Notes under the pieces: model-generated
The model's database searches: none
Seen by the model: only the letters and a program-made list of their open reading frames with translations
What the model was told of the DNA's origin: nothing
Program-made: the position numbers and the translations under genes
Shown here: positions 1 to 64,000 of the stretch, piece by piece
How the letters are laid out: each line of letters opens with the position of its first letter
How positions within the stretch are numbered: position 1 is the first letter of the stretch
NCBI GenBank assembly: GCA_963848295.1
Contig: CAWKDB010000002.1
Span: 864,001 to 928,000 of the forward strand
Origin: an uncultured delta proteobacterium
Lineage (GTDB): Bacteria > Myxococcota_A > Polyangia > Haliangiales > Haliangiaceae
Length of the DNA: 64,000 nucleotides
Direction: 5' to 3'

Positions 1-303
1 GCGGGGCGTGTCATCAACATCGCCTCGATCGCGGGACGGCAAGGCACTGCACTCCTCGCCGCATATTGTGCGGCGAAGCACGGGGTCATCGGCCTCACCC
101 GCGCGCTTGCCGAGGAGCTGCGCGCTGCTAAGGTCTCGGTGAATGCGATCTGCCCGGGAAGCGTCGATACTCAGATGCTCCGCGAGGGCATGCCCGGCGC
201 GAGGCCGGACATGACGCCCGATGATATCGCCCGTACGGTGGTGTTCTTGGCGATCGACGCGCCGGTCGCCCTCACCGGCACTTGCATCGACGTCTTCGGT
301 TAA
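1..303 (+). CDS. SDR family oxidoreductase, C-terminal part (truncated by window start)
   Basis: Frame 1 reads GRVINIASIAG...AYCAAKHGVIGLTRALAEEL...VNAICPGSVDT, with the SDR YxxxK motif; TAA at 301-303. Confidence 0.9.
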   Translation, partial: AGRVINIASIAGRQGTALLAAYCAAKHGVIGLTRALAEELRAAKVSVNAICPGSVDTQMLREGMPGARPDMTPDDIARTVVFLAIDAPVALTGTCIDVFG

Positions 304-324
304 GCTGGAGGCAGCAAGCACATC

Positions 325-993
325 ATGCCAGACCTGCTTGCTCCCCCCGATCCCGACGCGCTCTCGGCCCTGCCGATCTTCCCGCTGCCGAATTGCGTGC
401 TGCTCCCCGGCGGGATGATGCCGCTCCACGTGTTCGAGCCTCGCTACCGCGAGCTGACGCGCGACTGCCTCGCCGGTCACCACCTCATGGCGGTCGCGAG
501 GCTGCGGCCCGGCTACGAGACCAGCTACTACGGCCGGCCGCCGGTCTACGACACGTGCGGCGTCGGTCGGATCATCTGCTCGGAGGAGCTCCCCGATGGC
601 CGGTTCGCGCTGCTGCTGCGCGGTGTCGCCCGCGCCGAGATCGCGCGCGAGCTGTCGGTCGAGCGGTCGTATCGCATGGTCGAGGCGCGCGTGCTGGCCG
701 ACTCGTGCAAGGACGAGCAAGAGGCCTTCGAGAATCAGAAGCGGCTGATCGCGCTCTGCGATCGGCTCGCCGAGGTGATCGATCAGGGCGGGCCTCAGCT
801 CCGCGACCTCGTACGCGCGTTCCAGACGCCGGGTGCGTGCGCCGATGCGATCGCCGCGGCGCTCGTCATGGACGTCGACGCGCGCCAGGAGCTGCTCGAG
901 GCGTGCAACCCGGTCGTCCGGCTCGAGCGCACGCTCGCGCACGTCAGCCACATGCTGTGCGAGCTCGCGCCGTGCTCCGACGTCGTCAATTGA
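325..993 (+). CDS. LON peptidase substrate-binding domain protein
   Basis: LPIFPLPNCVLLPGGMMPLHVFEPRYREL is the LON N-domain signature; GGAGG upstream. Confidence 0.88.
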   Translation: MPDLLAPPDPDALSALPIFPLPNCVLLPGGMMPLHVFEPRYRELTRDCLAGHHLMAVARLRPGYETSYYGRPPVYDTCGVGRIICSEELPDGRFALLLRGVARAEIARELSVERSYRMVEARVLADSCKDEQEAFENQKRLIALCDRLAEVIDQGGPQLRDLVRAFQTPGACADAIAAALVMDVDARQELLEACNPVVRLERTLAHVSHMLCELAPCSDVVN

Positions 994-1024
994 CCGGGCG
1001 ACTCGGTCGCTCCGACATCCCGAC

Positions 1025-1528
1025 TCAGGGATCGCCGCGCCGCACGATCTCGACGCGATCGAGCACGACGTCGCCGCAGCACGAGAGGCCGCCGTCGACG
1101 TAGATCGAAAGTACGAGCGGCTCGACGCGAGCAACATCGATCGCAACGGTCGCGTGCTGGTTCGCGAACTGCGCTCGGGATGTCTGCGGGACCGGATCGT
1201 CCGGACGGCCGACGAGCACGACCATCCCATCGGTGCACTCGGTCGGTCGGTGATGCACCGTGATCGTCCACAGCCCGGGTCGATCGATCTCGACGAGCCG
1301 GTGCCTCGCGCCCCCCGCGGCGGTGCAGCAATAGCGGGTCGCGATCCCCTCCGGCTCGAGCGTCGAATCGTTGACGAGCTCCCACAGTGGCGCGACGAGC
1401 GGGATCGCGACTGCGCGTGGCGCCGGCGCTGGCGGCGGCGGTGGCGGTGGCGCGCAGCGCACGGGCTCGGGGTCGCGAGCTGAGCTGCATGCTGTGACGA
1501 GACCGATCACGAGAGCGATGACGCGCAT
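1025..1528 (-). CDS. Hypothetical lipoprotein
   Basis: Signal peptide with lipobox VTAC, then poly-Pro linker. Confidence 0.6.
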   Translation of the reverse strand: MRVIALVIGLVTACSSARDPEPVRCAPPPPPPPAPAPRAVAIPLVAPLWELVNDSTLEPEGIATRYCCTAAGGARHRLVEIDRPGLWTITVHHRPTECTDGMVVLVGRPDDPVPQTSRAQFANQHATVAIDVARVEPLVLSIYVDGGLSCCGDVVLDRVEIVRRGDP

Positions 1529-1597
1529 GCGAGCGAGACAGGCGCGCGATCGCCGGGTTGCGTCACGTAGTTGTCATCGCGACCGCGCGACGATCAA

Positions 1598-2682
<1,085 letters not shown>

Positions 2683-2686
<4 letters not shown>

Positions 2687-3294
2687 TTCAGGTGTCCTAG
2701 CTTCTGGCGCTTGGCCTCGAGGTATTCCGCGTTCTCCGCCGTGGCGCCGACCCAGTGCGGCACGACCGCAGCGACTGTCATGCCGGCGCGCTCGAGCCCG
2801 GTCCGCTTGTCCGGGTTGTTCGTCATCAGCCGCACCGAGGTGGTGCCGACGTCGCGCAGGATCGCGGCGGCGATCTCGTAGGATCGCAGATCGGCGTCGT
2901 AGCCGAGCTGGAGGTTCGCATCGACCGTATCGGCGCCACGGTCCTGCAGGTCGTACGCGCGGATCTTGTCGCCGAGCCCGATGCCGCGCCCCTCTTGGAC
3001 CATGTAGACGACCACGCCTCGACCTTCGCGGCCGATCCGCTGCAGCGCGAGATCGAGCTGGGCGCGGCAGTCGCAGCGCAGGCTGCCGAGCACCTCCCCG
3101 GTGAAGCACGACGAATGGACGCGCGAGAGCACCGCAGCCCCGCGCGGATCGCCCAGCACCAGCGCGACGTGCTCTTCGTGCGCGATGCCGATCGCGGTCG
3201 CCCCGGCGCCGCCCGGGTTGCCCGTGCGGTAGACCAGGCAGCGAAACTCGCCGTGGGGGGTCGGCAGCCTGGCCTCGGAGTACCTCGTAACCAT
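2683..3294 (-). CDS. ribA: GTP cyclohydrolase II
   Basis: RVHSSCFTGEVLGSLRCDCRAQL, QEGRGIGL, LMTNNPDK. Confidence 0.95.
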
Positions 3295-3327
3295 GGGACT
3301 GCGCGTGTATGGCGCCGTCGACGAGGC

Positions 3328-3356
3328 TTGTCAATCGGCGGCCCGGCACCTATGTT
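3328..3356 (+). promoter_or_regulatory. Putative sigma70-type promoter of def; its -35 also reads TTGACA on the minus strand towards ribA
   Basis: TTGTCA(3328-3333)-N17-TATGTT(3351-3356), 9 nt before the def ATG. Confidence 0.55.
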
Positions 3357-3365
3357 GGGAGGGTC

Positions 3366-3899
3366 ATGGCGGTACGTCCGGTCGTCGTTTGGCCCGATCC
3401 TCGGTTGCGCGAGACCTCCGTCGCGGTCAAAGACTTCGACGCGTCGCTGCGCGAGCTGTACCGCGACATGTGTGACTCGATGTACGCCGAGAACGGGCTG
3501 GGCATCGCGGCGCTCCAGCTCGGCGATCCGCGGCGGATGTTCATCGTCGAGCCCAAGCTCGCCGGTCGCGGCGAGGCGGATCCGCCGGTCGCGTTCATCA
3601 ACCCGGAGATCCTGTGGACGTCCGACGAGCAGCAGGACAGCGAAGAGGGCTGCCTGTCGTTCCCGGAGATCTACATCAAGGTCAAGCGGCCGATGCAGGT
3701 CGTGGTGCGCGCGGCCGGGCTCGACGGCAAGATGTTCGAGATGGGCGGCGAGGCGCTGCTCGCACGCTGCATCCTGCACGAGCTCGATCACCTGACCGGC
3801 AAGCTGCTGGTGGACTTCGTCGGGCCGCTCAAGCGGCAGATGATCAAGAAGAAGTTACAACGCCAAAAAGACGCGGAGTCCGACGAAGCCGAAGTGTAA
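3366..3899 (+). CDS. def: Peptide deformylase
   Basis: GLGIAALQLG, EGCLS, HELDHL motifs; start chosen at MAVRPVVVWPDPRLR. Confidence 0.95.
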   Translation: MAVRPVVVWPDPRLRETSVAVKDFDASLRELYRDMCDSMYAENGLGIAALQLGDPRRMFIVEPKLAGRGEADPPVAFINPEILWTSDEQQDSEEGCLSFPEIYIKVKRPMQVVVRAAGLDGKMFEMGGEALLARCILHELDHLTGKLLVDFVGPLKRQMIKKKLQRQKDAESDEAEV

Positions 3900-4010
3900 G
3901 GACCCGCGGCGGCGCTGTCGCATCGCCTTGCAGGGCGGCGGCCGGCGAACGCGCAAGCTTGCAGGATCGCGTGAGGGCTTGCTGGCCTCCGATTTGCTCG
4001 TATCCGGGCC

Positions 4011-4265
4011 ATGACGAAGGGATGGCTGTCGACCTTGTCGCCCTGGGACGCGACGTGGATCGCGTGTGAATGGGCTTTATCGGACCTGAGCTGGCACCGC
4101 GAGGCGATCGCGCGCGAGCTCGCGATGACCGATCTGCCGCTGGTCGGCGCGGTCTCGGTGCTCGAGCACCTGATCGCCGACAGCGATCCGAACGTTCACG
4201 CCGCGGCGGTCCAGGCGGCGGAGATTCGCTTCGGTTGCTCGCTCACCGACTGTCACTCGCTGTAG
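4011..4265 (+). CDS. Small hypothetical protein (HEAT-like segment)
   Basis: 84 aa ORF filling the def-folB gap; LEHLIADSDPNVHAAAVQA. Confidence 0.5.
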   Translation: MTKGWLSTLSPWDATWIACEWALSDLSWHREAIARELAMTDLPLVGAVSVLEHLIADSDPNVHAAAVQAAEIRFGCSLTDCHSL

Positions 4266-4274
4266 CCTGCGCGA

Positions 4275-4640
4275 ATGACCGACTGCGTGTTCGTGCGCGG
4301 CCTCGAGTTCGAAGGCAACCACGGCTACTCCGCGGCCGAGCGCCGCGGCACTCGGCGGTTTCGCGTCGACCTTCGGCTCGAGCTGCCGCTCGGGGCCGCC
4401 GCAGCCTCGGATCGGATCGCCGACACCGTCGACTACTGGAAGGTCAGCGAGATCGTGATCGCGCTCGGCACGAAGTCGACCTACAAGCTGCTCGAGGCGC
4501 TCGCCGGTGCGATCGCGGCGCAGATCCAAGAGCTCTACCCGCGCGCGGCGGTCGCGATCGAGCTCGAGAAGCTAGCGCCGCCCTGCCCCGGCGTTCCTGC
4601 CGCGTGCGGCGTGAAGTTGCACCTGCCGGCGCGGGACTGA
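4275..4640 (+). CDS. folB: Dihydroneopterin aldolase
   Basis: GLEFEGNHGYSAAERR...FRVDL...SDRIADTVDY...LLEALA...EK. Confidence 0.92.
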   Translation: MTDCVFVRGLEFEGNHGYSAAERRGTRRFRVDLRLELPLGAAAASDRIADTVDYWKVSEIVIALGTKSTYKLLEALAGAIAAQIQELYPRAAVAIELEKLAPPCPGVPAACGVKLHLPARD

Positions 4641-4749
4641 CGCGCGCCTGCGACGATGACGCGTGCGCGGTCAAGCACTATCTGGCCGCGCGACGAACCA
4701 TGTGACTATTCGGCTTTACCTCGCCTCGCGATCGTACTAAGCCCCGAGC

Positions 4750-5589
4750 ATGCTCGAGCGCGACCCCAAGACCTTGGCCCGACTGCAAGCAGTCGTGACC
4801 GCGCTGATCGAGCACCGGGTGTCGACCTCGCTCGTCGATGTCGAGCGCGCCCTCGCGAGCTGGCGCAGCGGCAACCACAGCGCGCTGGCCGCCCACGGCG
4901 CGGTGTTGCGCCATGCGGCGCGCTGCGAGCGCACGGTCGAGCGGGTGACCGCGGCGGCCGGAGATCGCCCCGAGGGCATCCTGCGCGACGCGGTCGACGC
5001 CGGGTTGATGCCGGCCGACGAGTTCGTCCACCTCGTCGGCAAGCCGCCCGAAGACGTCGCGTCGATCGATGCGCTGCAAGACGAAGATGACGCGAGCGCG
5101 CCCGACAAGCGCAAGACGCTCGAAGCCCTGCTCGAACGCGGCGCCGTGCTCGTCCATGTCGACGCCCGCCGCGCCGATGTCCAGGTGCCGCCGCGGTTCC
5201 GCGCCGACCCGAGCCTGGTGTTGCGATTCGGCTATAACCTGACTCCCAAACTGTACGATCTCGAGGTCGACGAGCTCGGGATCAGCGCGACCCTCGTGTT
5301 CGCCGGCGCGCCGTTCCGCTGCACGCTGCCGTGGGCCGCGGTCTACGCAGCGATGGTCGAGGGCGAGCAACGCGGCACGGTGTGGCCGGAGGACGTGCCC
5401 GAGGACGTGCTCACCGGCGGCAGCGAAGCCGCTGCGGCCGTAACCGCGACCCCGACGTCGGGTGCCCCATCGCCGGCCGGCGACGGCACGACGGCGCCCC
5501 TCGGCGCCGCCGACCGCGAGCGAGCTGCCGTCGTCGAAGAAGCGTCGCCGCGAGCGAAGCGGACGAGCCACTTGAAGCTCGTCGAATAA
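4750..5589 (+). CDS. sspB: SspB-like ClpXP adaptor with extra N-terminal domain
   Basis: VLVHVDARRADVQVP..LVLRFG..LEVDELGISATLVF..CTLPWAAVYA; C-terminal HLKLVE resembles a ClpX-binding tail. Confidence 0.75.
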   Translation: MLERDPKTLARLQAVVTALIEHRVSTSLVDVERALASWRSGNHSALAAHGAVLRHAARCERTVERVTAAAGDRPEGILRDAVDAGLMPADEFVHLVGKPPEDVASIDALQDEDDASAPDKRKTLEALLERGAVLVHVDARRADVQVPPRFRADPSLVLRFGYNLTPKLYDLEVDELGISATLVFAGAPFRCTLPWAAVYAAMVEGEQRGTVWPEDVPEDVLTGGSEAAAAVTATPTSGAPSPAGDGTTAPLGAADRERAAVVEEASPRAKRTSHLKLVE

Positions 5590-5591
5590 CG

Positions 5592-6299
5592 ATGCGCGCA
5601 GCGCTGATCGTCGCGCTCGCTGCGTGCGGCTCGGCGCCGCCGCCGGTGACCGTGCCCGTCTCGCACGTCGACGTGGTGCCGCGCACGACGCCGGCGCCGA
5701 CCGTCAAATGGGCAGGCGACAAGCTCGCCGCGCCGGGGCTGCCTGCGGCCGCCAGCCACGGTGAGATCGCGGTGATTCCGATGTCCGACCTCGACGGCGG
5801 GCGCGGCTGGCCGAACCTCCACATCGAGGTTCGCGACCGCGCCGACAAGCTGATCCAGACGATCCCCGTGATGACGCCGAACGAGTACGAGACGTTCGTC
5901 GTCGGCGGCAAGCCGACCGCCAAGCTCGACGAGCGCATCGCCGCCGCGAATCGCGAGCTCGCGAAGCTGCACGGCGTGCACGACTTGGTGACGCTCCACG
6001 CGCTCGAGCTCGGAGGCTCCGACGACGCGATCGCCTCGGGCGACGGCCTCGACGTCGAGTTTCGCGGCAACCGCATCCGCCTGTTTCACCGTCCGCAGCA
6101 GCGACCGTTCGACGTGCGCAGCGCGCAGTCGTGGCTCATCCCCGAGACCACCGACCGCGGTCGGATCTGCGACTACCCGGCGTCGCTCGCCGGCGTGTTT
6201 CACGCCTCCGAGATCCCGCTGGTCGTCGTCGAGATCGAATATCGCAGCTCCGACACGTGCCGCGACCCCTCGCCGTCGTTTCACGTCGTGGCGTATTAG
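5592..6299 (+). CDS. Hypothetical lipoprotein
   Basis: MRAALIVALAAC lipobox; starts 2 nt after the sspB stop. Confidence 0.7.
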   Translation: MRAALIVALAACGSAPPPVTVPVSHVDVVPRTTPAPTVKWAGDKLAAPGLPAAASHGEIAVIPMSDLDGGRGWPNLHIEVRDRADKLIQTIPVMTPNEYETFVVGGKPTAKLDERIAAANRELAKLHGVHDLVTLHALELGGSDDAIASGDGLDVEFRGNRIRLFHRPQQRPFDVRSAQSWLIPETTDRGRICDYPASLAGVFHASEIPLVVVEIEYRSSDTCRDPSPSFHVVAY

Positions 6300-6658
6300 C
6301 CGGCTTTGCGAGCGTCGGGGTTCTCGTCGAGCCACGCGCGCAGCGATTCTTCGGTGATCTCGACGACGAGGTCTTCGGCGCCGCAACGCGCTTGGCACGC
6401 GAGCCGCGACTCGGGACGGACATCGAACGCCTTGTCCATGATGTCGTTCTCTTTGTCGGTGACTTCGGGCAGCGTGTCGAGGCCCCGGTCGACCCAGACG
6501 TGGCACGTCGAGCACGCGAGGTTGCCACCGCACGCATGACCGACGCGCACGCCGTGGTGCTCGGCGGCGTCGAGGATCGAGTCGCCTTGCTTGCACTCGA
6601 CGGTGACCGGCCCGAGGGACTTGGGACCGTGCGGATTCTTGAACGTGATCTTCGGCAT
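6296..6658 (-). CDS. fdx: ISC-type 2Fe-2S ferredoxin
   Basis: HACGGNLACSTCHV...SRLACQ; last gene of the isc operon. Confidence 0.93.
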   Translation of the reverse strand: MPKITFKNPHGPKSLGPVTVECKQGDSILDAAEHHGVRVGHACGGNLACSTCHVWVDRGLDTLPEVTDKENDIMDKAFDVRPESRLACQARCGAEDLVVEITEESLRAWLDENPDARKAG

Positions 6659-8496
6659 CAGCGCAGCTGTCCCTCGACTTCGTCGAGCGTCTTGCCGCGG
6701 AACTGCGCGTCGACCGCGCGATTCATCCGCAGCTGGGCGAACGGCTTGGTCGCGAGGTCGAGCGCCTCGATCGCGCTGCGAATCGCGAGGTGATCGTCGC
6801 CCGCCGCGGCGGTCTCGAGCGCGGTCATCGCGGCGGTGCCGGCGGCGCGCACGTCGTCGGCGAGCAGCGCCGCATCGGTCGCGAACGCGGCGCGCGTGGC
6901 CGCCAGGATCCGCTGGGCCTCGACGCGCTCGACCGCGAGGTTGCGCAACGCGAGGTCGGTCTCGGCGTGATCGAACGACTCGAGCAGCATGCGCTCGACC
7001 TCTTCATCCGACAGGCCGTAGCTCGGCTTGACCTCGATCGTCGACTCGGCGCCGGTGGTCAGCTCCTTCGCGGTGACCTTGAGCAGGCCGTCGGCATCGA
7101 CGAGGAACGTGATCTCGACGCGGCCCATCCCGGCGATCATCGGCGGCACGCCGCGCAGCACGAACCGCGCGAGCGAACGGCACGCATCGGCGGTCTCGCG
7201 CTCGCCTTGCACCACGTGGATGTCGAAGCCGGTCTGATTGTCGGCGTAGGTCGTGAACGTCTCGGTCGCGCCGCACGGGATCGTCGTGTTGCGATGGATC
7301 AGCTTCTCGACGACGCCGCCCATCATCTCGAGCCCGAGCGACAGCGGGATGACGTCGAGCAGCGTCACGTCGTGCACGCCGCCGGCGAGCATGTCGGCTT
7401 GAACCGCGGCGCCGAGGGCGACGACCTGATCCGGATCGAGGTCGCACAGCGGCTGCTTGCCGAACAGCTCGGCGACGAACTCGCGAACCACCGGCGAGCG
7501 AGTCGAGCCACCGACGAGGATCACGCCGTCGAGCTGGTCGCGGGTCAGGTCGGCGTCCTTGAGCGCGCGACGACACGCCTTCGCGCAGCGATCGAGCAAC
7601 GGCTGGGCGAGCGTGCGCAGGTCGTCCCGGGTGAGCTCGCGCCGCACGGTGCCGAGCGCGAACGTCGCGCGCTCGGTCGCGGTCAGCGCCTCCTTGACCC
7701 GACGCGCTTCGCCGACCGCCGCGGCGATCTGCTTGCGATCCCGGTCGCCGAGCTCGCCGACCATCGCGCTCGCGATCGCGCGATCGAGGTCGTCGCCGCC
7801 GAGCGCGGAGTCGCCGCCGGTCGCACGCACCTCGAACACGCCGTCGACCAGCTTGAGGATCGAGACATCGAACGTGCCGCCGCCGAGATCGAACACCGCG
7901 TACACGCCCTGGCTGCCTCGGTCGAGCCCGTACGCGACCGCCGCGGCGGTGGGCTCGGCCATCAGGCGCATCACCTCGAGGCCGGCGAGCCGGCCGGCGT
8001 CGCGGGTCGCCTGGCGCTGCGCGTCGTCGAAGTAGGCCGGCACCGTGATGACCGCGCCCTCGATCGGGCCGCCGACCGCCGCCTCGCCGCGCGCCTTGAG
8101 CTCGCGCAGGATCTCGGCCGAGACCTCGACCGGCGAGACCGCACGGCCACCGGTGACGATGCGGACCGCGCGATCGTCGCCTTCGAGCTCGTACGGCAAC
8201 AGCGCGCGAACCGCCGCGAGGTCGCCGAGCCCCCGCCCGATCAGTCGCTTGACCGAGGCGAGCGTATCGCGTGGCTCGTCGAGCGCGTGCGCTTGCGCCG
8301 CGCGGCCGACCGCGACGCCGGAAGCCCCGTAGTAGACGACCGACGGCACGAGCGGGTCATCACCGATCACGCGCGGGCTGCCGTCTTCGACCTGCGCGAC
8401 CAGGCTGTTCGTCGTCCCGAGATCGATGCCGACCACGCGCGGCTTGCACGCCTCCTTCGCGAGGGCCTGGCCGGGCTCGGCGATCTGCATCAACAT
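6658..8496 (-). CDS. hscA: Fe-S assembly chaperone HscA (Hsp70)
   Basis: MLMQIAEPG, GIDLGTTNS, DLGGGTFDVS, LSLGLEMMGG; located in isc operon. Confidence 0.93.
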   Translation of the reverse strand: MLMQIAEPGQALAKEACKPRVVGIDLGTTNSLVAQVEDGSPRVIGDDPLVPSVVYYGASGVAVGRAAQAHALDEPRDTLASVKRLIGRGLGDLAAVRALLPYELEGDDRAVRIVTGGRAVSPVEVSAEILRELKARGEAAVGGPIEGAVITVPAYFDDAQRQATRDAGRLAGLEVMRLMAEPTAAAVAYGLDRGSQGVYAVFDLGGGTFDVSILKLVDGVFEVRATGGDSALGGDDLDRAIASAMVGELGDRDRKQIAAAVGEARRVKEALTATERATFALGTVRRELTRDDLRTLAQPLLDRCAKACRRALKDADLTRDQLDGVILVGGSTRSPVVREFVAELFGKQPLCDLDPDQVVALGAAVQADMLAGGVHDVTLLDVIPLSLGLEMMGGVVEKLIHRNTTIPCGATETFTTYADNQTGFDIHVVQGERETADACRSLARFVLRGVPPMIAGMGRVEITFLVDADGLLKVTAKELTTGAESTIEVKPSYGLSDEEVERMLLESFDHAETDLALRNLAVERVEAQRILAATRAAFATDAALLADDVRAAGTAAMTALETAAAGDDHLAIRSAIEALDLATKPFAQLRMNRAVDAQFRGKTLDEVEGQLR

Positions 8497-8504
8497 CGCA
8501 GCAC

Positions 8505-9023
8505 CTAGTCCTCGTCGAGTGCGGCGTCGCACTCCTCGAGGTAGCGCATGATGTAGCGCAGCGTGACGACGACGCGCTTGACGTCGGCGAGCGAGCCGGT
8601 CGCGAACAGCGGCACGAGCTCGGCGAGCCGGGCATCCCGCTGCGCGGTCATCGCGACGTGCAAACGTTCGAGCGTCGGCCGATCGCCGGCGACCTTGGCC
8701 TCGGCGAGCTCTTCGCGCAGCTCGAGCACGCGCATCAGGAACTCGGGCTCGAGCCGCTCGTTATCGCCGATCGCGACGCCGTTGCGAGCCAGGAGATATT
8801 CGGCGCGCGCCATCGGCTTCTTAAGCGTCTGGTACGCGTCGTTGAGCGCGCGCGACTTCGACAGCGCCGCGACGCGTTCGGCAGCGGCAGCGGTCGCGAA
8901 CTTGTCGACGTGCAGCTCTTTGCTGCGCTCGAAGAACGCGCGCTCGATCACGGCCGGATCGAGGTCGTACTGCGCGGGCAAACCGAGCAGACTGAAAGCG
9001 TCAGAATTGGACGCTCTCTCCAC
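8505..9023 (-). CDS. hscB: Co-chaperone HscB
   Basis: J-domain-like ELHVDKF (variant HPD), [32 protein letters not shown]. Confidence 0.9.
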
Positions 9024-9411
9024 AGCCGCACGCGCCCTTCGCGTTGGGATTATTGAATTTGAAGCCGTGGCCCATCATGCCGCGCACGAAGTCGAGCGTC
9101 ATGCCGCCGAGGTACACGAGGCTCTTCGGATCGACGACGATGCCGACGCCCGAACCGTCCGGTCCGTCGAACTGCTTGTCGGTCGGCTTGATCTCGTCGG
9201 CCCACTCGAACACGTACGTGAACCCGGTGCAGCCACCGCCGCGCACGCCGACTCGAATCCGCGCGTTCGGCGTGCCGCGCTTCGTGCGCTGACGAGCGAT
9301 CTCGTCCGCCGCGTTCTGCGTCACGACGATCTCGCGCTTGTTCGCGGCAGGCGCAGGCGCCGGCGCCGCCGGTTGCTGCTGCTGGTCGCTATGTGCCGCC
9401 ACCGTGCTCAT
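9001..9411 (-). CDS. iscA: A-type Fe-S carrier IscA
   Basis: [34 protein letters not shown] overlaps the iscU stop. Confidence 0.92.
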
Positions 9412-9788
9412 GCGTGCTTCTTCTTGTAGTCCTCGATCGCCGCCTTGATCGCGTCTTCGGCGAGGACCGAGCAGTGGATCTTGACCGGCGGGAGGTTGAG
9501 CTCCTCGACGATCTGGGTGTTCTTGATCAGCGCGGCTTGGTCGAGCGTCATGCCCTTGATCATCTCGGTCGCGAGCGAGCTCGACGCGATCGCGGAGCCG
9601 CAACCGAACGTCTTGAACTTCGCGTCGGCGATCCTGCCGTCGATGACCTTGATCTGCAGCCGCATCACGTCGCCGCATGCGGGCGCGCCGACGAGGCCCG
9701 TGCCGACGTCGTCGGCCTCGTCCTTGGCGAAGGTGCCGACGTTGCGCGGGTTCTCGTAGTGCTCGATGACTTTTTCTGAGTACGCCAT
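9408..9788 (-). CDS. iscU: Fe-S scaffold IscU
   Basis: [47 protein letters not shown]. Confidence 0.97.
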
Positions 9789-9809
9789 GGTGTTCTCGTT
9801 TCTACCGGC

Positions 9810-11084
9810 TCAGTGCGGGGTCCACTGGATCGTGCTGATGTCGATGCCATCTTGGTGCATCTCCCACAGCGGAGATAGCGTGCGCAGCCGCTCGACCGAG
9901 CGCACCACGAGGTCGGTCACGTAATCGATCTCGGCCTCGGTGTTGAACCGGCCGATGCCAAAGCGAATCGACGTGTGCGCGAGCTCTTCGCCGACGCCGA
10001 TCGCGCGCAGCACGTAGCTCGGCTCGAGCGAGGCCGACGTGCACGCCGAGCCGCTCGACACCGCGACGTCCTTGAGCGCCATCAACAGCGACTCGCCTTC
10101 GACGAACGCGAACGAGATGTTGAGGTTGCCCGGCAGCCGGCGGCCGGGCTCCATCGAGCCGTTGACGTAGGTCTCGGTCAACCGGGACTGGATGTTGCGC
10201 AGCAGCCGATCGCGCAGGCCCGACAGCCGGATCGCCTCGTCCGCCATCTCTTCTTTGCACAGCTCGCACGCCTTGCCGAAGCCGACGATCAGCGGCACCG
10301 GGAGCGTGCCCGAACGCATGCCGCGCTCGTGACCGCCTCCGTCGATCATCGGATCGATGCGGACGCGCGGTTTGCGCCGCACCCATAGCGCGCCGACGCC
10401 CTTGGGTCCGTAGATCTTGTGCGCCGATAGCGACACGAGGTCGGCCTTGCAGCGCTCGACATCGAACGGCACCTTGCCGGCGCCCTGGACCGCGTCGATG
10501 TGGAACAGGGTCTTGGGGTTCTTCGCTTTGATCGCGGCGCCGATCGCATCGACGTCTTGGACGACGCCGATCTCGTTGTTCGCGAGCATGATCGACACGA
10601 CGATCGTCTTCGGCGTCATCGCCTCGGTGATCATCTCCGGCGTCACGAGGCCATCTTTGTGCGGCGTGAGGTACGTGACCTCGTAGCCCTCGCGCTGCAG
10701 GCGCTTGCCGGTGTCGAGCACGCTCTTGTGCTCGGTCGCGACCGTGATGATATGGTTGCCCTGCTTCTTCAAGAAGCTCGCCGCGCCCTTGATCGCGAGG
10801 TTGTTCGCCTCGGTCGCGCCCGAGGTCCAGACGATCTCCTTGCCGTCGCCGCCGATCAACGCGGCGACTTGCGTGCGCGCGTGGTCGACCGCCGCTTCTG
10901 CGGCCCAACCGAACGAGTGGTTGCGGCTCGCCGCGTTGCCGAAGTGCTGCGTGAAGTACGGCAGCATCGCCTGCACGACGCGGAGATCGACCGCGGTGGT
11001 CGAGTGGTTATCCATGAAGATCGGCAGCTGGACACCAGCGGGCACCGGGACTTCTTCGGACTTCGTCTTGATCGCAGTCGCCAT
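9810..11084 (-). CDS. iscS: Cysteine desulfurase IscS
   Basis: [28 protein letters not shown]-terminal IQWTPH. Confidence 0.97.
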
Positions 11085-11641
11085 CAGTTGTTTCCTTCGC
11101 GGTAGAGCACGCCGACCGGCACGTCATAGGCTTTCGCCGCGCGGTCAGCGTCGGAACGCTTCGTGATCCCCGCGAACAGCGGCGGGGCTTCGCCTTTATG
11201 ATGACCGTGGTGATCGCACCCGCCACACTCGGTGGGCGCGTACTCGGCCGAGCACGTGTGGCAGCTCTCGAGGTACCTCAGCGCATCGGCGACGTCGGTC
11301 TCGATCGTATGGAGCTGAGCGATCTGTTCGCGCAGCCGAGCCTGCTTTTCGGCGAACAGCGCGCGTACCCGCGACGCGGCTTCCGGTGCCGACTGCGCGT
11401 TGCGAAAATCGGCGACGAAGCCTTGGATCTCGGCGAGCGTGAAGCCGATCGCTTGCAGCTTGACGATCCACTGGATGCGATCGATCGCGTCCTTGCCGTA
11501 CAGCCGGAACCCGCCTTCGGACCGCTCCTGCGGTTCGAGCAAGCCGAGCTCTTCGTACAAGTGCATCGCGCGCACCGTCTTGCCGACGGCCTTTGCGAGG
11601 TCACCTACGCGGAGCAACTTGTGTTTCGGGTCTTCCTGCAT
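11084..11641 (-). CDS. MerR-family transcriptional regulator with C-terminal CxxC-x8-CxxC and His-rich motif
   Basis: [63 protein letters not shown]; stop overlaps the iscS start. Confidence 0.9.
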
Positions 11642-11649
11642 GGTCCGCT

Positions 11650-11675
11650 AAACCCTAACGTTAACGTGAGGGTTT
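11650..11675. promoter_or_regulatory. Palindromic operator 1 upstream of the MerR-isc operon
   Basis: AAACCCTAACGTTAACGTGAGGGTTT, a 26-bp palindrome with one mismatched pair, 8 bp before the MerR ATG. Confidence 0.75.
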
Positions 11676-11688
11676 GGCTCGTGAACGG

Positions 11689-11717
11689 ACTATGTAGCCC
11701 GTAGACTCGACTGTCAA
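11689..11717 (-). promoter_or_regulatory. Putative sigma70 promoter of the MerR-isc operon
   Basis: TTGACA(11717-11712)-N17-CATAGT(11694-11689). Confidence 0.65.
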
Positions 11718-11724
11718 CGCTCAA

Positions 11725-11742
11725 CCTCACCTTTACGTGAGG
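11725..11742. promoter_or_regulatory. Palindromic operator 2 upstream of the -35
   Basis: CCTCAC-ctttac-GTGAGG, same arms as operator 1. Confidence 0.7.
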
Positions 11743-11802
11743 GAGCTGGTGCTCGAGAGACCCACCGAGTGATTCTAGTATCTTGGTAGGCGCGACGCGG
11801 AG

Positions 11803-13380
11803 TTAGTTCGCCGTCGCGGTCGCTTCGAACGACCGGATCACCGTGACCTTGATCTGGCCCGGGAACGTCAGCTCGTCGGAGACCTGGGCTGCGATCTCGG
11901 TCGACATCTCGACCACCGCGAGATCGTCGACTTCGCGCTCGCGGACGTAGACCCGGAGCTCGCGCCCGCCTTGCACCGCATGGGCGTGACTGACGCCGCG
12001 GCGCTCGAAGCCGATGCGCTCGAGATCCTCGATCTTGGTCGAGAACCCTTCGGTCTGTTCGCGGCGCGCGCCCGGCCGTGCACCGCTCATCGCGTCGGAC
12101 GCGGCGACGAGGTATGCATAGACCGAGTTGCACGGTTCGTCGGCATGGTGCGCGCCGATCGCGTTCGCGATCACTTCGGGCTCGCCGAGCCGACGAGCGA
12201 TCTCGGCGCCGATCACCGCGTGGCTGCCTTCGATCTTGTGGGTCAGCGCCTTGCCGATGTCGTGCATCAGCGTCGCGCGCCTCGCGAGCTTCTCGTCGAG
12301 CCCGAGCTCGGCCGCCATCATGCCGGCGAGGAACGACGCCTCGACCGCGTGCAGCCATTGGTTCTGCGTGTAGCTCGTACGGAAGTTCAGCGCGCCGACG
12401 AGCTCGACAATCTCGGGATGCGCTTTCTGGATGCCGAGCGACTGGAACGCCTTCTTGCCGAGGCCGCGGATCTCTTGGTTGATGATCTCGCGCTGCTTGG
12501 TGGCCCACTCGTCGGGATGCGCGCGGGCATCGGCGACCGACTCCGGCTTCTTGCCGAACTTCGCGAGCGAGCGGCGCACGACCTCTTTGCCGACGCCGTC
12601 GAGCCCGTCGAGGCGAATCGCGTCTTTGTCGTCGTTGACGAGCAGCTGGATGCCGGCGACCTTCTCGAGCGCGCCGTGGATCGCGCTGTTGTTGTCGAGC
12701 AGGAGCGCGACCATGTCGGCGCCGACGCGCAGGTTCGACGCGTTGCGCTCGGTCAAGAAGTGCATCGAGCAGCGCGCCGCGGCGATCTCCATCACGCGCT
12801 TCGCCTCGCGGTCGTAGGCTGGATCCGACGTGGCCTGCTCGAGCACGCGCACGCTCGCGGCAGCTTTAGCGCGAGCATCGTCGAGCCAGCCGTCGCGCAT
12901 CCGCTTCGCGAGCTCCGCGGCGACGACCCCGGCGCGGGCTTCGAGCTGGGTGCGGCCGTCGCGGCGACGGTTGTCGATCTCGCGCTCGAGCCCGGCGCTG
13001 CGATCGCGGCGCGAGTCGACTTCGCGCTGGGCCAGCTCGACCTGCGCCTCGCGCTGCTCGAGCTGATCGGCGGCGGCGGCGAGCTTGACGACCGCAGCCT
13101 GGACGCGATCCTCGCGGCGCTGGAGCTCGGCCTCGGCGCGCGCGAGCTGCTCGTCGGTCGCCGCGATCTGGTCGAGCGCTTCGGCGCGTGCCGCGGTCTC
13201 GAGCGCGCGGCGGTGAGCCGAGGCCTCCACACCGGCGGCGGCGACCGCAGCCGCGGCGGCGGATCGGGCTTCGGCAACGGCGCGCGTCGCGATCCGCTTC
13301 GCCTCCGCGGCGGCAGCGCGGGCCGCCACGATCGCGGTCGCGATCGCAGCGATGGCACCGGCGACGAGCGCGATCAACAT
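11803..13380 (-). CDS. rny: Ribonuclease Y-like protein
   Basis: N-terminal TM, coiled coil, FRTSYTQN, LMHDIGKA, AHH, DAMSGARPGARRE, LTFPGQIKVTVIR. Confidence 0.85.
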   Translation of the reverse strand: MLIALVAGAIAAIATAIVAARAAAAEAKRIATRAVAEARSAAAAAVAAAGVEASAHRRALETAARAEALDQIAATDEQLARAEAELQRREDRVQAAVVKLAAAADQLEQREAQVELAQREVDSRRDRSAGLEREIDNRRRDGRTQLEARAGVVAAELAKRMRDGWLDDARAKAAASVRVLEQATSDPAYDREAKRVMEIAAARCSMHFLTERNASNLRVGADMVALLLDNNSAIHGALEKVAGIQLLVNDDKDAIRLDGLDGVGKEVVRRSLAKFGKKPESVADARAHPDEWATKQREIINQEIRGLGKKAFQSLGIQKAHPEIVELVGALNFRTSYTQNQWLHAVEASFLAGMMAAELGLDEKLARRATLMHDIGKALTHKIEGSHAVIGAEIARRLGEPEVIANAIGAHHADEPCNSVYAYLVAASDAMSGARPGARREQTEGFSTKIEDLERIGFERRGVSHAHAVQGGRELRVYVREREVDDLAVVEMSTEIAAQVSDELTFPGQIKVTVIRSFEATATAN

Positions 13381-13417
13381 CTCGCCAGCATGCCGAGCCC
13401 GAGCGATTCGGGCAAGC

Positions 13418-15337
13418 TCACATGTCCTCGGGGCGCATCAGGCCGTTCGTATTATCGGCCTTGGGCGGCTTGGTCTTGGTCCCGGTCTGGGGCGCGACCT
13501 GCGGGGTCCTGGGAATGACCGGGATGCGCTCGAGATCGACGAGGATCACCGCGTTGCCGCTGATCGTCACCGACTTGGTCTTGTGCCGGTAGCCGGCGAG
13601 CTCGAGCTCGAACGCGATCGGGTGCGACGACACCGGCAGCGTCAGCCGCAGCGGCGTCTTGCCCGCCGGTCCGGGCGCGGCGCCGGGATAGGTCACGGAT
13701 GCACCTTGCGGGGTGCTGTCGATGACGACGACCGCAGGAGGACCCGATGGTGCGGTCGCCTTGCCGCTGCCGCTGCCGCTGCCGACACCGTTGCCGCTGC
13801 CGCTGCCGCTGCCGCTGCCGCTGCCGCTGCCGACGCCGCTGCCGTTGCCGTTGCCGAGGCCGTTGCCGACACCGCTGCCGCTGCCGCTGCCGCTGCCGAC
13901 GCCGCTACCGTTGCCGACGCCGACGCCGACTGATGACATCGCGCTGCCGGCCGCGATCGCTGGGTGCGTCGCCGATCCACTCGCACTGCCCGCCGCGACC
14001 TTCGCGCTACCGAGCGGTGAGCCCGCACCATCGATCGAGCTCGCGACCGCGGTCCCCTTGCGGCCGAACCACGCGACCGCGAACGCGCCACCGCCGAGCC
14101 CGAGGATCAGGCCGAGGACGAGCACCACCGGCCACATCCGGCGCGGGGGCCGCGACGAGTAGCCGAGCGGCGTCGCGATCCGCATCGTGTTCATCTTCGG
14201 CTGCGTCGGCGCGGCGAGATCGGGTCCGGGCGCCTGGCGCGGCGGCACGAGCGCGACGTCCGCGATCATCGTGCGCGCTTGCGAGCCGGATGCGTGGCCG
14301 ACCGATGGCGGTGGCGCGGCGAGCGGCAAGTAGCCACCGGCGGTCCCGATCTCGGTGCGTTGCGCCGCCGGTTGCTGAGCCGGCTGCGCGGCCTGTTGCT
14401 GCGCGGCGAACGCGATCATCGTCTTCGCGTCGACCGGCGCTTGTCCCGGAGCGATCGAGCGCGCCGGCGAGATCGGCGGTGACGTGCCGAGATACTTCTC
14501 GGGATCGAGCAGCGCGTCGCGCAGCTGGGTCATCGTCGGGAATCGCGAGTCCGGCGCCTTCGCGAGACAGCGCAGCAAGATCTGCTCGACGCTCGGCGCG
14601 ATCGATGCGTTGATCGCGCGCGGCGCGGGTGGCAGCTGGGTCACTTGCTTGACCAGGACCTCGCCCATGGTCTCGCCGTCGAACGGGAGCACGCCGGTCA
14701 TCATCTGGAACAGCAAGACGCCGAGCGCATAGATATCGGTGCGGTTGTCGAGGTTCGGCCGGCTCTCGCACGCCTCGGGCGACATGTACTGCGGCGTCCC
14801 GAGCAGCACGCCGGCGGCGGTCTTCACCGCGTTCTGGCCGCTCTGGAACATCTTGGCCAAGCCGAAGTCGAGCAGCTTCACGAAGTCGCGATCGCCGAGC
14901 CGCGTCGTCAACATCACGTTGTCCGGTTTGAGATCGCGGTGGATGATGCCGCACGCGTGTGCGGCACCGAGCGCAGCGGCGACCTGAGCGCCGATGTGGA
15001 GCGCGCGCATGACGTCGAGCACGCGCTGCTTCGACAGCAACGCGGCGAGGGTTTCTCCCTCGAGATACTCCATGATGTAGAAGTGGTCGCCGTCCGGGGT
15101 CACGCCGAAGTCGTGGATCTCGACGATGTGCTCGCTACCGATCTTGTTGACCGCCTTCGCCTCTTGAAAGAATCGCTGGACGACCTCGCGATTGCCGGCC
15201 AGCTCGCGGTGGATCACCTTGAGCGCGACCCGCTTGCCGATCGTCGGATGCTCCGCGAGATAGACCGCACCCATCCCGCCGGTGCCGATCTTCGACAGCA
15301 CGACGTAGTTGCCGATGGATTGCCCGGCCGCGATCAA
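13418..15337 (-). CDS. Membrane Ser/Thr protein kinase with Gly-Ser linker and PEGA-like C-terminus
   Basis: [34 protein letters not shown] segment; start approximate (TTG). Confidence 0.9.
13760..13930. repeat. Hexamer tandem repeat encoding a (GS)n linker
   Basis: Repeated ccgctg/ccgttg/ccgacg units. Confidence 0.8.
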
Positions 15338-15399
15338 GGAGCACCGCGGATTGTAGCGCAAACGTTGGTAACCCCGCGTTCCGCCGTCCGATCGCCTGA

Positions 15400-15457
15400 G
15401 ATCGTGTACGAGTACGTGCACGTGCCACGTGACACGTGGACGTCCACGTTTACGATC
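15400..15457. repeat. Intergenic CACGT-rich palindromic element, copy 1
   Basis: GATCGT...acgtgcacgtgccacgtgacacgtggacgtccacg...ACGATC; related copy at 25873-25918. Confidence 0.65.
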
Positions 15458-15479
15458 CGGATCTGCGGTCCCCGCGCAG

Positions 15480-15508
15480 TTGCCATAACCCTCACGTGAG
15501 GGTAAGGT
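15480..15508 (+). promoter_or_regulatory. erpA promoter containing operator 3 (15490-15507)
   Basis: TTGCCA-N17-TAAGGT, 7 nt before ATG; CCTCAC-gtgagg-GTAAGG spans the spacer and -10. Confidence 0.65.
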
Positions 15509-15515
15509 CGTTTCG

Positions 15516-15899
15516 ATGTCTGAAGCGCTCGCGTCTTTCCAATCAGTTCCTGATGAGGCTCCCGGCCCGGAGTCTATGTTGCTGATCACGCCCGGTGCGG
15601 CGGTCAAGGTCAACGAGATCCGCGAGGCCGAGGCGATCGAGCCGTCGATGGCGCTGCGCTTGCGCGTGGTCGGCGGCGGTTGCGCCGGGTTCTCGTACGA
15701 CCTGTACTTCGACGAGCCCGCCGAGGTCGATCGCCAGTTCTCGGTCGCGGGCGTCAAGTGCGTCGTCGACGAGATGAGCCTGATGTACCTGGTCGGCACA
15801 GAGGTCGACTACGTCGAGGGCCTGCAAGGCGCCGGCTTCAAGTTCAACAACCCGAACGTCAAGTCGACATGCGGGTGCGGTTCGTCGTTCAGCGTTTAG
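15516..15899 (+). CDS. erpA: A-type Fe-S carrier ErpA
   Basis: LRVVGGGCAGFSY, VDEMSLMYLVGTEVDYVEGLQG, CGCGSSFSV. Confidence 0.88.
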   Translation: MSEALASFQSVPDEAPGPESMLLITPGAAVKVNEIREAEAIEPSMALRLRVVGGGCAGFSYDLYFDEPAEVDRQFSVAGVKCVVDEMSLMYLVGTEVDYVEGLQGAGFKFNNPNVKSTCGCGSSFSV

Positions 15900-15917
15900 T
15901 CGGCGTATAACTCCGCG

Positions 15918-17327
15918 GTGAGCACGATCGCCGCTGCGCTCGAGCGCGAGCTCGGCCCCGACGCCGTGATCGGTCCCGCCGACCACCGGCTCGAGGACTA
16001 CGGCAAGGACGAGAGCCCTTTGCCGGTGTTCTATCCGCCGGAGTGCGCGGTGCTATGCGCGTCGACGGAACAGGTCTCCGCGGTGTTGCGGATCTGCGCC
16101 GAGCGCGATGTCCCGATCACGCCGCGTGGCGCGGGCAGCGGGATGTGCGGCGGGGCGTTGCCGATCAAGGGCGGGGTCGTGCTGTCGACCGAGCGCATGA
16201 CCCGGATCAAAGAGATCGATCCCGGCGATCTGGTGTGCGTCACCGAGCCCGGCGTCATCACCGGTCAGCTGCAAGAGGCGGTCGAAGCGCAGGGTTTGTT
16301 CTACCCGCCCGATCCGGCATCGCTCGAGTACTGCTCGATCGGTGGCAATGCTTCGACGAACGCCGGTGGGCCGCGCGCGTTCAAGTACGGCGTCACGCGC
16401 GAATACATTCTGGGTCTCGAGGTCGCGCTCGTCGGCGGCGAGGTGCTGCGCTGCGGCCGGCGCACCGCGAAGGGCGTGACGAGCTACGACTTGGTCGCCG
16501 GCTTCGTCGGCACCGAGGGCACGTTCGGGGTGATCACCGAGCTCACCTTGAAGCTGCTGCCGAAACCAGCCGCGGCCGCGACCGTGCTCGGCGTGTTTGC
16601 CGACGTGCCGGCGGCGGGCGCCGCGATCACCGCGCTGTTGCGCGACGGCCTGCGCCCGCGCGTGCTCGAGCTCGCCGATCGCGCCTCGATCGATCACATC
16701 CGCGCGAAGAGTCGCTACCGGTTTCCGGCGAGCTCCGGCGCGATCGTGTTGATCGAGGTCGACGGCGATCCCGACGAGATGCCGGCCCAGATGGAGCGCA
16801 TCGGCATGCGCTGCGACGAGCTCGGCGCGATCGACGTGCTCGCCGCGACCGAAGCCGCCGAACGTCGCGCGGTGTGGGAAGCGCGCCGGCTGATCTCGCC
16901 TTCGCTCAAGGAAGCCCATCGCATCAAGGTCAACGAGGACGTGTGCGTGCCGCGCGGCCGGATCGTCGAGATGCTCGCGCGGGTCGAACGGGTCTCGGCC
17001 GAGACCGGCATCGCGACCGCGGTGTTCGGCCATGCCGGCGACGGCAACCTCCACGTGAATCTCCTGTCGAACGAAGATCCGGCCGATCCCGCGGTGCGCG
17101 ACAAGATGTGGGGCGCCGCGCGTCGCGTGTTCGCCCACACCGTCGAGCTCGGCGGCACGTTGTCGGGCGAGCACGGCGTCGGGTTGACCAAGCGCGACTA
17201 CATCGCGATGGAGCAGAGCGCGCAGCTGATCGAGTGGCAGCGCAAGTGGAAGGCGATGTGGGATCCGCGCGGCCTGCTCAACCCGGGCAAGCGCCTGCCG
17301 GAGCGCGCGCCGGCGTGTAGCGAGTAG
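15918..17327 (+). CDS. glcD: FAD-linked oxidase, GlcD/D-lactate dehydrogenase family
   Basis: PPDPAS, GGNASTNAGG..KYGVT, GHAGDGNLH, SGEHGVG, LNPGK. Confidence 0.85.
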   Translation: MSTIAAALERELGPDAVIGPADHRLEDYGKDESPLPVFYPPECAVLCASTEQVSAVLRICAERDVPITPRGAGSGMCGGALPIKGGVVLSTERMTRIKEIDPGDLVCVTEPGVITGQLQEAVEAQGLFYPPDPASLEYCSIGGNASTNAGGPRAFKYGVTREYILGLEVALVGGEVLRCGRRTAKGVTSYDLVAGFVGTEGTFGVITELTLKLLPKPAAAATVLGVFADVPAAGAAITALLRDGLRPRVLELADRASIDHIRAKSRYRFPASSGAIVLIEVDGDPDEMPAQMERIGMRCDELGAIDVLAATEAAERRAVWEARRLISPSLKEAHRIKVNEDVCVPRGRIVEMLARVERVSAETGIATAVFGHAGDGNLHVNLLSNEDPADPAVRDKMWGAARRVFAHTVELGGTLSGEHGVGLTKRDYIAMEQSAQLIEWQRKWKAMWDPRGLLNPGKRLPERAPACSE

Positions 17328-17392
17328 CGTCACACCCGGCGCAGCGTGGTTGTTACGTCGTCTCCGCGGCGCGATGCGCTACGGTCGCCGCG

Positions 17393-18397
17393 ATGAAGTG
17401 GCTCGGCACCGGAGCGCTCGTAGCGTGGACCGGCATCGCAGGCGCAGCACCCAAGCCGGCGTGCATCGTCGGCGGTGATCACATCACGCTCGATCACGTG
17501 ATCGTGCACCTCGACTCCGGCGCCACGCTCGATCTCCTCGTGCAGGACGTCCCGATCGTCGCGACGCTCGGGACCAAGGCGCCGGTCGCGCTCGCGATCG
17601 ATGGCGCGATCGCGTTCCGCGCCACCACGGCGTCGGTGTGGTTCTCGCTCGTCACTCGAACGACCTCGAGCGACGGCCTCGTCGTGATGGGCGCGTGGTC
17701 GCGGTTCGTCGCAGACCACGCCGACGGCGCGGACATGATCGGCAATGCGGTCATCTACTCGGACGACGTGATGCAAGGCGAAGCGAAGTCTCCGAACGAG
17801 CTGGTGGCGAACCTCCGCGTCGCGTGCGATCGGTTGTCGCTCGAGTGGGGCTCGACCGAGCAGCTGCCCGACGCGACGCGTGACGGGACGCAGTGGCAGT
17901 CTGTCAACGGTAAGAACCGGCTCGTGCTCTATCGCGAGCCGAAGCTCGGCGCATCGAGCGTGGTCTACAGCTCGCCGAGCTGCATCGGCTCGTGCTTCTC
18001 GCTCGTCGGCATCAGCCATCGCGACGGCTGGCGCGAGGTCGCAGCGCACAACGAGGGCGTCGCGGTAACGGGTTGGGTACCCGAACGCGAGCTGACGCTG
18101 GTTCCGAACGATGTCGGGCTCGGCTACAGCTACGAGTGCGCCGGTCACCACTTCGACAGCCGGTTCAACTCGTTGTTCTTCGACGCGACGCCGGCGATCT
18201 CGACGCAGATCAAGGTCGGAACGACGATCTTCGCCACGCCCGGGAAGGACGCGTGGGCGATCGTGCGCACCAATACGACCTTCGACGTGGTGAAGACGCC
18301 CGGCTCGGCGTGGGCTGAGGTGATCCGCATCCCCGGCATCGCCCGGCCCGGGCTGCGCGCGTACGTGCCGGTGTCCGCACTCGTATCGGCGCCGTAG
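17393..18397 (+). CDS. Secreted hypothetical protein
   Basis: N-terminal signal peptide; SH3-like W..V...GWV segment. Confidence 0.6.
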   Translation: MKWLGTGALVAWTGIAGAAPKPACIVGGDHITLDHVIVHLDSGATLDLLVQDVPIVATLGTKAPVALAIDGAIAFRATTASVWFSLVTRTTSSDGLVVMGAWSRFVADHADGADMIGNAVIYSDDVMQGEAKSPNELVANLRVACDRLSLEWGSTEQLPDATRDGTQWQSVNGKNRLVLYREPKLGASSVVYSSPSCIGSCFSLVGISHRDGWREVAAHNEGVAVTGWVPERELTLVPNDVGLGYSYECAGHHFDSRFNSLFFDATPAISTQIKVGTTIFATPGKDAWAIVRTNTTFDVVKTPGSAWAEVIRIPGIARPGLRAYVPVSALVSAP

Positions 18398-18405
18398 CCA
18401 AAGCC

Positions 18406-20631
18406 GTGTACCTTCGCGCGGTGGACGTGCTCGCGGATACGGCGGTCGCGCTCGCGGCTGTCCGGTCGCCGGACGAAGCGTTCGCCGCGGCGTTTCCGGA
18501 GGTCGGGGCGCTGTCGTACCCCGCCCCGCCGCAGGTCGAGCACGACGTCGCGCCCGACGGCAAGCCGTTGCTCGATCACGTGACGCGCTTGCTCGCCAAG
18601 CTCGCCGCGCTCGAGACTGGCGAGCTCGCGGGCTGGCAGCCGGGCCTGAGCGCGACGGCGTTCGCGACCCTCGCCGCGACGGTCGAGCGCGTCCGCGGCG
18701 CCGGGCTGTTGCCGACGTTGCGCGCGGCGATCCTCCACCTCGACATCGCGAAGACCGCCGACCCGGCGCGCCGCGCCGCGTGGCACGCCCAGGGCATCGC
18801 GCTCGACATCCACAACGAAGCCGCAGCACGCATCGTGCGCGACCGAGCGAGCACGTGGCCGCTCGGCGAGCTCGCGATCGCTTGGATCGCCGCACACGGG
18901 CTCGCCGGTCAGCACGTCCGCGGCGAAGGCCCGATCGCGATGCTCGCGCCGCTCGTCGGGGCGCTGCGCACGCTCGCACCGCACGTGCCGTCTGCGCGCG
19001 CGCTCGATGCGATGCACGTGCTCGATGCATGCGACACCGCGGCGGTGCGCGAAGGGCTCGTCGACGATGCGCTGCTCGCCGAGCTCGCTCGCGTCCGCGA
19101 CCGGCTCGCGCTCGCGGTCGCGCGAACCGACGTCGAGCCCGAAGCTGGGCTCGCGGCGCCGCCGCCCGATCGCGCCGAGCTCGCCGATCGCCTGCGGGCG
19201 TTGCGCGCGGGGCGGCAACGCGCCGGCGAGCCTGCCGCCGCGGTCACTGCCGCGGTCGCCGCGATCGGCGACCCCGAGCTCGCCGCGCTCGCGCCGGCGC
19301 TCGCGACATGTCAGCTGTGGTACTGCGAGGCCGCGACGAGCGCGCTGTCACCCGCCGCGCAGCTCGCGGTGATCGCCGCCGCGGTCGGTGCGGCTCGCAA
19401 CCACGGCGTCGACGTCACGCGGCCGTGGCACGCGCAGCTCCAGCCACTCGTCGCGCGCTTGCACGGCGACGCACCGGCGACCCGCTATCGGCTGCGGCTG
19501 GTCGAGGCCGCGCTCGCCGGACGCTCGATCCGCGAGCTCGTCACCGGCGGCGCCGGACTCGGCCCGCTCGGCTCGATGTCCGCGACGCTGTCGGCGACGA
19601 CCGGCCACGGCGCCGCGAACGCCGTCGTGGTCGATTTTACCGCGAGCCCGGAAGCCGACGCGCTGATCACGTTGCTCCCGATCTACGAGACGCGCTCGCA
19701 GGCGGCGTTTCACCAGATGCTCAAGTCGTTGTGCGACCTCTACGGACTGCGCAAGGACGACTTCGATCGCGTCGCGAACGAGGCGAGCTACCTCGAGACG
19801 ATGAACGCCGCGCGCACCGACAAGCAACGCATGCTCGACTTCGTAAAGCCCGGCCGCATCGTCGAGATCGGCCCCGGTGGCGGCGTCGTGCTCGACCTGC
19901 TCGAAGATCGATTCCCGACCGCCGAGATCATCGGCGTCGATCTCTCGCGCGAAGTGATCGCCGCCCTCGGCGCGCGCGCGAAAGCGAATGGCCGGCGCTG
20001 GCGCGTCGTGCTCGGAGCCGCCGAGCAGCTCGAGGACCTGGTGGGCAGCGGCTCGATCGACGGCGTCGTGTTCTGTTCGATCTTGCACGAGGTGTTCTCG
20101 TACACCGAGCCGCACTTCCGGCTCGAATCGGTGCGCGACGTGATTCGCGCGGCCTGGCGCGTGCTCCGCCCCGGGGGCCGGATCGTGATCCGCGACGGAG
20201 TCATGCCACCGCCCGGCACACGCCGCCTCGCGTTTGTCGCGGCCGACGCGCGGCCGACGTTCGAGCTCTACGCCGCGCAGTTCGTCGGCCGCAAGATCGC
20301 GTTTCGCGAGCTGCCCGACGGTCGCGTCGAGCTATCGACCGCCGATGCGATGGAGTTCCTCTATACGTACACGTGGGGCCCGGCGAGCTTCCCGTACGAA
20401 GTGCGCGAGCTGTACGGGATCATGACGTACGACGCGTATGTCGCCGCGCTCGTCGACTGGGTCGGCGGCCCAGGGCAGGCCCGCATCGTCGACATCCCCG
20501 CGGACCAGCGCAGTTACTTGCAGCCCGGCTATCGCACCGGCCTGGCCGGCAAGATCGCGCTCACCGACGGACAAGATCTGCCGGTCGAGCTCCCCGATTC
20601 CAACTGCCTGATCGCGATCGAGAAACCCTGA
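18406..20631 (+). CDS. Class I SAM-dependent methyltransferase with HD-like N-terminal region
   Basis: IVEIGPGGG, IGVDLS, CSILHEV, LRPGGRIVIRDG; N-terminal DH...LHLDIAK...IHN. Confidence 0.78.
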   Translation: MYLRAVDVLADTAVALAAVRSPDEAFAAAFPEVGALSYPAPPQVEHDVAPDGKPLLDHVTRLLAKLAALETGELAGWQPGLSATAFATLAATVERVRGAGLLPTLRAAILHLDIAKTADPARRAAWHAQGIALDIHNEAAARIVRDRASTWPLGELAIAWIAAHGLAGQHVRGEGPIAMLAPLVGALRTLAPHVPSARALDAMHVLDACDTAAVREGLVDDALLAELARVRDRLALAVARTDVEPEAGLAAPPPDRAELADRLRALRAGRQRAGEPAAAVTAAVAAIGDPELAALAPALATCQLWYCEAATSALSPAAQLAVIAAAVGAARNHGVDVTRPWHAQLQPLVARLHGDAPATRYRLRLVEAALAGRSIRELVTGGAGLGPLGSMSATLSATTGHGAANAVVVDFTASPEADALITLLPIYETRSQAAFHQMLKSLCDLYGLRKDDFDRVANEASYLETMNAARTDKQRMLDFVKPGRIVEIGPGGGVVLDLLEDRFPTAEIIGVDLSREVIAALGARAKANGRRWRVVLGAAEQLEDLVGSGSIDGVVFCSILHEVFSYTEPHFRLESVRDVIRAAWRVLRPGGRIVIRDGVMPPPGTRRLAFVAADARPTFELYAAQFVGRKIAFRELPDGRVELSTADAMEFLYTYTWGPASFPYEVRELYGIMTYDAYVAALVDWVGGPGQARIVDIPADQRSYLQPGYRTGLAGKIALTDGQDLPVELPDSNCLIAIEKP

Positions 20632-20677
20632 GCGCCACTTCACCGAGGGGCCGCAGCGCGCGTGGTAACTTCGCAGC

Positions 20678-21475
20678 ATGTGGCGCTGGCTCTTTGTGAT
20701 GCTGGCGGCGTGCGGGCGTCTCGCCTTCGATCCGGTGGCACCCGGCGACGCAGCGACGCGCACCGACTCACCGGCGACCGGCGACGGCGGTGCGCCGACG
20801 ACCGGCCTCGTCGGGTGGTGGAAGCTCGACGATGCGATGGGCTCCACGGCGATCGACTCGTCGGGCAATGGCAACACCGGGACCCTAATGGGCGGCCCGA
20901 CCTGGGGCGCCGGTGAGATCGGTGGCGCACTCGGGTTTGCCGGTGACGCGTCCGGCCAGTTCGTCGATGTCCCCGATGCGGCCGTGCTTCAGCTCGCCGG
21001 ATCGTGGACCGTCGCGACGTGGGTCAACCTCACGGCGCTTCCGGCTGCCGGCGACTACGATACGTTGGTAGCGAAGTCGACCGCGGGCGGGTTCGCCAAC
21101 TACAACCTGCTCGTCGACAATGGCCACGTGAATGCCGGGATGGGGTGGATGATCGCGTACAACGGCAACGGCGTTGGCGCGTGCGGGATCGCGAACGCGG
21201 AATCGCCGTCGCCGCCCTCGCTGGGAACGTGGACCCACCTCGCGAGCGTCTACGACGAGACCGCGCAGACGCTGACGCTCTATGTCGACGGCGCGGCGGT
21301 CGCGGTGAGCGACGAGACCGACTGTGCTCCAGCACAGACCGGCGGTGGCGAAGACCTGACGCTCGGGACCGAATACGGCGGCGGCGTGACGATGCTCGCC
21401 GGCGTCCTCGACGACGTCCACGTCTATAACCGCGCTCTCTCGGCGGCCGAGATCACCCAGGTCATGACGCCGTGA
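20678..21475 (+). CDS. LamG/concanavalin-like domain lipoprotein
   Basis: LAAC lipobox; GLVGWWKLD..DSSGNGNTG; LDDVHVYNRALS. Confidence 0.85.
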   Translation: MWRWLFVMLAACGRLAFDPVAPGDAATRTDSPATGDGGAPTTGLVGWWKLDDAMGSTAIDSSGNGNTGTLMGGPTWGAGEIGGALGFAGDASGQFVDVPDAAVLQLAGSWTVATWVNLTALPAAGDYDTLVAKSTAGGFANYNLLVDNGHVNAGMGWMIAYNGNGVGACGIANAESPSPPSLGTWTHLASVYDETAQTLTLYVDGAAVAVSDETDCAPAQTGGGEDLTLGTEYGGGVTMLAGVLDDVHVYNRALSAAEITQVMTP

Positions 21476-21491
21476 TCGCGGTGGCAGCGCG

Positions 21492-22484
21492 TTAATCGAG
21501 CAGCTCGCGTGCGACCAGCTCGAGCGACCTCGCGCGCGACGCGAGGTCGGGCACGAGGGTCGACAGCATCAGCTCGTCGGCGTGCATCTCGTGCGCGAGC
21601 GCGTCGAGTTGCTTGGCGACCTGCGCCGGCGCGCCGATCACCGCGCCCATGAAGAAGTCGTCGGCGATCGCTTGCTCGTCGGCAGAGAATTCGTACGCGA
21701 GCGCTTCGTCGATCGATGCGATCGGCGCGCGCCGGCCGGTGCGGTTCTTGACGACCGCGACGCGAATCGGCGCCGAGATCCGTTGCGCGAGCTCGTCGCT
21801 GTCGGCGCAAACGCAGGTCACCGCGAGCATCGCGTACGGCGTCGGATGCTGCGGCGACGGCTCGTAGGTCCGCTTGTAGTGCTCGATCGCGTCGAAGGCG
21901 TGGCGCATCGCGAAGTGACCGGCGAACGCGTACGGCACCCCGAGCTGCGCCGCGATCGAGGCACCGGCGAGCGTCGAGCCGAGCATCCACAGCGAGCCCG
22001 CGGCCATATCCGACGGCATCGGCTCGATCTTCGAGAACGGATGCGACGGCGGAAACTCGCCGCGCTCGAACGCGAACAGCTCGGCGAGCACGCGGTTGAC
22101 CTCGGGGTCATCACTGCGCCGCAACGCTGCCGCGGTCACCGGATCGGTGCCCGGTGCACGCCCGAGCCCGAGGTCGATGCGCCCGGGTGCGAGCGCCTCG
22201 AGGGTGCGAAACACCTCGACCACATGCAGCGGCGCGTGATTCGGCACCATGATGCCGCCGGCGCCGAGCTTGATCCGCTTCGTCACCGCGGTGCAGTGCG
22301 CGATCAGCACCTCGGGCGCCGACGTCGCGATGCTCGCCATGTTGTGGTGCTCGGCGAACCAGTAGCGCGTGTAGCCGAGACCGTCGGCGATTCGCGCGAG
22401 CGCGACCGAATCGCGGATCGCCTGGCTAGGCGTGACGCCGGCGCCGACCGGCGACAGGTCGAGGACGGACAGCGGCAGCTTCAT
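21492..22484 (-). CDS. LLM class (luciferase-like) flavin-dependent oxidoreductase
   Basis: LSVLDL, RYWFAEHHN, PGRIDLGLGRAPGTD. Confidence 0.92.
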   Translation of the reverse strand: MKLPLSVLDLSPVGAGVTPSQAIRDSVALARIADGLGYTRYWFAEHHNMASIATSAPEVLIAHCTAVTKRIKLGAGGIMVPNHAPLHVVEVFRTLEALAPGRIDLGLGRAPGTDPVTAAALRRSDDPEVNRVLAELFAFERGEFPPSHPFSKIEPMPSDMAAGSLWMLGSTLAGASIAAQLGVPYAFAGHFAMRHAFDAIEHYKRTYEPSPQHPTPYAMLAVTCVCADSDELAQRISAPIRVAVVKNRTGRRAPIASIDEALAYEFSADEQAIADDFFMGAVIGAPAQVAKQLDALAHEMHADELMLSTLVPDLASRARSLELVARELLD

Positions 22485-22502
22485 GCCGCCACGTGTACCG
22501 CG

Positions 22503-23441
22503 TTATTCGGCTTTGACGAACGACGTGATCTTCCAGTCGGCGCCACGCGGCTCGAGCACGAGCTGGAACGCGCCCGACACAGGGTCGCCGGGCGGGCACG
22601 CGACCCGCTTGGCGTCGCCCGCGCACGCGGTGGTGAGCGCGGCATCCATCGCGTCGAACGTCGAGGGATCGGCCTGCCACATCGCCATCGCGGCATCGGC
22701 GCTCGGACCATCGCCGAGGCTCCACAGCACGTCGTCGGCGAGCATCGGGCGCAACGCCGCGTAGTCGCGTTTGGTCAGCGTGTCCTTGACGATCGCGAGT
22801 CGCTTGGCGGCGGCGTCGGGCACGGCTTTGAACATCGCCGGGTCGGTGTGCACGACCTCTTCGACTTCAACTTTGTTTTCCTTCATCGGAATCGCCCACT
22901 GCTTGATCTTCTTGTAGATCGCGACCTGGAGCGATTCGGTGCGCGGCACGAGCCAGCTCGGCCGCGCGATGCCGTGCAGCTCGCTCGGCAGCGCGGCGCC
23001 CGGCTCCCACTCCGACGCGTGGCCGATCACCTTGACGCGCCACGGCCGACCGCCGAGCACGCTGACGTCGAACCGGATGAAGTAGCGCTTCGTGACGAGC
23101 GTCGTCGGCGTGCCGCCACCGCCGGCGGGCGAGCCCATGCCGGGCGTCTGGCCCATGCCGTTCATGCCGGGCTGACCGACCGCCTGCGGGTTCGCGAGAT
23201 CATCTTGGTTGCCGGCGTAGACGACTTGGTGCCAGCTCGTCTGGATCTGACCCTTGCTCGGGTTCTCGTCGAGGTTCGGGTAGAGATCGCGCGTCGCCTT
23301 GAGCGCGGCCGCATAGACGATCGCGAAGTCGGTGTCGTACAGCGAGTGCTTCGCGTGCTCGACGTCCTTCTTGTTCGTACAGCCCGTCGCACACGCGAGC
23401 GTGCACAGGGCCGAGATCATCGCAACGGTTCGCACCGACAT
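22503..23441 (-). CDS. Hypothetical lipoprotein
   Basis: ATGC lipobox; coherent non-repetitive sequence. Confidence 0.7.
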   Translation of the reverse strand: MSVRTVAMISALCTLACATGCTNKKDVEHAKHSLYDTDFAIVYAAALKATRDLYPNLDENPSKGQIQTSWHQVVYAGNQDDLANPQAVGQPGMNGMGQTPGMGSPAGGGGTPTTLVTKRYFIRFDVSVLGGRPWRVKVIGHASEWEPGAALPSELHGIARPSWLVPRTESLQVAIYKKIKQWAIPMKENKVEVEEVVHTDPAMFKAVPDAAAKRLAIVKDTLTKRDYAALRPMLADDVLWSLGDGPSADAAMAMWQADPSTFDAMDAALTTACAGDAKRVACPPGDPVSGAFQLVLEPRGADWKITSFVKAE

Positions 23442-23484
23442 CGCTTTGCGCCCGGGGGAATAGCACATGGTAGGGTCGCCAGCG

Positions 23485-24273
23485 ATGGGTGGTCACGCCG
23501 GCAAGGTGAAGCCTCCGCGGCGCAACTCTGTGGTCTCCGCGTCCCCCGAAAAGGTTGCCTCGATCAGCGCGCGCCTCGCCGAATTGTGGCCGGACGCACA
23601 CGTCGAGCTCGACCATCGCAACGCCTACGAGCTGCTGGTCGCGACGATCCTCGCCGCGCAGTCGAGCGACCGCCAGATCAACACGATCACGCCGGCGCTG
23701 TTCGCGAGATACCCCGACGCGGCCGCGCTCGCCGCCGCCGAGCCGGCCGAGCTCGAGCCCATGATCTTTTCGAGCGGATTCTACCGGATGAAGGCCAAGA
23801 GCCTGCTCGGCATGGCGCGCGCGGTGGTCGAGAGGTTCGGCGGCGAGATCCCGCGCACGATGGCACAGCTCGTCGAGCTGCCCGGGGTCGGACGCAAGAC
23901 CGCGAACGTCGTGCTCGGCAGCGCGTTCGGCGTCAACGAAGGCATCGTCGTCGATCTGCACGTCGCGAGGGTCGCGCCGCGCCTCGGGCTGACCGCCGAG
24001 ACCGATCCGGTCAAGATCGAGCGCGATCTGATGGCGGTGATCCCACGCGCCGACTGGTCGGTGTTCGCGCATCGCTTGATCTGGCACGGCCGACGCGTGT
24101 GCTTCCCGAGCGAGCCCGATTGCGAGCACTGCGGGCTCGCGCCGTTGTGTCCGAGCGCGTTCGCCGCGCCCGCGTCGCCGAACGCGAGCGCGCGCCTCGC
24201 GAAACCGAGATCGATCCCCAAGACCAAACCGAAGCCGAAGCCTTCGAAGGCCAAGCCGAAGCGGCGGTCATGA
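23485..24273 (+). CDS. nth: Endonuclease III
   Basis: LLVATILAAQ, LPGVGRKTANVVL, VDLHV, C-x6-C-x2-C-x5-C. Confidence 0.93.
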   Translation: MGGHAGKVKPPRRNSVVSASPEKVASISARLAELWPDAHVELDHRNAYELLVATILAAQSSDRQINTITPALFARYPDAAALAAAEPAELEPMIFSSGFYRMKAKSLLGMARAVVERFGGEIPRTMAQLVELPGVGRKTANVVLGSAFGVNEGIVVDLHVARVAPRLGLTAETDPVKIERDLMAVIPRADWSVFAHRLIWHGRRVCFPSEPDCEHCGLAPLCPSAFAAPASPNASARLAKPRSIPKTKPKPKPSKAKPKRRS

Positions 24274-24665
24274 TCCGCGCGGTCAGCGCCGCGATCTTCG
24301 ACGCGGCCGGGCGGGTGTTGCTCGTCGAGCGCGGCCGACCGCCCGGCGCCGGGTCGTGGTCGCTGCCCGGCGGCAAGTGCGAGCCCGGCGAGGCCTTGCC
24401 AGCTGCGATCGCGCGCGAGGTGCGCGAGGAGACCGGCCTCGTGATCGAGCCCGGCGCGATGCTCGAAGTACGCGAGGTCGCGGCCGGCGACGTGCGCTAC
24501 GCGATCCACGTGTTCACCGCCCGCGCGATCGCGGGCGCGCTCGCCGCCGGCTCCGACGTGCGCGCCGCTCGGTTCGTCACCGACGACGAGCTCGCGGCCT
24601 TGCCGACCACCGACGGGCTCGCCGGCGTCGTCACTCGCGCCCGCGCCGCGGGTGGTGCTACATAG
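24270..24665 (+). CDS. NUDIX hydrolase
   Basis: WSLPGGKCEPGE..AIAREVREETGL; ATGA overlap with nth. Confidence 0.88.
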   Translation: MIRAVSAAIFDAAGRVLLVERGRPPGAGSWSLPGGKCEPGEALPAAIAREVREETGLVIEPGAMLEVREVAAGDVRYAIHVFTARAIAGALAAGSDVRAARFVTDDELAALPTTDGLAGVVTRARAAGGAT

Positions 24666-24670
24666 CCGCG

Positions 24671-25871
24671 GTGGTGACCTCGCTGCCGCTCGCTCCGACC
24701 GCCGTCCGCAGGGCAGACGTGCCGGACGTGCAGTGGCGCGATTGGCGCTGGCAGCTCGGTCATATGCTGACGACCGCGGACGACCTCGCGCGCGTCATCG
24801 ACCTCGCGCCGGCGGAGCGCGCCGGGCTCGCCGCTTCGGCGCGGCTGTTTCGCACCGGCACGACGCCGTACTACGCGAGCCTCATGGATCCGGTGAACCC
24901 GAGCTGCCCGATCCGGATGCAGGCGATCCCGAACGTCGCCGAGGCGGCGATCCGCGACGAGGAGCTGCGCGATCCGCTCGGCGAGGACAGCCACAACCCG
25001 GCGCCGTCGGTCGTCCACAAGTATCCCGATCGCGTGCTGTTCCTCGTCGTCGATCGCTGCGGCATCTATTGTCGCCATTGCAATCGCCGCCGGCTCGTCG
25101 GCGGTGACGACCCACCGACCACCGCCGAGCTCGAAGCCGGGCTCGACTACATCGCGCGGACGCCGCGGATCCGCGACGTGCTGCTGTCCGGCGGCGATCC
25201 GCTGTTGCTGTCGACGCGCCGGCTCGATTATCTGCTCGGCCGGCTACGCGCGATCCGCCACGTCGAGACGATCCGGATCGGCACCCGGCTGCCGGTGGTC
25301 TGCCCGATGCGGATCGATGACGAGCTGTGCTCGGCGCTGCGCAAGCATCACCCGCTGTTCATCAACACCCACTTCAATCACGCCAAGGAGCTGTCGCCGG
25401 AGGCGCGCGCCGGCTGCGAGCGCCTGGTCGATGCCGGCATCCCGGTCGGCAATCAGACGGTGCTGTTGCGCGGGGTGAACTCGTCGGTGCGGTCGCTGCG
25501 CGCCTTGATGCGAGCGCTGCTCCGCTCGCGGATCAAGCCGTACTACTTGTTCCAGGGCGACACGGTGATCGGCACCGATCACCTGCGCACGCCGGTCGAG
25601 ACCGCGATGGAGCTGTACCAGGGTCTGCGCGGCTACATGAACGGCATGGCCGTGCCGATGCTCGTGCTCGACGCGCCGGGCGGCGGCGGCAAGGTGCCGA
25701 TCGTGCCGAGCTATATCGACGATCTCGACGAGTCGCGCGTGCTGGTCCGGACCTACCGCGGCGAGCAGATCGAGTATCCGCAGCCGAAGCGAGCGCGACT
25801 GCGCGGTCGCGTACGACGACGTCTACTTCGCCGGCGAGCCAATGGACGATGACCGCGAAGGCTCGCGATGA
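24671..25871 (+). CDS. kamA: KamA-family radical SAM aminomutase; apparent +1 frameshift near 25787
   Basis: HKYPDRVL, CGIYCRHCNR, SGGDP, DAPGGGGKVP; the alternate frame continues ERDCAVAYDDVYF to TGA at 25871 (the uncorrected ORF stops at 25852). Confidence 0.85.
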
Positions 25872-25872
25872 C

Positions 25873-25918
25873 GATCGTATACGTGCACGTGTCACGTGTC
25901 ACGTGCACGTCCACGATC
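25873..25918. repeat. Intergenic CACGT-rich palindromic element, copy 2
   Basis: gatcgtatacgtgcacgtg-tcacgtgt-cacgtgcacgtccacgatc; 19-bp arms with 2 mismatches. Confidence 0.7.
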
Positions 25919-25947
25919 CGAAGCTCACGCGCGTTCCGGATTTGACG

Positions 25948-27093
25948 GTGGACGTCATCGCGATCGCCCGCGAGCTCGGCTTTCACCGCGCCGCGATCGT
26001 CCCGATCGAGCCGCCGCGCCGGATCGAGCTGTACGCGAGCTGGCTCGCCGCTGGCCATCACGGCGACATGGCGTATCTCGCCGAGCCCGCGCACGTCGGT
26101 CCGCGCGGAGACCTGCGCGCGCTGCTGGACTCGGCGCAAGCCCTGATCGTCGTCGCGCTCGCCTACGATCGCGTCGATCCAATCGGGCCAGACGCGCCGA
26201 TCGCGCTGCGCGGCAAGATCGCGCGCTATGCCCGCGGCGACGACTATCACCTCGTGATGCGCGATCGCCTGGTCGCGCTCGCCGATCGGATCGCACGCGA
26301 GCTCGGCCGTCCGGTCGCGAGCCGGCCGTGCGTCGACTCCGCGCCCGTGCTCGAGCGCGCGTGGGCCGAACGCGGGGCCTTGGGCTTCGTCGCGAAGAAC
26401 ACGATGGTGATCGCGCCCGGGCTCGGCAGCTACATCGTGCTCGGCGAATTGCTCGTCGACGTCGAGCTGCCCGCGACCGCGCCGCTCGAACCGGCGAAGC
26501 CGCGGTGCGGTAGCTGTCGCGCGTGTCTCGATGCGTGCCCGACGCGCGCGTTCGTCGACGCCTACGTGCTCGACGCGCGGCGTTGCATCTCGTACCTCAC
26601 GATCGAGCACTACGGCGTCATCCCGCTCGAGCTGCGCGCCGCGATCGGCACGTGGATCTTCGGCTGCGATATCTGCCAGGAGGTCTGCCCGTTCAACGCC
26701 GGCGCCGGCGAGCCCGCCGATGCCGCGCTGCGCCCGCGGTCGCGCGAGCACGCCCTGCCCGATCTCGTCGCGCTCGCCGCGACCAACACGAACCAGCTGC
26801 GTCGGTTCGTCAAGCGCAGCGCCCTGCGCCGCGTGCCGCGCCCGGTGCTGTTGCGCAACGTCGCCGTCGCACTCGGCAACACCGGCGACCGCGCCGCGAT
26901 TCCGGCGCTGACCGGCCTCTTGCGCCACGCGTCCCCGCTGGTGCGACGACATGCCGCGTGGGCCCTGGGCCGGCTCGGCGCGCGCGCGGAGCTCGCGGAC
27001 CACGCCGACGACGACCCCGAGGTCGCGAGCGAGGTCGCCGCGGCGATCAGCCACTTGTCAGGGCCGGCCGGCGGTGGCATGGGTGAGCAGTGA
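25948..27093 (+). CDS. queG: Epoxyqueuosine reductase
   Basis: ARYARGDDYH, VDSAPVLER, CGSCRACLDACPT, RCISYLTIE, GCDICQEVCPFN; start approximate. Confidence 0.93.
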   Translation: MDVIAIARELGFHRAAIVPIEPPRRIELYASWLAAGHHGDMAYLAEPAHVGPRGDLRALLDSAQALIVVALAYDRVDPIGPDAPIALRGKIARYARGDDYHLVMRDRLVALADRIARELGRPVASRPCVDSAPVLERAWAERGALGFVAKNTMVIAPGLGSYIVLGELLVDVELPATAPLEPAKPRCGSCRACLDACPTRAFVDAYVLDARRCISYLTIEHYGVIPLELRAAIGTWIFGCDICQEVCPFNAGAGEPADAALRPRSREHALPDLVALAATNTNQLRRFVKRSALRRVPRPVLLRNVAVALGNTGDRAAIPALTGLLRHASPLVRRHAAWALGRLGARAELADHADDDPEVASEVAAAISHLSGPAGGGMGEQ

Positions 27094-27422
27094 TCCGGCT
27101 CGCGCTCGCTTTGCTGTGCGTCGCTGCCCTGGGCTGTAACCCGGCCGGCAACTCGACCGATGGACCGCAGGTGTTCGCGAACATCTGCGCGACTTGTCAC
27201 GGCCCGACCGGCAAGCCGAACGAGGTGATGATCGCGAAGCTCGGGGTCCACGACCTCACCGCGCCGGAGTTTCGCAAGCGCGTCACGCCGGAGCTCGTCG
27301 AGCACCAGATCCGCACCGGCTCGGCGAACAAGGCGATGCCCGCGCTCGGCGGCGCGCTGACCGACGCGCAGATCACCGCGGTCGCCGCGTTCGTCGCGAG
27401 CGAATCCTTCGTGAAGCACTAG
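27090..27422 (+). CDS. Class I cytochrome c lipoprotein
   Basis: ALGC lipobox, CATCH haem motif, distal AMP. Confidence 0.88.
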   Translation: MIRLALALLCVAALGCNPAGNSTDGPQVFANICATCHGPTGKPNEVMIAKLGVHDLTAPEFRKRVTPELVEHQIRTGSANKAMPALGGALTDAQITAVAAFVASESFVKH

Positions 27423-27478
27423 GACTGAACGAGGCGACGACGGGATCGGATTTGCCCCACGTGCTAGGCTTGCACCCC

Positions 27479-28351
27479 ATGAGATGGGTTCTTTGCACCG
27501 TCGCGCTGGCCGCATGTGGCGGGACTCAAGTCCCTACGCATAACGGCTACCGGAGCGACAAAGCCAAGCCGTGGAAGAGGGCCAAAGACCTCAAGTTCGA
27601 CGACAAGCAAGAAGCCAAAGTCGAAGGCGACCTGTCGTATCCCGATATGAGGCGCGCAGCGTGGTTCGCGGCCAATCTCTCGAGCAACTCGCAGCTCGAC
27701 CTCCGCGTCGAGATCACTCCGCCCGGCGATGCCACGAACGATGACTTCGATCTCGGGGTCGAGGTCTACGATCCGGAGTTGCGCGTGATCTCGCGCTCTG
27801 ATCTCGATGAAGGCAATGACGCGCACGAGCTCAACAAGACCAAGACGCTCGTCGATCTCGTCCCCGGCCGCTATCTGATCCATCTCTACCTGCAGGGTCG
27901 GCTCGATACCGCCGACTACGTGCTGCACGCCGCGTACAAGACCACCCCTGCGGCCGCCACGAAGAGTGACTTTCCGGCGCAAGTGCCGTTCCCCGAGCCG
28001 CTCGCGATGGTGCCGATCACCGACGACACCCCGAAGAACTACCGGCCGCAGGTCGTGGTCGTCACCCATCCCGGCCGACACCACGTGAAGGTGACGCCGA
28101 AGGTCGAGCCCCCACCCCCGCCGCAGCAAAAGCTCGCCCGGATCACCGGCATTCAAGTCACCGGCGCCGGAGTGCAGATCACGCTCGGCATCGGCACCGC
28201 GAGAGGTGGTGCGCCCGGCATGAAGGGCGTGGTTCGCGGCATCGGCAAGCCCTTTACGATCTCGTCGTGCACCGGCACGACGTGCACCGCGGTGGTCTCG
28301 GCCTCGCAAGCCGAGATGGCAAGCGCGAGCGTCGTCGAGCTTTCGCCGTAG
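27479..28351 (+). CDS. Hypothetical lipoprotein (paralogue of the next gene)
   Basis: LAAC lipobox; shares YP..., GRYLIHLY and ITLGIGT motifs with 28395-29456. Confidence 0.75.
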   Translation: MRWVLCTVALAACGGTQVPTHNGYRSDKAKPWKRAKDLKFDDKQEAKVEGDLSYPDMRRAAWFAANLSSNSQLDLRVEITPPGDATNDDFDLGVEVYDPELRVISRSDLDEGNDAHELNKTKTLVDLVPGRYLIHLYLQGRLDTADYVLHAAYKTTPAAATKSDFPAQVPFPEPLAMVPITDDTPKNYRPQVVVVTHPGRHHVKVTPKVEPPPPPQQKLARITGIQVTGAGVQITLGIGTARGGAPGMKGVVRGIGKPFTISSCTGTTCTAVVSASQAEMASASVVELSP

Positions 28352-28358
28352 CCGGACC

Positions 28359-28387
28359 TTGAACGCTTGAAGCCCGGGCGGTAACAT
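28359..28387 (+). promoter_or_regulatory. Putative leaderless sigma70 promoter
   Basis: TTGAAC-N17-TAACAT, 7 nt before ATG 28395. Confidence 0.6.
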
Positions 28388-28394
28388 CACAGTT

Positions 28395-29456
28395 ATGCTC
28401 GGGAAATCGGCAGGGGCGCCGATCACAGCCTTGGCGCTAATCGCCGCGCTGTCGTGTGCCCATAACGTCGCTCAAGACTCTCGTTCCGGAGAGGACGGCA
28501 AGATCAAGGGCGCAAGAGCGATCCAGATGGATCAAGGCGAAGGCATCGCCAAGGGCGTCGTCACCTATCCGGGCGGCGATCGCGTCGACTGGAAGTCGGT
28601 GGAGCTGCCGGCCGACAAGCGCGGCGATCTGGAGATCAACCTCAAGTGGACACCGCCGCGCCCGGGGTTGCAGCTCGCGTTCGACGTGTTCGACCAATGG
28701 AACACACCGGTCGCCGAGTCGAAGAGGGTCGGCAAGAGGAGCCACGCTCGCGCACGCGACGTCACCTTGAACGACGCCCACGGCAAGTACTTCATCCGCG
28801 TCTATGCGGTGGGACGCGGAGACGCCGGCACGTACAAGCTCACGGTCGACTTCAAGGAGGTCAGCGGGCCGATGACGGTCGATCTGACGACGGTCGACAT
28901 CCCGGATCCGCCGCGGCTCGCGGCCCTGCCCGAGGTCGAGTTGCCGTGCGATCTGGACAAGTTCGATAAGGCGAACCCGGCGTGCAAGTCGCAGTGTCCC
29001 GATCCGCCGATCAAGGGCTGGCCCGGCTGCAGGAACGTTTGCCCGACACCGCCAGACGCGAACAACCCGGCGTGCTGGGCCACGATGGACTGCCCGGTGG
29101 GCCAGCCGCGCAAAGAGATCCGCAAGTGCAAGCCGAAGGACTGGCCGCCATGCGATCGCAAGCAACCGGATATGGACAACCCGAACTGCTTGGCACCTGT
29201 CCCGCCGGTGATCGGTCGCATCGTCTCGGACTCGGTCCAGGGCAGCAACGTGATCATCACGATCGGTGCCGGCACCGCGCTCGGCGTCCAGCCGAACTGG
29301 AAAGGCGTCGTGTTGCAGGGCTCGAGCGGAACCACGCCGCTCCCCGGCGGCGAAGTCTCGATCATCCGCGTCGGCGAGAGGCAAACCGTCGGCTCGGTTC
29401 ACCTCACCGTCGATCAGATCAATGCCAACGGACGCGTGAGGCTGTCACAGCCGTGA
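28395..29456 (+). CDS. Hypothetical lipoprotein with Cys/Pro-rich insert
   Basis: ALSC lipobox; VTYPGGDRVDW, GKYFIRVY, repeated NPAC-like motifs. Confidence 0.78.
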   Translation: MLGKSAGAPITALALIAALSCAHNVAQDSRSGEDGKIKGARAIQMDQGEGIAKGVVTYPGGDRVDWKSVELPADKRGDLEINLKWTPPRPGLQLAFDVFDQWNTPVAESKRVGKRSHARARDVTLNDAHGKYFIRVYAVGRGDAGTYKLTVDFKEVSGPMTVDLTTVDIPDPPRLAALPEVELPCDLDKFDKANPACKSQCPDPPIKGWPGCRNVCPTPPDANNPACWATMDCPVGQPRKEIRKCKPKDWPPCDRKQPDMDNPNCLAPVPPVIGRIVSDSVQGSNVIITIGAGTALGVQPNWKGVVLQGSSGTTPLPGGEVSIIRVGERQTVGSVHLTVDQINANGRVRLSQP

Positions 29457-29463
29457 GGCGGTC

Positions 29464-30949
29464 GTGAACCAAGATCCGTTCACCGGCCGGGTGATCGACG
29501 GCCGCTACGAGATCCAGCAACGCATCGGCGAAGGCGGGATGGGCGTCGTCTACAAGGCGCGCCAGATCTCGATCGATCGCGTCCTCGCGATCAAGTTCCT
29601 GAATGCCGCAGATGGCGCAGGATCCGAACTGGGTCCAGCGGTTCTACAACGAGGCCAAGGCGTGCTCGCGACTGCAGCATCCGAACACGATCCGGATGTT
29701 CGACTTCGGCCAGACCCAGGACGGCAAGCTGTTCATGACGATGGAGTTCCTCGACGGAATCTCCCTTCGCCAGGCGTTGTCGACGGGCCCGCTCGCTCCG
29801 CAGCGCGTGATGAAGATCCTGATCCAGTGCTGCGCGTCGCTCGCCGAAGCCCATTCGATCGGCATCATTCACCGCGACATCAAGCCGGACAACGTGTTCT
29901 TGCTCAACATGGCCGGGTCGCCGGACTTCGTGAAGCTGCTCGACTTCTCGGTCGCGAAGCTGCTCGAAGGCGATCGGATGAAGACCCAAGCGGGCGTCGT
30001 GTTCGGCACGCCGCAGTACATGTCGCCCGAGCAGGGTCGCGGCGCGGTGCTCGACGCGCGCAGCGATCTCTACGCGCTCGGCGTGCTCGCGTTCGAGATG
30101 CTGACCGGCAACGTGCCGTACAACGACGAAAACCCGATGACGGTGATCCAGATGCACCTCCACGGTCAGGTGCCACCGATGCCGGACTCGGTGCCGTACT
30201 CGGTCCAGAACATCGTGCGGCGCGCGATGGAGAAGGACGCAGGCCGGCGCTTTCAGTCGGCCGGCGAGATGATGCAGCAGTGCCAGCAAGTGTTCGCAGA
30301 GCTCAACTCCGGCAACGTCGCGGTCGGCGCCGGCGGCGTACCGCGGACCGTGTTCGCGTCGAGCCCGCAGCAGATGCAGGGTCAGCCCGCGCCAGGTCCG
30401 CAACAACAGCAACCGCAGCAACCGCCGCCACAAGGCGGCTACGTGCAGTCGGCGCCGCAAGCCAAGACGATGATGGCGATGGCGAGCCCGTTCGCGCAGG
30501 GCGGGCCCGGCCCGCAGATGATGCAGCCGGGAATGCAGCCGTCCGGGCTACAGGGCGGCCCGCCGCAAGGCGCGATGCAGAAGACGATGATCGCCGGCAT
30601 GCAGCCGCCTCAGATGGGGGCCGGCGGGCCGATGATGCAACCCCCGCCCGGACCCGGCGGTTATCCGGTGATGCCCCCCGGCGGTTATCCGCAGCCACCG
30701 CCGCAAGGCTATCCGCCGCAGGGTTATCCGCCGCAAGGCTATCCGCCGCAAGGCGGCTCCGGTCCGAACAAGACCGTGCTGCTGCAGCCGACCGACGGCA
30801 TCGTGTCGGTCGCGCGGACCGGGCCGGCGATGCAGGGTCCAGGGCGGCAAGTCTCGCAGGGCGCGTCGGGGCTGTTCTGGTTCGTCTGCCTGTTCATGGG
30901 CGTCGCGGTCGGCGTCCTCGCCTACGTCATCGTGCTCCAGCTGTCATGA
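29464..30949 (+). CDS. Ser/Thr protein kinase with Pro/Gln-rich linker and C-terminal TM; apparent +1 frameshift near 29605
   Basis: GEGGMGVVY..AIK in one frame; [20 protein letters not shown] in the next frame. Confidence 0.88.
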
Positions 30950-31626
30950 CCGACGACGATCAACCACCGAAGGATCCGGATCCGAAGGTCAAGGATCTGC
31001 TGTCCGCGTCCGACGTCGCGGATCTCCAGCGCTGGTTCGGCCTGCCTTCGTTCGAGCAACTCGGCGACGCCGCGCCGACCGCGCCGCCGACCGCCGCGCA
31101 CGATCCGGAGATGGCGGCCTCGATCGTGCGCCGCGACGCCGCTCTCGCCGCGGTCGATCCGCGATTACTCGAGGAGCTCGCCGTGCGCGAGAGCTCGCTC
31201 GCGCTCCCGACGATGCGGTTCGTACCGAACATCGAGCTCGCGCTGCGCGAGGATACGCCGCTGATCGACCTCGTCCGCGCCGAGCGCGGGGTGTCGGTGC
31301 TCGAGCCGCGAGAGGTCGAGATTCCCGACCAGCTGATCGAGGACCTCGGCGAGCGCACGCCGCAAGCCCTGTTGCGCGATCTGCATCGACCGGAGCTCGA
31401 GTTCATGAAGGAGTTCGAGATCATCGATCCGATCGCCGAGCTTCGCGTCGACGCGAGCGCCGAGGTCAAGCTCGCGATCGCGACCCGCTACGACGAGGGC
31501 ATGACGACGGTGCGCGTCCCAGCCGAAGCGCGAGCGCTGTTCAACGCCGCGATCGCGCAGCACATGTTTCGGTGGACCGACGTGCTCCAGACCCCGCTCG
31601 CGAACCGCCGGGTGAGCGAATCGTGA
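30946..31626 (+). CDS. Hypothetical protein
   Basis: ATGA overlap with the kinase stop; MTDDDQPPKDPDPKVKDLL... Confidence 0.7.
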   Translation: MTDDDQPPKDPDPKVKDLLSASDVADLQRWFGLPSFEQLGDAAPTAPPTAAHDPEMAASIVRRDAALAAVDPRLLEELAVRESSLALPTMRFVPNIELALREDTPLIDLVRAERGVSVLEPREVEIPDQLIEDLGERTPQALLRDLHRPELEFMKEFEIIDPIAELRVDASAEVKLAIATRYDEGMTTVRVPAEARALFNAAIAQHMFRWTDVLQTPLANRRVSES

Positions 31627-31660
31627 GGAAGCTCGGCATGAATTCGCGCGTAGATCCGTC

Positions 31661-32500
31661 ATGCCGGGGGTGCAGCCACAGCGCTGGGGTGCCGCGATGA
31701 GCGATGCGCGCGTCATCCCGGCCGAGCGCTTCCTGTTGCGCGCGGTCGGCCGCACCGATGTCGGCGCGCAGCGGACACAAAACGAAGACGCGATGTACTA
31801 CGACGACTTCCTCGGCGTGTACGTCGTCTGCGACGGCATGGGGGGGCACGCGTCGGGGCAGGTCGCCTCGGACATCGCGATCCGCACCATCGTCCATTCA
31901 CTCAAGACCGGCGATCCGCAACCACCTCCGGGTGTGGATCCGCTCGTCGTCGCGATGAAGGCGGCGAACGCCGCGGTCTATCAGCGCGGGCTCACCGATC
32001 CGGCGTGCCACGGGATGGGCACGACCGCGGTCGGCTTGCGGTTCGAAGAGAATGTCGTCCACGTCTGCCATTGCGGCGACTCGCGCGCGTATCTGTTGCG
32101 CAACGGCATGCTGTCTCAGCTCACGCGCGATCACTCGCTGCGCAATCTGTATCAAGACCGGCCCGATCTGGTGGGCACGCTCGGCCCGGCGACGTCGAAC
32201 GTGATCATTCGCGCGGTCGGGCTCGATGCGACGGTCGAGATCGAGCACAACGCGATGCCGCCCGAGCACAACGACGTCTATCTGTTGTGCTGCGACGGCC
32301 TCAACGACCTCGTCGACGACTGGATGATCCGAGAGATCATGACCTCGGGAGATTCGCTCGAAGTGGTAGCGGAAAACCTGATCCGCGCCGCCAACAACAA
32401 TGGCGGCACCGATAACATCACGGTCGTGCTGGCCCAGACGTTCGTCGATCCGCTGTGGGTCCCGGCGCACTCGTATCCTCAACCGATGCAGGGTTACTGA
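31661..32500 (+). CDS. PP2C-family Ser/Thr phosphatase
   Basis: TDVG..RTQNED, VCDGMGGH, GDSRAY, LCCDGL, GGTDNIT; alternative start 31697. Confidence 0.93.
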   Translation: MPGVQPQRWGAAMSDARVIPAERFLLRAVGRTDVGAQRTQNEDAMYYDDFLGVYVVCDGMGGHASGQVASDIAIRTIVHSLKTGDPQPPPGVDPLVVAMKAANAAVYQRGLTDPACHGMGTTAVGLRFEENVVHVCHCGDSRAYLLRNGMLSQLTRDHSLRNLYQDRPDLVGTLGPATSNVIIRAVGLDATVEIEHNAMPPEHNDVYLLCCDGLNDLVDDWMIREIMTSGDSLEVVAENLIRAANNNGGTDNITVVLAQTFVDPLWVPAHSYPQPMQGY

Positions 32501-33600
32501 TGCGGATCACGGCCATCGCGCTCGCTACGCTCGCGCTCGGCGGCTGCAATTCGCTGCTCGGGATCACCGACATCACGGTCGGCAGCGGCAGCGGCAGCGA
32601 CGGGGGGATGGGCAGGTGTCTCAACGCGCCGAACGACGGCGCACTGTTCATGGGCTGCCCGGCGGCGCCGACCGGCCAGCTCACGATCCAGGCGAACATC
32701 GACACCGACAACGATCCGGGCTGCGTCAAGATCGGCCAAGGCGCCGCCGCTCCGCTCGCGTGCATGATCGCCGCGAACTCGATCGTCGTGCCGACCGGCC
32801 ATCACTACGTATCCGGCGGCAACGTGCTCGTGCTCGTCGCCGCCACGACGATCGACGTCCAAGGGACGCTCGACGCTTCCGGATCTCCGACGACGACGCC
32901 AGTGACCGGCTCGGTGTGCAACAACGTCTCGGGCGGATCGTATGCCGCGACCGGCACCGGCGGTGGCGGTGGCGGCGGCGCGTTCGGCGATGCCAGCGGC
33001 ACCGGCGGAGCCGGAGGGACGGCGAACGCGGAGGGCGGCAATGGCGCCAGCTCGATCTCGTCGATCATCGTGGTCCGCGCGGGCTGTCCTGGTGCGCCGG
33101 GTGGCGCGTTCAATCCGTTCGGGACGACCTCGCTCGGCGGCGTTCCCGGCGGGGCGATCTACATGATCGCCGGCACGAGCGTCACGGTCGAAGCGTCCGG
33201 CATCGTGCTGGCGAACGGCGGCCCGGGCGGGGGCGCGGCGGCGAACGAAGGCGGCGGTGGCGGCGCGTCGGGTGGGCTCATCGGCTTCGACAGCTTGGTC
33301 GTCGACATCGAAGGTACGGTGACCGCGGATGGCGGCGGCGGTGGCGGCGGCGGCGGCGCGAACGATGGAGATAACGGCGGCACCGCGCAGGGCACGACCC
33401 ACGGCAACGGCTCGACGCCGGGTGGCAACGGCGGCGATGGCGAGGATGGCTTCACCTCGCCCGGGGATGGTGTCTCCGCGATGAACGGGTCCATGGGCGG
33501 CGGCGGCGGCGCGGGCGGATCGTACGGCGTCGCGTGGATCCACTCGCCGGCATCGAGCATCGGCGACGCGTCGATCGACCCGCCGCCGGTTCAGAACTGA
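32500..33600 (+). CDS. Gly-rich lipoprotein
   Basis: LGGC lipobox; GGGGG-rich repeats; start overlaps the phosphatase stop. Confidence 0.7.
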   Translation: MRITAIALATLALGGCNSLLGITDITVGSGSGSDGGMGRCLNAPNDGALFMGCPAAPTGQLTIQANIDTDNDPGCVKIGQGAAAPLACMIAANSIVVPTGHHYVSGGNVLVLVAATTIDVQGTLDASGSPTTTPVTGSVCNNVSGGSYAATGTGGGGGGGAFGDASGTGGAGGTANAEGGNGASSISSIIVVRAGCPGAPGGAFNPFGTTSLGGVPGGAIYMIAGTSVTVEASGIVLANGGPGGGAAANEGGGGGASGGLIGFDSLVVDIEGTVTADGGGGGGGGGANDGDNGGTAQGTTHGNGSTPGGNGGDGEDGFTSPGDGVSAMNGSMGGGGGAGGSYGVAWIHSPASSIGDASIDPPPVQN

Positions 33601-34548
33601 CCGGACAATGTCAGCCCGGCTTCGTGCTCGCTCGCGTGCGGAGCGATCGCGACGCCGCGCTCGGCCCATGACGGCGCGGTGACCCACAGGACGACGCCGG
33701 CGACCGCCGCAACCGCCCCGCCGACGACGAAGATCGTCGAGAGATTGCCGTCGCCGCGCGCGGTCGACGCGAGCGAGCTCGCCTGATCGGCCTTCGTCTG
33801 GTCCGGACAGACCGTGCCGCCGCAAACCGCCTTCGCGTCGGTCCACTTGCTGCTCGCGAGCGATCCGAACACCATGCCGGTGGCGACGGCGACACCACCT
33901 ACGATCGTGACCGCGATGCCGACCTTCTTGCGCGCGCTATGAGCCGGCACGAGGGTGGGCTGGGCGACGCCGATCGCGCCGTGCTGCGGTTGCTGCTGCT
34001 CGTGTGCCGCCCGCGCCGCGGCCTCGCCGGTCGGCTCGAGTCGGATCGAGATCGGCGTAGTGTTGCCGGCCACGCCTTCGATGTCCTTGTGCCACGGCTT
34101 GACGTCGGTGCCGCTCGCTTCGATCGCGTGAGAACCGCTGTCGACCGGTTGCTCCTTGCCGAGGTCGGCGGTGATGTCGCCCCCGTCGAGCGTGACGACC
34201 AGCCCCTTCGGCGGATCGACGACCTCGATCTTGAGCTTCGGCAGGCGCAGCCACAGCGCGTCGGCGAGCTTGGCCGACTTGCTCTGGCGCGCTCCGTTGG
34301 TGTCGTGATCGGCGAGGTCGCGATAGATCGCCCACGCCGTCGCGATCTTGCCGATCTTCTCGTCGCAATGCGCGATGTTGAACTGAGTGCCGAGCTGTGG
34401 ATCGAGGCGCTGGCTGTCTTCGAATGCGGCGCACGCCTCGGCAAACTTTCCAGCTTTGAGAAACTCGCGACCCTTCTTGAACGCGACATCAGCCGGGCTA
34501 GGCCCGGCGTGAGCGGTGGCGGCGGCGAGCACGCAGACCAGGAGGACG

Positions 34549-34577
<29 letters not shown>
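33591..34577 (-). CDS. TPR/PEGA-like membrane-associated protein
   Basis: Signal peptide; EACAAFEDSQRLDP..GTQFNIAHC; C-terminal hydrophobic segments ending LSGQF. Confidence 0.75.
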
Positions 34578-35985
<1,408 letters not shown>

Positions 35986-36083
35986 AGCGTTACACGCGCG
36001 CGTCACAGTCTCAACTCGGTTGAGGATTCGTCCACATGGCACGCTGCGTGGCACACGCACCTACACGAGGCTCGAGCCGGCGG

Positions 36084-36500
36084 TCAGCCCGCGGCGCGAC
36101 GCAGCTGCGCGGCCATGTCCGAAAACCGGCCGAGTCGCGCGTAGACCCGCGCGAGCCCCGACGCTACGCGCGCTTCGAACCCGGGGGTCTGACCGGCTTG
36201 TAGAAACGCCTCTTCAGCGCCGAAGAAATCGCCACCCATGACGAGCACGTCACCGAGAGTCGCGAGCATCGCCGCGGCCGAGATCCTCGAGCTCGCGCGA
36301 CCGAGGCCGGCGCGCAAGATCGTCTGTGCGCGGGGACAGTCGCCCGCCTTTGCAAGTGCGACGGCATACGCGACGCGCGCGTTGCCGAAGCTCGGCGCGA
36401 GCTCGAGTGCGGCGCGCAACGATTCTTGCGCGCTGTCGAGATCTCCATTGTCGAGCGCTTGCTTGCCGCGCTCGTAGTAGCGCCGCGCGACCGAGCTCAA
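36084..36500 (-). CDS. Tetratricopeptide repeat protein
   Basis: YYERGKQAL..GDLDSAQESLRAALELAPS; start overlaps the upstream stop. Confidence 0.75.
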   Translation of the reverse strand: MSSVARRYYERGKQALDNGDLDSAQESLRAALELAPSFGNARVAYAVALAKAGDCPRAQTILRAGLGRASSRISAAAMLATLGDVLVMGGDFFGAEEAFLQAGQTPGFEARVASGLARVYARLGRFSDMAAQLRRAAG

Positions 36501-37110
36501 TCCAGCTCCAGCAGCGAGAACCGCGCGGAGGCGTCGTCGCCGGTGCCTTCCGGTTTGTCAGGGCTTGGCGCCGCCGGCGCTGCTGAATTCGCCGGCGCCG
36601 GCGCGACGGGCGCGGCCGGAGCGGCAGCTGGTGGCACCGCGCCCCCGGGCGTCGCGGTCGGTGCACCGCGCATCGACAAGCCGCGCACCGGTGGCGGCGC
36701 TGCAAGAGGTGCAGCTGCCGGCGCGGGCGGCCGTTGCTGCAACGTGGTCTCGACCACGCGTACGCCGGCCGCCGGACGCGGCATCTCTGCGGCTTGCAGT
36801 GGCTGGCGCCCCGCGACGAGCGGCTGCATCACCCCGCCGACCCGAACGCTGACCGTGTCGCCGTCGACCGTGAACATCGCGAGCTCGGGGAAATCGAACC
36901 GGGTCTGCAGCGCACTGATCACCTGCGCGAACGTCTGGCCCTGCAGATCCGCGAGCGTCTCGGCCTGATGCACGAGCATCGGGGGGGGCCCTCGACGACG
37001 TACTCCTTGACCACGAACGTCAGGATCTCGAGCAGCGCTTCGCGACCCATCTCGGCAAACGCATCCCGCACGTTGCTGGCGAGGTCGCGAAGGTCGGGCC
37101 GAGAGGGCAT
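36497..37110 (-). CDS. Hypothetical protein; apparent frameshift in G8 run at 36981-36988
   Basis: MPSRPDLRD...EYVVEGPP joins PMLVHQAETL...RFSLLELD in the adjacent frame. Confidence 0.7.
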
Positions 37111-37125
37111 AGGCGAAGCGTATCG

Positions 37126-37806
37126 CTATAGCGTCGCGCCGTCGAGGTCGATGCCGTTGGTCTGACAACCGACAAACCGGACGCCGGTGAGGTCGGCGGT
37201 GCACAGGTTGACGCCGCGCAGATCGCACTTCACGAACGAAGCGCCGCGCAGGACCGCGCCGTACATATTGGCGCGCTTGAAGTCGACTTCGAACAGCGCC
37301 GCCCCGGTCCAGTCGGTGCGCGACAGCGACACGGTCGCTTGCTCGTAACCCTCGAACGCGACCTTGATCAGCACCGCGCCCGCGAAGTCAGCCGAGTACA
37401 GCTCGCTGTCTTTGAACGTCGTGTCTTGAATCCGCGCGCGATGGAATCGAACCCGAGCCATGCGCACCGGCCCGAGCTCGCAGCGCAGCAGCTGTGCGCC
37501 CGAGAAATCCAGCTCCGTCAGATCACAATCCTTCGCGCGCACGCGATTCCACAACGCGCCCTTCCACTGCGACGTGCGCAAGTCGCTCATCGTGAGCTCG
37601 GCGCGCTCGAGGCGCGAGTCGTCGGCATCGGCGCCGCGCAGATCGAGGCGATCGAGCGTCACGCCGTCGAGATCGACAGAGCGCAAGCCGACCGACGGCG
37701 CCGCGAAGCCCGCGACCGTGCGGCCGGCGAGCTCGTTCTCGGCGACCAGCCGTTCGAGCTGCACGCGCGATTGCACGACGCCGGCGTCTGCGCTGGTGTC
37801 ACTCAC
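37126..37806 (-). CDS. Pentapeptide repeat protein
   Basis: Periodic xDLxx/xDFxx units (LDLRGADAD, ADFAGAVL, CDLRGVNL). Confidence 0.85.
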   Translation of the reverse strand: MSDTSADAGVVQSRVQLERLVAENELAGRTVAGFAAPSVGLRSVDLDGVTLDRLDLRGADADDSRLERAELTMSDLRTSQWKGALWNRVRAKDCDLTELDFSGAQLLRCELGPVRMARVRFHRARIQDTTFKDSELYSADFAGAVLIKVAFEGYEQATVSLSRTDWTGAALFEVDFKRANMYGAVLRGASFVKCDLRGVNLCTADLTGVRFVGCQTNGIDLDGATL

Positions 37807-37824
37807 GATAGCGATCGTAGCGCG

Positions 37825-38463
37825 TTACGCGCGCCGCAACACGCCGTTGCGCATGAACCCATCGCGCAACGTCTCGCCGAGCATCGCCATCGCGCGCTCC
37901 TTGAGCTTCTCGATCATGTCGCGGCGCTGTTCCTCCGCCGCGACCCGGTCCGCGCCCGCATTCGCCGCTGCGCGGGTATCGGAGCTCGCGCTGCCTTGCT
38001 CTTCGGCCAGAACATCCGCTTCGACCGCCTCGGCTTCCGCTTCGTGCTCCTCGGCGAACGGCATCGCGCCCGCGCCGGAGGCTTTGCGATGGAGACCGCG
38101 CGCCTGCTGTGCGACGTGGGTGAGCTCGTGACCGAGCAGCGCTTGGCCGGACGCGGACGCCATCGACTTGTCGGGCGAGTTGCCCATCAAGATCATGCCG
38201 GTGCCACCGACCGTGACGGCGTACGCGTTGCGCTGCTTGTTGAACTCTTCGGCGAACTCGCCGGTGTAGATCCGGACGTGCGAGAGGTCGACGCCGAACC
38301 GCTTCTCGTAGCGCGAGCGCACGGTGTGATCGAGCGACTCGCCCTTGCCCGCGCGCTTCGAGATGATGCGCAGCAGACGCTCGGGATCGTACTTCTTCGC
38401 GAGCTCGTCGGTGAGGTCGGATTCAGGCGTGTCGCCCGGCTGCGCTTGATCGGAATCCGCCAC
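37825..38463 (-). CDS. DUF4157 (eCIS-associated metallopeptidase-like) protein
   Basis: RFGVDLSHVRIYTG..NAYAVTVG..LLGHELTHVAQQ..E.EA. Confidence 0.88.
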   Translation of the reverse strand: MADSDQAQPGDTPESDLTDELAKKYDPERLLRIISKRAGKGESLDHTVRSRYEKRFGVDLSHVRIYTGEFAEEFNKQRNAYAVTVGGTGMILMGNSPDKSMASASGQALLGHELTHVAQQARGLHRKASGAGAMPFAEEHEAEAEAVEADVLAEEQGSASSDTRAAANAGADRVAAEEQRRDMIEKLKERAMAMLGETLRDGFMRNGVLRRA

Positions 38464-38482
38464 TTGGTTCTACGATCTTACG

Positions 38483-38716
38483 CTAGGTGCCGTCGCCAGA
38501 TTCCCCCGACCCGCCGCCCTGCCACGTCGATACGTAACCCTCTGATTGTTCGTAGTATTCTGACGTCTTCTGCTGGTCGACGACCGCCGCATCGCCGCCG
38601 AGCGCCTGCTCGAGGAACTTGGTCTCGCCGAGGCAGCTGCCGCCCTTGACGCCCTTGATCTCGAACGTCACCTCGCCCTTCGCGTTGATGACGATCTCGA
38701 TGTCTTGCTTCCTCAT
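38483..38716 (-). CDS. DUF2997 family protein
   Basis: IEIVINAKGEVTFEIKGVKGGSC..LEQALG..TSEYY; ATGA overlap with DUF1257 gene. Confidence 0.82.
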   Translation of the reverse strand: MRKQDIEIVINAKGEVTFEIKGVKGGSCLGETKFLEQALGGDAAVVDQQKTSEYYEQSEGYVSTWQGGGSGESGDGT

Positions 38717-39120
38717 TCGCTCACCCACTTTCTGACGACGAGCCGGATCGAGCCGTCCTCCTCGTTGACCTCTTCTTCGACGGCGTAGCCCTTCTCTTCG
38801 CAGGCCTGTTTGACGTTGTGATACTGGTATTTTTGCGACAGCGTGTCCTTGAACTCGGCCTCCGACACGCCCTTGGTCGTCTCGACTCCCCACCAGTCGG
38901 CGACGATGTCGTAGGTGCCGTCCTGGTTGTCGACGACGCCGACGTCGTAGCGCCCCATGTCGATGCACATCGCGGCCTGCAGCTTGTCGCCGCGGTAGCC
39001 GCGCACGCTCACGGTCTGGCCTTGCTCGGCCTCGGTGAACTTGAGCTGCATGTCGGCGAGCGCCTTTTTGAGCGCCGCCAGGTTCGTCATCTTGAGAGCG
39101 CACTTCGTGAAATGCGACAT
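38713..39120 (-). CDS. DUF1257 (Ycf35-like) protein
   Basis: MSHFT..LKKALAD..GYRG..YDVG..YDIVADWW..QKY..GSIRLVVRKW. Confidence 0.85.
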   Translation of the reverse strand: MSHFTKCALKMTNLAALKKALADMQLKFTEAEQGQTVSVRGYRGDKLQAAMCIDMGRYDVGVVDNQDGTYDIVADWWGVETTKGVSEAEFKDTLSQKYQYHNVKQACEEKGYAVEEEVNEEDGSIRLVVRKWVSE

Positions 39121-39243
39121 TCGGTCGTCTCAGTATACGCAGTTTCCGGCGCGAGGCTCCCCGGGCGTCGGTACAGGTCGCGAGCGAGCTCAAACGAGCT
39201 GAGCGACACGCAACCGGTGCGGGGTGTGGCCGATAGCGGCGAC

Positions 39244-39906
39244 ATGCCGATGTCTCTCCACAGGGGCAGTTTCGATCGTGGATTCGATGCGTTTGTAGCC
39301 GCGACCCTCGGTGCCCTGCACCGCGAGCTGGAGGCGGTGGCTACGCGCTACGTCGAGCCGCGGCCAAACGTGGGAGCGCGGCGCGGCCTCTCGCTGGCGA
39401 TGTCGGCCGGCGAGAGCGCGTACGGATTCGCGATCGGAGCGATCGCGGCTGCGGTGATGCACGCCGCTCGCACGTGGCTCGGTGACGCGGCATCCACCAC
39501 CGCGGCGCACACGCTGGCCGAGCTGACCGAGCCGGCACCGCGCGCGGATCCACCACGTTATCTCGCCGACGCCGAGGCTCGGCCGCTCGTCGAACGGTTC
39601 GCCGCTCACGTATCGATGCGGTTAGCGACCGCGCGTCGCGACCTCGAACTGATTGCCGCCGCCGTCGTCGCCTCAGCGCCCGAGCGGTCGCGTGCGATCG
39701 CGATGATGTTCGATGAGCTGAGCCGCGACGGCCGGATCGCAGAGCGATTTCGCGGCGAGCTCGGAGCTGGGCTCAGTCACCTCGCTCTCGCCGTCGGCGA
39801 CGACTGCACGCCAGCGGCGAGCTCGGCGCTGTGGTGCGAGTGGTCGCGGCTCGTCCGCGGCAAGCGCGATCAAGGATCCAGACCATACATCGTCGTTGTC
39901 GGCTAG
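39244..39906 (+). CDS. Hypothetical protein
   Basis: Coherent ORF tail on the plus strand; start uncertain (39244 or 39250). Confidence 0.5.
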   Translation: MPMSLHRGSFDRGFDAFVAATLGALHRELEAVATRYVEPRPNVGARRGLSLAMSAGESAYGFAIGAIAAAVMHAARTWLGDAASTTAAHTLAELTEPAPRADPPRYLADAEARPLVERFAAHVSMRLATARRDLELIAAAVVASAPERSRAIAMMFDELSRDGRIAERFRGELGAGLSHLALAVGDDCTPAASSALWCEWSRLVRGKRDQGSRPYIVVVG

Positions 39907-40259
39907 CCGGGACGCCGGCGTGGGCAGCCGCCGGCGTGACTGAGCTGCCGCTCGGTGCGTGAGCCGCCAAAGCATCGCGCGGACTTGGTCGAGCCTGTGG
40001 TCGACGTGCGCGAAGTCGGCGGCCGAGATGTAGCGGCGCGCCTAGGCGACGCGGAGAACGGCGGTGAGCTCGCCGGCGCTGCCTGCGGCTCGGCGGCGAC
40101 CCATTGCAGACGTCGGTCGATCAACTCCGCGGCGGTCGTCGGCACACGTCGGCGGCCCTCAGCGCTCGGCGCGGGACGGGCGCGCGAGCGGCGCGAGGGC
40201 GAACGAACGCCGCCCACGAACCGACTGCGAGCGAGCCATCGTCGCCGCTGACTCCTGCC

Positions 40260-40330
40260 CGCCGCCGCTGCCGTCGCCGCTGCCGCTGCCGTTGCCGCTG
40301 CCGCTGCCGCTACCGCTACCGCTGTCGCTG
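40260..40330. repeat. Intergenic hexamer tandem repeat
   Basis: About 11 degenerate ccgctg units with no convincing host gene. Confidence 0.7.
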
Positions 40331-40387
40331 AGCCTGCCCCGCGACGGCCCCACACCTGCATTACCTCTCGCCCAAGAGGTGTGTGTC

Positions 40388-40540
40388 ATGCGCTCGTATC
40401 GAATCGCCGGCCTGATCGTTTTCATCGCGTTTGCTTCAGGATGCTTCTGGCACCACCGCCGCTATGATCGCGATCGCGACCGGCGCGTCGACGTGCGCGT
40501 GGTGCACCACGACGATCACCACGACGACCACGGGCGCTGA
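40388..40540 (+). CDS. Small His/Asp/Arg-rich lipoprotein
   Basis: GAGG upstream; MRSYRIAGLIVFIAFASGC lipobox; HHDDHHDDH. Confidence 0.6.
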   Translation: MRSYRIAGLIVFIAFASGCFWHHRRYDRDRDRRVDVRVVHHDDHHDDHGR

Positions 40541-40594
40541 CCTCGCGTAAGCGGGCGCGTCGATCGAGCGCGGGCGCTCGGTCGAGCAGATCGG

Positions 40595-42208
40595 CTACAG
40601 CTCGATCTTGCGATCGTCGTCGGAAGGCTCGGGGCCCTTGTCGCCGAGGTTCGCGGTCGGCGCGCCGTAGCGCGCCATCCAGCCGTCTTTCTTCGCCGAC
40701 TTTCCACCGCGAGACGACGCCATGCGCGCCCGGGTGCGAGCCCACTCGCGCATCTGCTCGATCATCTCGCGCATCGTGATCGCCAGCGGCACGATCTCGC
40801 CACATGTCTTCGCGAGCGCCTCGGTCGTCAGGTCGTTGCCGGTGTCGAACGCGTCGTACAACGCGGCGATCACCGCTTGCTCAAGCTCGGCGCCGGAGTA
40901 ATCGACCGTCGCGTCGATCAGCTTGTCCATGTCGAACTGGCCGGGGTCGCGCTTCTTCTTGCGCAGGTGAATGTCGAGGATCTGGCGGCGATCCTCGCGA
41001 TCCGGCAGGTCGCAGAAGAAGATCTCGTCGAACCGGCCCTTGCGCAGCAGCTCGGGCGGTAGCTGGTGGACGTTGTTCGCGGTCGCGATCACGAACACCG
41101 GCGTGGTCTTTTCCTGCAACCAGGTGATGAACGACGCGAACACGCGCGAGGTCGTCCCGCCGTCGGTCGAGCCCGACGACTGCGTCCCCGAGAAGCCTTT
41201 CTCCAATTCGTCGATCCACAGGATCGCCGGCGCGATCGCCTCGGCGGTCTTGATCACCGAGCGCATGTTCTCCTCGGAGGAGCCGACGAGGCCGCCGAAG
41301 ATCTTGCCGACATCGAGGCGCAGGAGCGGCATCTGCCACAGCGCGCCGACCGCCTTCGCGGTCAACGACTTGCCGGTGCCGGGCACGCCGATCAGCAAGA
41401 TGCCCTTCGGCAGCGGCAGGCCGAAGTCCTTCGCGCGCGAGCCGAACGCGCTGCGCCGCTTGACCAGCCAGTCCTTGAGGATCTCCATGCCGCCGACGTC
41501 GGAGAACTCTTCGCGATGCTCGTAGTACTCGAGCAGGCCGCTCTTGCGAATGATCTGCTTCTTTTCTTCCAGAATCGTTTCCAGATCGAATGTGTGGGTG
41601 CGCACGGCGCTCTTGGCGAACACGTTCTCCGCCTCGACCAACGTCAGGCCGAGCGCGCCTTCGACGACGTGCTCCATGAACGTCGGATCGCTCTCGATGA
41701 CTTGTTGAGTCGCGGCAGGGAGGTTCGGCAACACCTTGCGCGCCGCCTGCTCGATCTCGGAGCGATTCGGCAGCTCCCAGTCGAGCACCGCCGAGATGCT
41801 CTTCTCGAGCTCTGGGGGAATCTTCGTGACCGGCGACAGCACGAGCAAGCTCTTCTTGGTCTTGCGCAGCTCGGTCGCCGCGTCGCGCAGGCGGCGCACG
41901 ACCGCCGGCTCCTTGAGGAACGGATGGAAGTCGCGCAGCACGAACAAGGCGCGCCCTTCGCTGCGCAGCACGTGATCGAGCGCCTTCATCGGATCCTTGA
42001 CGTCGCGAGTGCCCTGCCCGTTCGCGATCGTCTTGAACCCCTCGGTGATCGACCAGACCTCGAGCCGCATCTCGCGCTCGACGCACAGCTTGCGCAGCGA
42101 TTCCTCGACGCGCTGCTCCTCGGGCGAGCTGATCCAGATCAGCGAATACCGCGCCTTGATCAGATCCTCGATCTCACTCTTGCTGCTGCGCTTGTGTTCG
42201 ATGGTCAT
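40595..42208 (-). CDS. Ycf46-type AAA+ ATPase
   Basis: LIKARYSLIWISSPEEQRV, DFHPFL, EEKKQIIRKSGLLEY, GVPGTGKS, WIDELEK, PPELLRKGRFDEIFF. Confidence 0.9.
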   Translation of the reverse strand: MTIEHKRSSKSEIEDLIKARYSLIWISSPEEQRVEESLRKLCVEREMRLEVWSITEGFKTIANGQGTRDVKDPMKALDHVLRSEGRALFVLRDFHPFLKEPAVVRRLRDAATELRKTKKSLLVLSPVTKIPPELEKSISAVLDWELPNRSEIEQAARKVLPNLPAATQQVIESDPTFMEHVVEGALGLTLVEAENVFAKSAVRTHTFDLETILEEKKQIIRKSGLLEYYEHREEFSDVGGMEILKDWLVKRRSAFGSRAKDFGLPLPKGILLIGVPGTGKSLTAKAVGALWQMPLLRLDVGKIFGGLVGSSEENMRSVIKTAEAIAPAILWIDELEKGFSGTQSSGSTDGGTTSRVFASFITWLQEKTTPVFVIATANNVHQLPPELLRKGRFDEIFFCDLPDREDRRQILDIHLRKKKRDPGQFDMDKLIDATVDYSGAELEQAVIAALYDAFDTGNDLTTEALAKTCGEIVPLAITMREMIEQMREWARTRARMASSRGGKSAKKDGWMARYGAPTANLGDKGPEPSDDDRKIEL

Positions 42209-42212
42209 GACA

Positions 42213-44672
42213 TCATTTCGTTTCCGCGAGCTCGCGCAGCCCGCGCAGCGCGCCCTTGGCGGTCTCCGCGTGATCGACGAGCGACTCGATCGCATCGCCG
42301 ACCGCTTGGATCGTCTCTTGATCGTCGGACTTGAGGTTTGGTAGCTCGCCCTGGACGAGCACGACGTTGTTGCGGATCTCCGACAGGATGTCGTTGATCG
42401 CGTCGTAGACATCTTTCGCGCGCTTCGCGAGCTCGGTGACCGACAGCGTCGAGCCGGCGGCGTCGATCACCGCTTCGGCCTGGGCGTCGGCGTTCGCGCG
42501 CGCACGTGCGGCTTCGGCGCGCGCCTTCTGCGCGTCGGTCTTCGCGGCATCGACCGCGGCTTCGAGCGTCTTCTGCGAGCGCTCGGCTTGCTCGGCGCGC
42601 GCGACCGCATCTGCGAGCTTGCGCTCGGCCGCTTCGCGCTCGCGTTGCGCTTCGGCCGGATCGGCGACCGCGGGCGCGGGTGCCCCCTGTGTCTTCTCGA
42701 GGTCTGCGACCTTGCGGCGGAGCTTGTCGAGCTCGCGCCGAGCGTCGTCACCGCCGGTCGATGCAGCATCGCGAGCCTTCGCCGAGGCGAGCGCCTCTTC
42801 GGCGGAGCGATGGCGCGCGACCTCGGCCTTGGCGAGCGCGTCCTGCGCGACGTTGCGCGCGCTCTCGGCGGCGAGCTTGCCGTGCACCGCTTCTTGGAGC
42901 TCGACCTCGACCTGCGCGAGCTTGCCCTCGAGTCGGCCGCGATCGCGCTCGGCGAGGTCGTATTGCTCGGACAGGCGCTCGCGATCGGCTTCGAGCTTCT
43001 TGAGCTCGACGCGGACGTCCTTCATGTCCGAGGTCAGCCGCATCATGTGATCGCCCTGGCTGCTGCCGGCGCGCGAGCCGTCGGTCTGGCTCTCGACGAG
43101 CAACCGACCGAGCCGCTTGTTCTCTTCTTCGATCGCGACGATCTGCGCGCTCATCCGCGACGAGGTCGTCGCCGCTTCGTCGCGCTCGGCCTTGAGCTGT
43201 GCGACCTGCTTGAGCGTCTTCTCCTTGTCGGCGCGCAGCTCCTTGATGACTTCTTCTTGCGAGATCAGACCGACCCGGCGCTCTTCGAGCATCCGCTCCT
43301 GCTCGTTGATCACTTCGCGCAGGTGCTCGATCTCGGTGAGCTGTTCGTTGAGCTTCTTCCAGCCCTCGTCCTTGGTGCGCGACAGCTCCATCAGCTGGCG
43401 GTTGAGGTCCTGCATGTCCTCGCGGATCTTCGCAGCGTCCTCTTGGGCGCGCGCCGCTTGGCGCTCGCGAGCCGCCATGTTCTCGGCCATCTCGCCGACT
43501 TCGCCGCGCAGCTTGTTGTGCTCGTCGCGCGTCTGTTGCAGCTCGTCGCGCAGCTGATCGGCGACGCGATCGTGGGCCGCGACCTGCTCCTCGCGATCGC
43601 TCACCGCCGCGCGCAGCTCCTCGATCCTGTCGCGCAACGTTGCCGACTCGGCGCGCACTCGCTTGCCGTCCGCGACCTCACGCTCGTAGCCCGCGTTCGC
43701 TTTCTCGACGTCGGCCTTGAGCTGCTTGATCTCGCCTTCGAGCTTGCGCGGGTCGACCTCGAGACCGAGATCGACCATGACCTTCTTCTCGCCGTCGTCG
43801 ACGCGCTGCGCCGGCGCGTTGGTCGCGACCGGACCTCCGCGCCCGAAGATCGACGGCGGGCCGGGCGCGGGCGCACCGGGCATCGCCGGCGGACCGCCAT
43901 ACGGCATGTTCGGCGCGGGCTGCGGTGCGCCGCCGCCGCCGCCACCCGGCATCGCCGGCGGACCACCGTAGGGCATGTTAGCGGCCGGCGCCGGCATCCC
44001 GGGTGGCGCACCATACGGCGCGCCTTGCACCGGCGGGCTGTTGAAACCCTGCGCTCCCGCGGCCGAGCCACCGAAGCCGCCGCGACTCTGGCCGAACAAG
44101 CTCGCGCTCTGATTGAACCCCGGCTGCGACGGCGAATTCCCCGCGCTCGGCATCGCCGGGGGACCGCCGTACGGCATGTTCGGCGCGGGCTGCGGCGCCG
44201 GCGCCATGCCCGGCGGTGGTCCGAACGCGTTGGGACCGCCGATCGGCTGCGGCGGCGGGAAGCCTTGAGGCCCCATCGGCGCGGGCGAGCCGTCGCCGCC
44301 GCGATCGAGCACCATCGTCCCGCCCTTCTTCGCCGGTGGCGTCCCGCCCTGCGGAACCTGTTGCGGCACGATGTTGACGCCGCCCTCGTCGACAAATCGC
44401 ATGACGAGTGAGCCGCACTGGATCACGTCGGTGTGGCCGAGGGCCTGCTTCTGGACCCGGACGTTGTTGAGGTGCGTGCCGTTCGCGCTGCCGAGATCCT
44501 CGACGACGAACCGGCCGTTCTCGAGGCGGAACTGCGCATGGCGGCGCGACACCATGCCGTCATCGGTCCGAACCGCACATTCGAGGCCGCGGCCGACGTA
44601 GACGATGTCGTTCGTGGGGAGCTCGACCGTCCCCTCACGGCCCTGGCTGTCCCGGAAGATCAGGCGCGCCAT
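42213..44672 (-). CDS. FHA domain protein with Pro/Gly linker and long coiled coil
   Basis: VGR..VSRRHA..DLGSANGT; about 500 aa coiled-coil-like C-terminal region. Confidence 0.88.
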   Translation of the reverse strand: MARLIFRDSQGREGTVELPTNDIVYVGRGLECAVRTDDGMVSRRHAQFRLENGRFVVEDLGSANGTHLNNVRVQKQALGHTDVIQCGSLVMRFVDEGGVNIVPQQVPQGGTPPAKKGGTMVLDRGGDGSPAPMGPQGFPPPQPIGGPNAFGPPPGMAPAPQPAPNMPYGGPPAMPSAGNSPSQPGFNQSASLFGQSRGGFGGSAAGAQGFNSPPVQGAPYGAPPGMPAPAANMPYGGPPAMPGGGGGGAPQPAPNMPYGGPPAMPGAPAPGPPSIFGRGGPVATNAPAQRVDDGEKKVMVDLGLEVDPRKLEGEIKQLKADVEKANAGYEREVADGKRVRAESATLRDRIEELRAAVSDREEQVAAHDRVADQLRDELQQTRDEHNKLRGEVGEMAENMAARERQAARAQEDAAKIREDMQDLNRQLMELSRTKDEGWKKLNEQLTEIEHLREVINEQERMLEERRVGLISQEEVIKELRADKEKTLKQVAQLKAERDEAATTSSRMSAQIVAIEEENKRLGRLLVESQTDGSRAGSSQGDHMMRLTSDMKDVRVELKKLEADRERLSEQYDLAERDRGRLEGKLAQVEVELQEAVHGKLAAESARNVAQDALAKAEVARHRSAEEALASAKARDAASTGGDDARRELDKLRRKVADLEKTQGAPAPAVADPAEAQREREAAERKLADAVARAEQAERSQKTLEAAVDAAKTDAQKARAEAARARANADAQAEAVIDAAGSTLSVTELAKRAKDVYDAINDILSEIRNNVVLVQGELPNLKSDDQETIQAVGDAIESLVDHAETAKGALRGLRELAETK

Positions 44673-44744
44673 TGAGGGAAAAATCCTACCACATTCCGCG
44701 ATCTACGCTGGTTTCACCTGAACAGCCGACCCACTAGCACGCAG

Positions 44745-45206
44745 CTAATCGCGCTTGAACACCGCTTCGGTGTTGCCGACGCGGATGATGTCGCCGATCT
44801 CGAGCGTCTTCTTCGGGACCTTGTGACCGTTGACGTACACGCCGTTCGTCGAGCCGAGATCGGCGAGCTCGTAGTTGCCGTCGACCTTGCGAATGCCGGC
44901 GTGCTTGCGCGACACCGCCGGATCGGCGAGCACCACGGTGTTGCCTGCGACCGAGCCGATCGTCGTGACTTCGTCGTTGAGCACGAGCGTCTGGTTCGCC
45001 ATCGGGCCCAAGATGAACTCGAGCCGCGCACCTGGCGACCAATTGCAGAACATGCACTTCTGCCACTGCGGCAGCATCGCGCGGCGGCAGCCGCCGCACA
45101 TGCGCTGACCAGGCGGCGGCGCGCTCTTCTTCGCAACGACGATGAGGAAGATCAGGATCAGCAGCGCTGCCCCGACGATGACCCCGACTAGCGCGCCGGT
45201 CGACAC
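44745..45206 (-). CDS. Membrane-anchored zinc-ribbon + FHA protein
   Basis: N-terminal TM, CGGC..CMFC, VSRKHA..DLGSTNGVYVNG. Confidence 0.85.
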   Translation of the reverse strand: MSTGALVGVIVGAALLILIFLIVVAKKSAPPPGQRMCGGCRRAMLPQWQKCMFCNWSPGARLEFILGPMANQTLVLNDEVTTIGSVAGNTVVLADPAVSRKHAGIRKVDGNYELADLGSTNGVYVNGHKVPKKTLEIGDIIRVGNTEAVFKRD

Positions 45207-45216
45207 GGATCTTGAC

Positions 45217-46749
45217 CTAGTTGATCGACTTGAACTTGAAGTTCGTCTTGCCGAGGGTCACCACGTCGTTATCGACGAGGTCATGTTTTTGGATCTTCTT
45301 GTCGTTGACGTAGCTGCCGTTGGTCGAGCCGTTGTCTAGCAGCGTGAAGCCAGCGGGCGAGCACGTGATCTGGCAGTGCTCGGTGCTCATGAACCCGTCG
45401 TTGACCACGATGTCCGACGGCTGGGTCGTGCCGATCTTCGTCAGGCCCGGGCGCAGGCGATACGTCTGATAGGCGTTCTGACCGTTGAGCGGCACGAGCC
45501 AGCCGACGATCGGGAAGCCATCCTGGTCGCCACCGGCACCGATCATCACGGTCTTCATCGGCCCGGCGGGCTTCGGTGCTTCCATCGGTGCCGGCGCCAT
45601 CTGCATCGGCATCGGCATCGGCTGCTCCTTCTTGCCGAACACCTTCATGCCGATTCCGATCAGCACGATGCCGCCGATCGGAATGACGATCAGCAGCCAC
45701 CACGGGAACCCACCGTGCTTCCGCGGCGACCATTTCGGCGACATCACGAGCGGGCTCGCGTCGGTGTCGTCCTTGTCGATCTTGATGACGAGCTGATGCT
45801 CCTGACCGTCCCAGGTCAGGCCCTGGCCGAGCTTCGGATCGTAGCCCGGAAACGTGACGTACACGCGATCGGCGAGTCGGGCCAGGATGCCTTTGATCGC
45901 GGCGACGATCGTCTGAGCGCCGTTGACGACGGCGGGCGGCGCCAGCTTGTCGATGACGACGACGTCGTCGGGGCTCGACGCCGCCGACTTGTAGACGATC
46001 GCGAACACCTGGATGTGGTCTTGCTTGGCCTGGGTCTTGAGCTCGGCGAGCGCGGTCTTCGCGGCCACCGGATTGGTGTCGCAACCGTCGCCGACGACGA
46101 TCAGCGCCTTGCGGGCCGCCTTTGCCGCGTGCAAGTCGGAGAGCGCCTGCCGCACGGCCTGCACGAGCTCCTTGCCCTTCGTGCCGTAATAATCCTGCTG
46201 GGTGCCGAGCGCACCGCCCGTGACCGCGGACAGTGCGCCCATCGGGATGTTGGTCTTGACCTTGTCGGCGTAGGTCAACAGCTCGCCGACCGAGCCGGGC
46301 GGACCACTCTCGCCGAACTTCACCTCGTCGAGCGCCTTCTCCAGGTCGTTGAGCACGCCGGGCGCGCGCGATTGATCGAGCAGCTGGAGCTTGCCCGGAT
46401 CGTCTTCCTTGACCTGATCATTGCCGATCCACATCTCCCAGCCGAGCATCACGATCGCGACCGCGACCGTCTCGTTGCCTTCGACGTAGTTGCGCAGGTT
46501 CGTCGCCTTGAGCTGGACCGGCACCTTGGCGGTCGGCTCGTAGATCACGAACTTGTCGATCGTCGTGTTCGGCGCGTGGATGATCGTCGCTTCGATCTCC
46601 GGCGCGTTCTTGTGATCGACGTCCTTTGGATCGGTCTTGACCTGGAGATAGACCTCGGGCCCGTCGTTCGCGCCGCCGTCGGCAAACACGGGTCGGACCG
46701 GGCCGAAAGCGACGACGACCGCAGCACACAGCGAGAGCGCCTTCATCAT
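45217..46749 (-). CDS. Signal peptide + vWA-like domain + TM + cytoplasmic FHA protein
   Basis: RKALIVVGDG..IQVFAI; TM WWLLIVIPIGGIVLIGIG; MSTEHC..DNGSTNGSYVN. Confidence 0.8.
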   Translation of the reverse strand: MMKALSLCAAVVVAFGPVRPVFADGGANDGPEVYLQVKTDPKDVDHKNAPEIEATIIHAPNTTIDKFVIYEPTAKVPVQLKATNLRNYVEGNETVAVAIVMLGWEMWIGNDQVKEDDPGKLQLLDQSRAPGVLNDLEKALDEVKFGESGPPGSVGELLTYADKVKTNIPMGALSAVTGGALGTQQDYYGTKGKELVQAVRQALSDLHAAKAARKALIVVGDGCDTNPVAAKTALAELKTQAKQDHIQVFAIVYKSAASSPDDVVVIDKLAPPAVVNGAQTIVAAIKGILARLADRVYVTFPGYDPKLGQGLTWDGQEHQLVIKIDKDDTDASPLVMSPKWSPRKHGGFPWWLLIVIPIGGIVLIGIGMKVFGKKEQPMPMPMQMAPAPMEAPKPAGPMKTVMIGAGGDQDGFPIVGWLVPLNGQNAYQTYRLRPGLTKIGTTQPSDIVVNDGFMSTEHCQITCSPAGFTLLDNGSTNGSYVNDKKIQKHDLVDNDVVTLGKTNFKFKSIN

Positions 46750-47705
46750 CACAGGCTCTTGAACTTCAGCATCGCCGCACCGAACTTGATGAAGTCGTTG
46801 TCGACCAGCTCGTGCTTGTCGATGCGGCGGTTGTTGACGTACGTACCATTCGTCGAGCCGGCGTCGCGTAGCACCCAGATCCCGTTCTCCGCCTTGATCT
46901 CGGCGTGCTTGCTCGACATGAACTTGTCGATCAAGCAGATGTTGCACTTCGGATCGGTGCCGATCGAGGTCACCGGCGCGAGCGTGAACAGCTCGCCCTT
47001 CTGAGCGCCTTGCAGGGGCACGATCCAGCCGAGCAACTGCATGCTGCTCGCGCCACCGGCGGCGTCGAGCATGAACGCCTGCGTCTTCAACGCCTGGAGC
47101 TTGCCCGGAGCGGCGGCGGCTTGCTGCGCCATCTGCGCGCAGTACGGGCACGCGTCCCAGGTCTTATCGAGTTGCTGCTCGCACTGGGTGCAGAACTTCT
47201 TCTTGAAGATCCAGAACCCCTTCGTGCGGATCATCGGGTTCTGCCGGGGCATCCCCGGCATTCCCGGAGGCATTCCCGGGGCGCCCGGCATCCCCTGCGG
47301 TGCGCCTGGCATGCCCGGCATGGGCGGTTGGCCCGGCATCCCTTGTCCTGGCTGCTGCATCGGTTGAGCTCCGTATTGCTGCTGCGGCTGTCCGTACTGT
47401 TGCGGTTGTCCGTACGGTTGCTGCGGTGGTTGCCCGTAGCCTTGTTGTTGCGGTTGCCCGTAGCCTTGTTGTTGCGGTTGCGCGCCGTACGCCTGCTGTG
47501 GTCCGCCCGCCGCGCCGCCGGCCTGAGCGTTCAGCTTGGCGTTGTAGTCCTTCGCCTCGCCGGCCACGCGCTTGGCCCGCCGTCCCATCGCCTTCGATTC
47601 GTTGATGTCCATCTGGATGTTGCCCTTGAAGGACTGCACCCCGATCCACTTGTTGTAGAGCGACCGGAACGGAACGAAGATGAAATCGATGTAGCGAAGG
47701 AACAT
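46749..47705 (-). CDS. Gln/Pro-rich zinc-ribbon + FHA protein
   Basis: QQQGYGQP repeats, CTQC..CPYC, MSSKHA..DAGSTNGTYVN. Confidence 0.85.
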   Translation of the reverse strand: MFLRYIDFIFVPFRSLYNKWIGVQSFKGNIQMDINESKAMGRRAKRVAGEAKDYNAKLNAQAGGAAGGPQQAYGAQPQQQGYGQPQQQGYGQPPQQPYGQPQQYGQPQQQYGAQPMQQPGQGMPGQPPMPGMPGAPQGMPGAPGMPPGMPGMPRQNPMIRTKGFWIFKKKFCTQCEQQLDKTWDACPYCAQMAQQAAAAPGKLQALKTQAFMLDAAGGASSMQLLGWIVPLQGAQKGELFTLAPVTSIGTDPKCNICLIDKFMSSKHAEIKAENGIWVLRDAGSTNGTYVNNRRIDKHELVDNDFIKFGAAMLKFKSL

Positions 47706-47756
47706 GGTCGCGCCGAGGCCCTCGCCTCGGCAGCCGTCATTCTAGCATCGAGCCGC

Positions 47757-49289
<1,533 letters not shown>

Positions 49290-49292
49290 GGA

Positions 49293-50178
49293 TCACTCGT
49301 CTTCCGTAGACTCGACGACTTCTGCGCCGATCCCGATGCCGGACCGCAGGCCGATCGCGAAGAACTCGCGCAATTCGACCTCGCCCGCCTCTTCCGCGAA
49401 CCTCAAGTAATAGTGGGTGTGCGCCGGTTTTTCGAGCTGGATGATCTGGTGGATCCGGATCACCATCTCCGGCGTCACCGCGTCGAACCGGATCGGCATG
49501 TTGACGACGAAGCAGTGTGCGAGATCGACCGGCGGCAGGATCACCGAGTCGATCGCGACCCGCGCGCCCTCTTCGGCATCCTCGCCCTCGAGCCGGAACC
49601 CTTTGAACGGCCACGTGTTCTCTTGCGATCTCGGGCTCGTGGCCGGTGAACAGCTTGAGAAACAGCGACAGGCCGCGCTTCGTGCCGCGGATGCGGTAGA
49701 GGTCGACTGCCCGTTTGACCAGGGCGCGGCGCTGGGTCTCGGGCCAATCGAGATCGAGCGTGAACGCGGTCCAGCCGGCGAGCCAGTCGAGGAACCCGGT
49801 CGGCGACACGTGCGGGTCGTAGAACCGCCAGCCGTCGATCATGTTCATCTCGACGGAGTCGAACATGTGCTCGAACACGAAGCAGACGTCGCGGACGAGG
49901 TTGCGGCCGACCGCATCGCTCCTGCGATAGATCGCCGGCAGGTTCTCGAGCAAGCCGCGCCGCGCGATCCAGATCGTGACCTCGGTGCCCTCGTAGACCA
50001 TCTGGCCGCGCGCCGGCTTCTGCTCGAGCACGGTGTCGCGATCCTCGTAGCTCTCGCGATAGAGCACGACGATCTTCTTCAAGCCCGCATCCTCGAGGAG
50101 GATCTGCGCCTTGACGAGGCCGCGCCCGACGACATCGGGAACGCGGACGACTCGGCGATTGAGGGCCTCGGTGACCAT
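49293..50178 (-). CDS. PASTA domain + phage tail protein I (baseplate wedge); apparent +1 frameshift near 49624
   Basis: VPDVVG..AQILLEDAGL..VLEQKPARG; LPAIY, FLDWLAGW, LYRIRGTKRGL; IIQLEKPAHT in the shifted frame. Confidence 0.82.
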
Positions 50179-53100
50179 TACTTGATGTCGTCTCGAACTT
50201 TCTCGGCGACGTGGACGTGGACCAGGAACGGAAGCTCGTCGTCTTCGAGCCGGAGATGCTCGATTCCGACGTTGCGCTGCTCGTCGCGAATCTCGAGCGC
50301 GTCGACGCCTTCGACGCCGGGCACCTCTTCAGTGAGGTGAATGAGCTCGGTCTTCAACACCGGCCGGCCGAACTCCCAGCCGCGTCCGTCCTTGCCGCCG
50401 ACGAGCGCGTGCAGGAAGCGGCGGAGCTTGAGCTCGATGTCGCGGCGCAACCGATCCGAGGTCCCGATCGATCGGCGGATCAGCACGACGCGCAGCGACA
50501 GATCTTTGTAGCGCGGCCGGACGATGTTGAGCACGGTGCCGACGAGCTTGCGATCCTCGAGGTAATGCTTGACGAACCGCAAGACCTCGTTCGACGGCGA
50601 CAACCGCCGCATCAGCTCCTCGCCGCGCAGCTCCGCCTTCGGCACGACCGCGAGCGTGACGTGACCGCGGCTGGTTCGATCCGGTACGCACTTCGCGCGG
50701 GCGAGCTGGGTCGAGGCCCGTAGGGCGAGCATCTCGTAGTCCTCGGTCGTGACCGCGCGATCGCGGCTCTTGATCGTGTACGGCGCGCGATTCTTGGCTT
50801 CTTCGACGGTCTCGCGATCCGAGCCACCGCTCGCAGGCAGCGGGTTCGTGACCGACTCGACGTATGCGAGCGCGCGCCCGAGCGACGTCAGCGTGTTCGC
50901 ATTGACGTTACCGAGCGCACCGCCGCCGACGCGATACGCGGCCGCGACGATCGAGTTCTTGCCCTCGGTCGGCACCATCCCGCGTCGGCCGTCGCCGAAC
51001 GTGGCGATTCCCGAGACATAGTCGAGCGTGTAGTGACGACTGCGTGGCCCGGACGCGAAGAAGCTATCGACGCGCTTCCACCGAACCCAGACCTCGTTGT
51101 TCTGCGCGTTCTCCGGCTCGGCCTTGCGCACCGCATCGGCACCGATCTCGGCGAGCTCGTCGGCGCTCGGCATGTTGCGTTCGCGGACCTCGATGATCTC
51201 GTCGTCGAGCAACGGCGATCGCATGATCCGAACTTGCTGCAGCGGTGAGCCGTCGGACGAGCCGAGGAGCTCGCCTCGCACGGTCTCGTGGTTGAACGCG
51301 TCGATCGCGTTCGTCACGACCATCCGCACGCGCGGCGGCTTGACATACCCACCCTGCTCGAGTCGCGCGCGCAGCCAGAACCGCTCTTCTGTGAACTTCT
51401 GCGACGCCACCCAATCATCGGGCGCCACGAACATCGTGAAGCCGCTGGCCGTGAAGCCCTGGGTCTCGTCATCGACGGCGAGCGGTTCCCACTCGCGTCC
51501 GTCCCAGTACTCCCACACGACGCGCTGGCCGCTATCCCACTCGAGCCGGCGCGTCGTCTCGTACTTATCGAGCTCGGCGGTCGCGACTTCGGCCTCGTCG
51601 CTCGGCAGCGAGCCCAGACCGAGCTCGTCCTCGAGTTGGAAGAACAATCCGGTGACTTCAGTCCCCGGCCGCGCGACGAACCCGAAGTACAACGCCGGCG
51701 ATTCGTCGGGCTTCGCCGAGAACGGCTGGAAGATCGTGTACTCGGTGCGCGCGACCTCGGTGCAGTCGGTGTACTGGAAGTCGTTGAACGACAGGACGTG
51801 GCGCACATCGCGATAGTCCTCGCGGTAGCGGAACGTGATGCCACGCAGCGCCGGGCGGCCGTAGCTGGCGCTCATCCTTGAACACCCACTTATCGTTCTC
51901 GAGCGTGTAGGTGCCCTGCTCGCCGTAGTCGCCCTTCTCGATGCGAACGCGTACCCACTTCTTCGCGACGCCGTTGATCTCCGTCGCTTCCATGTCCTTC
52001 GGGCGGCGGAAGCTCACCGTTCCGGACTGCGACATCGCCTTGGTATCGTCGTGGAAGCCATACTCGTCGCCAGAGCCCGGTAGCGTGCCGCGCGGCGCGG
52101 TACGGCCGAGATGGCGCCAGCGCTTGCCGTCCCAGTACTCCCACGCGATCACGAGCTGCTCCGAGGCGTTCGGTCGCGGGATCACGGCCGCGTCGGCGAG
52201 CAGCATCTCGATCGAGACGTACGCATCGGCGGTCTGCAGCAGCTCGTCACACGCGAGGTACAGGAGGCAATCGACTTTCGGATCCTTGCCGAAGGGGTAC
52301 AGGTTCTTCGATAGGTCGAGCGCGAGGAATGCGTTGTTGTCGAGGTTCGCGTACGCCTGGGTCGGCAGGAGACCCTCTCCGACGACCTCGACGCGCGCAC
52401 GGATCGTATCGATCTCGGTGTCCTCCGGTGACTCCGGGACTTCCGCGAGCCGGCCGCGCATCCAGAGGCCTTCGATGTGGTTGACCTCGGTCGGGTCGAA
52501 CCGGAGCGGGCCCATGAACGCGACCTCGCCGCGATCGACATCGATCTGCGCGGGGGTCGAGCTCCTTCCAGCGCGTGCCGTCCCAGTGCTCCCACTCGAG
52601 CAAGCGCGCGAGGTCGCGACCGCCGCGCTCGGGTGTGCCGAGGTAGATGCGCAGCAACGATTGGTCGCCGGTGTTCGCGAACCGCGGATCGGACAAGTAC
52701 ACGAAGCGCTCGATCCGCTGCGCGCCGGCGAACACCTCGAACGGCTCGCCGGTCGAGCCCGCCGCCGGGTCGATGTAGCGGCTGTTCTCGGCGTAGCTCT
52801 CGTCGTAATACGAGAAGCAGCGATCGGGCTTCGCGGTCGTGACGACGACGTCGCGCGCGGTCTCGAACGTGACGGTGTGCTCTTCGGTGGCCTGTGGTGT
52901 CGCGACCTGGGTGCCGCGCGGCACGCGTTGTTTGGTCGCTCCATCGACGAGCGAGAACCGCAACAACGCCTTCGCCGCCCGCGGCGCGCGCAGCTTGATG
53001 CCGAGCAAGTTGAGGAACGCGACGTAGTTCTTGTCCGGAACTTGATTGAGGCGATAGATCAGCAGATCGGTCATCCACGCGGCGAGCTCGATCAACGTGA

Positions 53101-53218
53101 TGCCCGGATCCGACGGGTTGTGGTTCGTCCACTCCGGCGCGTAACGCGGGATCATCGAGATGGCTTCCTCGACGATGTCGTTGAAGCTGCGGTCGTCGAG
53201 CTTGGGCGGTGGAATCAT
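50178..53218 (-). CDS. Baseplate J-like assembly protein (gp6/Afp11-like); apparent frameshifts near 52553 and 51854
   Basis: PKLDDRSF..YAPEWTNHNPSDPGITLIEL; FGDGRRGMVP, YRVGGG..GNV, RAVTTEDYE; three contiguous frames. Confidence 0.88.
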
Positions 53219-53232
53219 GGTGGTGCTCGTGA

Positions 53233-53661
53233 CTAGCCGCCGGCGCTGCCGTTGGCCTCATCCTCTTCGTTGCGCAGATAGAACGGAAATACGAGGTTGC
53301 GCTTGTCGTTCTTACCCGCGATCACGTACTCGATGCGGACATCGAGCCGGTTCGGCTCGTCCGGGTTCGGCTGCGCCCCGCACTTGACCTTCTCGACCCG
53401 CGGCTCGAACTTGTAGATCGCTTCCTCGCAAAACACCTCGGCGCGCGCCGCGGTCAGGCCGTTGTTGGGCGCGAACATCAGGTCGTGGATCCGGCAGCCG
53501 AACTGGGGCCGATAGATTCGCTCGCCCGGCGCGGTGCCCAGGATGATGAAGATGCACTGCCGAACGTTCTCCTCGAGCTGAGAAGACGACACGCCGCCGT
53601 TGAGGTTCACCGAAACCGGAAACCGCAGGCCCTTGCCGAGGAAGTCGCGATCGTTCGCCAT
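53233..53661 (-). CDS. GPW/gp25 baseplate protein
   Basis: [37 protein letters not shown]. Confidence 0.93.
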
Positions 53662-53843
53662 CAGGGTTGAAAGCGGCCCTGGATGAATTTGCCGCACTTG
53701 CTGCACGAGATCCGCGTCGCGTTATCGACCTCTTCGATCGTCAGCGGACGATGATGACAAAACGGGCACGCGATGTCGCTCGGCCGTCCCGCCGCGACCA
53801 TATCGAGCACGTCTTGCCACGCGATCAAGGCTTCCTCGTCCAC
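53661..53843 (-). CDS. Small zinc-ribbon protein
   Basis: AAGGA RBS before GTG; CPFC..CSKC; stop overlaps the gp25 start. Confidence 0.7.
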
Positions 53844-54012
53844 CGCGAGAGTCCTTTCATTTCGACCCCTTCGAACGCAGCGTAGATCCTAGGGATCACC
53901 CGCCCCGAGATCAACGCATCGAGGGTTCGAAATGCGGCGTCGGCACACCGTATGTGCCGCCGCTAAAAAAGGTAAATACGGAAGCGGAACCCGAGTTGAG
54001 TATTTCCGGTTC

Positions 54013-57000
54013 TTAGCGCTTCGCGGGACCCTTGCCGATGCCGGACGCATGCGGCCCAGGACCGGCCGGTGTCTTCGTGCCAGGGGTGGCCGTCGTCGCG
54101 ACGCCGCCCGCGCTACCGCCGCCCGCCGGTGTGGCGCCGCCGGTGGCGCCGGCGCCGACGCTACCGCCGACGCTGACGTCGCCCGCACCGCTGCCGGCGC
54201 CCGAGATCCGGTCTTCGACCATCTCCTGGGCTTCGCTGCGACCCGCCGCCGCCGGATCCGCGACGGCGCCCTGGACGGTCTGGGCCTCGCCCACCGTCGA
54301 AGCGACCCCCGGATCGCGTTCGGCGACCTCGTCGCTTGCGATCCCGGTGCCGACGCCTTCGGCGGCGCCCTGCGGGTTCTCGACCGCGCCGTGGACCTGT
54401 TCGCCGCGGCTGCGCGCTTCTTCAGCGGTCGCGAACTGCTCGGAATAGCCGCTGCTGTCGATCGCTTGGCTGCCCGCCGCTTCGCCAGGGTTCGAGTAGA
54501 TCGACTCTGCGGTCGACACTTGTGCCGGCGGGGTCGCGTAGCTCGCCGCACCGCTGGTCGGATCGGGAGCCGACGGCGCCGAGGTCGAAGGCGTCATCGG
54601 CGTGCCTGGCAGGTAATCCCCGGCGGACGGCATGCCTGGAGCCGATGGAGCGGATGGCTGCGACGGTACATCGGGCATCGATGCGCCACTCGAATAGCTC
54701 GCTCCCGATGCGCCCACGCTCGCGCTGCCGGAGTAGCCGCCACTCGGATCCGACGGTGCGCTCGGCGCGGCTGGGGCGGCTGGTGCCGACGGTGCGTCGA
54801 CGCCGCCGCCCGCGCTCGCTGAACCACCGACGCCTGCGCCGCCGCTCGGAGCCGACGGAGCGTTTGGAGCCGAGCCGCTCGGCACATCAGCGCTCGCTGA
54901 ACCGCCAACGGCGGCGCCGCCGCTCGGTGTGATCGCGCTCGGGTCGGTAGGCGCGCTCGCGCTGCCGCCGCCTGCGCCGCCGGTCGCCGCGCCACCCGTA
55001 GTTGCTGTCGAACCAGCCGGCGACGACGCCTTCGATCCTGCGCTCGAGCTACTCGCGCTGTCGCTGTCGGCCGCCGAGGCGCCCGCGGTCGATTGCTTCG
55101 ATTGCGCTCCGCCGTCGGCGCGCTGGCCACCGCCGCTCGACGTGCCTCCGCTCGCTTTCGCCGAGCCAGTCGCGGTCTGCTTGTCGCCACCCGAGCTCTG
55201 GTCAGACGTGCCGGTCGATCCGCTGCCGCTCGCCGACTTGCCGCTCGTGCCCGCGTCACTCGACTTGCTGCTCGTATCGCCGCCGCCCGTATCGCCGCCG
55301 CCCGTCGTCGTGCCCCGGCCGCCGCTGACCGACGAGCCGTCGCTGCTCGACGACCCGCCGCCGCTCGTCGACTTGCTGCCGCTCGCCGACCCGCTGCCGC
55401 TCGCCGACTTGCCGCTCGTGCCCGCGTCGCTCGACTTGCTGCTCGTGTCGCCGCCGCCCGTCGTCGTGCCCCGGCCGCCGCTGACCGACGAGCCATCGCC
55501 GCTCGTCGAGCCGTCGCCGCTCGACGACCCGCTGCCGCTCGCCGACCCGCTGCCGCTCGCCGACTTGCCGCTCGTGCCCGCGTCACTCGACTTGCTGCTC
55601 GTGTCGCCGCCGCCCGTCGTCGCGCCCCGGCCGCCGCTGACCGACGAGCCGTCGCCGCTCGCCGACCCGCTGCCGCTCGCCGACCCGCTGCCGCTCGTCG
55701 ACTTGCCGCTCGTGCCCGCGTCACTCGACTTGCTGCTCGTGTCGCCGCCGCCGCTGACCGACGAGCCGTCGCCGCTCGACGACCCGCTGCCGCTCGCCGA
55801 CTTGCCGCTCGTGCCCGCGTCACTCGACTTGCTGCTCGTGTCGCCGCCGCCCGTCGTCGTGCCCCGGCCGCCGCTGACCGACGAGCCGCTGGTCGATGAG
55901 CCGCCGCCGGTCGAAGTGCCGCCGCTGACTGACGAGCCGCTGGTCGATGAGCCGCCGCTGGTCGAAGTGCCGCCGCTGACTGACGAGCCACTCGTAGACG
56001 ACGACGAGGACGACGACGAGCCGCCACTCGTGGACGACGACGACGAGCCGCCACTCGTGGACGACGACGACGAGCCGCCACTCGTGGACGACGACGACGA
56101 GCCGCCACTCGTGGACGACGACGACGAGCCGCCACTCGTGGACGACGACGACGAGCCGCCACTCGTGGACGACGACGACGAGCCGCCACTCGTGGACGAC
56201 GACGAGCCGCCACTCGTAGACGATGAGCTCGAGCCACCACCGCCACCACCACCGCCGCGCGTCTGTTCCTGGATCTGATCCTTGACCGTCTCGGCGGAGA
56301 TCGCCGCGAGCGAGCCCGCCCCCGAGCCCGAAACCTGCGAGGCCGGGCTGTTCGAGACGTTGATCTGGATCTGCGATCCGGAGATCGTGATCTCGCCCGA
56401 GGCTTTGAGCCCGAACGTCGAGGCCGCGTGCGACAGCACCTGCTGACCCGAACCGCTCAGCGTCTCGCTCGTGCCGAGCTTGAGCGCGTTCGAGTGCATG
56501 ATCACGTTCTGCTTCGCCTTGACCTCGATGTCGCCATCGCACTCGATCTTGATCAGCTTGTTCGCCGAATCGAGCACGATCTTGTTCTTCTTCGTGCTGT
56601 CGACGATCGTGACGGTCTCGCTGCCGTCCTTATCGTCGAAGATCACGCGGTGACCGGCCCGCGACTTGATCAGCTTCGTGTTGTTCTTACCGCTCTGGTT
56701 GTTCTCGACCGGCTCTTGCTGGTTATTCCACAGCGATCCGATCACGATCGGCTTGTCGATCAACCCGTGCTCGAACACGACGAGCACCTGGTCGTCGACC
56801 TCGGGCAAGTAGTAGGTGCCGCGGTCGCCACCGGCCATCGGTACCGCGATCCGCGCCCAGTACGTGCTCTCGTCCGCATTGAGCCACGGCATCTTGATCT
56901 TGACGCGGTAGCCGGGGTTGCCGTCGCCGTCGACGTTATCGACGACGACCGCGAGATAGACGCCGCGCATCTTCGCGGCGCGCATCGCCGTCGGCACCGG

Positions 57001-57024
57001 GCGATCTACGGGGATAAAGCTCAC
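54013..57024 (-). CDS. Spike protein (gp5 OB-fold/baseplate V) with ~750 aa Ser/Gly-rich extension
   Basis: GVYLAVVVDN, RVKIKMPW, WARIAVPMAG..PEVDDQVLVVFEHG..PIVIGSLW, KSRAGH. Confidence 0.85.
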   Translation of the reverse strand: MSFIPVDRPVPTAMRAAKMRGVYLAVVVDNVDGDGNPGYRVKIKMPWLNADESTYWARIAVPMAGGDRGTYYLPEVDDQVLVVFEHGLIDKPIVIGSLWNNQQEPVENNQSGKNNTKLIKSRAGHRVIFDDKDGSETVTIVDSTKKNKIVLDSANKLIKIECDGDIEVKAKQNVIMHSNALKLGTSETLSGSGQQVLSHAASTFGLKASGEITISGSQIQINVSNSPASQVSGSGAGSLAAISAETVKDQIQEQTRGGGGGGGGSSSSSTSGGSSSSTSGGSSSSSTSGGSSSSSTSGGSSSSSTSGGSSSSSTSGGSSSSSTSGGSSSSSTSGGSSSSSSSSTSGSSVSGGTSTSGGSSTSGSSVSGGTSTGGGSSTSGSSVSGGRGTTTGGGDTSSKSSDAGTSGKSASGSGSSSGDGSSVSGGGDTSSKSSDAGTSGKSTSGSGSASGSGSASGDGSSVSGGRGATTGGGDTSSKSSDAGTSGKSASGSGSASGSGSSSGDGSTSGDGSSVSGGRGTTTGGGDTSSKSSDAGTSGKSASGSGSASGSKSTSGGGSSSSDGSSVSGGRGTTTGGGDTGGGDTSSKSSDAGTSGKSASGSGSTGTSDQSSGGDKQTATGSAKASGGTSSGGGQRADGGAQSKQSTAGASAADSDSASSSSAGSKASSPAGSTATTGGAATGGAGGGSASAPTDPSAITPSGGAAVGGSASADVPSGSAPNAPSAPSGGAGVGGSASAGGGVDAPSAPAAPAAPSAPSDPSGGYSGSASVGASGASYSSGASMPDVPSQPSAPSAPGMPSAGDYLPGTPMTPSTSAPSAPDPTSGAASYATPPAQVSTAESIYSNPGEAAGSQAIDSSGYSEQFATAEEARSRGEQVHGAVENPQGAAEGVGTGIASDEVAERDPGVASTVGEAQTVQGAVADPAAAGRSEAQEMVEDRISGAGSGAGDVSVGGSVGAGATGGATPAGGGSAGGVATTATPGTKTPAGPGPHASGIGKGPAKR
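55225..55890. repeat. Five copies of a long coding repeat in the spike extension
   Basis: GDTSSKSSDAGTSGKSASGSGS units with variable spacers. Confidence 0.85.
55995..56225. repeat. 24-bp coding tandem repeat (SSTSGGSS)
   Basis: gacgacgagccgccactcgtggac repeated about 8-9 times. Confidence 0.88.
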
Positions 57025-57028
57025 GCGA

Positions 57029-57751
57029 TCACCCGATGTTGATCTTCGATCCGTCGTAGTTGCTCGGCGAGCCCGACGTGAGCTTCAGCGCCGAGCTGCC
57101 GTCCATCTTGATCTCGCCGCCGGCTTTGACGTCGATCGTCGTCTTCGCATTGATCTTGATGTTCTGTTCGGCCGTGACTTTCAGCGCGCCGTTCTTGCAG
57201 GTGATTTGCATCTTGCCCTCCATCGTGGAGATCGAGACGCCGGTATCACCCGACATGGGCGGCTTGTAGACCGCGCACACGTTCGGCCCCGCACCGTCGG
57301 ACGCGAAGTTGCCGATGCCGATCATGTTCTTGCCGGTCTTGTCGGCGAACACGACCTTGATCTTGCCCGAGTCCTCGAGCAGCATGCGATGGCCGCTGCG
57401 GCTGCGATAACCCCGGAAGTTGTTCTTGCCGTCTTCGTTGGTCTCGGGCGAGAAGTCCGTCGTGCTCCACACGCCGCCGAGCACGACCGGCTGGGTGTAG
57501 TCGCCGGAGATGAACATCACGACGACGACGTCGTCGATATCGGGCAGCGTGTACCAGCCGAACTTCTTGCCGCTCATCGGCGTGACCAGCTGGGCCCAGT
57601 GCGTCTGATCGACGTCGCCGCCGTCGATCCACGGGAAGCGAACCTTGATGCGATCGAGGTTGTCCGGATCCTGATTCTGGCAGACCACCCCGAACTGCAG
57701 TCCGTACTGGACGTTGTCGAGGGATTCGCGGCGTGGTCCGCCGGCGCGCAC
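57029..57751 (-). CDS. Second spike protein (gp5 OB-fold/baseplate V), short form
   Basis: NQDPDNLDRIKVRFPW, WAQLVTPMSG..LPDIDDVVVVMF..PVVLGGVW, RSRSGH. Confidence 0.85.
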   Translation of the reverse strand: MRAGGPRRESLDNVQYGLQFGVVCQNQDPDNLDRIKVRFPWIDGGDVDQTHWAQLVTPMSGKKFGWYTLPDIDDVVVVMFISGDYTQPVVLGGVWSTTDFSPETNEDGKNNFRGYRSRSGHRMLLEDSGKIKVVFADKTGKNMIGIGNFASDGAGPNVCAVYKPPMSGDTGVSISTMEGKMQITCKNGALKVTAEQNIKINAKTTIDVKAGGEIKMDGSSALKLTSGSPSNYDGSKINIG

Positions 57752-58812
57752 TAGCCCGCCTCTTGCGCATCTCGCGCGAGCCGCAAGGTCGTCGTATAGC
57801 CCCCGTCCTTCGACTTGTTCGCGCTGTGCCGATGGGTGAGGCCCATGATGTAGTATTTGCCGTTAAACGGATCGCCGCCGGCGTTGTTCGAGTTCGCCGT
57901 GATCGTGATGACCTTGCCGAGATCGAACGCGGGGGTGCCGGTCACCTCGGCTTCGCCGGTGACGTAGTTCATCGACAGGTCGACGAGGCGCGCCTTCGCG
58001 AGCGCATCGGCCTCTTCCTTGCTCCACACCGGCTGATCGACGAGGAACGTCTCTTCGTCGCCGAGCGAGTTCGACGCGTCGGTCGCGGTTTGCTTGCCGA
58101 GCTTCGATCCATCGGGTGACGCCTCACCGGTGATCAGCTCCTTGGTCTCGGGGTTCCACGCCTTGACCGTGACCTTCTTGACGACCGTGTGCGATGACAG
58201 CCGCGGCGTGAACGAGCGCAGCTGTTCGCCTTGGCTCGATTGGTCGACGGTGAGGGTGATGTTGAGCTCTTCCCACTGCGGCTGCTTGCAGTGGACGGTG
58301 TCGCCGATGCACCACACGTGGCAGCCCATGCGAGCCGCGCGCATCCGCAGGAACTCGAGGTCGCTGAGGTTGTGCTGGTAGACGTGCTTGTACGTGATCG
58401 ACTTTTCGTGCTTCCAGTCGAGCGTCAGCCCGGAATCGCCGACGACCTGGCTCAGGATCGCCTCGTCGGTCTTGTCGGTGAACGTCAGCGACTTCCGCTT
58501 GCGCAGCAGGCGGTGCAGCTTGTTCATGCAGCGGATCGTGATCCGCGACTTCTCGCCGCCCTTGTAGACCGGCTCGACCCCGACGATGTCGCCGGAGTAG
58601 ACCAGCGTACCCGGCTTCGCGCCGACCTTGATCTCGACCTTGTCGCCGACCTTCTGGACCGAGTAGGTGTCGCCTTGGTTCGACAGTACGATCCGCGCCA
58701 TGTCCGGTTGGTACATGTCGCGATCGACCGTGTACCCCAGGAAGTGATCGTCCGGCACCTGCTTGCCGTTGAGGTAGATATCGACGTTTGGTGATGCTGC
58801 GAGGTTCGCCAC
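57751..58812 (-). CDS. Phage late control D / gp27-like hub (N-terminal half of VgrG)
   Basis: LHRLLRKRKSLTF, YQHNLSDLEFLRMRAARMG, VTVKAWNP, FNGKYYI...H. Confidence 0.85.
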   Translation of the reverse strand: MANLAASPNVDIYLNGKQVPDDHFLGYTVDRDMYQPDMARIVLSNQGDTYSVQKVGDKVEIKVGAKPGTLVYSGDIVGVEPVYKGGEKSRITIRCMNKLHRLLRKRKSLTFTDKTDEAILSQVVGDSGLTLDWKHEKSITYKHVYQHNLSDLEFLRMRAARMGCHVWCIGDTVHCKQPQWEELNITLTVDQSSQGEQLRSFTPRLSSHTVVKKVTVKAWNPETKELITGEASPDGSKLGKQTATDASNSLGDEETFLVDQPVWSKEEADALAKARLVDLSMNYVTGEAEVTGTPAFDLGKVITITANSNNAGGDPFNGKYYIMGLTHRHSANKSKDGGYTTTLRLARDAQEAG

Positions 58813-58815
58813 TGG

Positions 58816-59463
58816 CTAGCCCCCGCCCCCGGGAGCTGGAGCGCCGCCTGGGGCCGAACCGCCACTCGGCGCTGTCCCCCCGCCTGGCGTTGGCGCGCCG
58901 CCGCCCGGACTCGCCGCCCCCGCCGCCTTCGCAGCGGACACGACATCGGCTTCCTTGAGCTTGACCGTGCAGGTCGCGCGCAACGGCACGCCGTCGGTCG
59001 TCATCATCGTGTACTTCGTCGACAGCGACTCGATCACGCAGCGGAACGTCGGCATGCCCGAGCCCCAGACCACCACGCAAAGACGCGGCCGACGCTTGTT
59101 CTCGTCGGTCGACGTCGGGTCGATGACCGAGGCCAGCGTCTCGAGGTCCGCGATCGCTTGACTCACCGTCTTCTTGCCCGCCATCCCGCCGGTCTCGTAG
59201 CCGTCGAACAGCATGTCGACGCTCATCGAGCGGCCTTCGGCGCCGGTGAACTCGAGGTGGATGCCGTTGTTGTTCGCCTGGTTCGCCTGGTTGACCTTGT
59301 TCCACGGGATGTTCTTGTCGACCTGCAGCTCTTTCGGGTTGTAGTGCGCCTCGACGTGCAACCCATTTGGCATCGCGCCATCCGGGTCCGTGTCGAGACT
59401 TCCGATCGTGAGCTTTGCCGTGGCAGGCTGAAATGGCGCGGTCGGCGTGGTCGATTGAGTCAT
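58816..59463 (-). CDS. CIS tube initiator (Afp7-like), no LysM domain seen
   Basis: YNPKEL..W..LEFTG..LFD..RP..VVWG..CVIESL..G.PLRAT..VKLKE. Confidence 0.82.
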   Translation of the reverse strand: MTQSTTPTAPFQPATAKLTIGSLDTDPDGAMPNGLHVEAHYNPKELQVDKNIPWNKVNQANQANNNGIHLEFTGAEGRSMSVDMLFDGYETGGMAGKKTVSQAIADLETLASVIDPTSTDENKRRPRLCVVVWGSGMPTFRCVIESLSTKYTMMTTDGVPLRATCTVKLKEADVVSAAKAAGAASPGGGAPTPGGGTAPSGGSAPGGAPAPGGGG

Positions 59464-62400
59464 ATGTGCGGCTCCCCGTTACGTGCGCGCGCGACGTCCA
59501 TGAGCGCGAGCACTTCGCGATAGACGTCATTCGCGATGCGATCGACGTCGACTTGTTGATCCGAGGCCTGGGTTCCCGACGGCGCGGCAAGCGGCGGCGC
59601 TGCACTCGACGGCGAGCGCGTCGAGGCTGCGATCTGCGTCGCCGGAGCCGAGCTGACGAGCGTGAGCTCGGCGAGCGAGATGCCATCCGACGGCGCGCTG
59701 CGAGCTTCGAGCATCTTGCGTGCGGCCGCCTCGAACCACGGCGGGATTTCGACCTCGCCGCCGCCATGACGCCCGGTAGGCCGGCCGGTGCGAACGAACT
59801 CGTTCGCGGCGGTGGGCACGCGCGACATCGCGCCGGCCGAGGACGACGACGATGAGGTTGACGACGACAAAGAAGACGACGCCCCCTGCGCGGCGGGCGG
59901 AGCGACGTACGACGCGAGCGCTTCACCGGCGCGTGCCGACAGCACGCTGAGGCCAGGCCGTGCATCGGCGCCGAGCGTTTCGCCGCGCACGAACGCGGGC
60001 TCGAAGCTGCGCTGGCGGCTCGCGGTCGTCGTGCGGTCGGCGGCGGCGACGCGAGCATCGTGCTCGGCGGCTTGGCCGGTCGACAGCGTTTCGTCGCCAA
60101 CGCCGATCACGACCGGCAGCACATCCCACGCGATCGCGGCGCGTTCGCGGGGTGACAACACATCGTCACCGCGGCCCGCCAGCGCGAGCGCGCGCGCGGC
60201 GCGAGCAGCGGGTGCACTGGATCGCCCGAGCGTCGATTGGCTGAGCGCGAGATAGAGGGCCTCGAACTTCGCGCGCCGACCGGTCGGAACCAGCGACGCA
60301 GCGGCATCGAGCACGTCGGCTTCGGCCAGCTCGCGACGGCGGTCGCCACCGACGCGTGGGTCGGTCCTGAACGGCGAGGCCGCGCCGGACTTCGCAACGG
60401 TCGCGCCGGCGTTCGCAGCGGTCGCGCCGGCGTTCGCAGCGGTCGCGCCGGCGTTCGCAGCGGTCGCGCCGGCGTTCGCAGCGGTCGCGCCGGCGGTCGC
60501 AGCGGTCGCGCCGGCGGTCGCAGCCGTCGCGCCGGCGGTCGCAGCCGTCGCGCCGGCGGTCGCAGCCGTCGGGTCCGAAGGCGCGCCGAGTGTGCGCGGA
60601 TACGTGCCGAGCTCGACCACCGCTTGCGCCGCGAGCAACTCGAGCGCGGCGACCGACATCGAGTGCGCCCCGTCGGGAGCCGCGGCGGCCATTCCGAGCG
60701 CGCCGACGGTCGAAGCCGGCCACAGGAATGCGCCGCGCGGCATCCGGCGTGCGACGCCAAACGCCGTCGTCGCCGGCTGCGCGTCGGGCGGCTGCGCGTC
60801 GGGCGGTTGCGCCTCGGGCGGCCGCGCCTCGGGCGGCCGCGGCTCGCCTGCGTCGCCGACGGGATACGCGGTGATCGCGCGATCGCCGTGGCGCTGCGCG
60901 TCGAGCGCCATCATCTCGACGAACGTGCGATTGACCGTGCTCGCCATCGCGGACAGCTGGCCGGGGCCGACGAGCGACAACCGCGCCGCTTGCGCTGCTT
61001 CCGCCGGGCCGAGCCCGTAGACGCGGGCCGCGAGCACGAGCTCGGGCATCACGAAATCGAAGGCGAGGTCCGACGTCGAGCGCTCGTGCGCGACGGCGTA
61101 GCCCGCGGCGCGATCCGCCACCATACCCGGCGCGGCCCACGATGAACCGCCGGCGTCCGAGCCATCGCCGATCATCGGCTGGGTGAGCGTGTCGAGCATC
61201 GCGCGCGCGGCGGTCGGAGCAGGCGCGGACGTCGGTGCGGCAGCCCTAGCTGCCGGCGAGGCCTGCCAAGCGAGCAGCGCGCTGTGCAGCGCGAGCAACG
61301 GCGCATGCTCGATTTGTTCGCCGTGCACGGGGAGCGTCGGCGCCTGACCGGCGGCATCGCCGACGTCGACGGCCGGGGCAGCGGACTCGTCCCCAGAGAC
61401 ATACGTCGCCTCCCAGCTCCGCGCGCTCGGCGCATCCGCAGCGGCAACCTCGGTCGCGGGCGCCAGGAATCCGGTGAGATAACTCGCCGAGAGCTCACCG
61501 CCAAACAGCGCGCGCACGTCGAAGCTCGGCGCCGAGCCGATCGGCAGGACGTGGCGGAGTGCGGGCGCGAACGGCGACGACGCGAGTTGCGCCGAGAGAC
61601 CGGCGCCCGGTGCGCTCGGGACGGTGCGTGCGATCGCATCGGCGTGCGTGGCGCGATCCGCAGCGGGTGCGTCGATTCTCGGTGTCTGGGTCTGGGTCGG
61701 CGCGAACGGCTTGGCGGCCGCGGGACGCGGTGGAACCCGCGTGCGGCCAGCGGCCTGCGCGATCGAAGCAAACATGTCGTCCGGCGTCTCGGCATCGTCG
61801 GCGATCCGCACGGTCTGCGCGGCGGTCGGCGCGGCGTCCGGCGCGACGAACACGGCCGCCGGAGCCGAAGCGGCGAGCGCCCCGAGCGCGAGCGGCGCCG
61901 CGGTCGCGGGAAGAACAGGACCGACCGAACCGCCCGCGAGCGTGCGGAGCGTGCGCGGCGCAGCCCCGGCAAATCGCGCGAGCCAGCGATCGGCCCACGC
62001 GACGTGGCCGAGCGCGGCCGGCTTCGAGGCAGCGGTCGCCGCCAGCGCGGTGGCCGGTGGAGCTGATGCAGCGAACGGCAGCGGCAGGCGTGGCGCGCCG
62101 ATCGGCTGGCCGCCGGCACGTGACGGAGGCGTACGATCGATCATCGACACCAGGCCGCCGAGCCCGGCGGGCATGACAAGACGCGGTCCGCGCGAGGATT
62201 CGATCGTGCCGCCGGTGGCGGCGGTCATCGCGACGAGCTCGGCCGCGCGCAACGCATCGCCGAGCTCGCCGATCGCCTGCACCGCGCGATCCGGGCGCTG
62301 CGACAGGTAGCTCGCGAGGCCCGGCGGCAGCGCGGCGATCGCCTGCGCGAGCTCGCCCTGCCCCGCCGGCGCGATCGCCGCGGGTGTAGAGGCCGGTGCT

Positions 62401-63434
62401 CGCAGCGACTCCGGGCTGCGGCGGACATCGCGCGCGGCCGCATCGCGCGCGGCCGCATCGCGCGCCTGGTCATGCAACCGGGTCGTCTCGCGCCGCTGCT
62501 GCGATTCGCGGGTGTCGCGCGCGTCACTCGCGCGCTGCCGCAGCTCCGCTTCGATCCGTTGTTGCGCGGCGCTAGCCTGCGCGACCGCAGCCGCCGAGAT
62601 CGCGGCGCGCTGGACGTCGGCGACCCGCACGCGCTGAGCCGCGAGATCCTCGATCACGCGCTGATTCGATTCAGCCGGCGAACCTTCGGGCGAGGCGTCG
62701 TCGGGAGCCCGCGGGCTCGGCGGCGTCACGAGCTCGGGCGCGGCGAGCGACGTGCGCGTCGGAGCCACCTCGGTGGGCGAACCGGCGCGCTGCAGCAGGG
62801 TCGTTAGCAGCGAGCGCAAGCCCGGCGACGCCGAGGCCGACATCGTCGGGGATGCGAGCGGCGCCATCGCGCGCGACATCACCTCGGCCGCATTCGCGGC
62901 CGCGAACGGCACGAGCGGCGAGTACGCAGCACCCGACGCGTGGGGCGGCGCGACCGACAACGATGGCGCGATGTACTCGTGCAACGCCATCGGCACGTTG
63001 CTCGCGCGGGTCGCCGGCGAGACATACGTTCCGCGCGTGGTCAGGAGCGTCGGCGCTTCGTCGCTCGTCGCTTGCGCACCGGCGGCTTGACGCGCCGCCG
63101 CCATCCAATCGATCTCGTCCTGGTACCACGGCCGCGGGAACACCCACGACACCGGCTTGCCACCGTGCTCGTTGGCGCCGCTGGTCTGCATCTTCGAGAA
63201 CATCCGCAGCGACGGCGAGCGTTGCGCCGACTCGAGCCACGGCGTGACGAGGCGATCGACAAAGCCGAGCGTGCGCAGCGGCCGCACGCGTTGCGCGCCG
63301 GCTTCCGGAGCCCACCGCTCGGCGTGGCGATTCGCGACGTGCACCGCCGCTCCGCCGGCACGGGTCGCAAACGCAGGCGCTGCAAGCGCCGACGCTAGTG
63401 CCCGTGGTTCGCCGTCGTTTGATCCGGGCGCCAT
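59460..63434 (-). CDS. Large Ala/Pro-rich CIS protein
   Basis: 1324 aa ORF tightly coupled between tube and initiator; C-terminal DVDRIANDVYREVL..ARARNG. Confidence 0.7.
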   Translation of the reverse strand: MAPGSNDGEPRALASALAAPAFATRAGGAAVHVANRHAERWAPEAGAQRVRPLRTLGFVDRLVTPWLESAQRSPSLRMFSKMQTSGANEHGGKPVSWVFPRPWYQDEIDWMAAARQAAGAQATSDEAPTLLTTRGTYVSPATRASNVPMALHEYIAPSLSVAPPHASGAAYSPLVPFAAANAAEVMSRAMAPLASPTMSASASPGLRSLLTTLLQRAGSPTEVAPTRTSLAAPELVTPPSPRAPDDASPEGSPAESNQRVIEDLAAQRVRVADVQRAAISAAAVAQASAAQQRIEAELRQRASDARDTRESQQRRETTRLHDQARDAAARDAAARDVRRSPESLRAPASTPAAIAPAGQGELAQAIAALPPGLASYLSQRPDRAVQAIGELGDALRAAELVAMTAATGGTIESSRGPRLVMPAGLGGLVSMIDRTPPSRAGGQPIGAPRLPLPFAASAPPATALAATAASKPAALGHVAWADRWLARFAGAAPRTLRTLAGGSVGPVLPATAAPLALGALAASAPAAVFVAPDAAPTAAQTVRIADDAETPDDMFASIAQAAGRTRVPPRPAAAKPFAPTQTQTPRIDAPAADRATHADAIARTVPSAPGAGLSAQLASSPFAPALRHVLPIGSAPSFDVRALFGGELSASYLTGFLAPATEVAAADAPSARSWEATYVSGDESAAPAVDVGDAAGQAPTLPVHGEQIEHAPLLALHSALLAWQASPAARAAAPTSAPAPTAARAMLDTLTQPMIGDGSDAGGSSWAAPGMVADRAAGYAVAHERSTSDLAFDFVMPELVLAARVYGLGPAEAAQAARLSLVGPGQLSAMASTVNRTFVEMMALDAQRHGDRAITAYPVGDAGEPRPPEARPPEAQPPDAQPPDAQPATTAFGVARRMPRGAFLWPASTVGALGMAAAAPDGAHSMSVAALELLAAQAVVELGTYPRTLGAPSDPTAATAGATAATAGATAATAGATAATAGATAANAGATAANAGATAANAGATAANAGATVAKSGAASPFRTDPRVGGDRRRELAEADVLDAAASLVPTGRRAKFEALYLALSQSTLGRSSAPAARAARALALAGRGDDVLSPRERAAIAWDVLPVVIGVGDETLSTGQAAEHDARVAAADRTTTASRQRSFEPAFVRGETLGADARPGLSVLSARAGEALASYVAPPAAQGASSSLSSSTSSSSSSAGAMSRVPTAANEFVRTGRPTGRHGGGEVEIPPWFEAAARKMLEARSAPSDGISLAELTLVSSAPATQIAASTRSPSSAAPPLAAPSGTQASDQQVDVDRIANDVYREVLALMDVARARNGEPHI
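60392..60570. repeat. 21-bp coding tandem repeat (ATAATAG/ATAANAG)
   Basis: cgcagcggtcgcgccggcg(g/t)t repeated about 8 times. Confidence 0.85.
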
Positions 63435-63437
63435 GGC

Positions 63438-63923
63438 TCAGCCGAACTTGATCCCGTTGTGAGCGATCTCGAGCGTCTCGATCGAGAGCTCGCTCTTAGA
63501 AGCGTCGAACTCGGAGATCTCCCACTTGCACGGCCAGCCTTGGTAGAACGTCCAGGTCGCCCCGACCGGCTTCATCGCGGTGTTGAGCTGGACGATCGTG
63601 CCCGTGGGGATCCGGTACATCAGGCTAGGGTCGCCACTCAGCCAGTTCTGACGCCAGGTCAGCAACGCGCTCGACCCGGTGAACCCTTGCTTGAGCACGA
63701 TGTTCGACCACTTCGTCGAGCCGACCAGTTGGAACGTCGTGTCGTTCGCGCCGCCTTCTTTGACCGCGATCGTCTCGGTCTCGTAGCGCAGGCCGCTCAC
63801 GCTCTTGAAGAACGCATCGCCCGTTGTGCCGCCCTTGAGGTTGAGCTGAACCTTGAAGCAAAAGACGGGTAGCGGATCTCTGCGGTTCGCGGGGTTGTTG
63901 GGATCTGAGGGGGTGGTCGCCAT
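63438..63923 (-). CDS. gp19-like CIS tail tube protein
   Basis: DPLPVFCFKV, FKSVSGL, EGG.N, NIVLKQG, GWPCKW, SIETLEIAH; GGAG RBS. Confidence 0.92.
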   Translation of the reverse strand: MATTPSDPNNPANRRDPLPVFCFKVQLNLKGGTTGDAFFKSVSGLRYETETIAVKEGGANDTTFQLVGSTKWSNIVLKQGFTGSSALLTWRQNWLSGDPSLMYRIPTGTIVQLNTAMKPVGATWTFYQGWPCKWEISEFDASKSELSIETLEIAHNGIKFG

Positions 63924-63942
63924 GTCGTGCTCCTGGGAGGCT

Positions 63943-64000
63943 CTAGGTCGCAGCGTCGGGCCCGGCCATGGTCTGTACAAGGGAGATCATGATGAACTCG
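63943..64000 (-). CDS. Probable tail sheath protein C-terminus (truncated by window end)
   Basis: EFIMISLVQTMAG...stop resembles the sheath (PA)EFI ending and lies directly before the tube gene. Confidence 0.55.
   Translation of the reverse strand, partial: EFIMISLVQTMAGPDAAT

Follow-up and report, generated by a model that had tools for sequence, protein, structure and literature searches.

Does a contractile injection system (CIS) that runs on, within one operon, into genes for FHA-domain proteins and a Ycf46-type ATPase form a single machine with them, and if so, of what kind? The question is raised by a locus of an uncultured Haliangiaceae delta proteobacterium, located in a stretch of 64,000 nt (contig CAWKDB010000002.1 of assembly GCA_963848295.1, positions 864,001 to 928,000; the window, to which all coordinates refer). 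The genes in the window were identified by Pfam and NCBIfam profile searches. The CIS genes and the accessory block all lie on the minus strand, in a single operon that leads from the CIS through a TssK-like protein and four FHA proteins to Ycf46, DUF1257, DUF2997, DUF4157, a pentapeptide-repeat protein, and a TPR protein, just as the first-pass annotation had described. The mostly short junctions reported there were confirmed as well: with the starts chosen in this analysis, 20 of 22 are ≤98 nt, and one of the exceptions, between Ycf46 and DUF1257, is an insertion gap of 1474 nt that measures ≤443 nt in 37 of the 38 relative loci. The operon continues past the window edge, and with the genes found there, the CIS set is complete. 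A scan of the locus for promoters and terminators gave results at chance level only. The features are as follows.

Beyond the window: sheath 2, DUF6760, chaperone-like gene, tube (second), sheath 1, Pvc16_N cap
63943..64000, minus: second sheath gene, 3' end
63438..63923, minus: tube protein, gp19 family (PF06841)
59460..63434, minus: 1324-aa Ala/Pro-rich protein without a Pfam match, in the tape-measure position (putative role; relatives carry a similarly placed long gene)
58816..59463, minus: CIS_tube, Afp7-like tube initiator (PF19266)
57751..58812, minus: GPD baseplate hub, gp27-like half of Afp8 (PF05954)
57029..57751, minus: gp5/Vgr OB-fold spike 1 (PF04717)
54013..57024, minus: gp5/Vgr OB-fold spike 2, with a long Gly/Ser-rich tail (PF04717)
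53661..53843, minus: 60-aa Cys4 zinc-ribbon protein in the usual PAAR slot, conserved in relatives
53233..53661, minus: gp25 wedge (PF04965)
50178..53218, minus: baseplate J (profile match; ~1012 aa in relatives, two frameshifts here)
49293..50178, minus: PASTA plus Tail_P2_I (TssG-like) wedge protein (profile match; one frameshift here)
47757..49289, minus: h510, TssK-like 510-aa protein, the CIS marker of this analysis
46749..47705, minus: FHA1 (N-terminal helix, Pro/Gln linker, Zn ribbon, K-T motif with Thr208, Arg-less FHA)
45217..46749, minus: FHA2 (signal-like N terminus, periplasmic VWA, transmembrane helix, K-T motif, Arg-less FHA)
44745..45206, minus: FHA3 (N-terminal transmembrane helix, Zn ribbon, Arg-less FHA)
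42213..44672, minus: FHA4 (canonical FHA with G-R, S-R-x-H, and N; Pro linker, long coiled coil)
40595..42208, minus: Ycf46-type AAA+ ATPase, CIS-associated subfamily (intact Walker A/B and Arg finger)
39121..40594, no strand: genome-specific insertion with a dispersed non-coding repeat, outside the system
38713..39120, minus: DUF1257 (PF06868)
38483..38716, minus: DUF2997 (PF11211)
37825..38463, minus: small stand-alone DUF4157 (eCIS_core) protein with HExxH (PF13699)
37126..37806, minus: pentapeptide-repeat protein (PF00805)
36497..37109, minus: conserved unknown protein with an RFxLLELD-type motif at its end (one frameshift in the assembly)
36084..36500, minus: TPR protein, final operon gene (profile match)
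34549..35985, minus: kinase directly after TPR, part of a non-conserved 3-gene insert
31661..32500, plus: PP2C phosphatase, convergent with the operon
30946..31626, plus: unknown gene in the kinase A/PP2C interval
29464..30949, plus: kinase A, Ser/Thr kinase, with the profile-identified kinase gene at 29603..30949 (K-T-x-x-hydrophobic motifs repeated along a Pro/Gln linker, C-terminal transmembrane helix)

Five single-base frameshifts in genes of the locus are peculiar to this assembly, and kinase A likewise carries one, its N-lobe being encoded in another frame here. Because the frameshifts are assembly specific, and because secA and dnaE of the same genome are apparently split too, as judged against their usual lengths, sequencing errors are the most likely cause; a decaying pseudogene cluster was ruled out on the same grounds. 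For the 1.47-kb gap, a gene, an RNA, and an IS were each rejected: it has no Rfam match and no homolog in relatives and contains a dispersed non-coding repeat.

The particle itself is well defined, with tube, sheath, Afp7, Afp8, Afp9, Afp11, and Afp16 together in one locus, the core set of Chen 2019, along with TIGR02242 and TIGR02243 wedge genes (NCBIfam). The CIS locus contains no Afp15 AAA+ ATPase, six WHD-AAA genes being found elsewhere in the genome, and no PAAR gene, the sole PAAR match of the genome lying on another contig. The slot of the latter is filled by the zinc-ribbon gene, present in all 59 loci whose sequence extends upstream of gp25; its product groups with unnamed Myxococcota protein clusters, and a protein-atlas look-up added no function for it or for DUF1257. 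Among solved sheaths, the closest by sequence are those of cytoplasmic CISs (8bky/8bl4, which we take to be from Streptomyces), more so than PVC/Afp. The sheath is of the phage type; neither PF05943 (TssB/C-type sheath) nor IcmF_C (TssM) was found in this 85%-complete genome, and a T6SS identity was ruled out on the failure to find TssC and TssM there. The h510 protein shows a weak Cis13-like profile match at its N terminus and a predicted fold comprising a TssK-like shoulder, a helical neck, and a CBM6/35-like jelly-roll head. TssK structures are the top matches in a fold search (E = 5e-7), a likeness at the fold level only, with a TM score of ~0.3 and 8 to 11% identity. Elsewhere in the genome there are two 2200-aa DUF4157 proteins followed by small genes, as well as orphan spike and tube genes; large DUF4157 proteins and Afp15-type ATPases are scattered outside the CIS locus.

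Gene order is kept in seven of the eight relatives first fetched, although one of the seven is rearranged and a number of contigs stop short; among 47 loci of close relatives, 39 have Ycf46 after the CIS. The linkage between CIS and accessory genes is therefore not due to chance. Of 36 loci outside the family, 23 have FHA genes directly after the baseplate genes and 13 have none in that position, and Ycf46 follows the FHA block in none of the 36, which counts against the docked model put forward below. In two distant families, the Ycf46 module is linked to the CIS in a different gene order, and in two genomes (G083 and G328) no FHA4 precedes Ycf46. Across 300 Myxococcota genomes, 77 of which have the h510-marked system, the CIS-type Ycf46 subfamily and h510 occur together in 74, one without the other in 4, and neither in 222, counts that are inflated by kinship and depend on two thresholds picked after the data were seen. 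Losses coincide within family f34 (h510, 10/14; Ycf46, 9/14), and the sole f44 genome without h510 also lacks the CIS-associated Ycf46 subfamily; nearer relatives of the same class have neither, whereas distant families have both. The first-pass annotation had joined the blocks into one system, and in relatives they are indeed linked, as judged by the FHA and Ycf46 positions, the second gene order, and the co-occurrence. FHA4, Ycf46, DUF1257, and DUF2997 form one module that tracks this CIS, with pentapeptide-protein orthologs adjoining FHA4 in distant genomes. The proposal that DUF4157 ties the accessory block to the particle does not generalize, as no DUF4157 gene was found in Ycf46 modules of distant families.

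The Ycf46 label is our assignment, taken from architecture and neighbors, as Pfam and NCBIfam gave no match to a Ycf46 model. The protein is a ~500-aa AAA+ ATPase with intact Walker A/B motifs and Arg finger, flanked by DUF1257 and DUF2997, and is just 28% identical over 173 aa to one of the genomic WHD-AAA proteins. Such Afp15-type ATPases are encoded elsewhere in 76 of the 77 CIS genomes, so that Ycf46 was ruled out as a replacement of Afp15 and is instead an extra ATPase. Ycf46 matches were found in 226 of 301 genomes and in 57 phage records, and the trio is widespread without a CIS. Cyanobacterial Ycf46 has been linked to stress or CO2 response. The cyanobacterial and plastid protein shares the trio, with DUF1257 (Ycf35) and DUF2997, and the intact AAA+ motifs; here, in contrast, a distinct subfamily is tied to a CIS and preceded by an FHA-coiled-coil gene.

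Only FHA4 among the four FHA proteins has a canonical phosphothreonine pocket (G-R, S-x-x-H, N-G; 27/27), its residues matching the Arg/Arg/Asn contacts of DgcB (PMC6733907). The key Arg is missing from 76 of 79 pockets of FHA1 to FHA3 (Arg in 3, Lys in 3, and Ser in 79 of 79); as a control, Arg was found in 36 of the 53 FHA domains of the genome, with 6 unaligned. Transmembrane helices are predicted in FHA2 and FHA3, and a VWA domain matches 13 of 25 FHA2 orthologs, the window copy itself giving no match. A K-T-x-x-hydrophobic motif, defined from these same proteins, occurs in FHA1 (invariant Thr208, conserved far beyond the family), in FHA2, and repeatedly in kinase A, a protein without an FHA domain, along its disordered linker; as the motif alternates hydrophobic residues, it could instead be a structural beta-strand. 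The genome encodes 185 kinases. A kinase after the operon and a PP2C a few kilobases away are both present, as the first-pass annotation had noted, but the adjoining kinase belongs to a 3-gene insert absent from three genomes (G014, G029, and G026), whereas G005 has a counterpart of 52% identity at a different site, and this kinase was ruled out as the regulator; it is kinase A and the PP2C, convergent with the operon, that are conserved as a pair (53/65 genomes). The phosphorylation control proposed there is supported only in part: the FHA4 pocket is intact, but FHA1 to FHA3 lack the Arg, the kinase named is not conserved, and clear kinase A orthologs were limited to the family in the phylum sample, with nine candidates scored per genome. 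Orthology of the distant PP2C neighbors of FHA4 was unsupported (reciprocal best hits, 0/7).

We favor, at a probability of about 0.38, a cell-retained, membrane-docked, single-copy CIS that is remodelled by Ycf46 under phospho-gating. In many families, h510 is followed by FHA1 and the bitopic VWA-TM-FHA protein, and these two would form the inner-membrane dock, with the periplasmic VWA as an anchor or sensor. Kinase A would phosphorylate the K-T threonines, FHA4 would read the mark, and PP2C would erase it, a switch predicted to recruit Ycf46 to remodel the docked CIS. Ycf46 may be a second ATPase, similar in role to ClpV, that frees the docked or contracted particle or takes it apart, and the scattered Afp15-type ATPases may load cargo. 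Docking itself is plausible, as suggested by the FHA2 and FHA3 transmembrane helices and TssK-like h510. It is rather doubtful that the system represents an ancient new CIS class of about a quarter of the sampled Myxococcota, with a phage-tail particle of fixed length that is convergent with T6SS in having a TssK-like/VWA-TM-FHA dock, Thr-phosphorylation firing, and Ycf46-DUF1257-DUF2997 recycling.

The CBM6/35-like head of h510 would suit a short glycan-binding fibre, for which eBAP3, a TssK-like fibre of eCIS, provides a precedent (PMC12923769), and hence a CIS released for predation, with FHA and Ycf46 acting in assembly, cargo loading, or exit. This reading, which also draws on the wedge PASTA domain, the long gene in the tape-measure slot, the 2200-aa DUF4157 proteins with their small genes, the orphan spike and tube genes, and the view of the Haliangiales CIS as a predation weapon in preprint 10.1101/2024.12.19.629468, appears rather unlikely: h510 is 39 to 49% identical over its full length in most of the distant families, which would not be expected of a fast-changing receptor fibre; two transmembrane genes are predicted to be co-transcribed with it; no lysis gene was recognized nearby; and the sheath is nearer to cytoplasmic CIS than to PVC/Afp.

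Docking might also proceed without phosphorylation, with FHA1 to FHA3 as scaffolds, the Thr motif as a strand, and the kinase and PP2C incidental or regulating other things. The Arg losses, the family-limited kinase A orthologs (in the sample and at the scoring depth given above), the unsupported orthology of the distant PP2C neighbors, the 185 kinases of the genome, and the FHA richness of Kil, another myxobacterial machine (PMC8460266), all fit; we consider this option unlikely given the invariant FHA4 pocket, the repeated motif in the linker of an FHA-less kinase, and the PP2C adjacency. Finally, FHA4-Ycf46-DUF1257-DUF2997 could be a general module for remodelling or stress, distinct from the CIS, that is inherited along with it and has simply been joined to its operon in some lineages, given that it is unlinked to the CIS in most distant families, that many CIS-free genomes and phages have Ycf46 homologs, and that published eCIS loci show no enrichment of DUF1257 (1 count) or DUF2997 (0 counts). 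The two distinct linked arrangements, the coincident losses within f34 and f44, and the joint absence from nearer same-class relatives but joint presence in distant families make such independence quite improbable.

Known systems resemble this CIS in part. The CisA gene of the Streptomyces CIS presumably lies after the wedge genes. The cytoplasmic Streptomyces CIS with CisA (PMC12237407) has the best sequence matches among solved sheaths and shares TIGR02242/TIGR02243 wedge genes, DUF6760, and a bitopic membrane gene in that position, but FHA2 has the opposite topology to CisA (N-terminal periplasmic VWA, C-terminal cytoplasmic FHA), and the present system differs in its TssK-like protein, two sheaths, split spike, and Ycf46 module. 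T6SSs with PpkA/PppA/Fha control (PMC6653060) are similar in TssK/TssG-like parts, membrane kinase, PP2C, FHA, and a candidate recycler AAA+ but differ from the phage-type sheath, Pvc16 cap, and Ycf46-type, rather than ClpV, ATPase seen here. eCIS lineage II with eBAP3 (PMC6899500, PMC12923769) has the core set, split gp27/gp5, a TssK-like fibre after Tail_P2_I, and DUF4157; the present system differs from lineage II (PMC6899500) in having Afp15 and PAAR outside the locus, in its Ycf46 module and FHA/VWA membrane block, and in being conserved and single copy. eCIStem counts FHA among the "shell" domains enriched in eCIS loci (odds ratio, 5.6; 35 counts; 4 phyla), with loci in Roseiflexus, whose CIS is intracellular (PMC12998442), Thermogemmatispora, Caballeronia, and Nitrosospira, listed in supplements only; the FHA likeness is by domain name, and those loci have no Ycf46 block (DUF1257 once, DUF2997 never). 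The Haliangiales CIS noted in preprint 10.1101/2024.12.19.629468 and read there as a predation weapon is very likely the same system: it has ten syntenic CIS genes, a spike that is truncated, a conserved beta-helix protein, and, in the region, an AAA+ ATPase described as "recycling". The main text of the preprint contains no FHA, forkhead, or Ycf46, no kinase in such a context, and no docking or phosphorylation model. What appears to be new here is the accessory FHA/Ycf46 block, which was not found with a CIS in the literature searched (covering few subscription papers), the CIS core having been noted already in that preprint.

The system is carried by 77 of the 300 sampled Myxococcota genomes, yet eCIStem calls no eCIS in Haliangium (0/2 genomes). 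Ycf46, DUF1257, and DUF2997 range from plastids to phages, and we know of no substrate for them; the link to a CIS offers a concrete candidate. The killing tools of Haliangiales are, to our knowledge, not known. Members of this order are among the most active predicted soil predators (10.1101/2024.12.19.629468). The model can be tested at single residues (FHA1 Thr208, the FHA4 Arg, and Ycf46 Walker B), and the cultured Haliangium ochraceum carries the marker gene h510. If true, a membrane-docked, phospho-gated, recyclable CIS would blur the boundary between T6SS and eCIS, provide the first defined substrate of the Ycf46 family, and add a new weapon to those with which uncultured soil myxobacteria prey on other cells.

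The first-pass annotation had described a run of genes leading from a contractile injection system (CIS) through FHA genes to Ycf46, DUF1257, DUF2997, DUF4157, pentapeptide and TPR genes. Close homologs bear the name Kofleriaceae; the window therefore stems from a Haliangiales myxobacterium. The gene run is borne out as part of a single minus-strand operon, in which 20 of 22 junctions are at most 98 nt. The operon starts outside the window with genes for a Pvc16_N cap, a sheath, a tube, a chaperone-like protein, DUF6760 and a second sheath. Within the window it continues with a tube gene, a 1324-aa gene, CIS_tube, GPD, two spikes, a Zn-ribbon gene, gp25 and baseplate J, followed by PASTA-Tail_P2_I, h510, four FHA genes, Ycf46, DUF1257, DUF2997, DUF4157, a pentapeptide gene, an unknown gene and the TPR gene. 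Three genes recur in what follows:

47757..49289, minus strand: h510, a 510-aa TssK-like protein, used here as the CIS marker
29464..30949, plus strand: kinase A, convergent with the CIS operon
31661..32500, plus strand: PP2C, likewise convergent

A 1474-nt gap upstream of DUF1257 (window 39121-40594) contains a dispersed non-coding repeat; this multi-copy family, with hexamer microsatellites, is scattered over the genome. Five single-base frameshifts were taken as sequencing errors because they are private to this assembly, the same genes being intact in relatives, and because secA and dnaE also appear split against their usual lengths. About 38 to 41 kb past the window, a T2SS operon and a small cluster of bacterial-microcompartment shell genes were recognized by eye from translations.

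The operon order is conserved in 7 of the 8 relatives first compared, including G027, where it is rearranged; in G036, no such cluster was found within the stretch compared. A search of 185,579 species genomes yielded 407 stretches with h510 relatives. Among the best 80 of these 407 (46-88% identity, a kin-biased set), Ycf46 lies downstream of h510 on the same strand in 39 of the 47 loci with at least 7.5 kb of downstream sequence; in one locus counted as a miss (L160), the block sits upstream instead. Across an even draw of the phylum Myxococcota, full-length h510 is present in 77 of 300 genomes from 24 families. Upstream of h510, 12 of 16 distant loci keep the CIS order unchanged, and 4 have a split operon. 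FHA genes follow h510 in 23 of 36 loci from outside the family, but Ycf46 does so in none of these 36; FHA4 precedes Ycf46 in 18 of 22 distant genomes versus 0 of 17 other Ycf46 loci, the sets behind all these linkage counts overlapping in part and thus not being independent. The linkage of both blocks to the CIS seen in the first-pass annotation holds in close relatives. These findings show that the operon exists and is conserved as two modules, one comprising the CIS with FHA1 and FHA2 (VWA-TM-FHA), the other FHA4-Ycf46-DUF1257-DUF2997.

Ycf46 homologs are widespread (226 of 301 genomes), and those of at least 55% identity group into a single branch (31 of 48 rows, 100/100), a partly circular result given that the group was chosen by similarity. 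With thresholds set after the fact and kin that are not independent, this subfamily and h510 occur together in 74 of 300 Myxococcota genomes, h510 alone in 3, the ATPase alone in 1 and neither in 222. Both are missing from nearer families of the same class, and their losses coincide inside two families, f34 and f44. A second, independent CIS-Ycf46 linkage occurs in G083 and G328, where Ycf46-DUF1257-DUF2997, lacking FHA4, precedes the cap and sheath genes by one gene. The CIS of these two genomes (L043, L076-L078) is divergent (h510 27-29%), with the Ycf46 trio in the lead, a DUF4157 gene behind a long gene in the tape-measure slot and a second GPD; in G083, a kinase and an FHA1-like gene lie downstream.

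Full-length Ycf46-like ATPases also occur in 57 phage records, mostly from Mycobacterium and Pseudomonas phages (∼33% identity in the rows shown). Most orthologs of the present subfamily (70 rows listed) end in R-x-[LI]-E-[LIM] (window 40595-40620). The unknown gene before TPR ends in RFxLLE[LI]D in 13 loci (window 36497-36530), and 4 of 5 cap genes carry R-x-[LI]-D-L near the C terminus (L001:6829-6870, beyond the window). These three endings are similar and might serve as a common docking tag, with the TPR protein as one conceivable partner.

A Haliangiales CIS was modelled in a 2024 preprint, which mentions an AAA+ ATPase together with a beta-helix protein (10.1101/2024.12.19.629468); FHA and Ycf46 are absent from its main text, although its figure and supplements may show such genes. 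Geller 2021 (PMC8213781) reports an enrichment of FHA at eCIS loci (odds ratio, 5.6), in Roseiflexus and Caballeronia among others, so there is precedent for FHA next to a CIS; among the matches listed there, DUF1257 appears once and DUF2997 never, and Haliangium has no eCIS calls. A CIS-Ycf46 link was not found in print in the literature searched. H. ochraceum, whose genome encodes h510, has DUF4157-type toxins according to PMC3482391. In marine Myxococcota, eCIS tube genes are reported to be highly expressed (PMC11937823); these may or may not be of the present type. For the intracellular CIS of Streptomyces, a tape-measure-like effector that pairs with a DUF4157 protein is described (PMC13277306); by analogy, the small DUF4157 gene here may be the partner of the 1324-aa gene. 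Further related papers are PMC4122934, PMC6899500, PMC6733907, PMC8460266, PMC12998442 and PMC6653060.

The system is dispersed over the genome. Six scattered WHD-AAA (Afp15-like) genes (G000 C10, C11) rule out Ycf46 as an Afp15 replacement, and 76 of 77 h510 genomes carry at least one such gene. CIS-bearing Myxococcota often have 2-9 copies, which suggests cargo-specific loaders. Also located elsewhere are orphan tubes, one spike, a single PAAR match and two 2200-aa proteins (L198:1682-8443, L199:3709-10308). Each of the latter has two DUF4157 domains, and downstream of it lie immunity-like genes that are small or duplicated; no toxin domain was recognized in either protein, and both are candidate cargo. 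A Cys4 zinc-ribbon gene (window 53661-53843) precedes gp25 in 59 of 59 cases, and its product may be a PAAR substitute or spike adaptor. In many distant genomes it directly follows GPD in operons without a spike gene, and spikes are therefore encoded elsewhere. Spike 2 (window 54013-56200) has a ∼700-aa Gly/Ser/Thr repeat tail, and its total length in relatives varies from about 230 to >1000 aa.

The FHA4 pocket (G-R, S-R-x-H, N) is kept in 27 of 27 orthologs, whereas the Arg is found in 3 of 79 FHA1-3 rows (a few mis-sorted among the three, the total unaffected) and in 36 of 53 FHA domains in a genome-wide control. FHA1 has an invariant threonine (30 of 30 orthologs) within K-T-x-x-hydrophobic, just ahead of the domain in a variable linker. 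The motif matches the usual FHA ligand, and it could also be a structural strand rather than a phosphosite. In FHA2 it is found in the 12 Haliangiales-type rows and is absent from the 13 others compared. Kinase A, the membrane kinase of the convergent operon, carries three such motifs in a Pro/Gln linker, a context in which the motif, defined post hoc, occurs in 2 of the genome's 185 kinases and in 10 of its 4933 remaining proteins. A related motif is kept in 5 of 5 kinase A orthologs; no clear orthologs beyond its own family were found in the phylum sample. The only other such kinase (K/R-T-x-x-hydrophobic) lies at window 13418-15799, 14 kb from kinase A. The different kinase right after the TPR gene, initially assigned to the system, is a non-conserved insert. 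Of 65 genomes having both PP2C and the TPR gene, 53 have them convergent and within 8 kb of each other (51 of 63 when the unpublished genomes G010 and G379 are left out), and 10 of the 12 misses have the two genes on different contigs; PP2Cs adjoining FHA4 in distant genomes gave no reciprocal best hits (0 of 7). This last result counts against phospho-gating, as do the restriction of the clear kinase A orthologs found to one family and the possible strand role of the motif.

FHA1 and FHA2 are very probably tied functionally to the CIS, and the Ycf46 module is probably so. Membrane docking of the CIS has about an even chance of being correct, and its phospho-gating a slightly poorer one. The mechanism as a whole, in which a membrane-docked, phospho-gated CIS would be remodelled by Ycf46, is tentative, with a probability of roughly 0.38.
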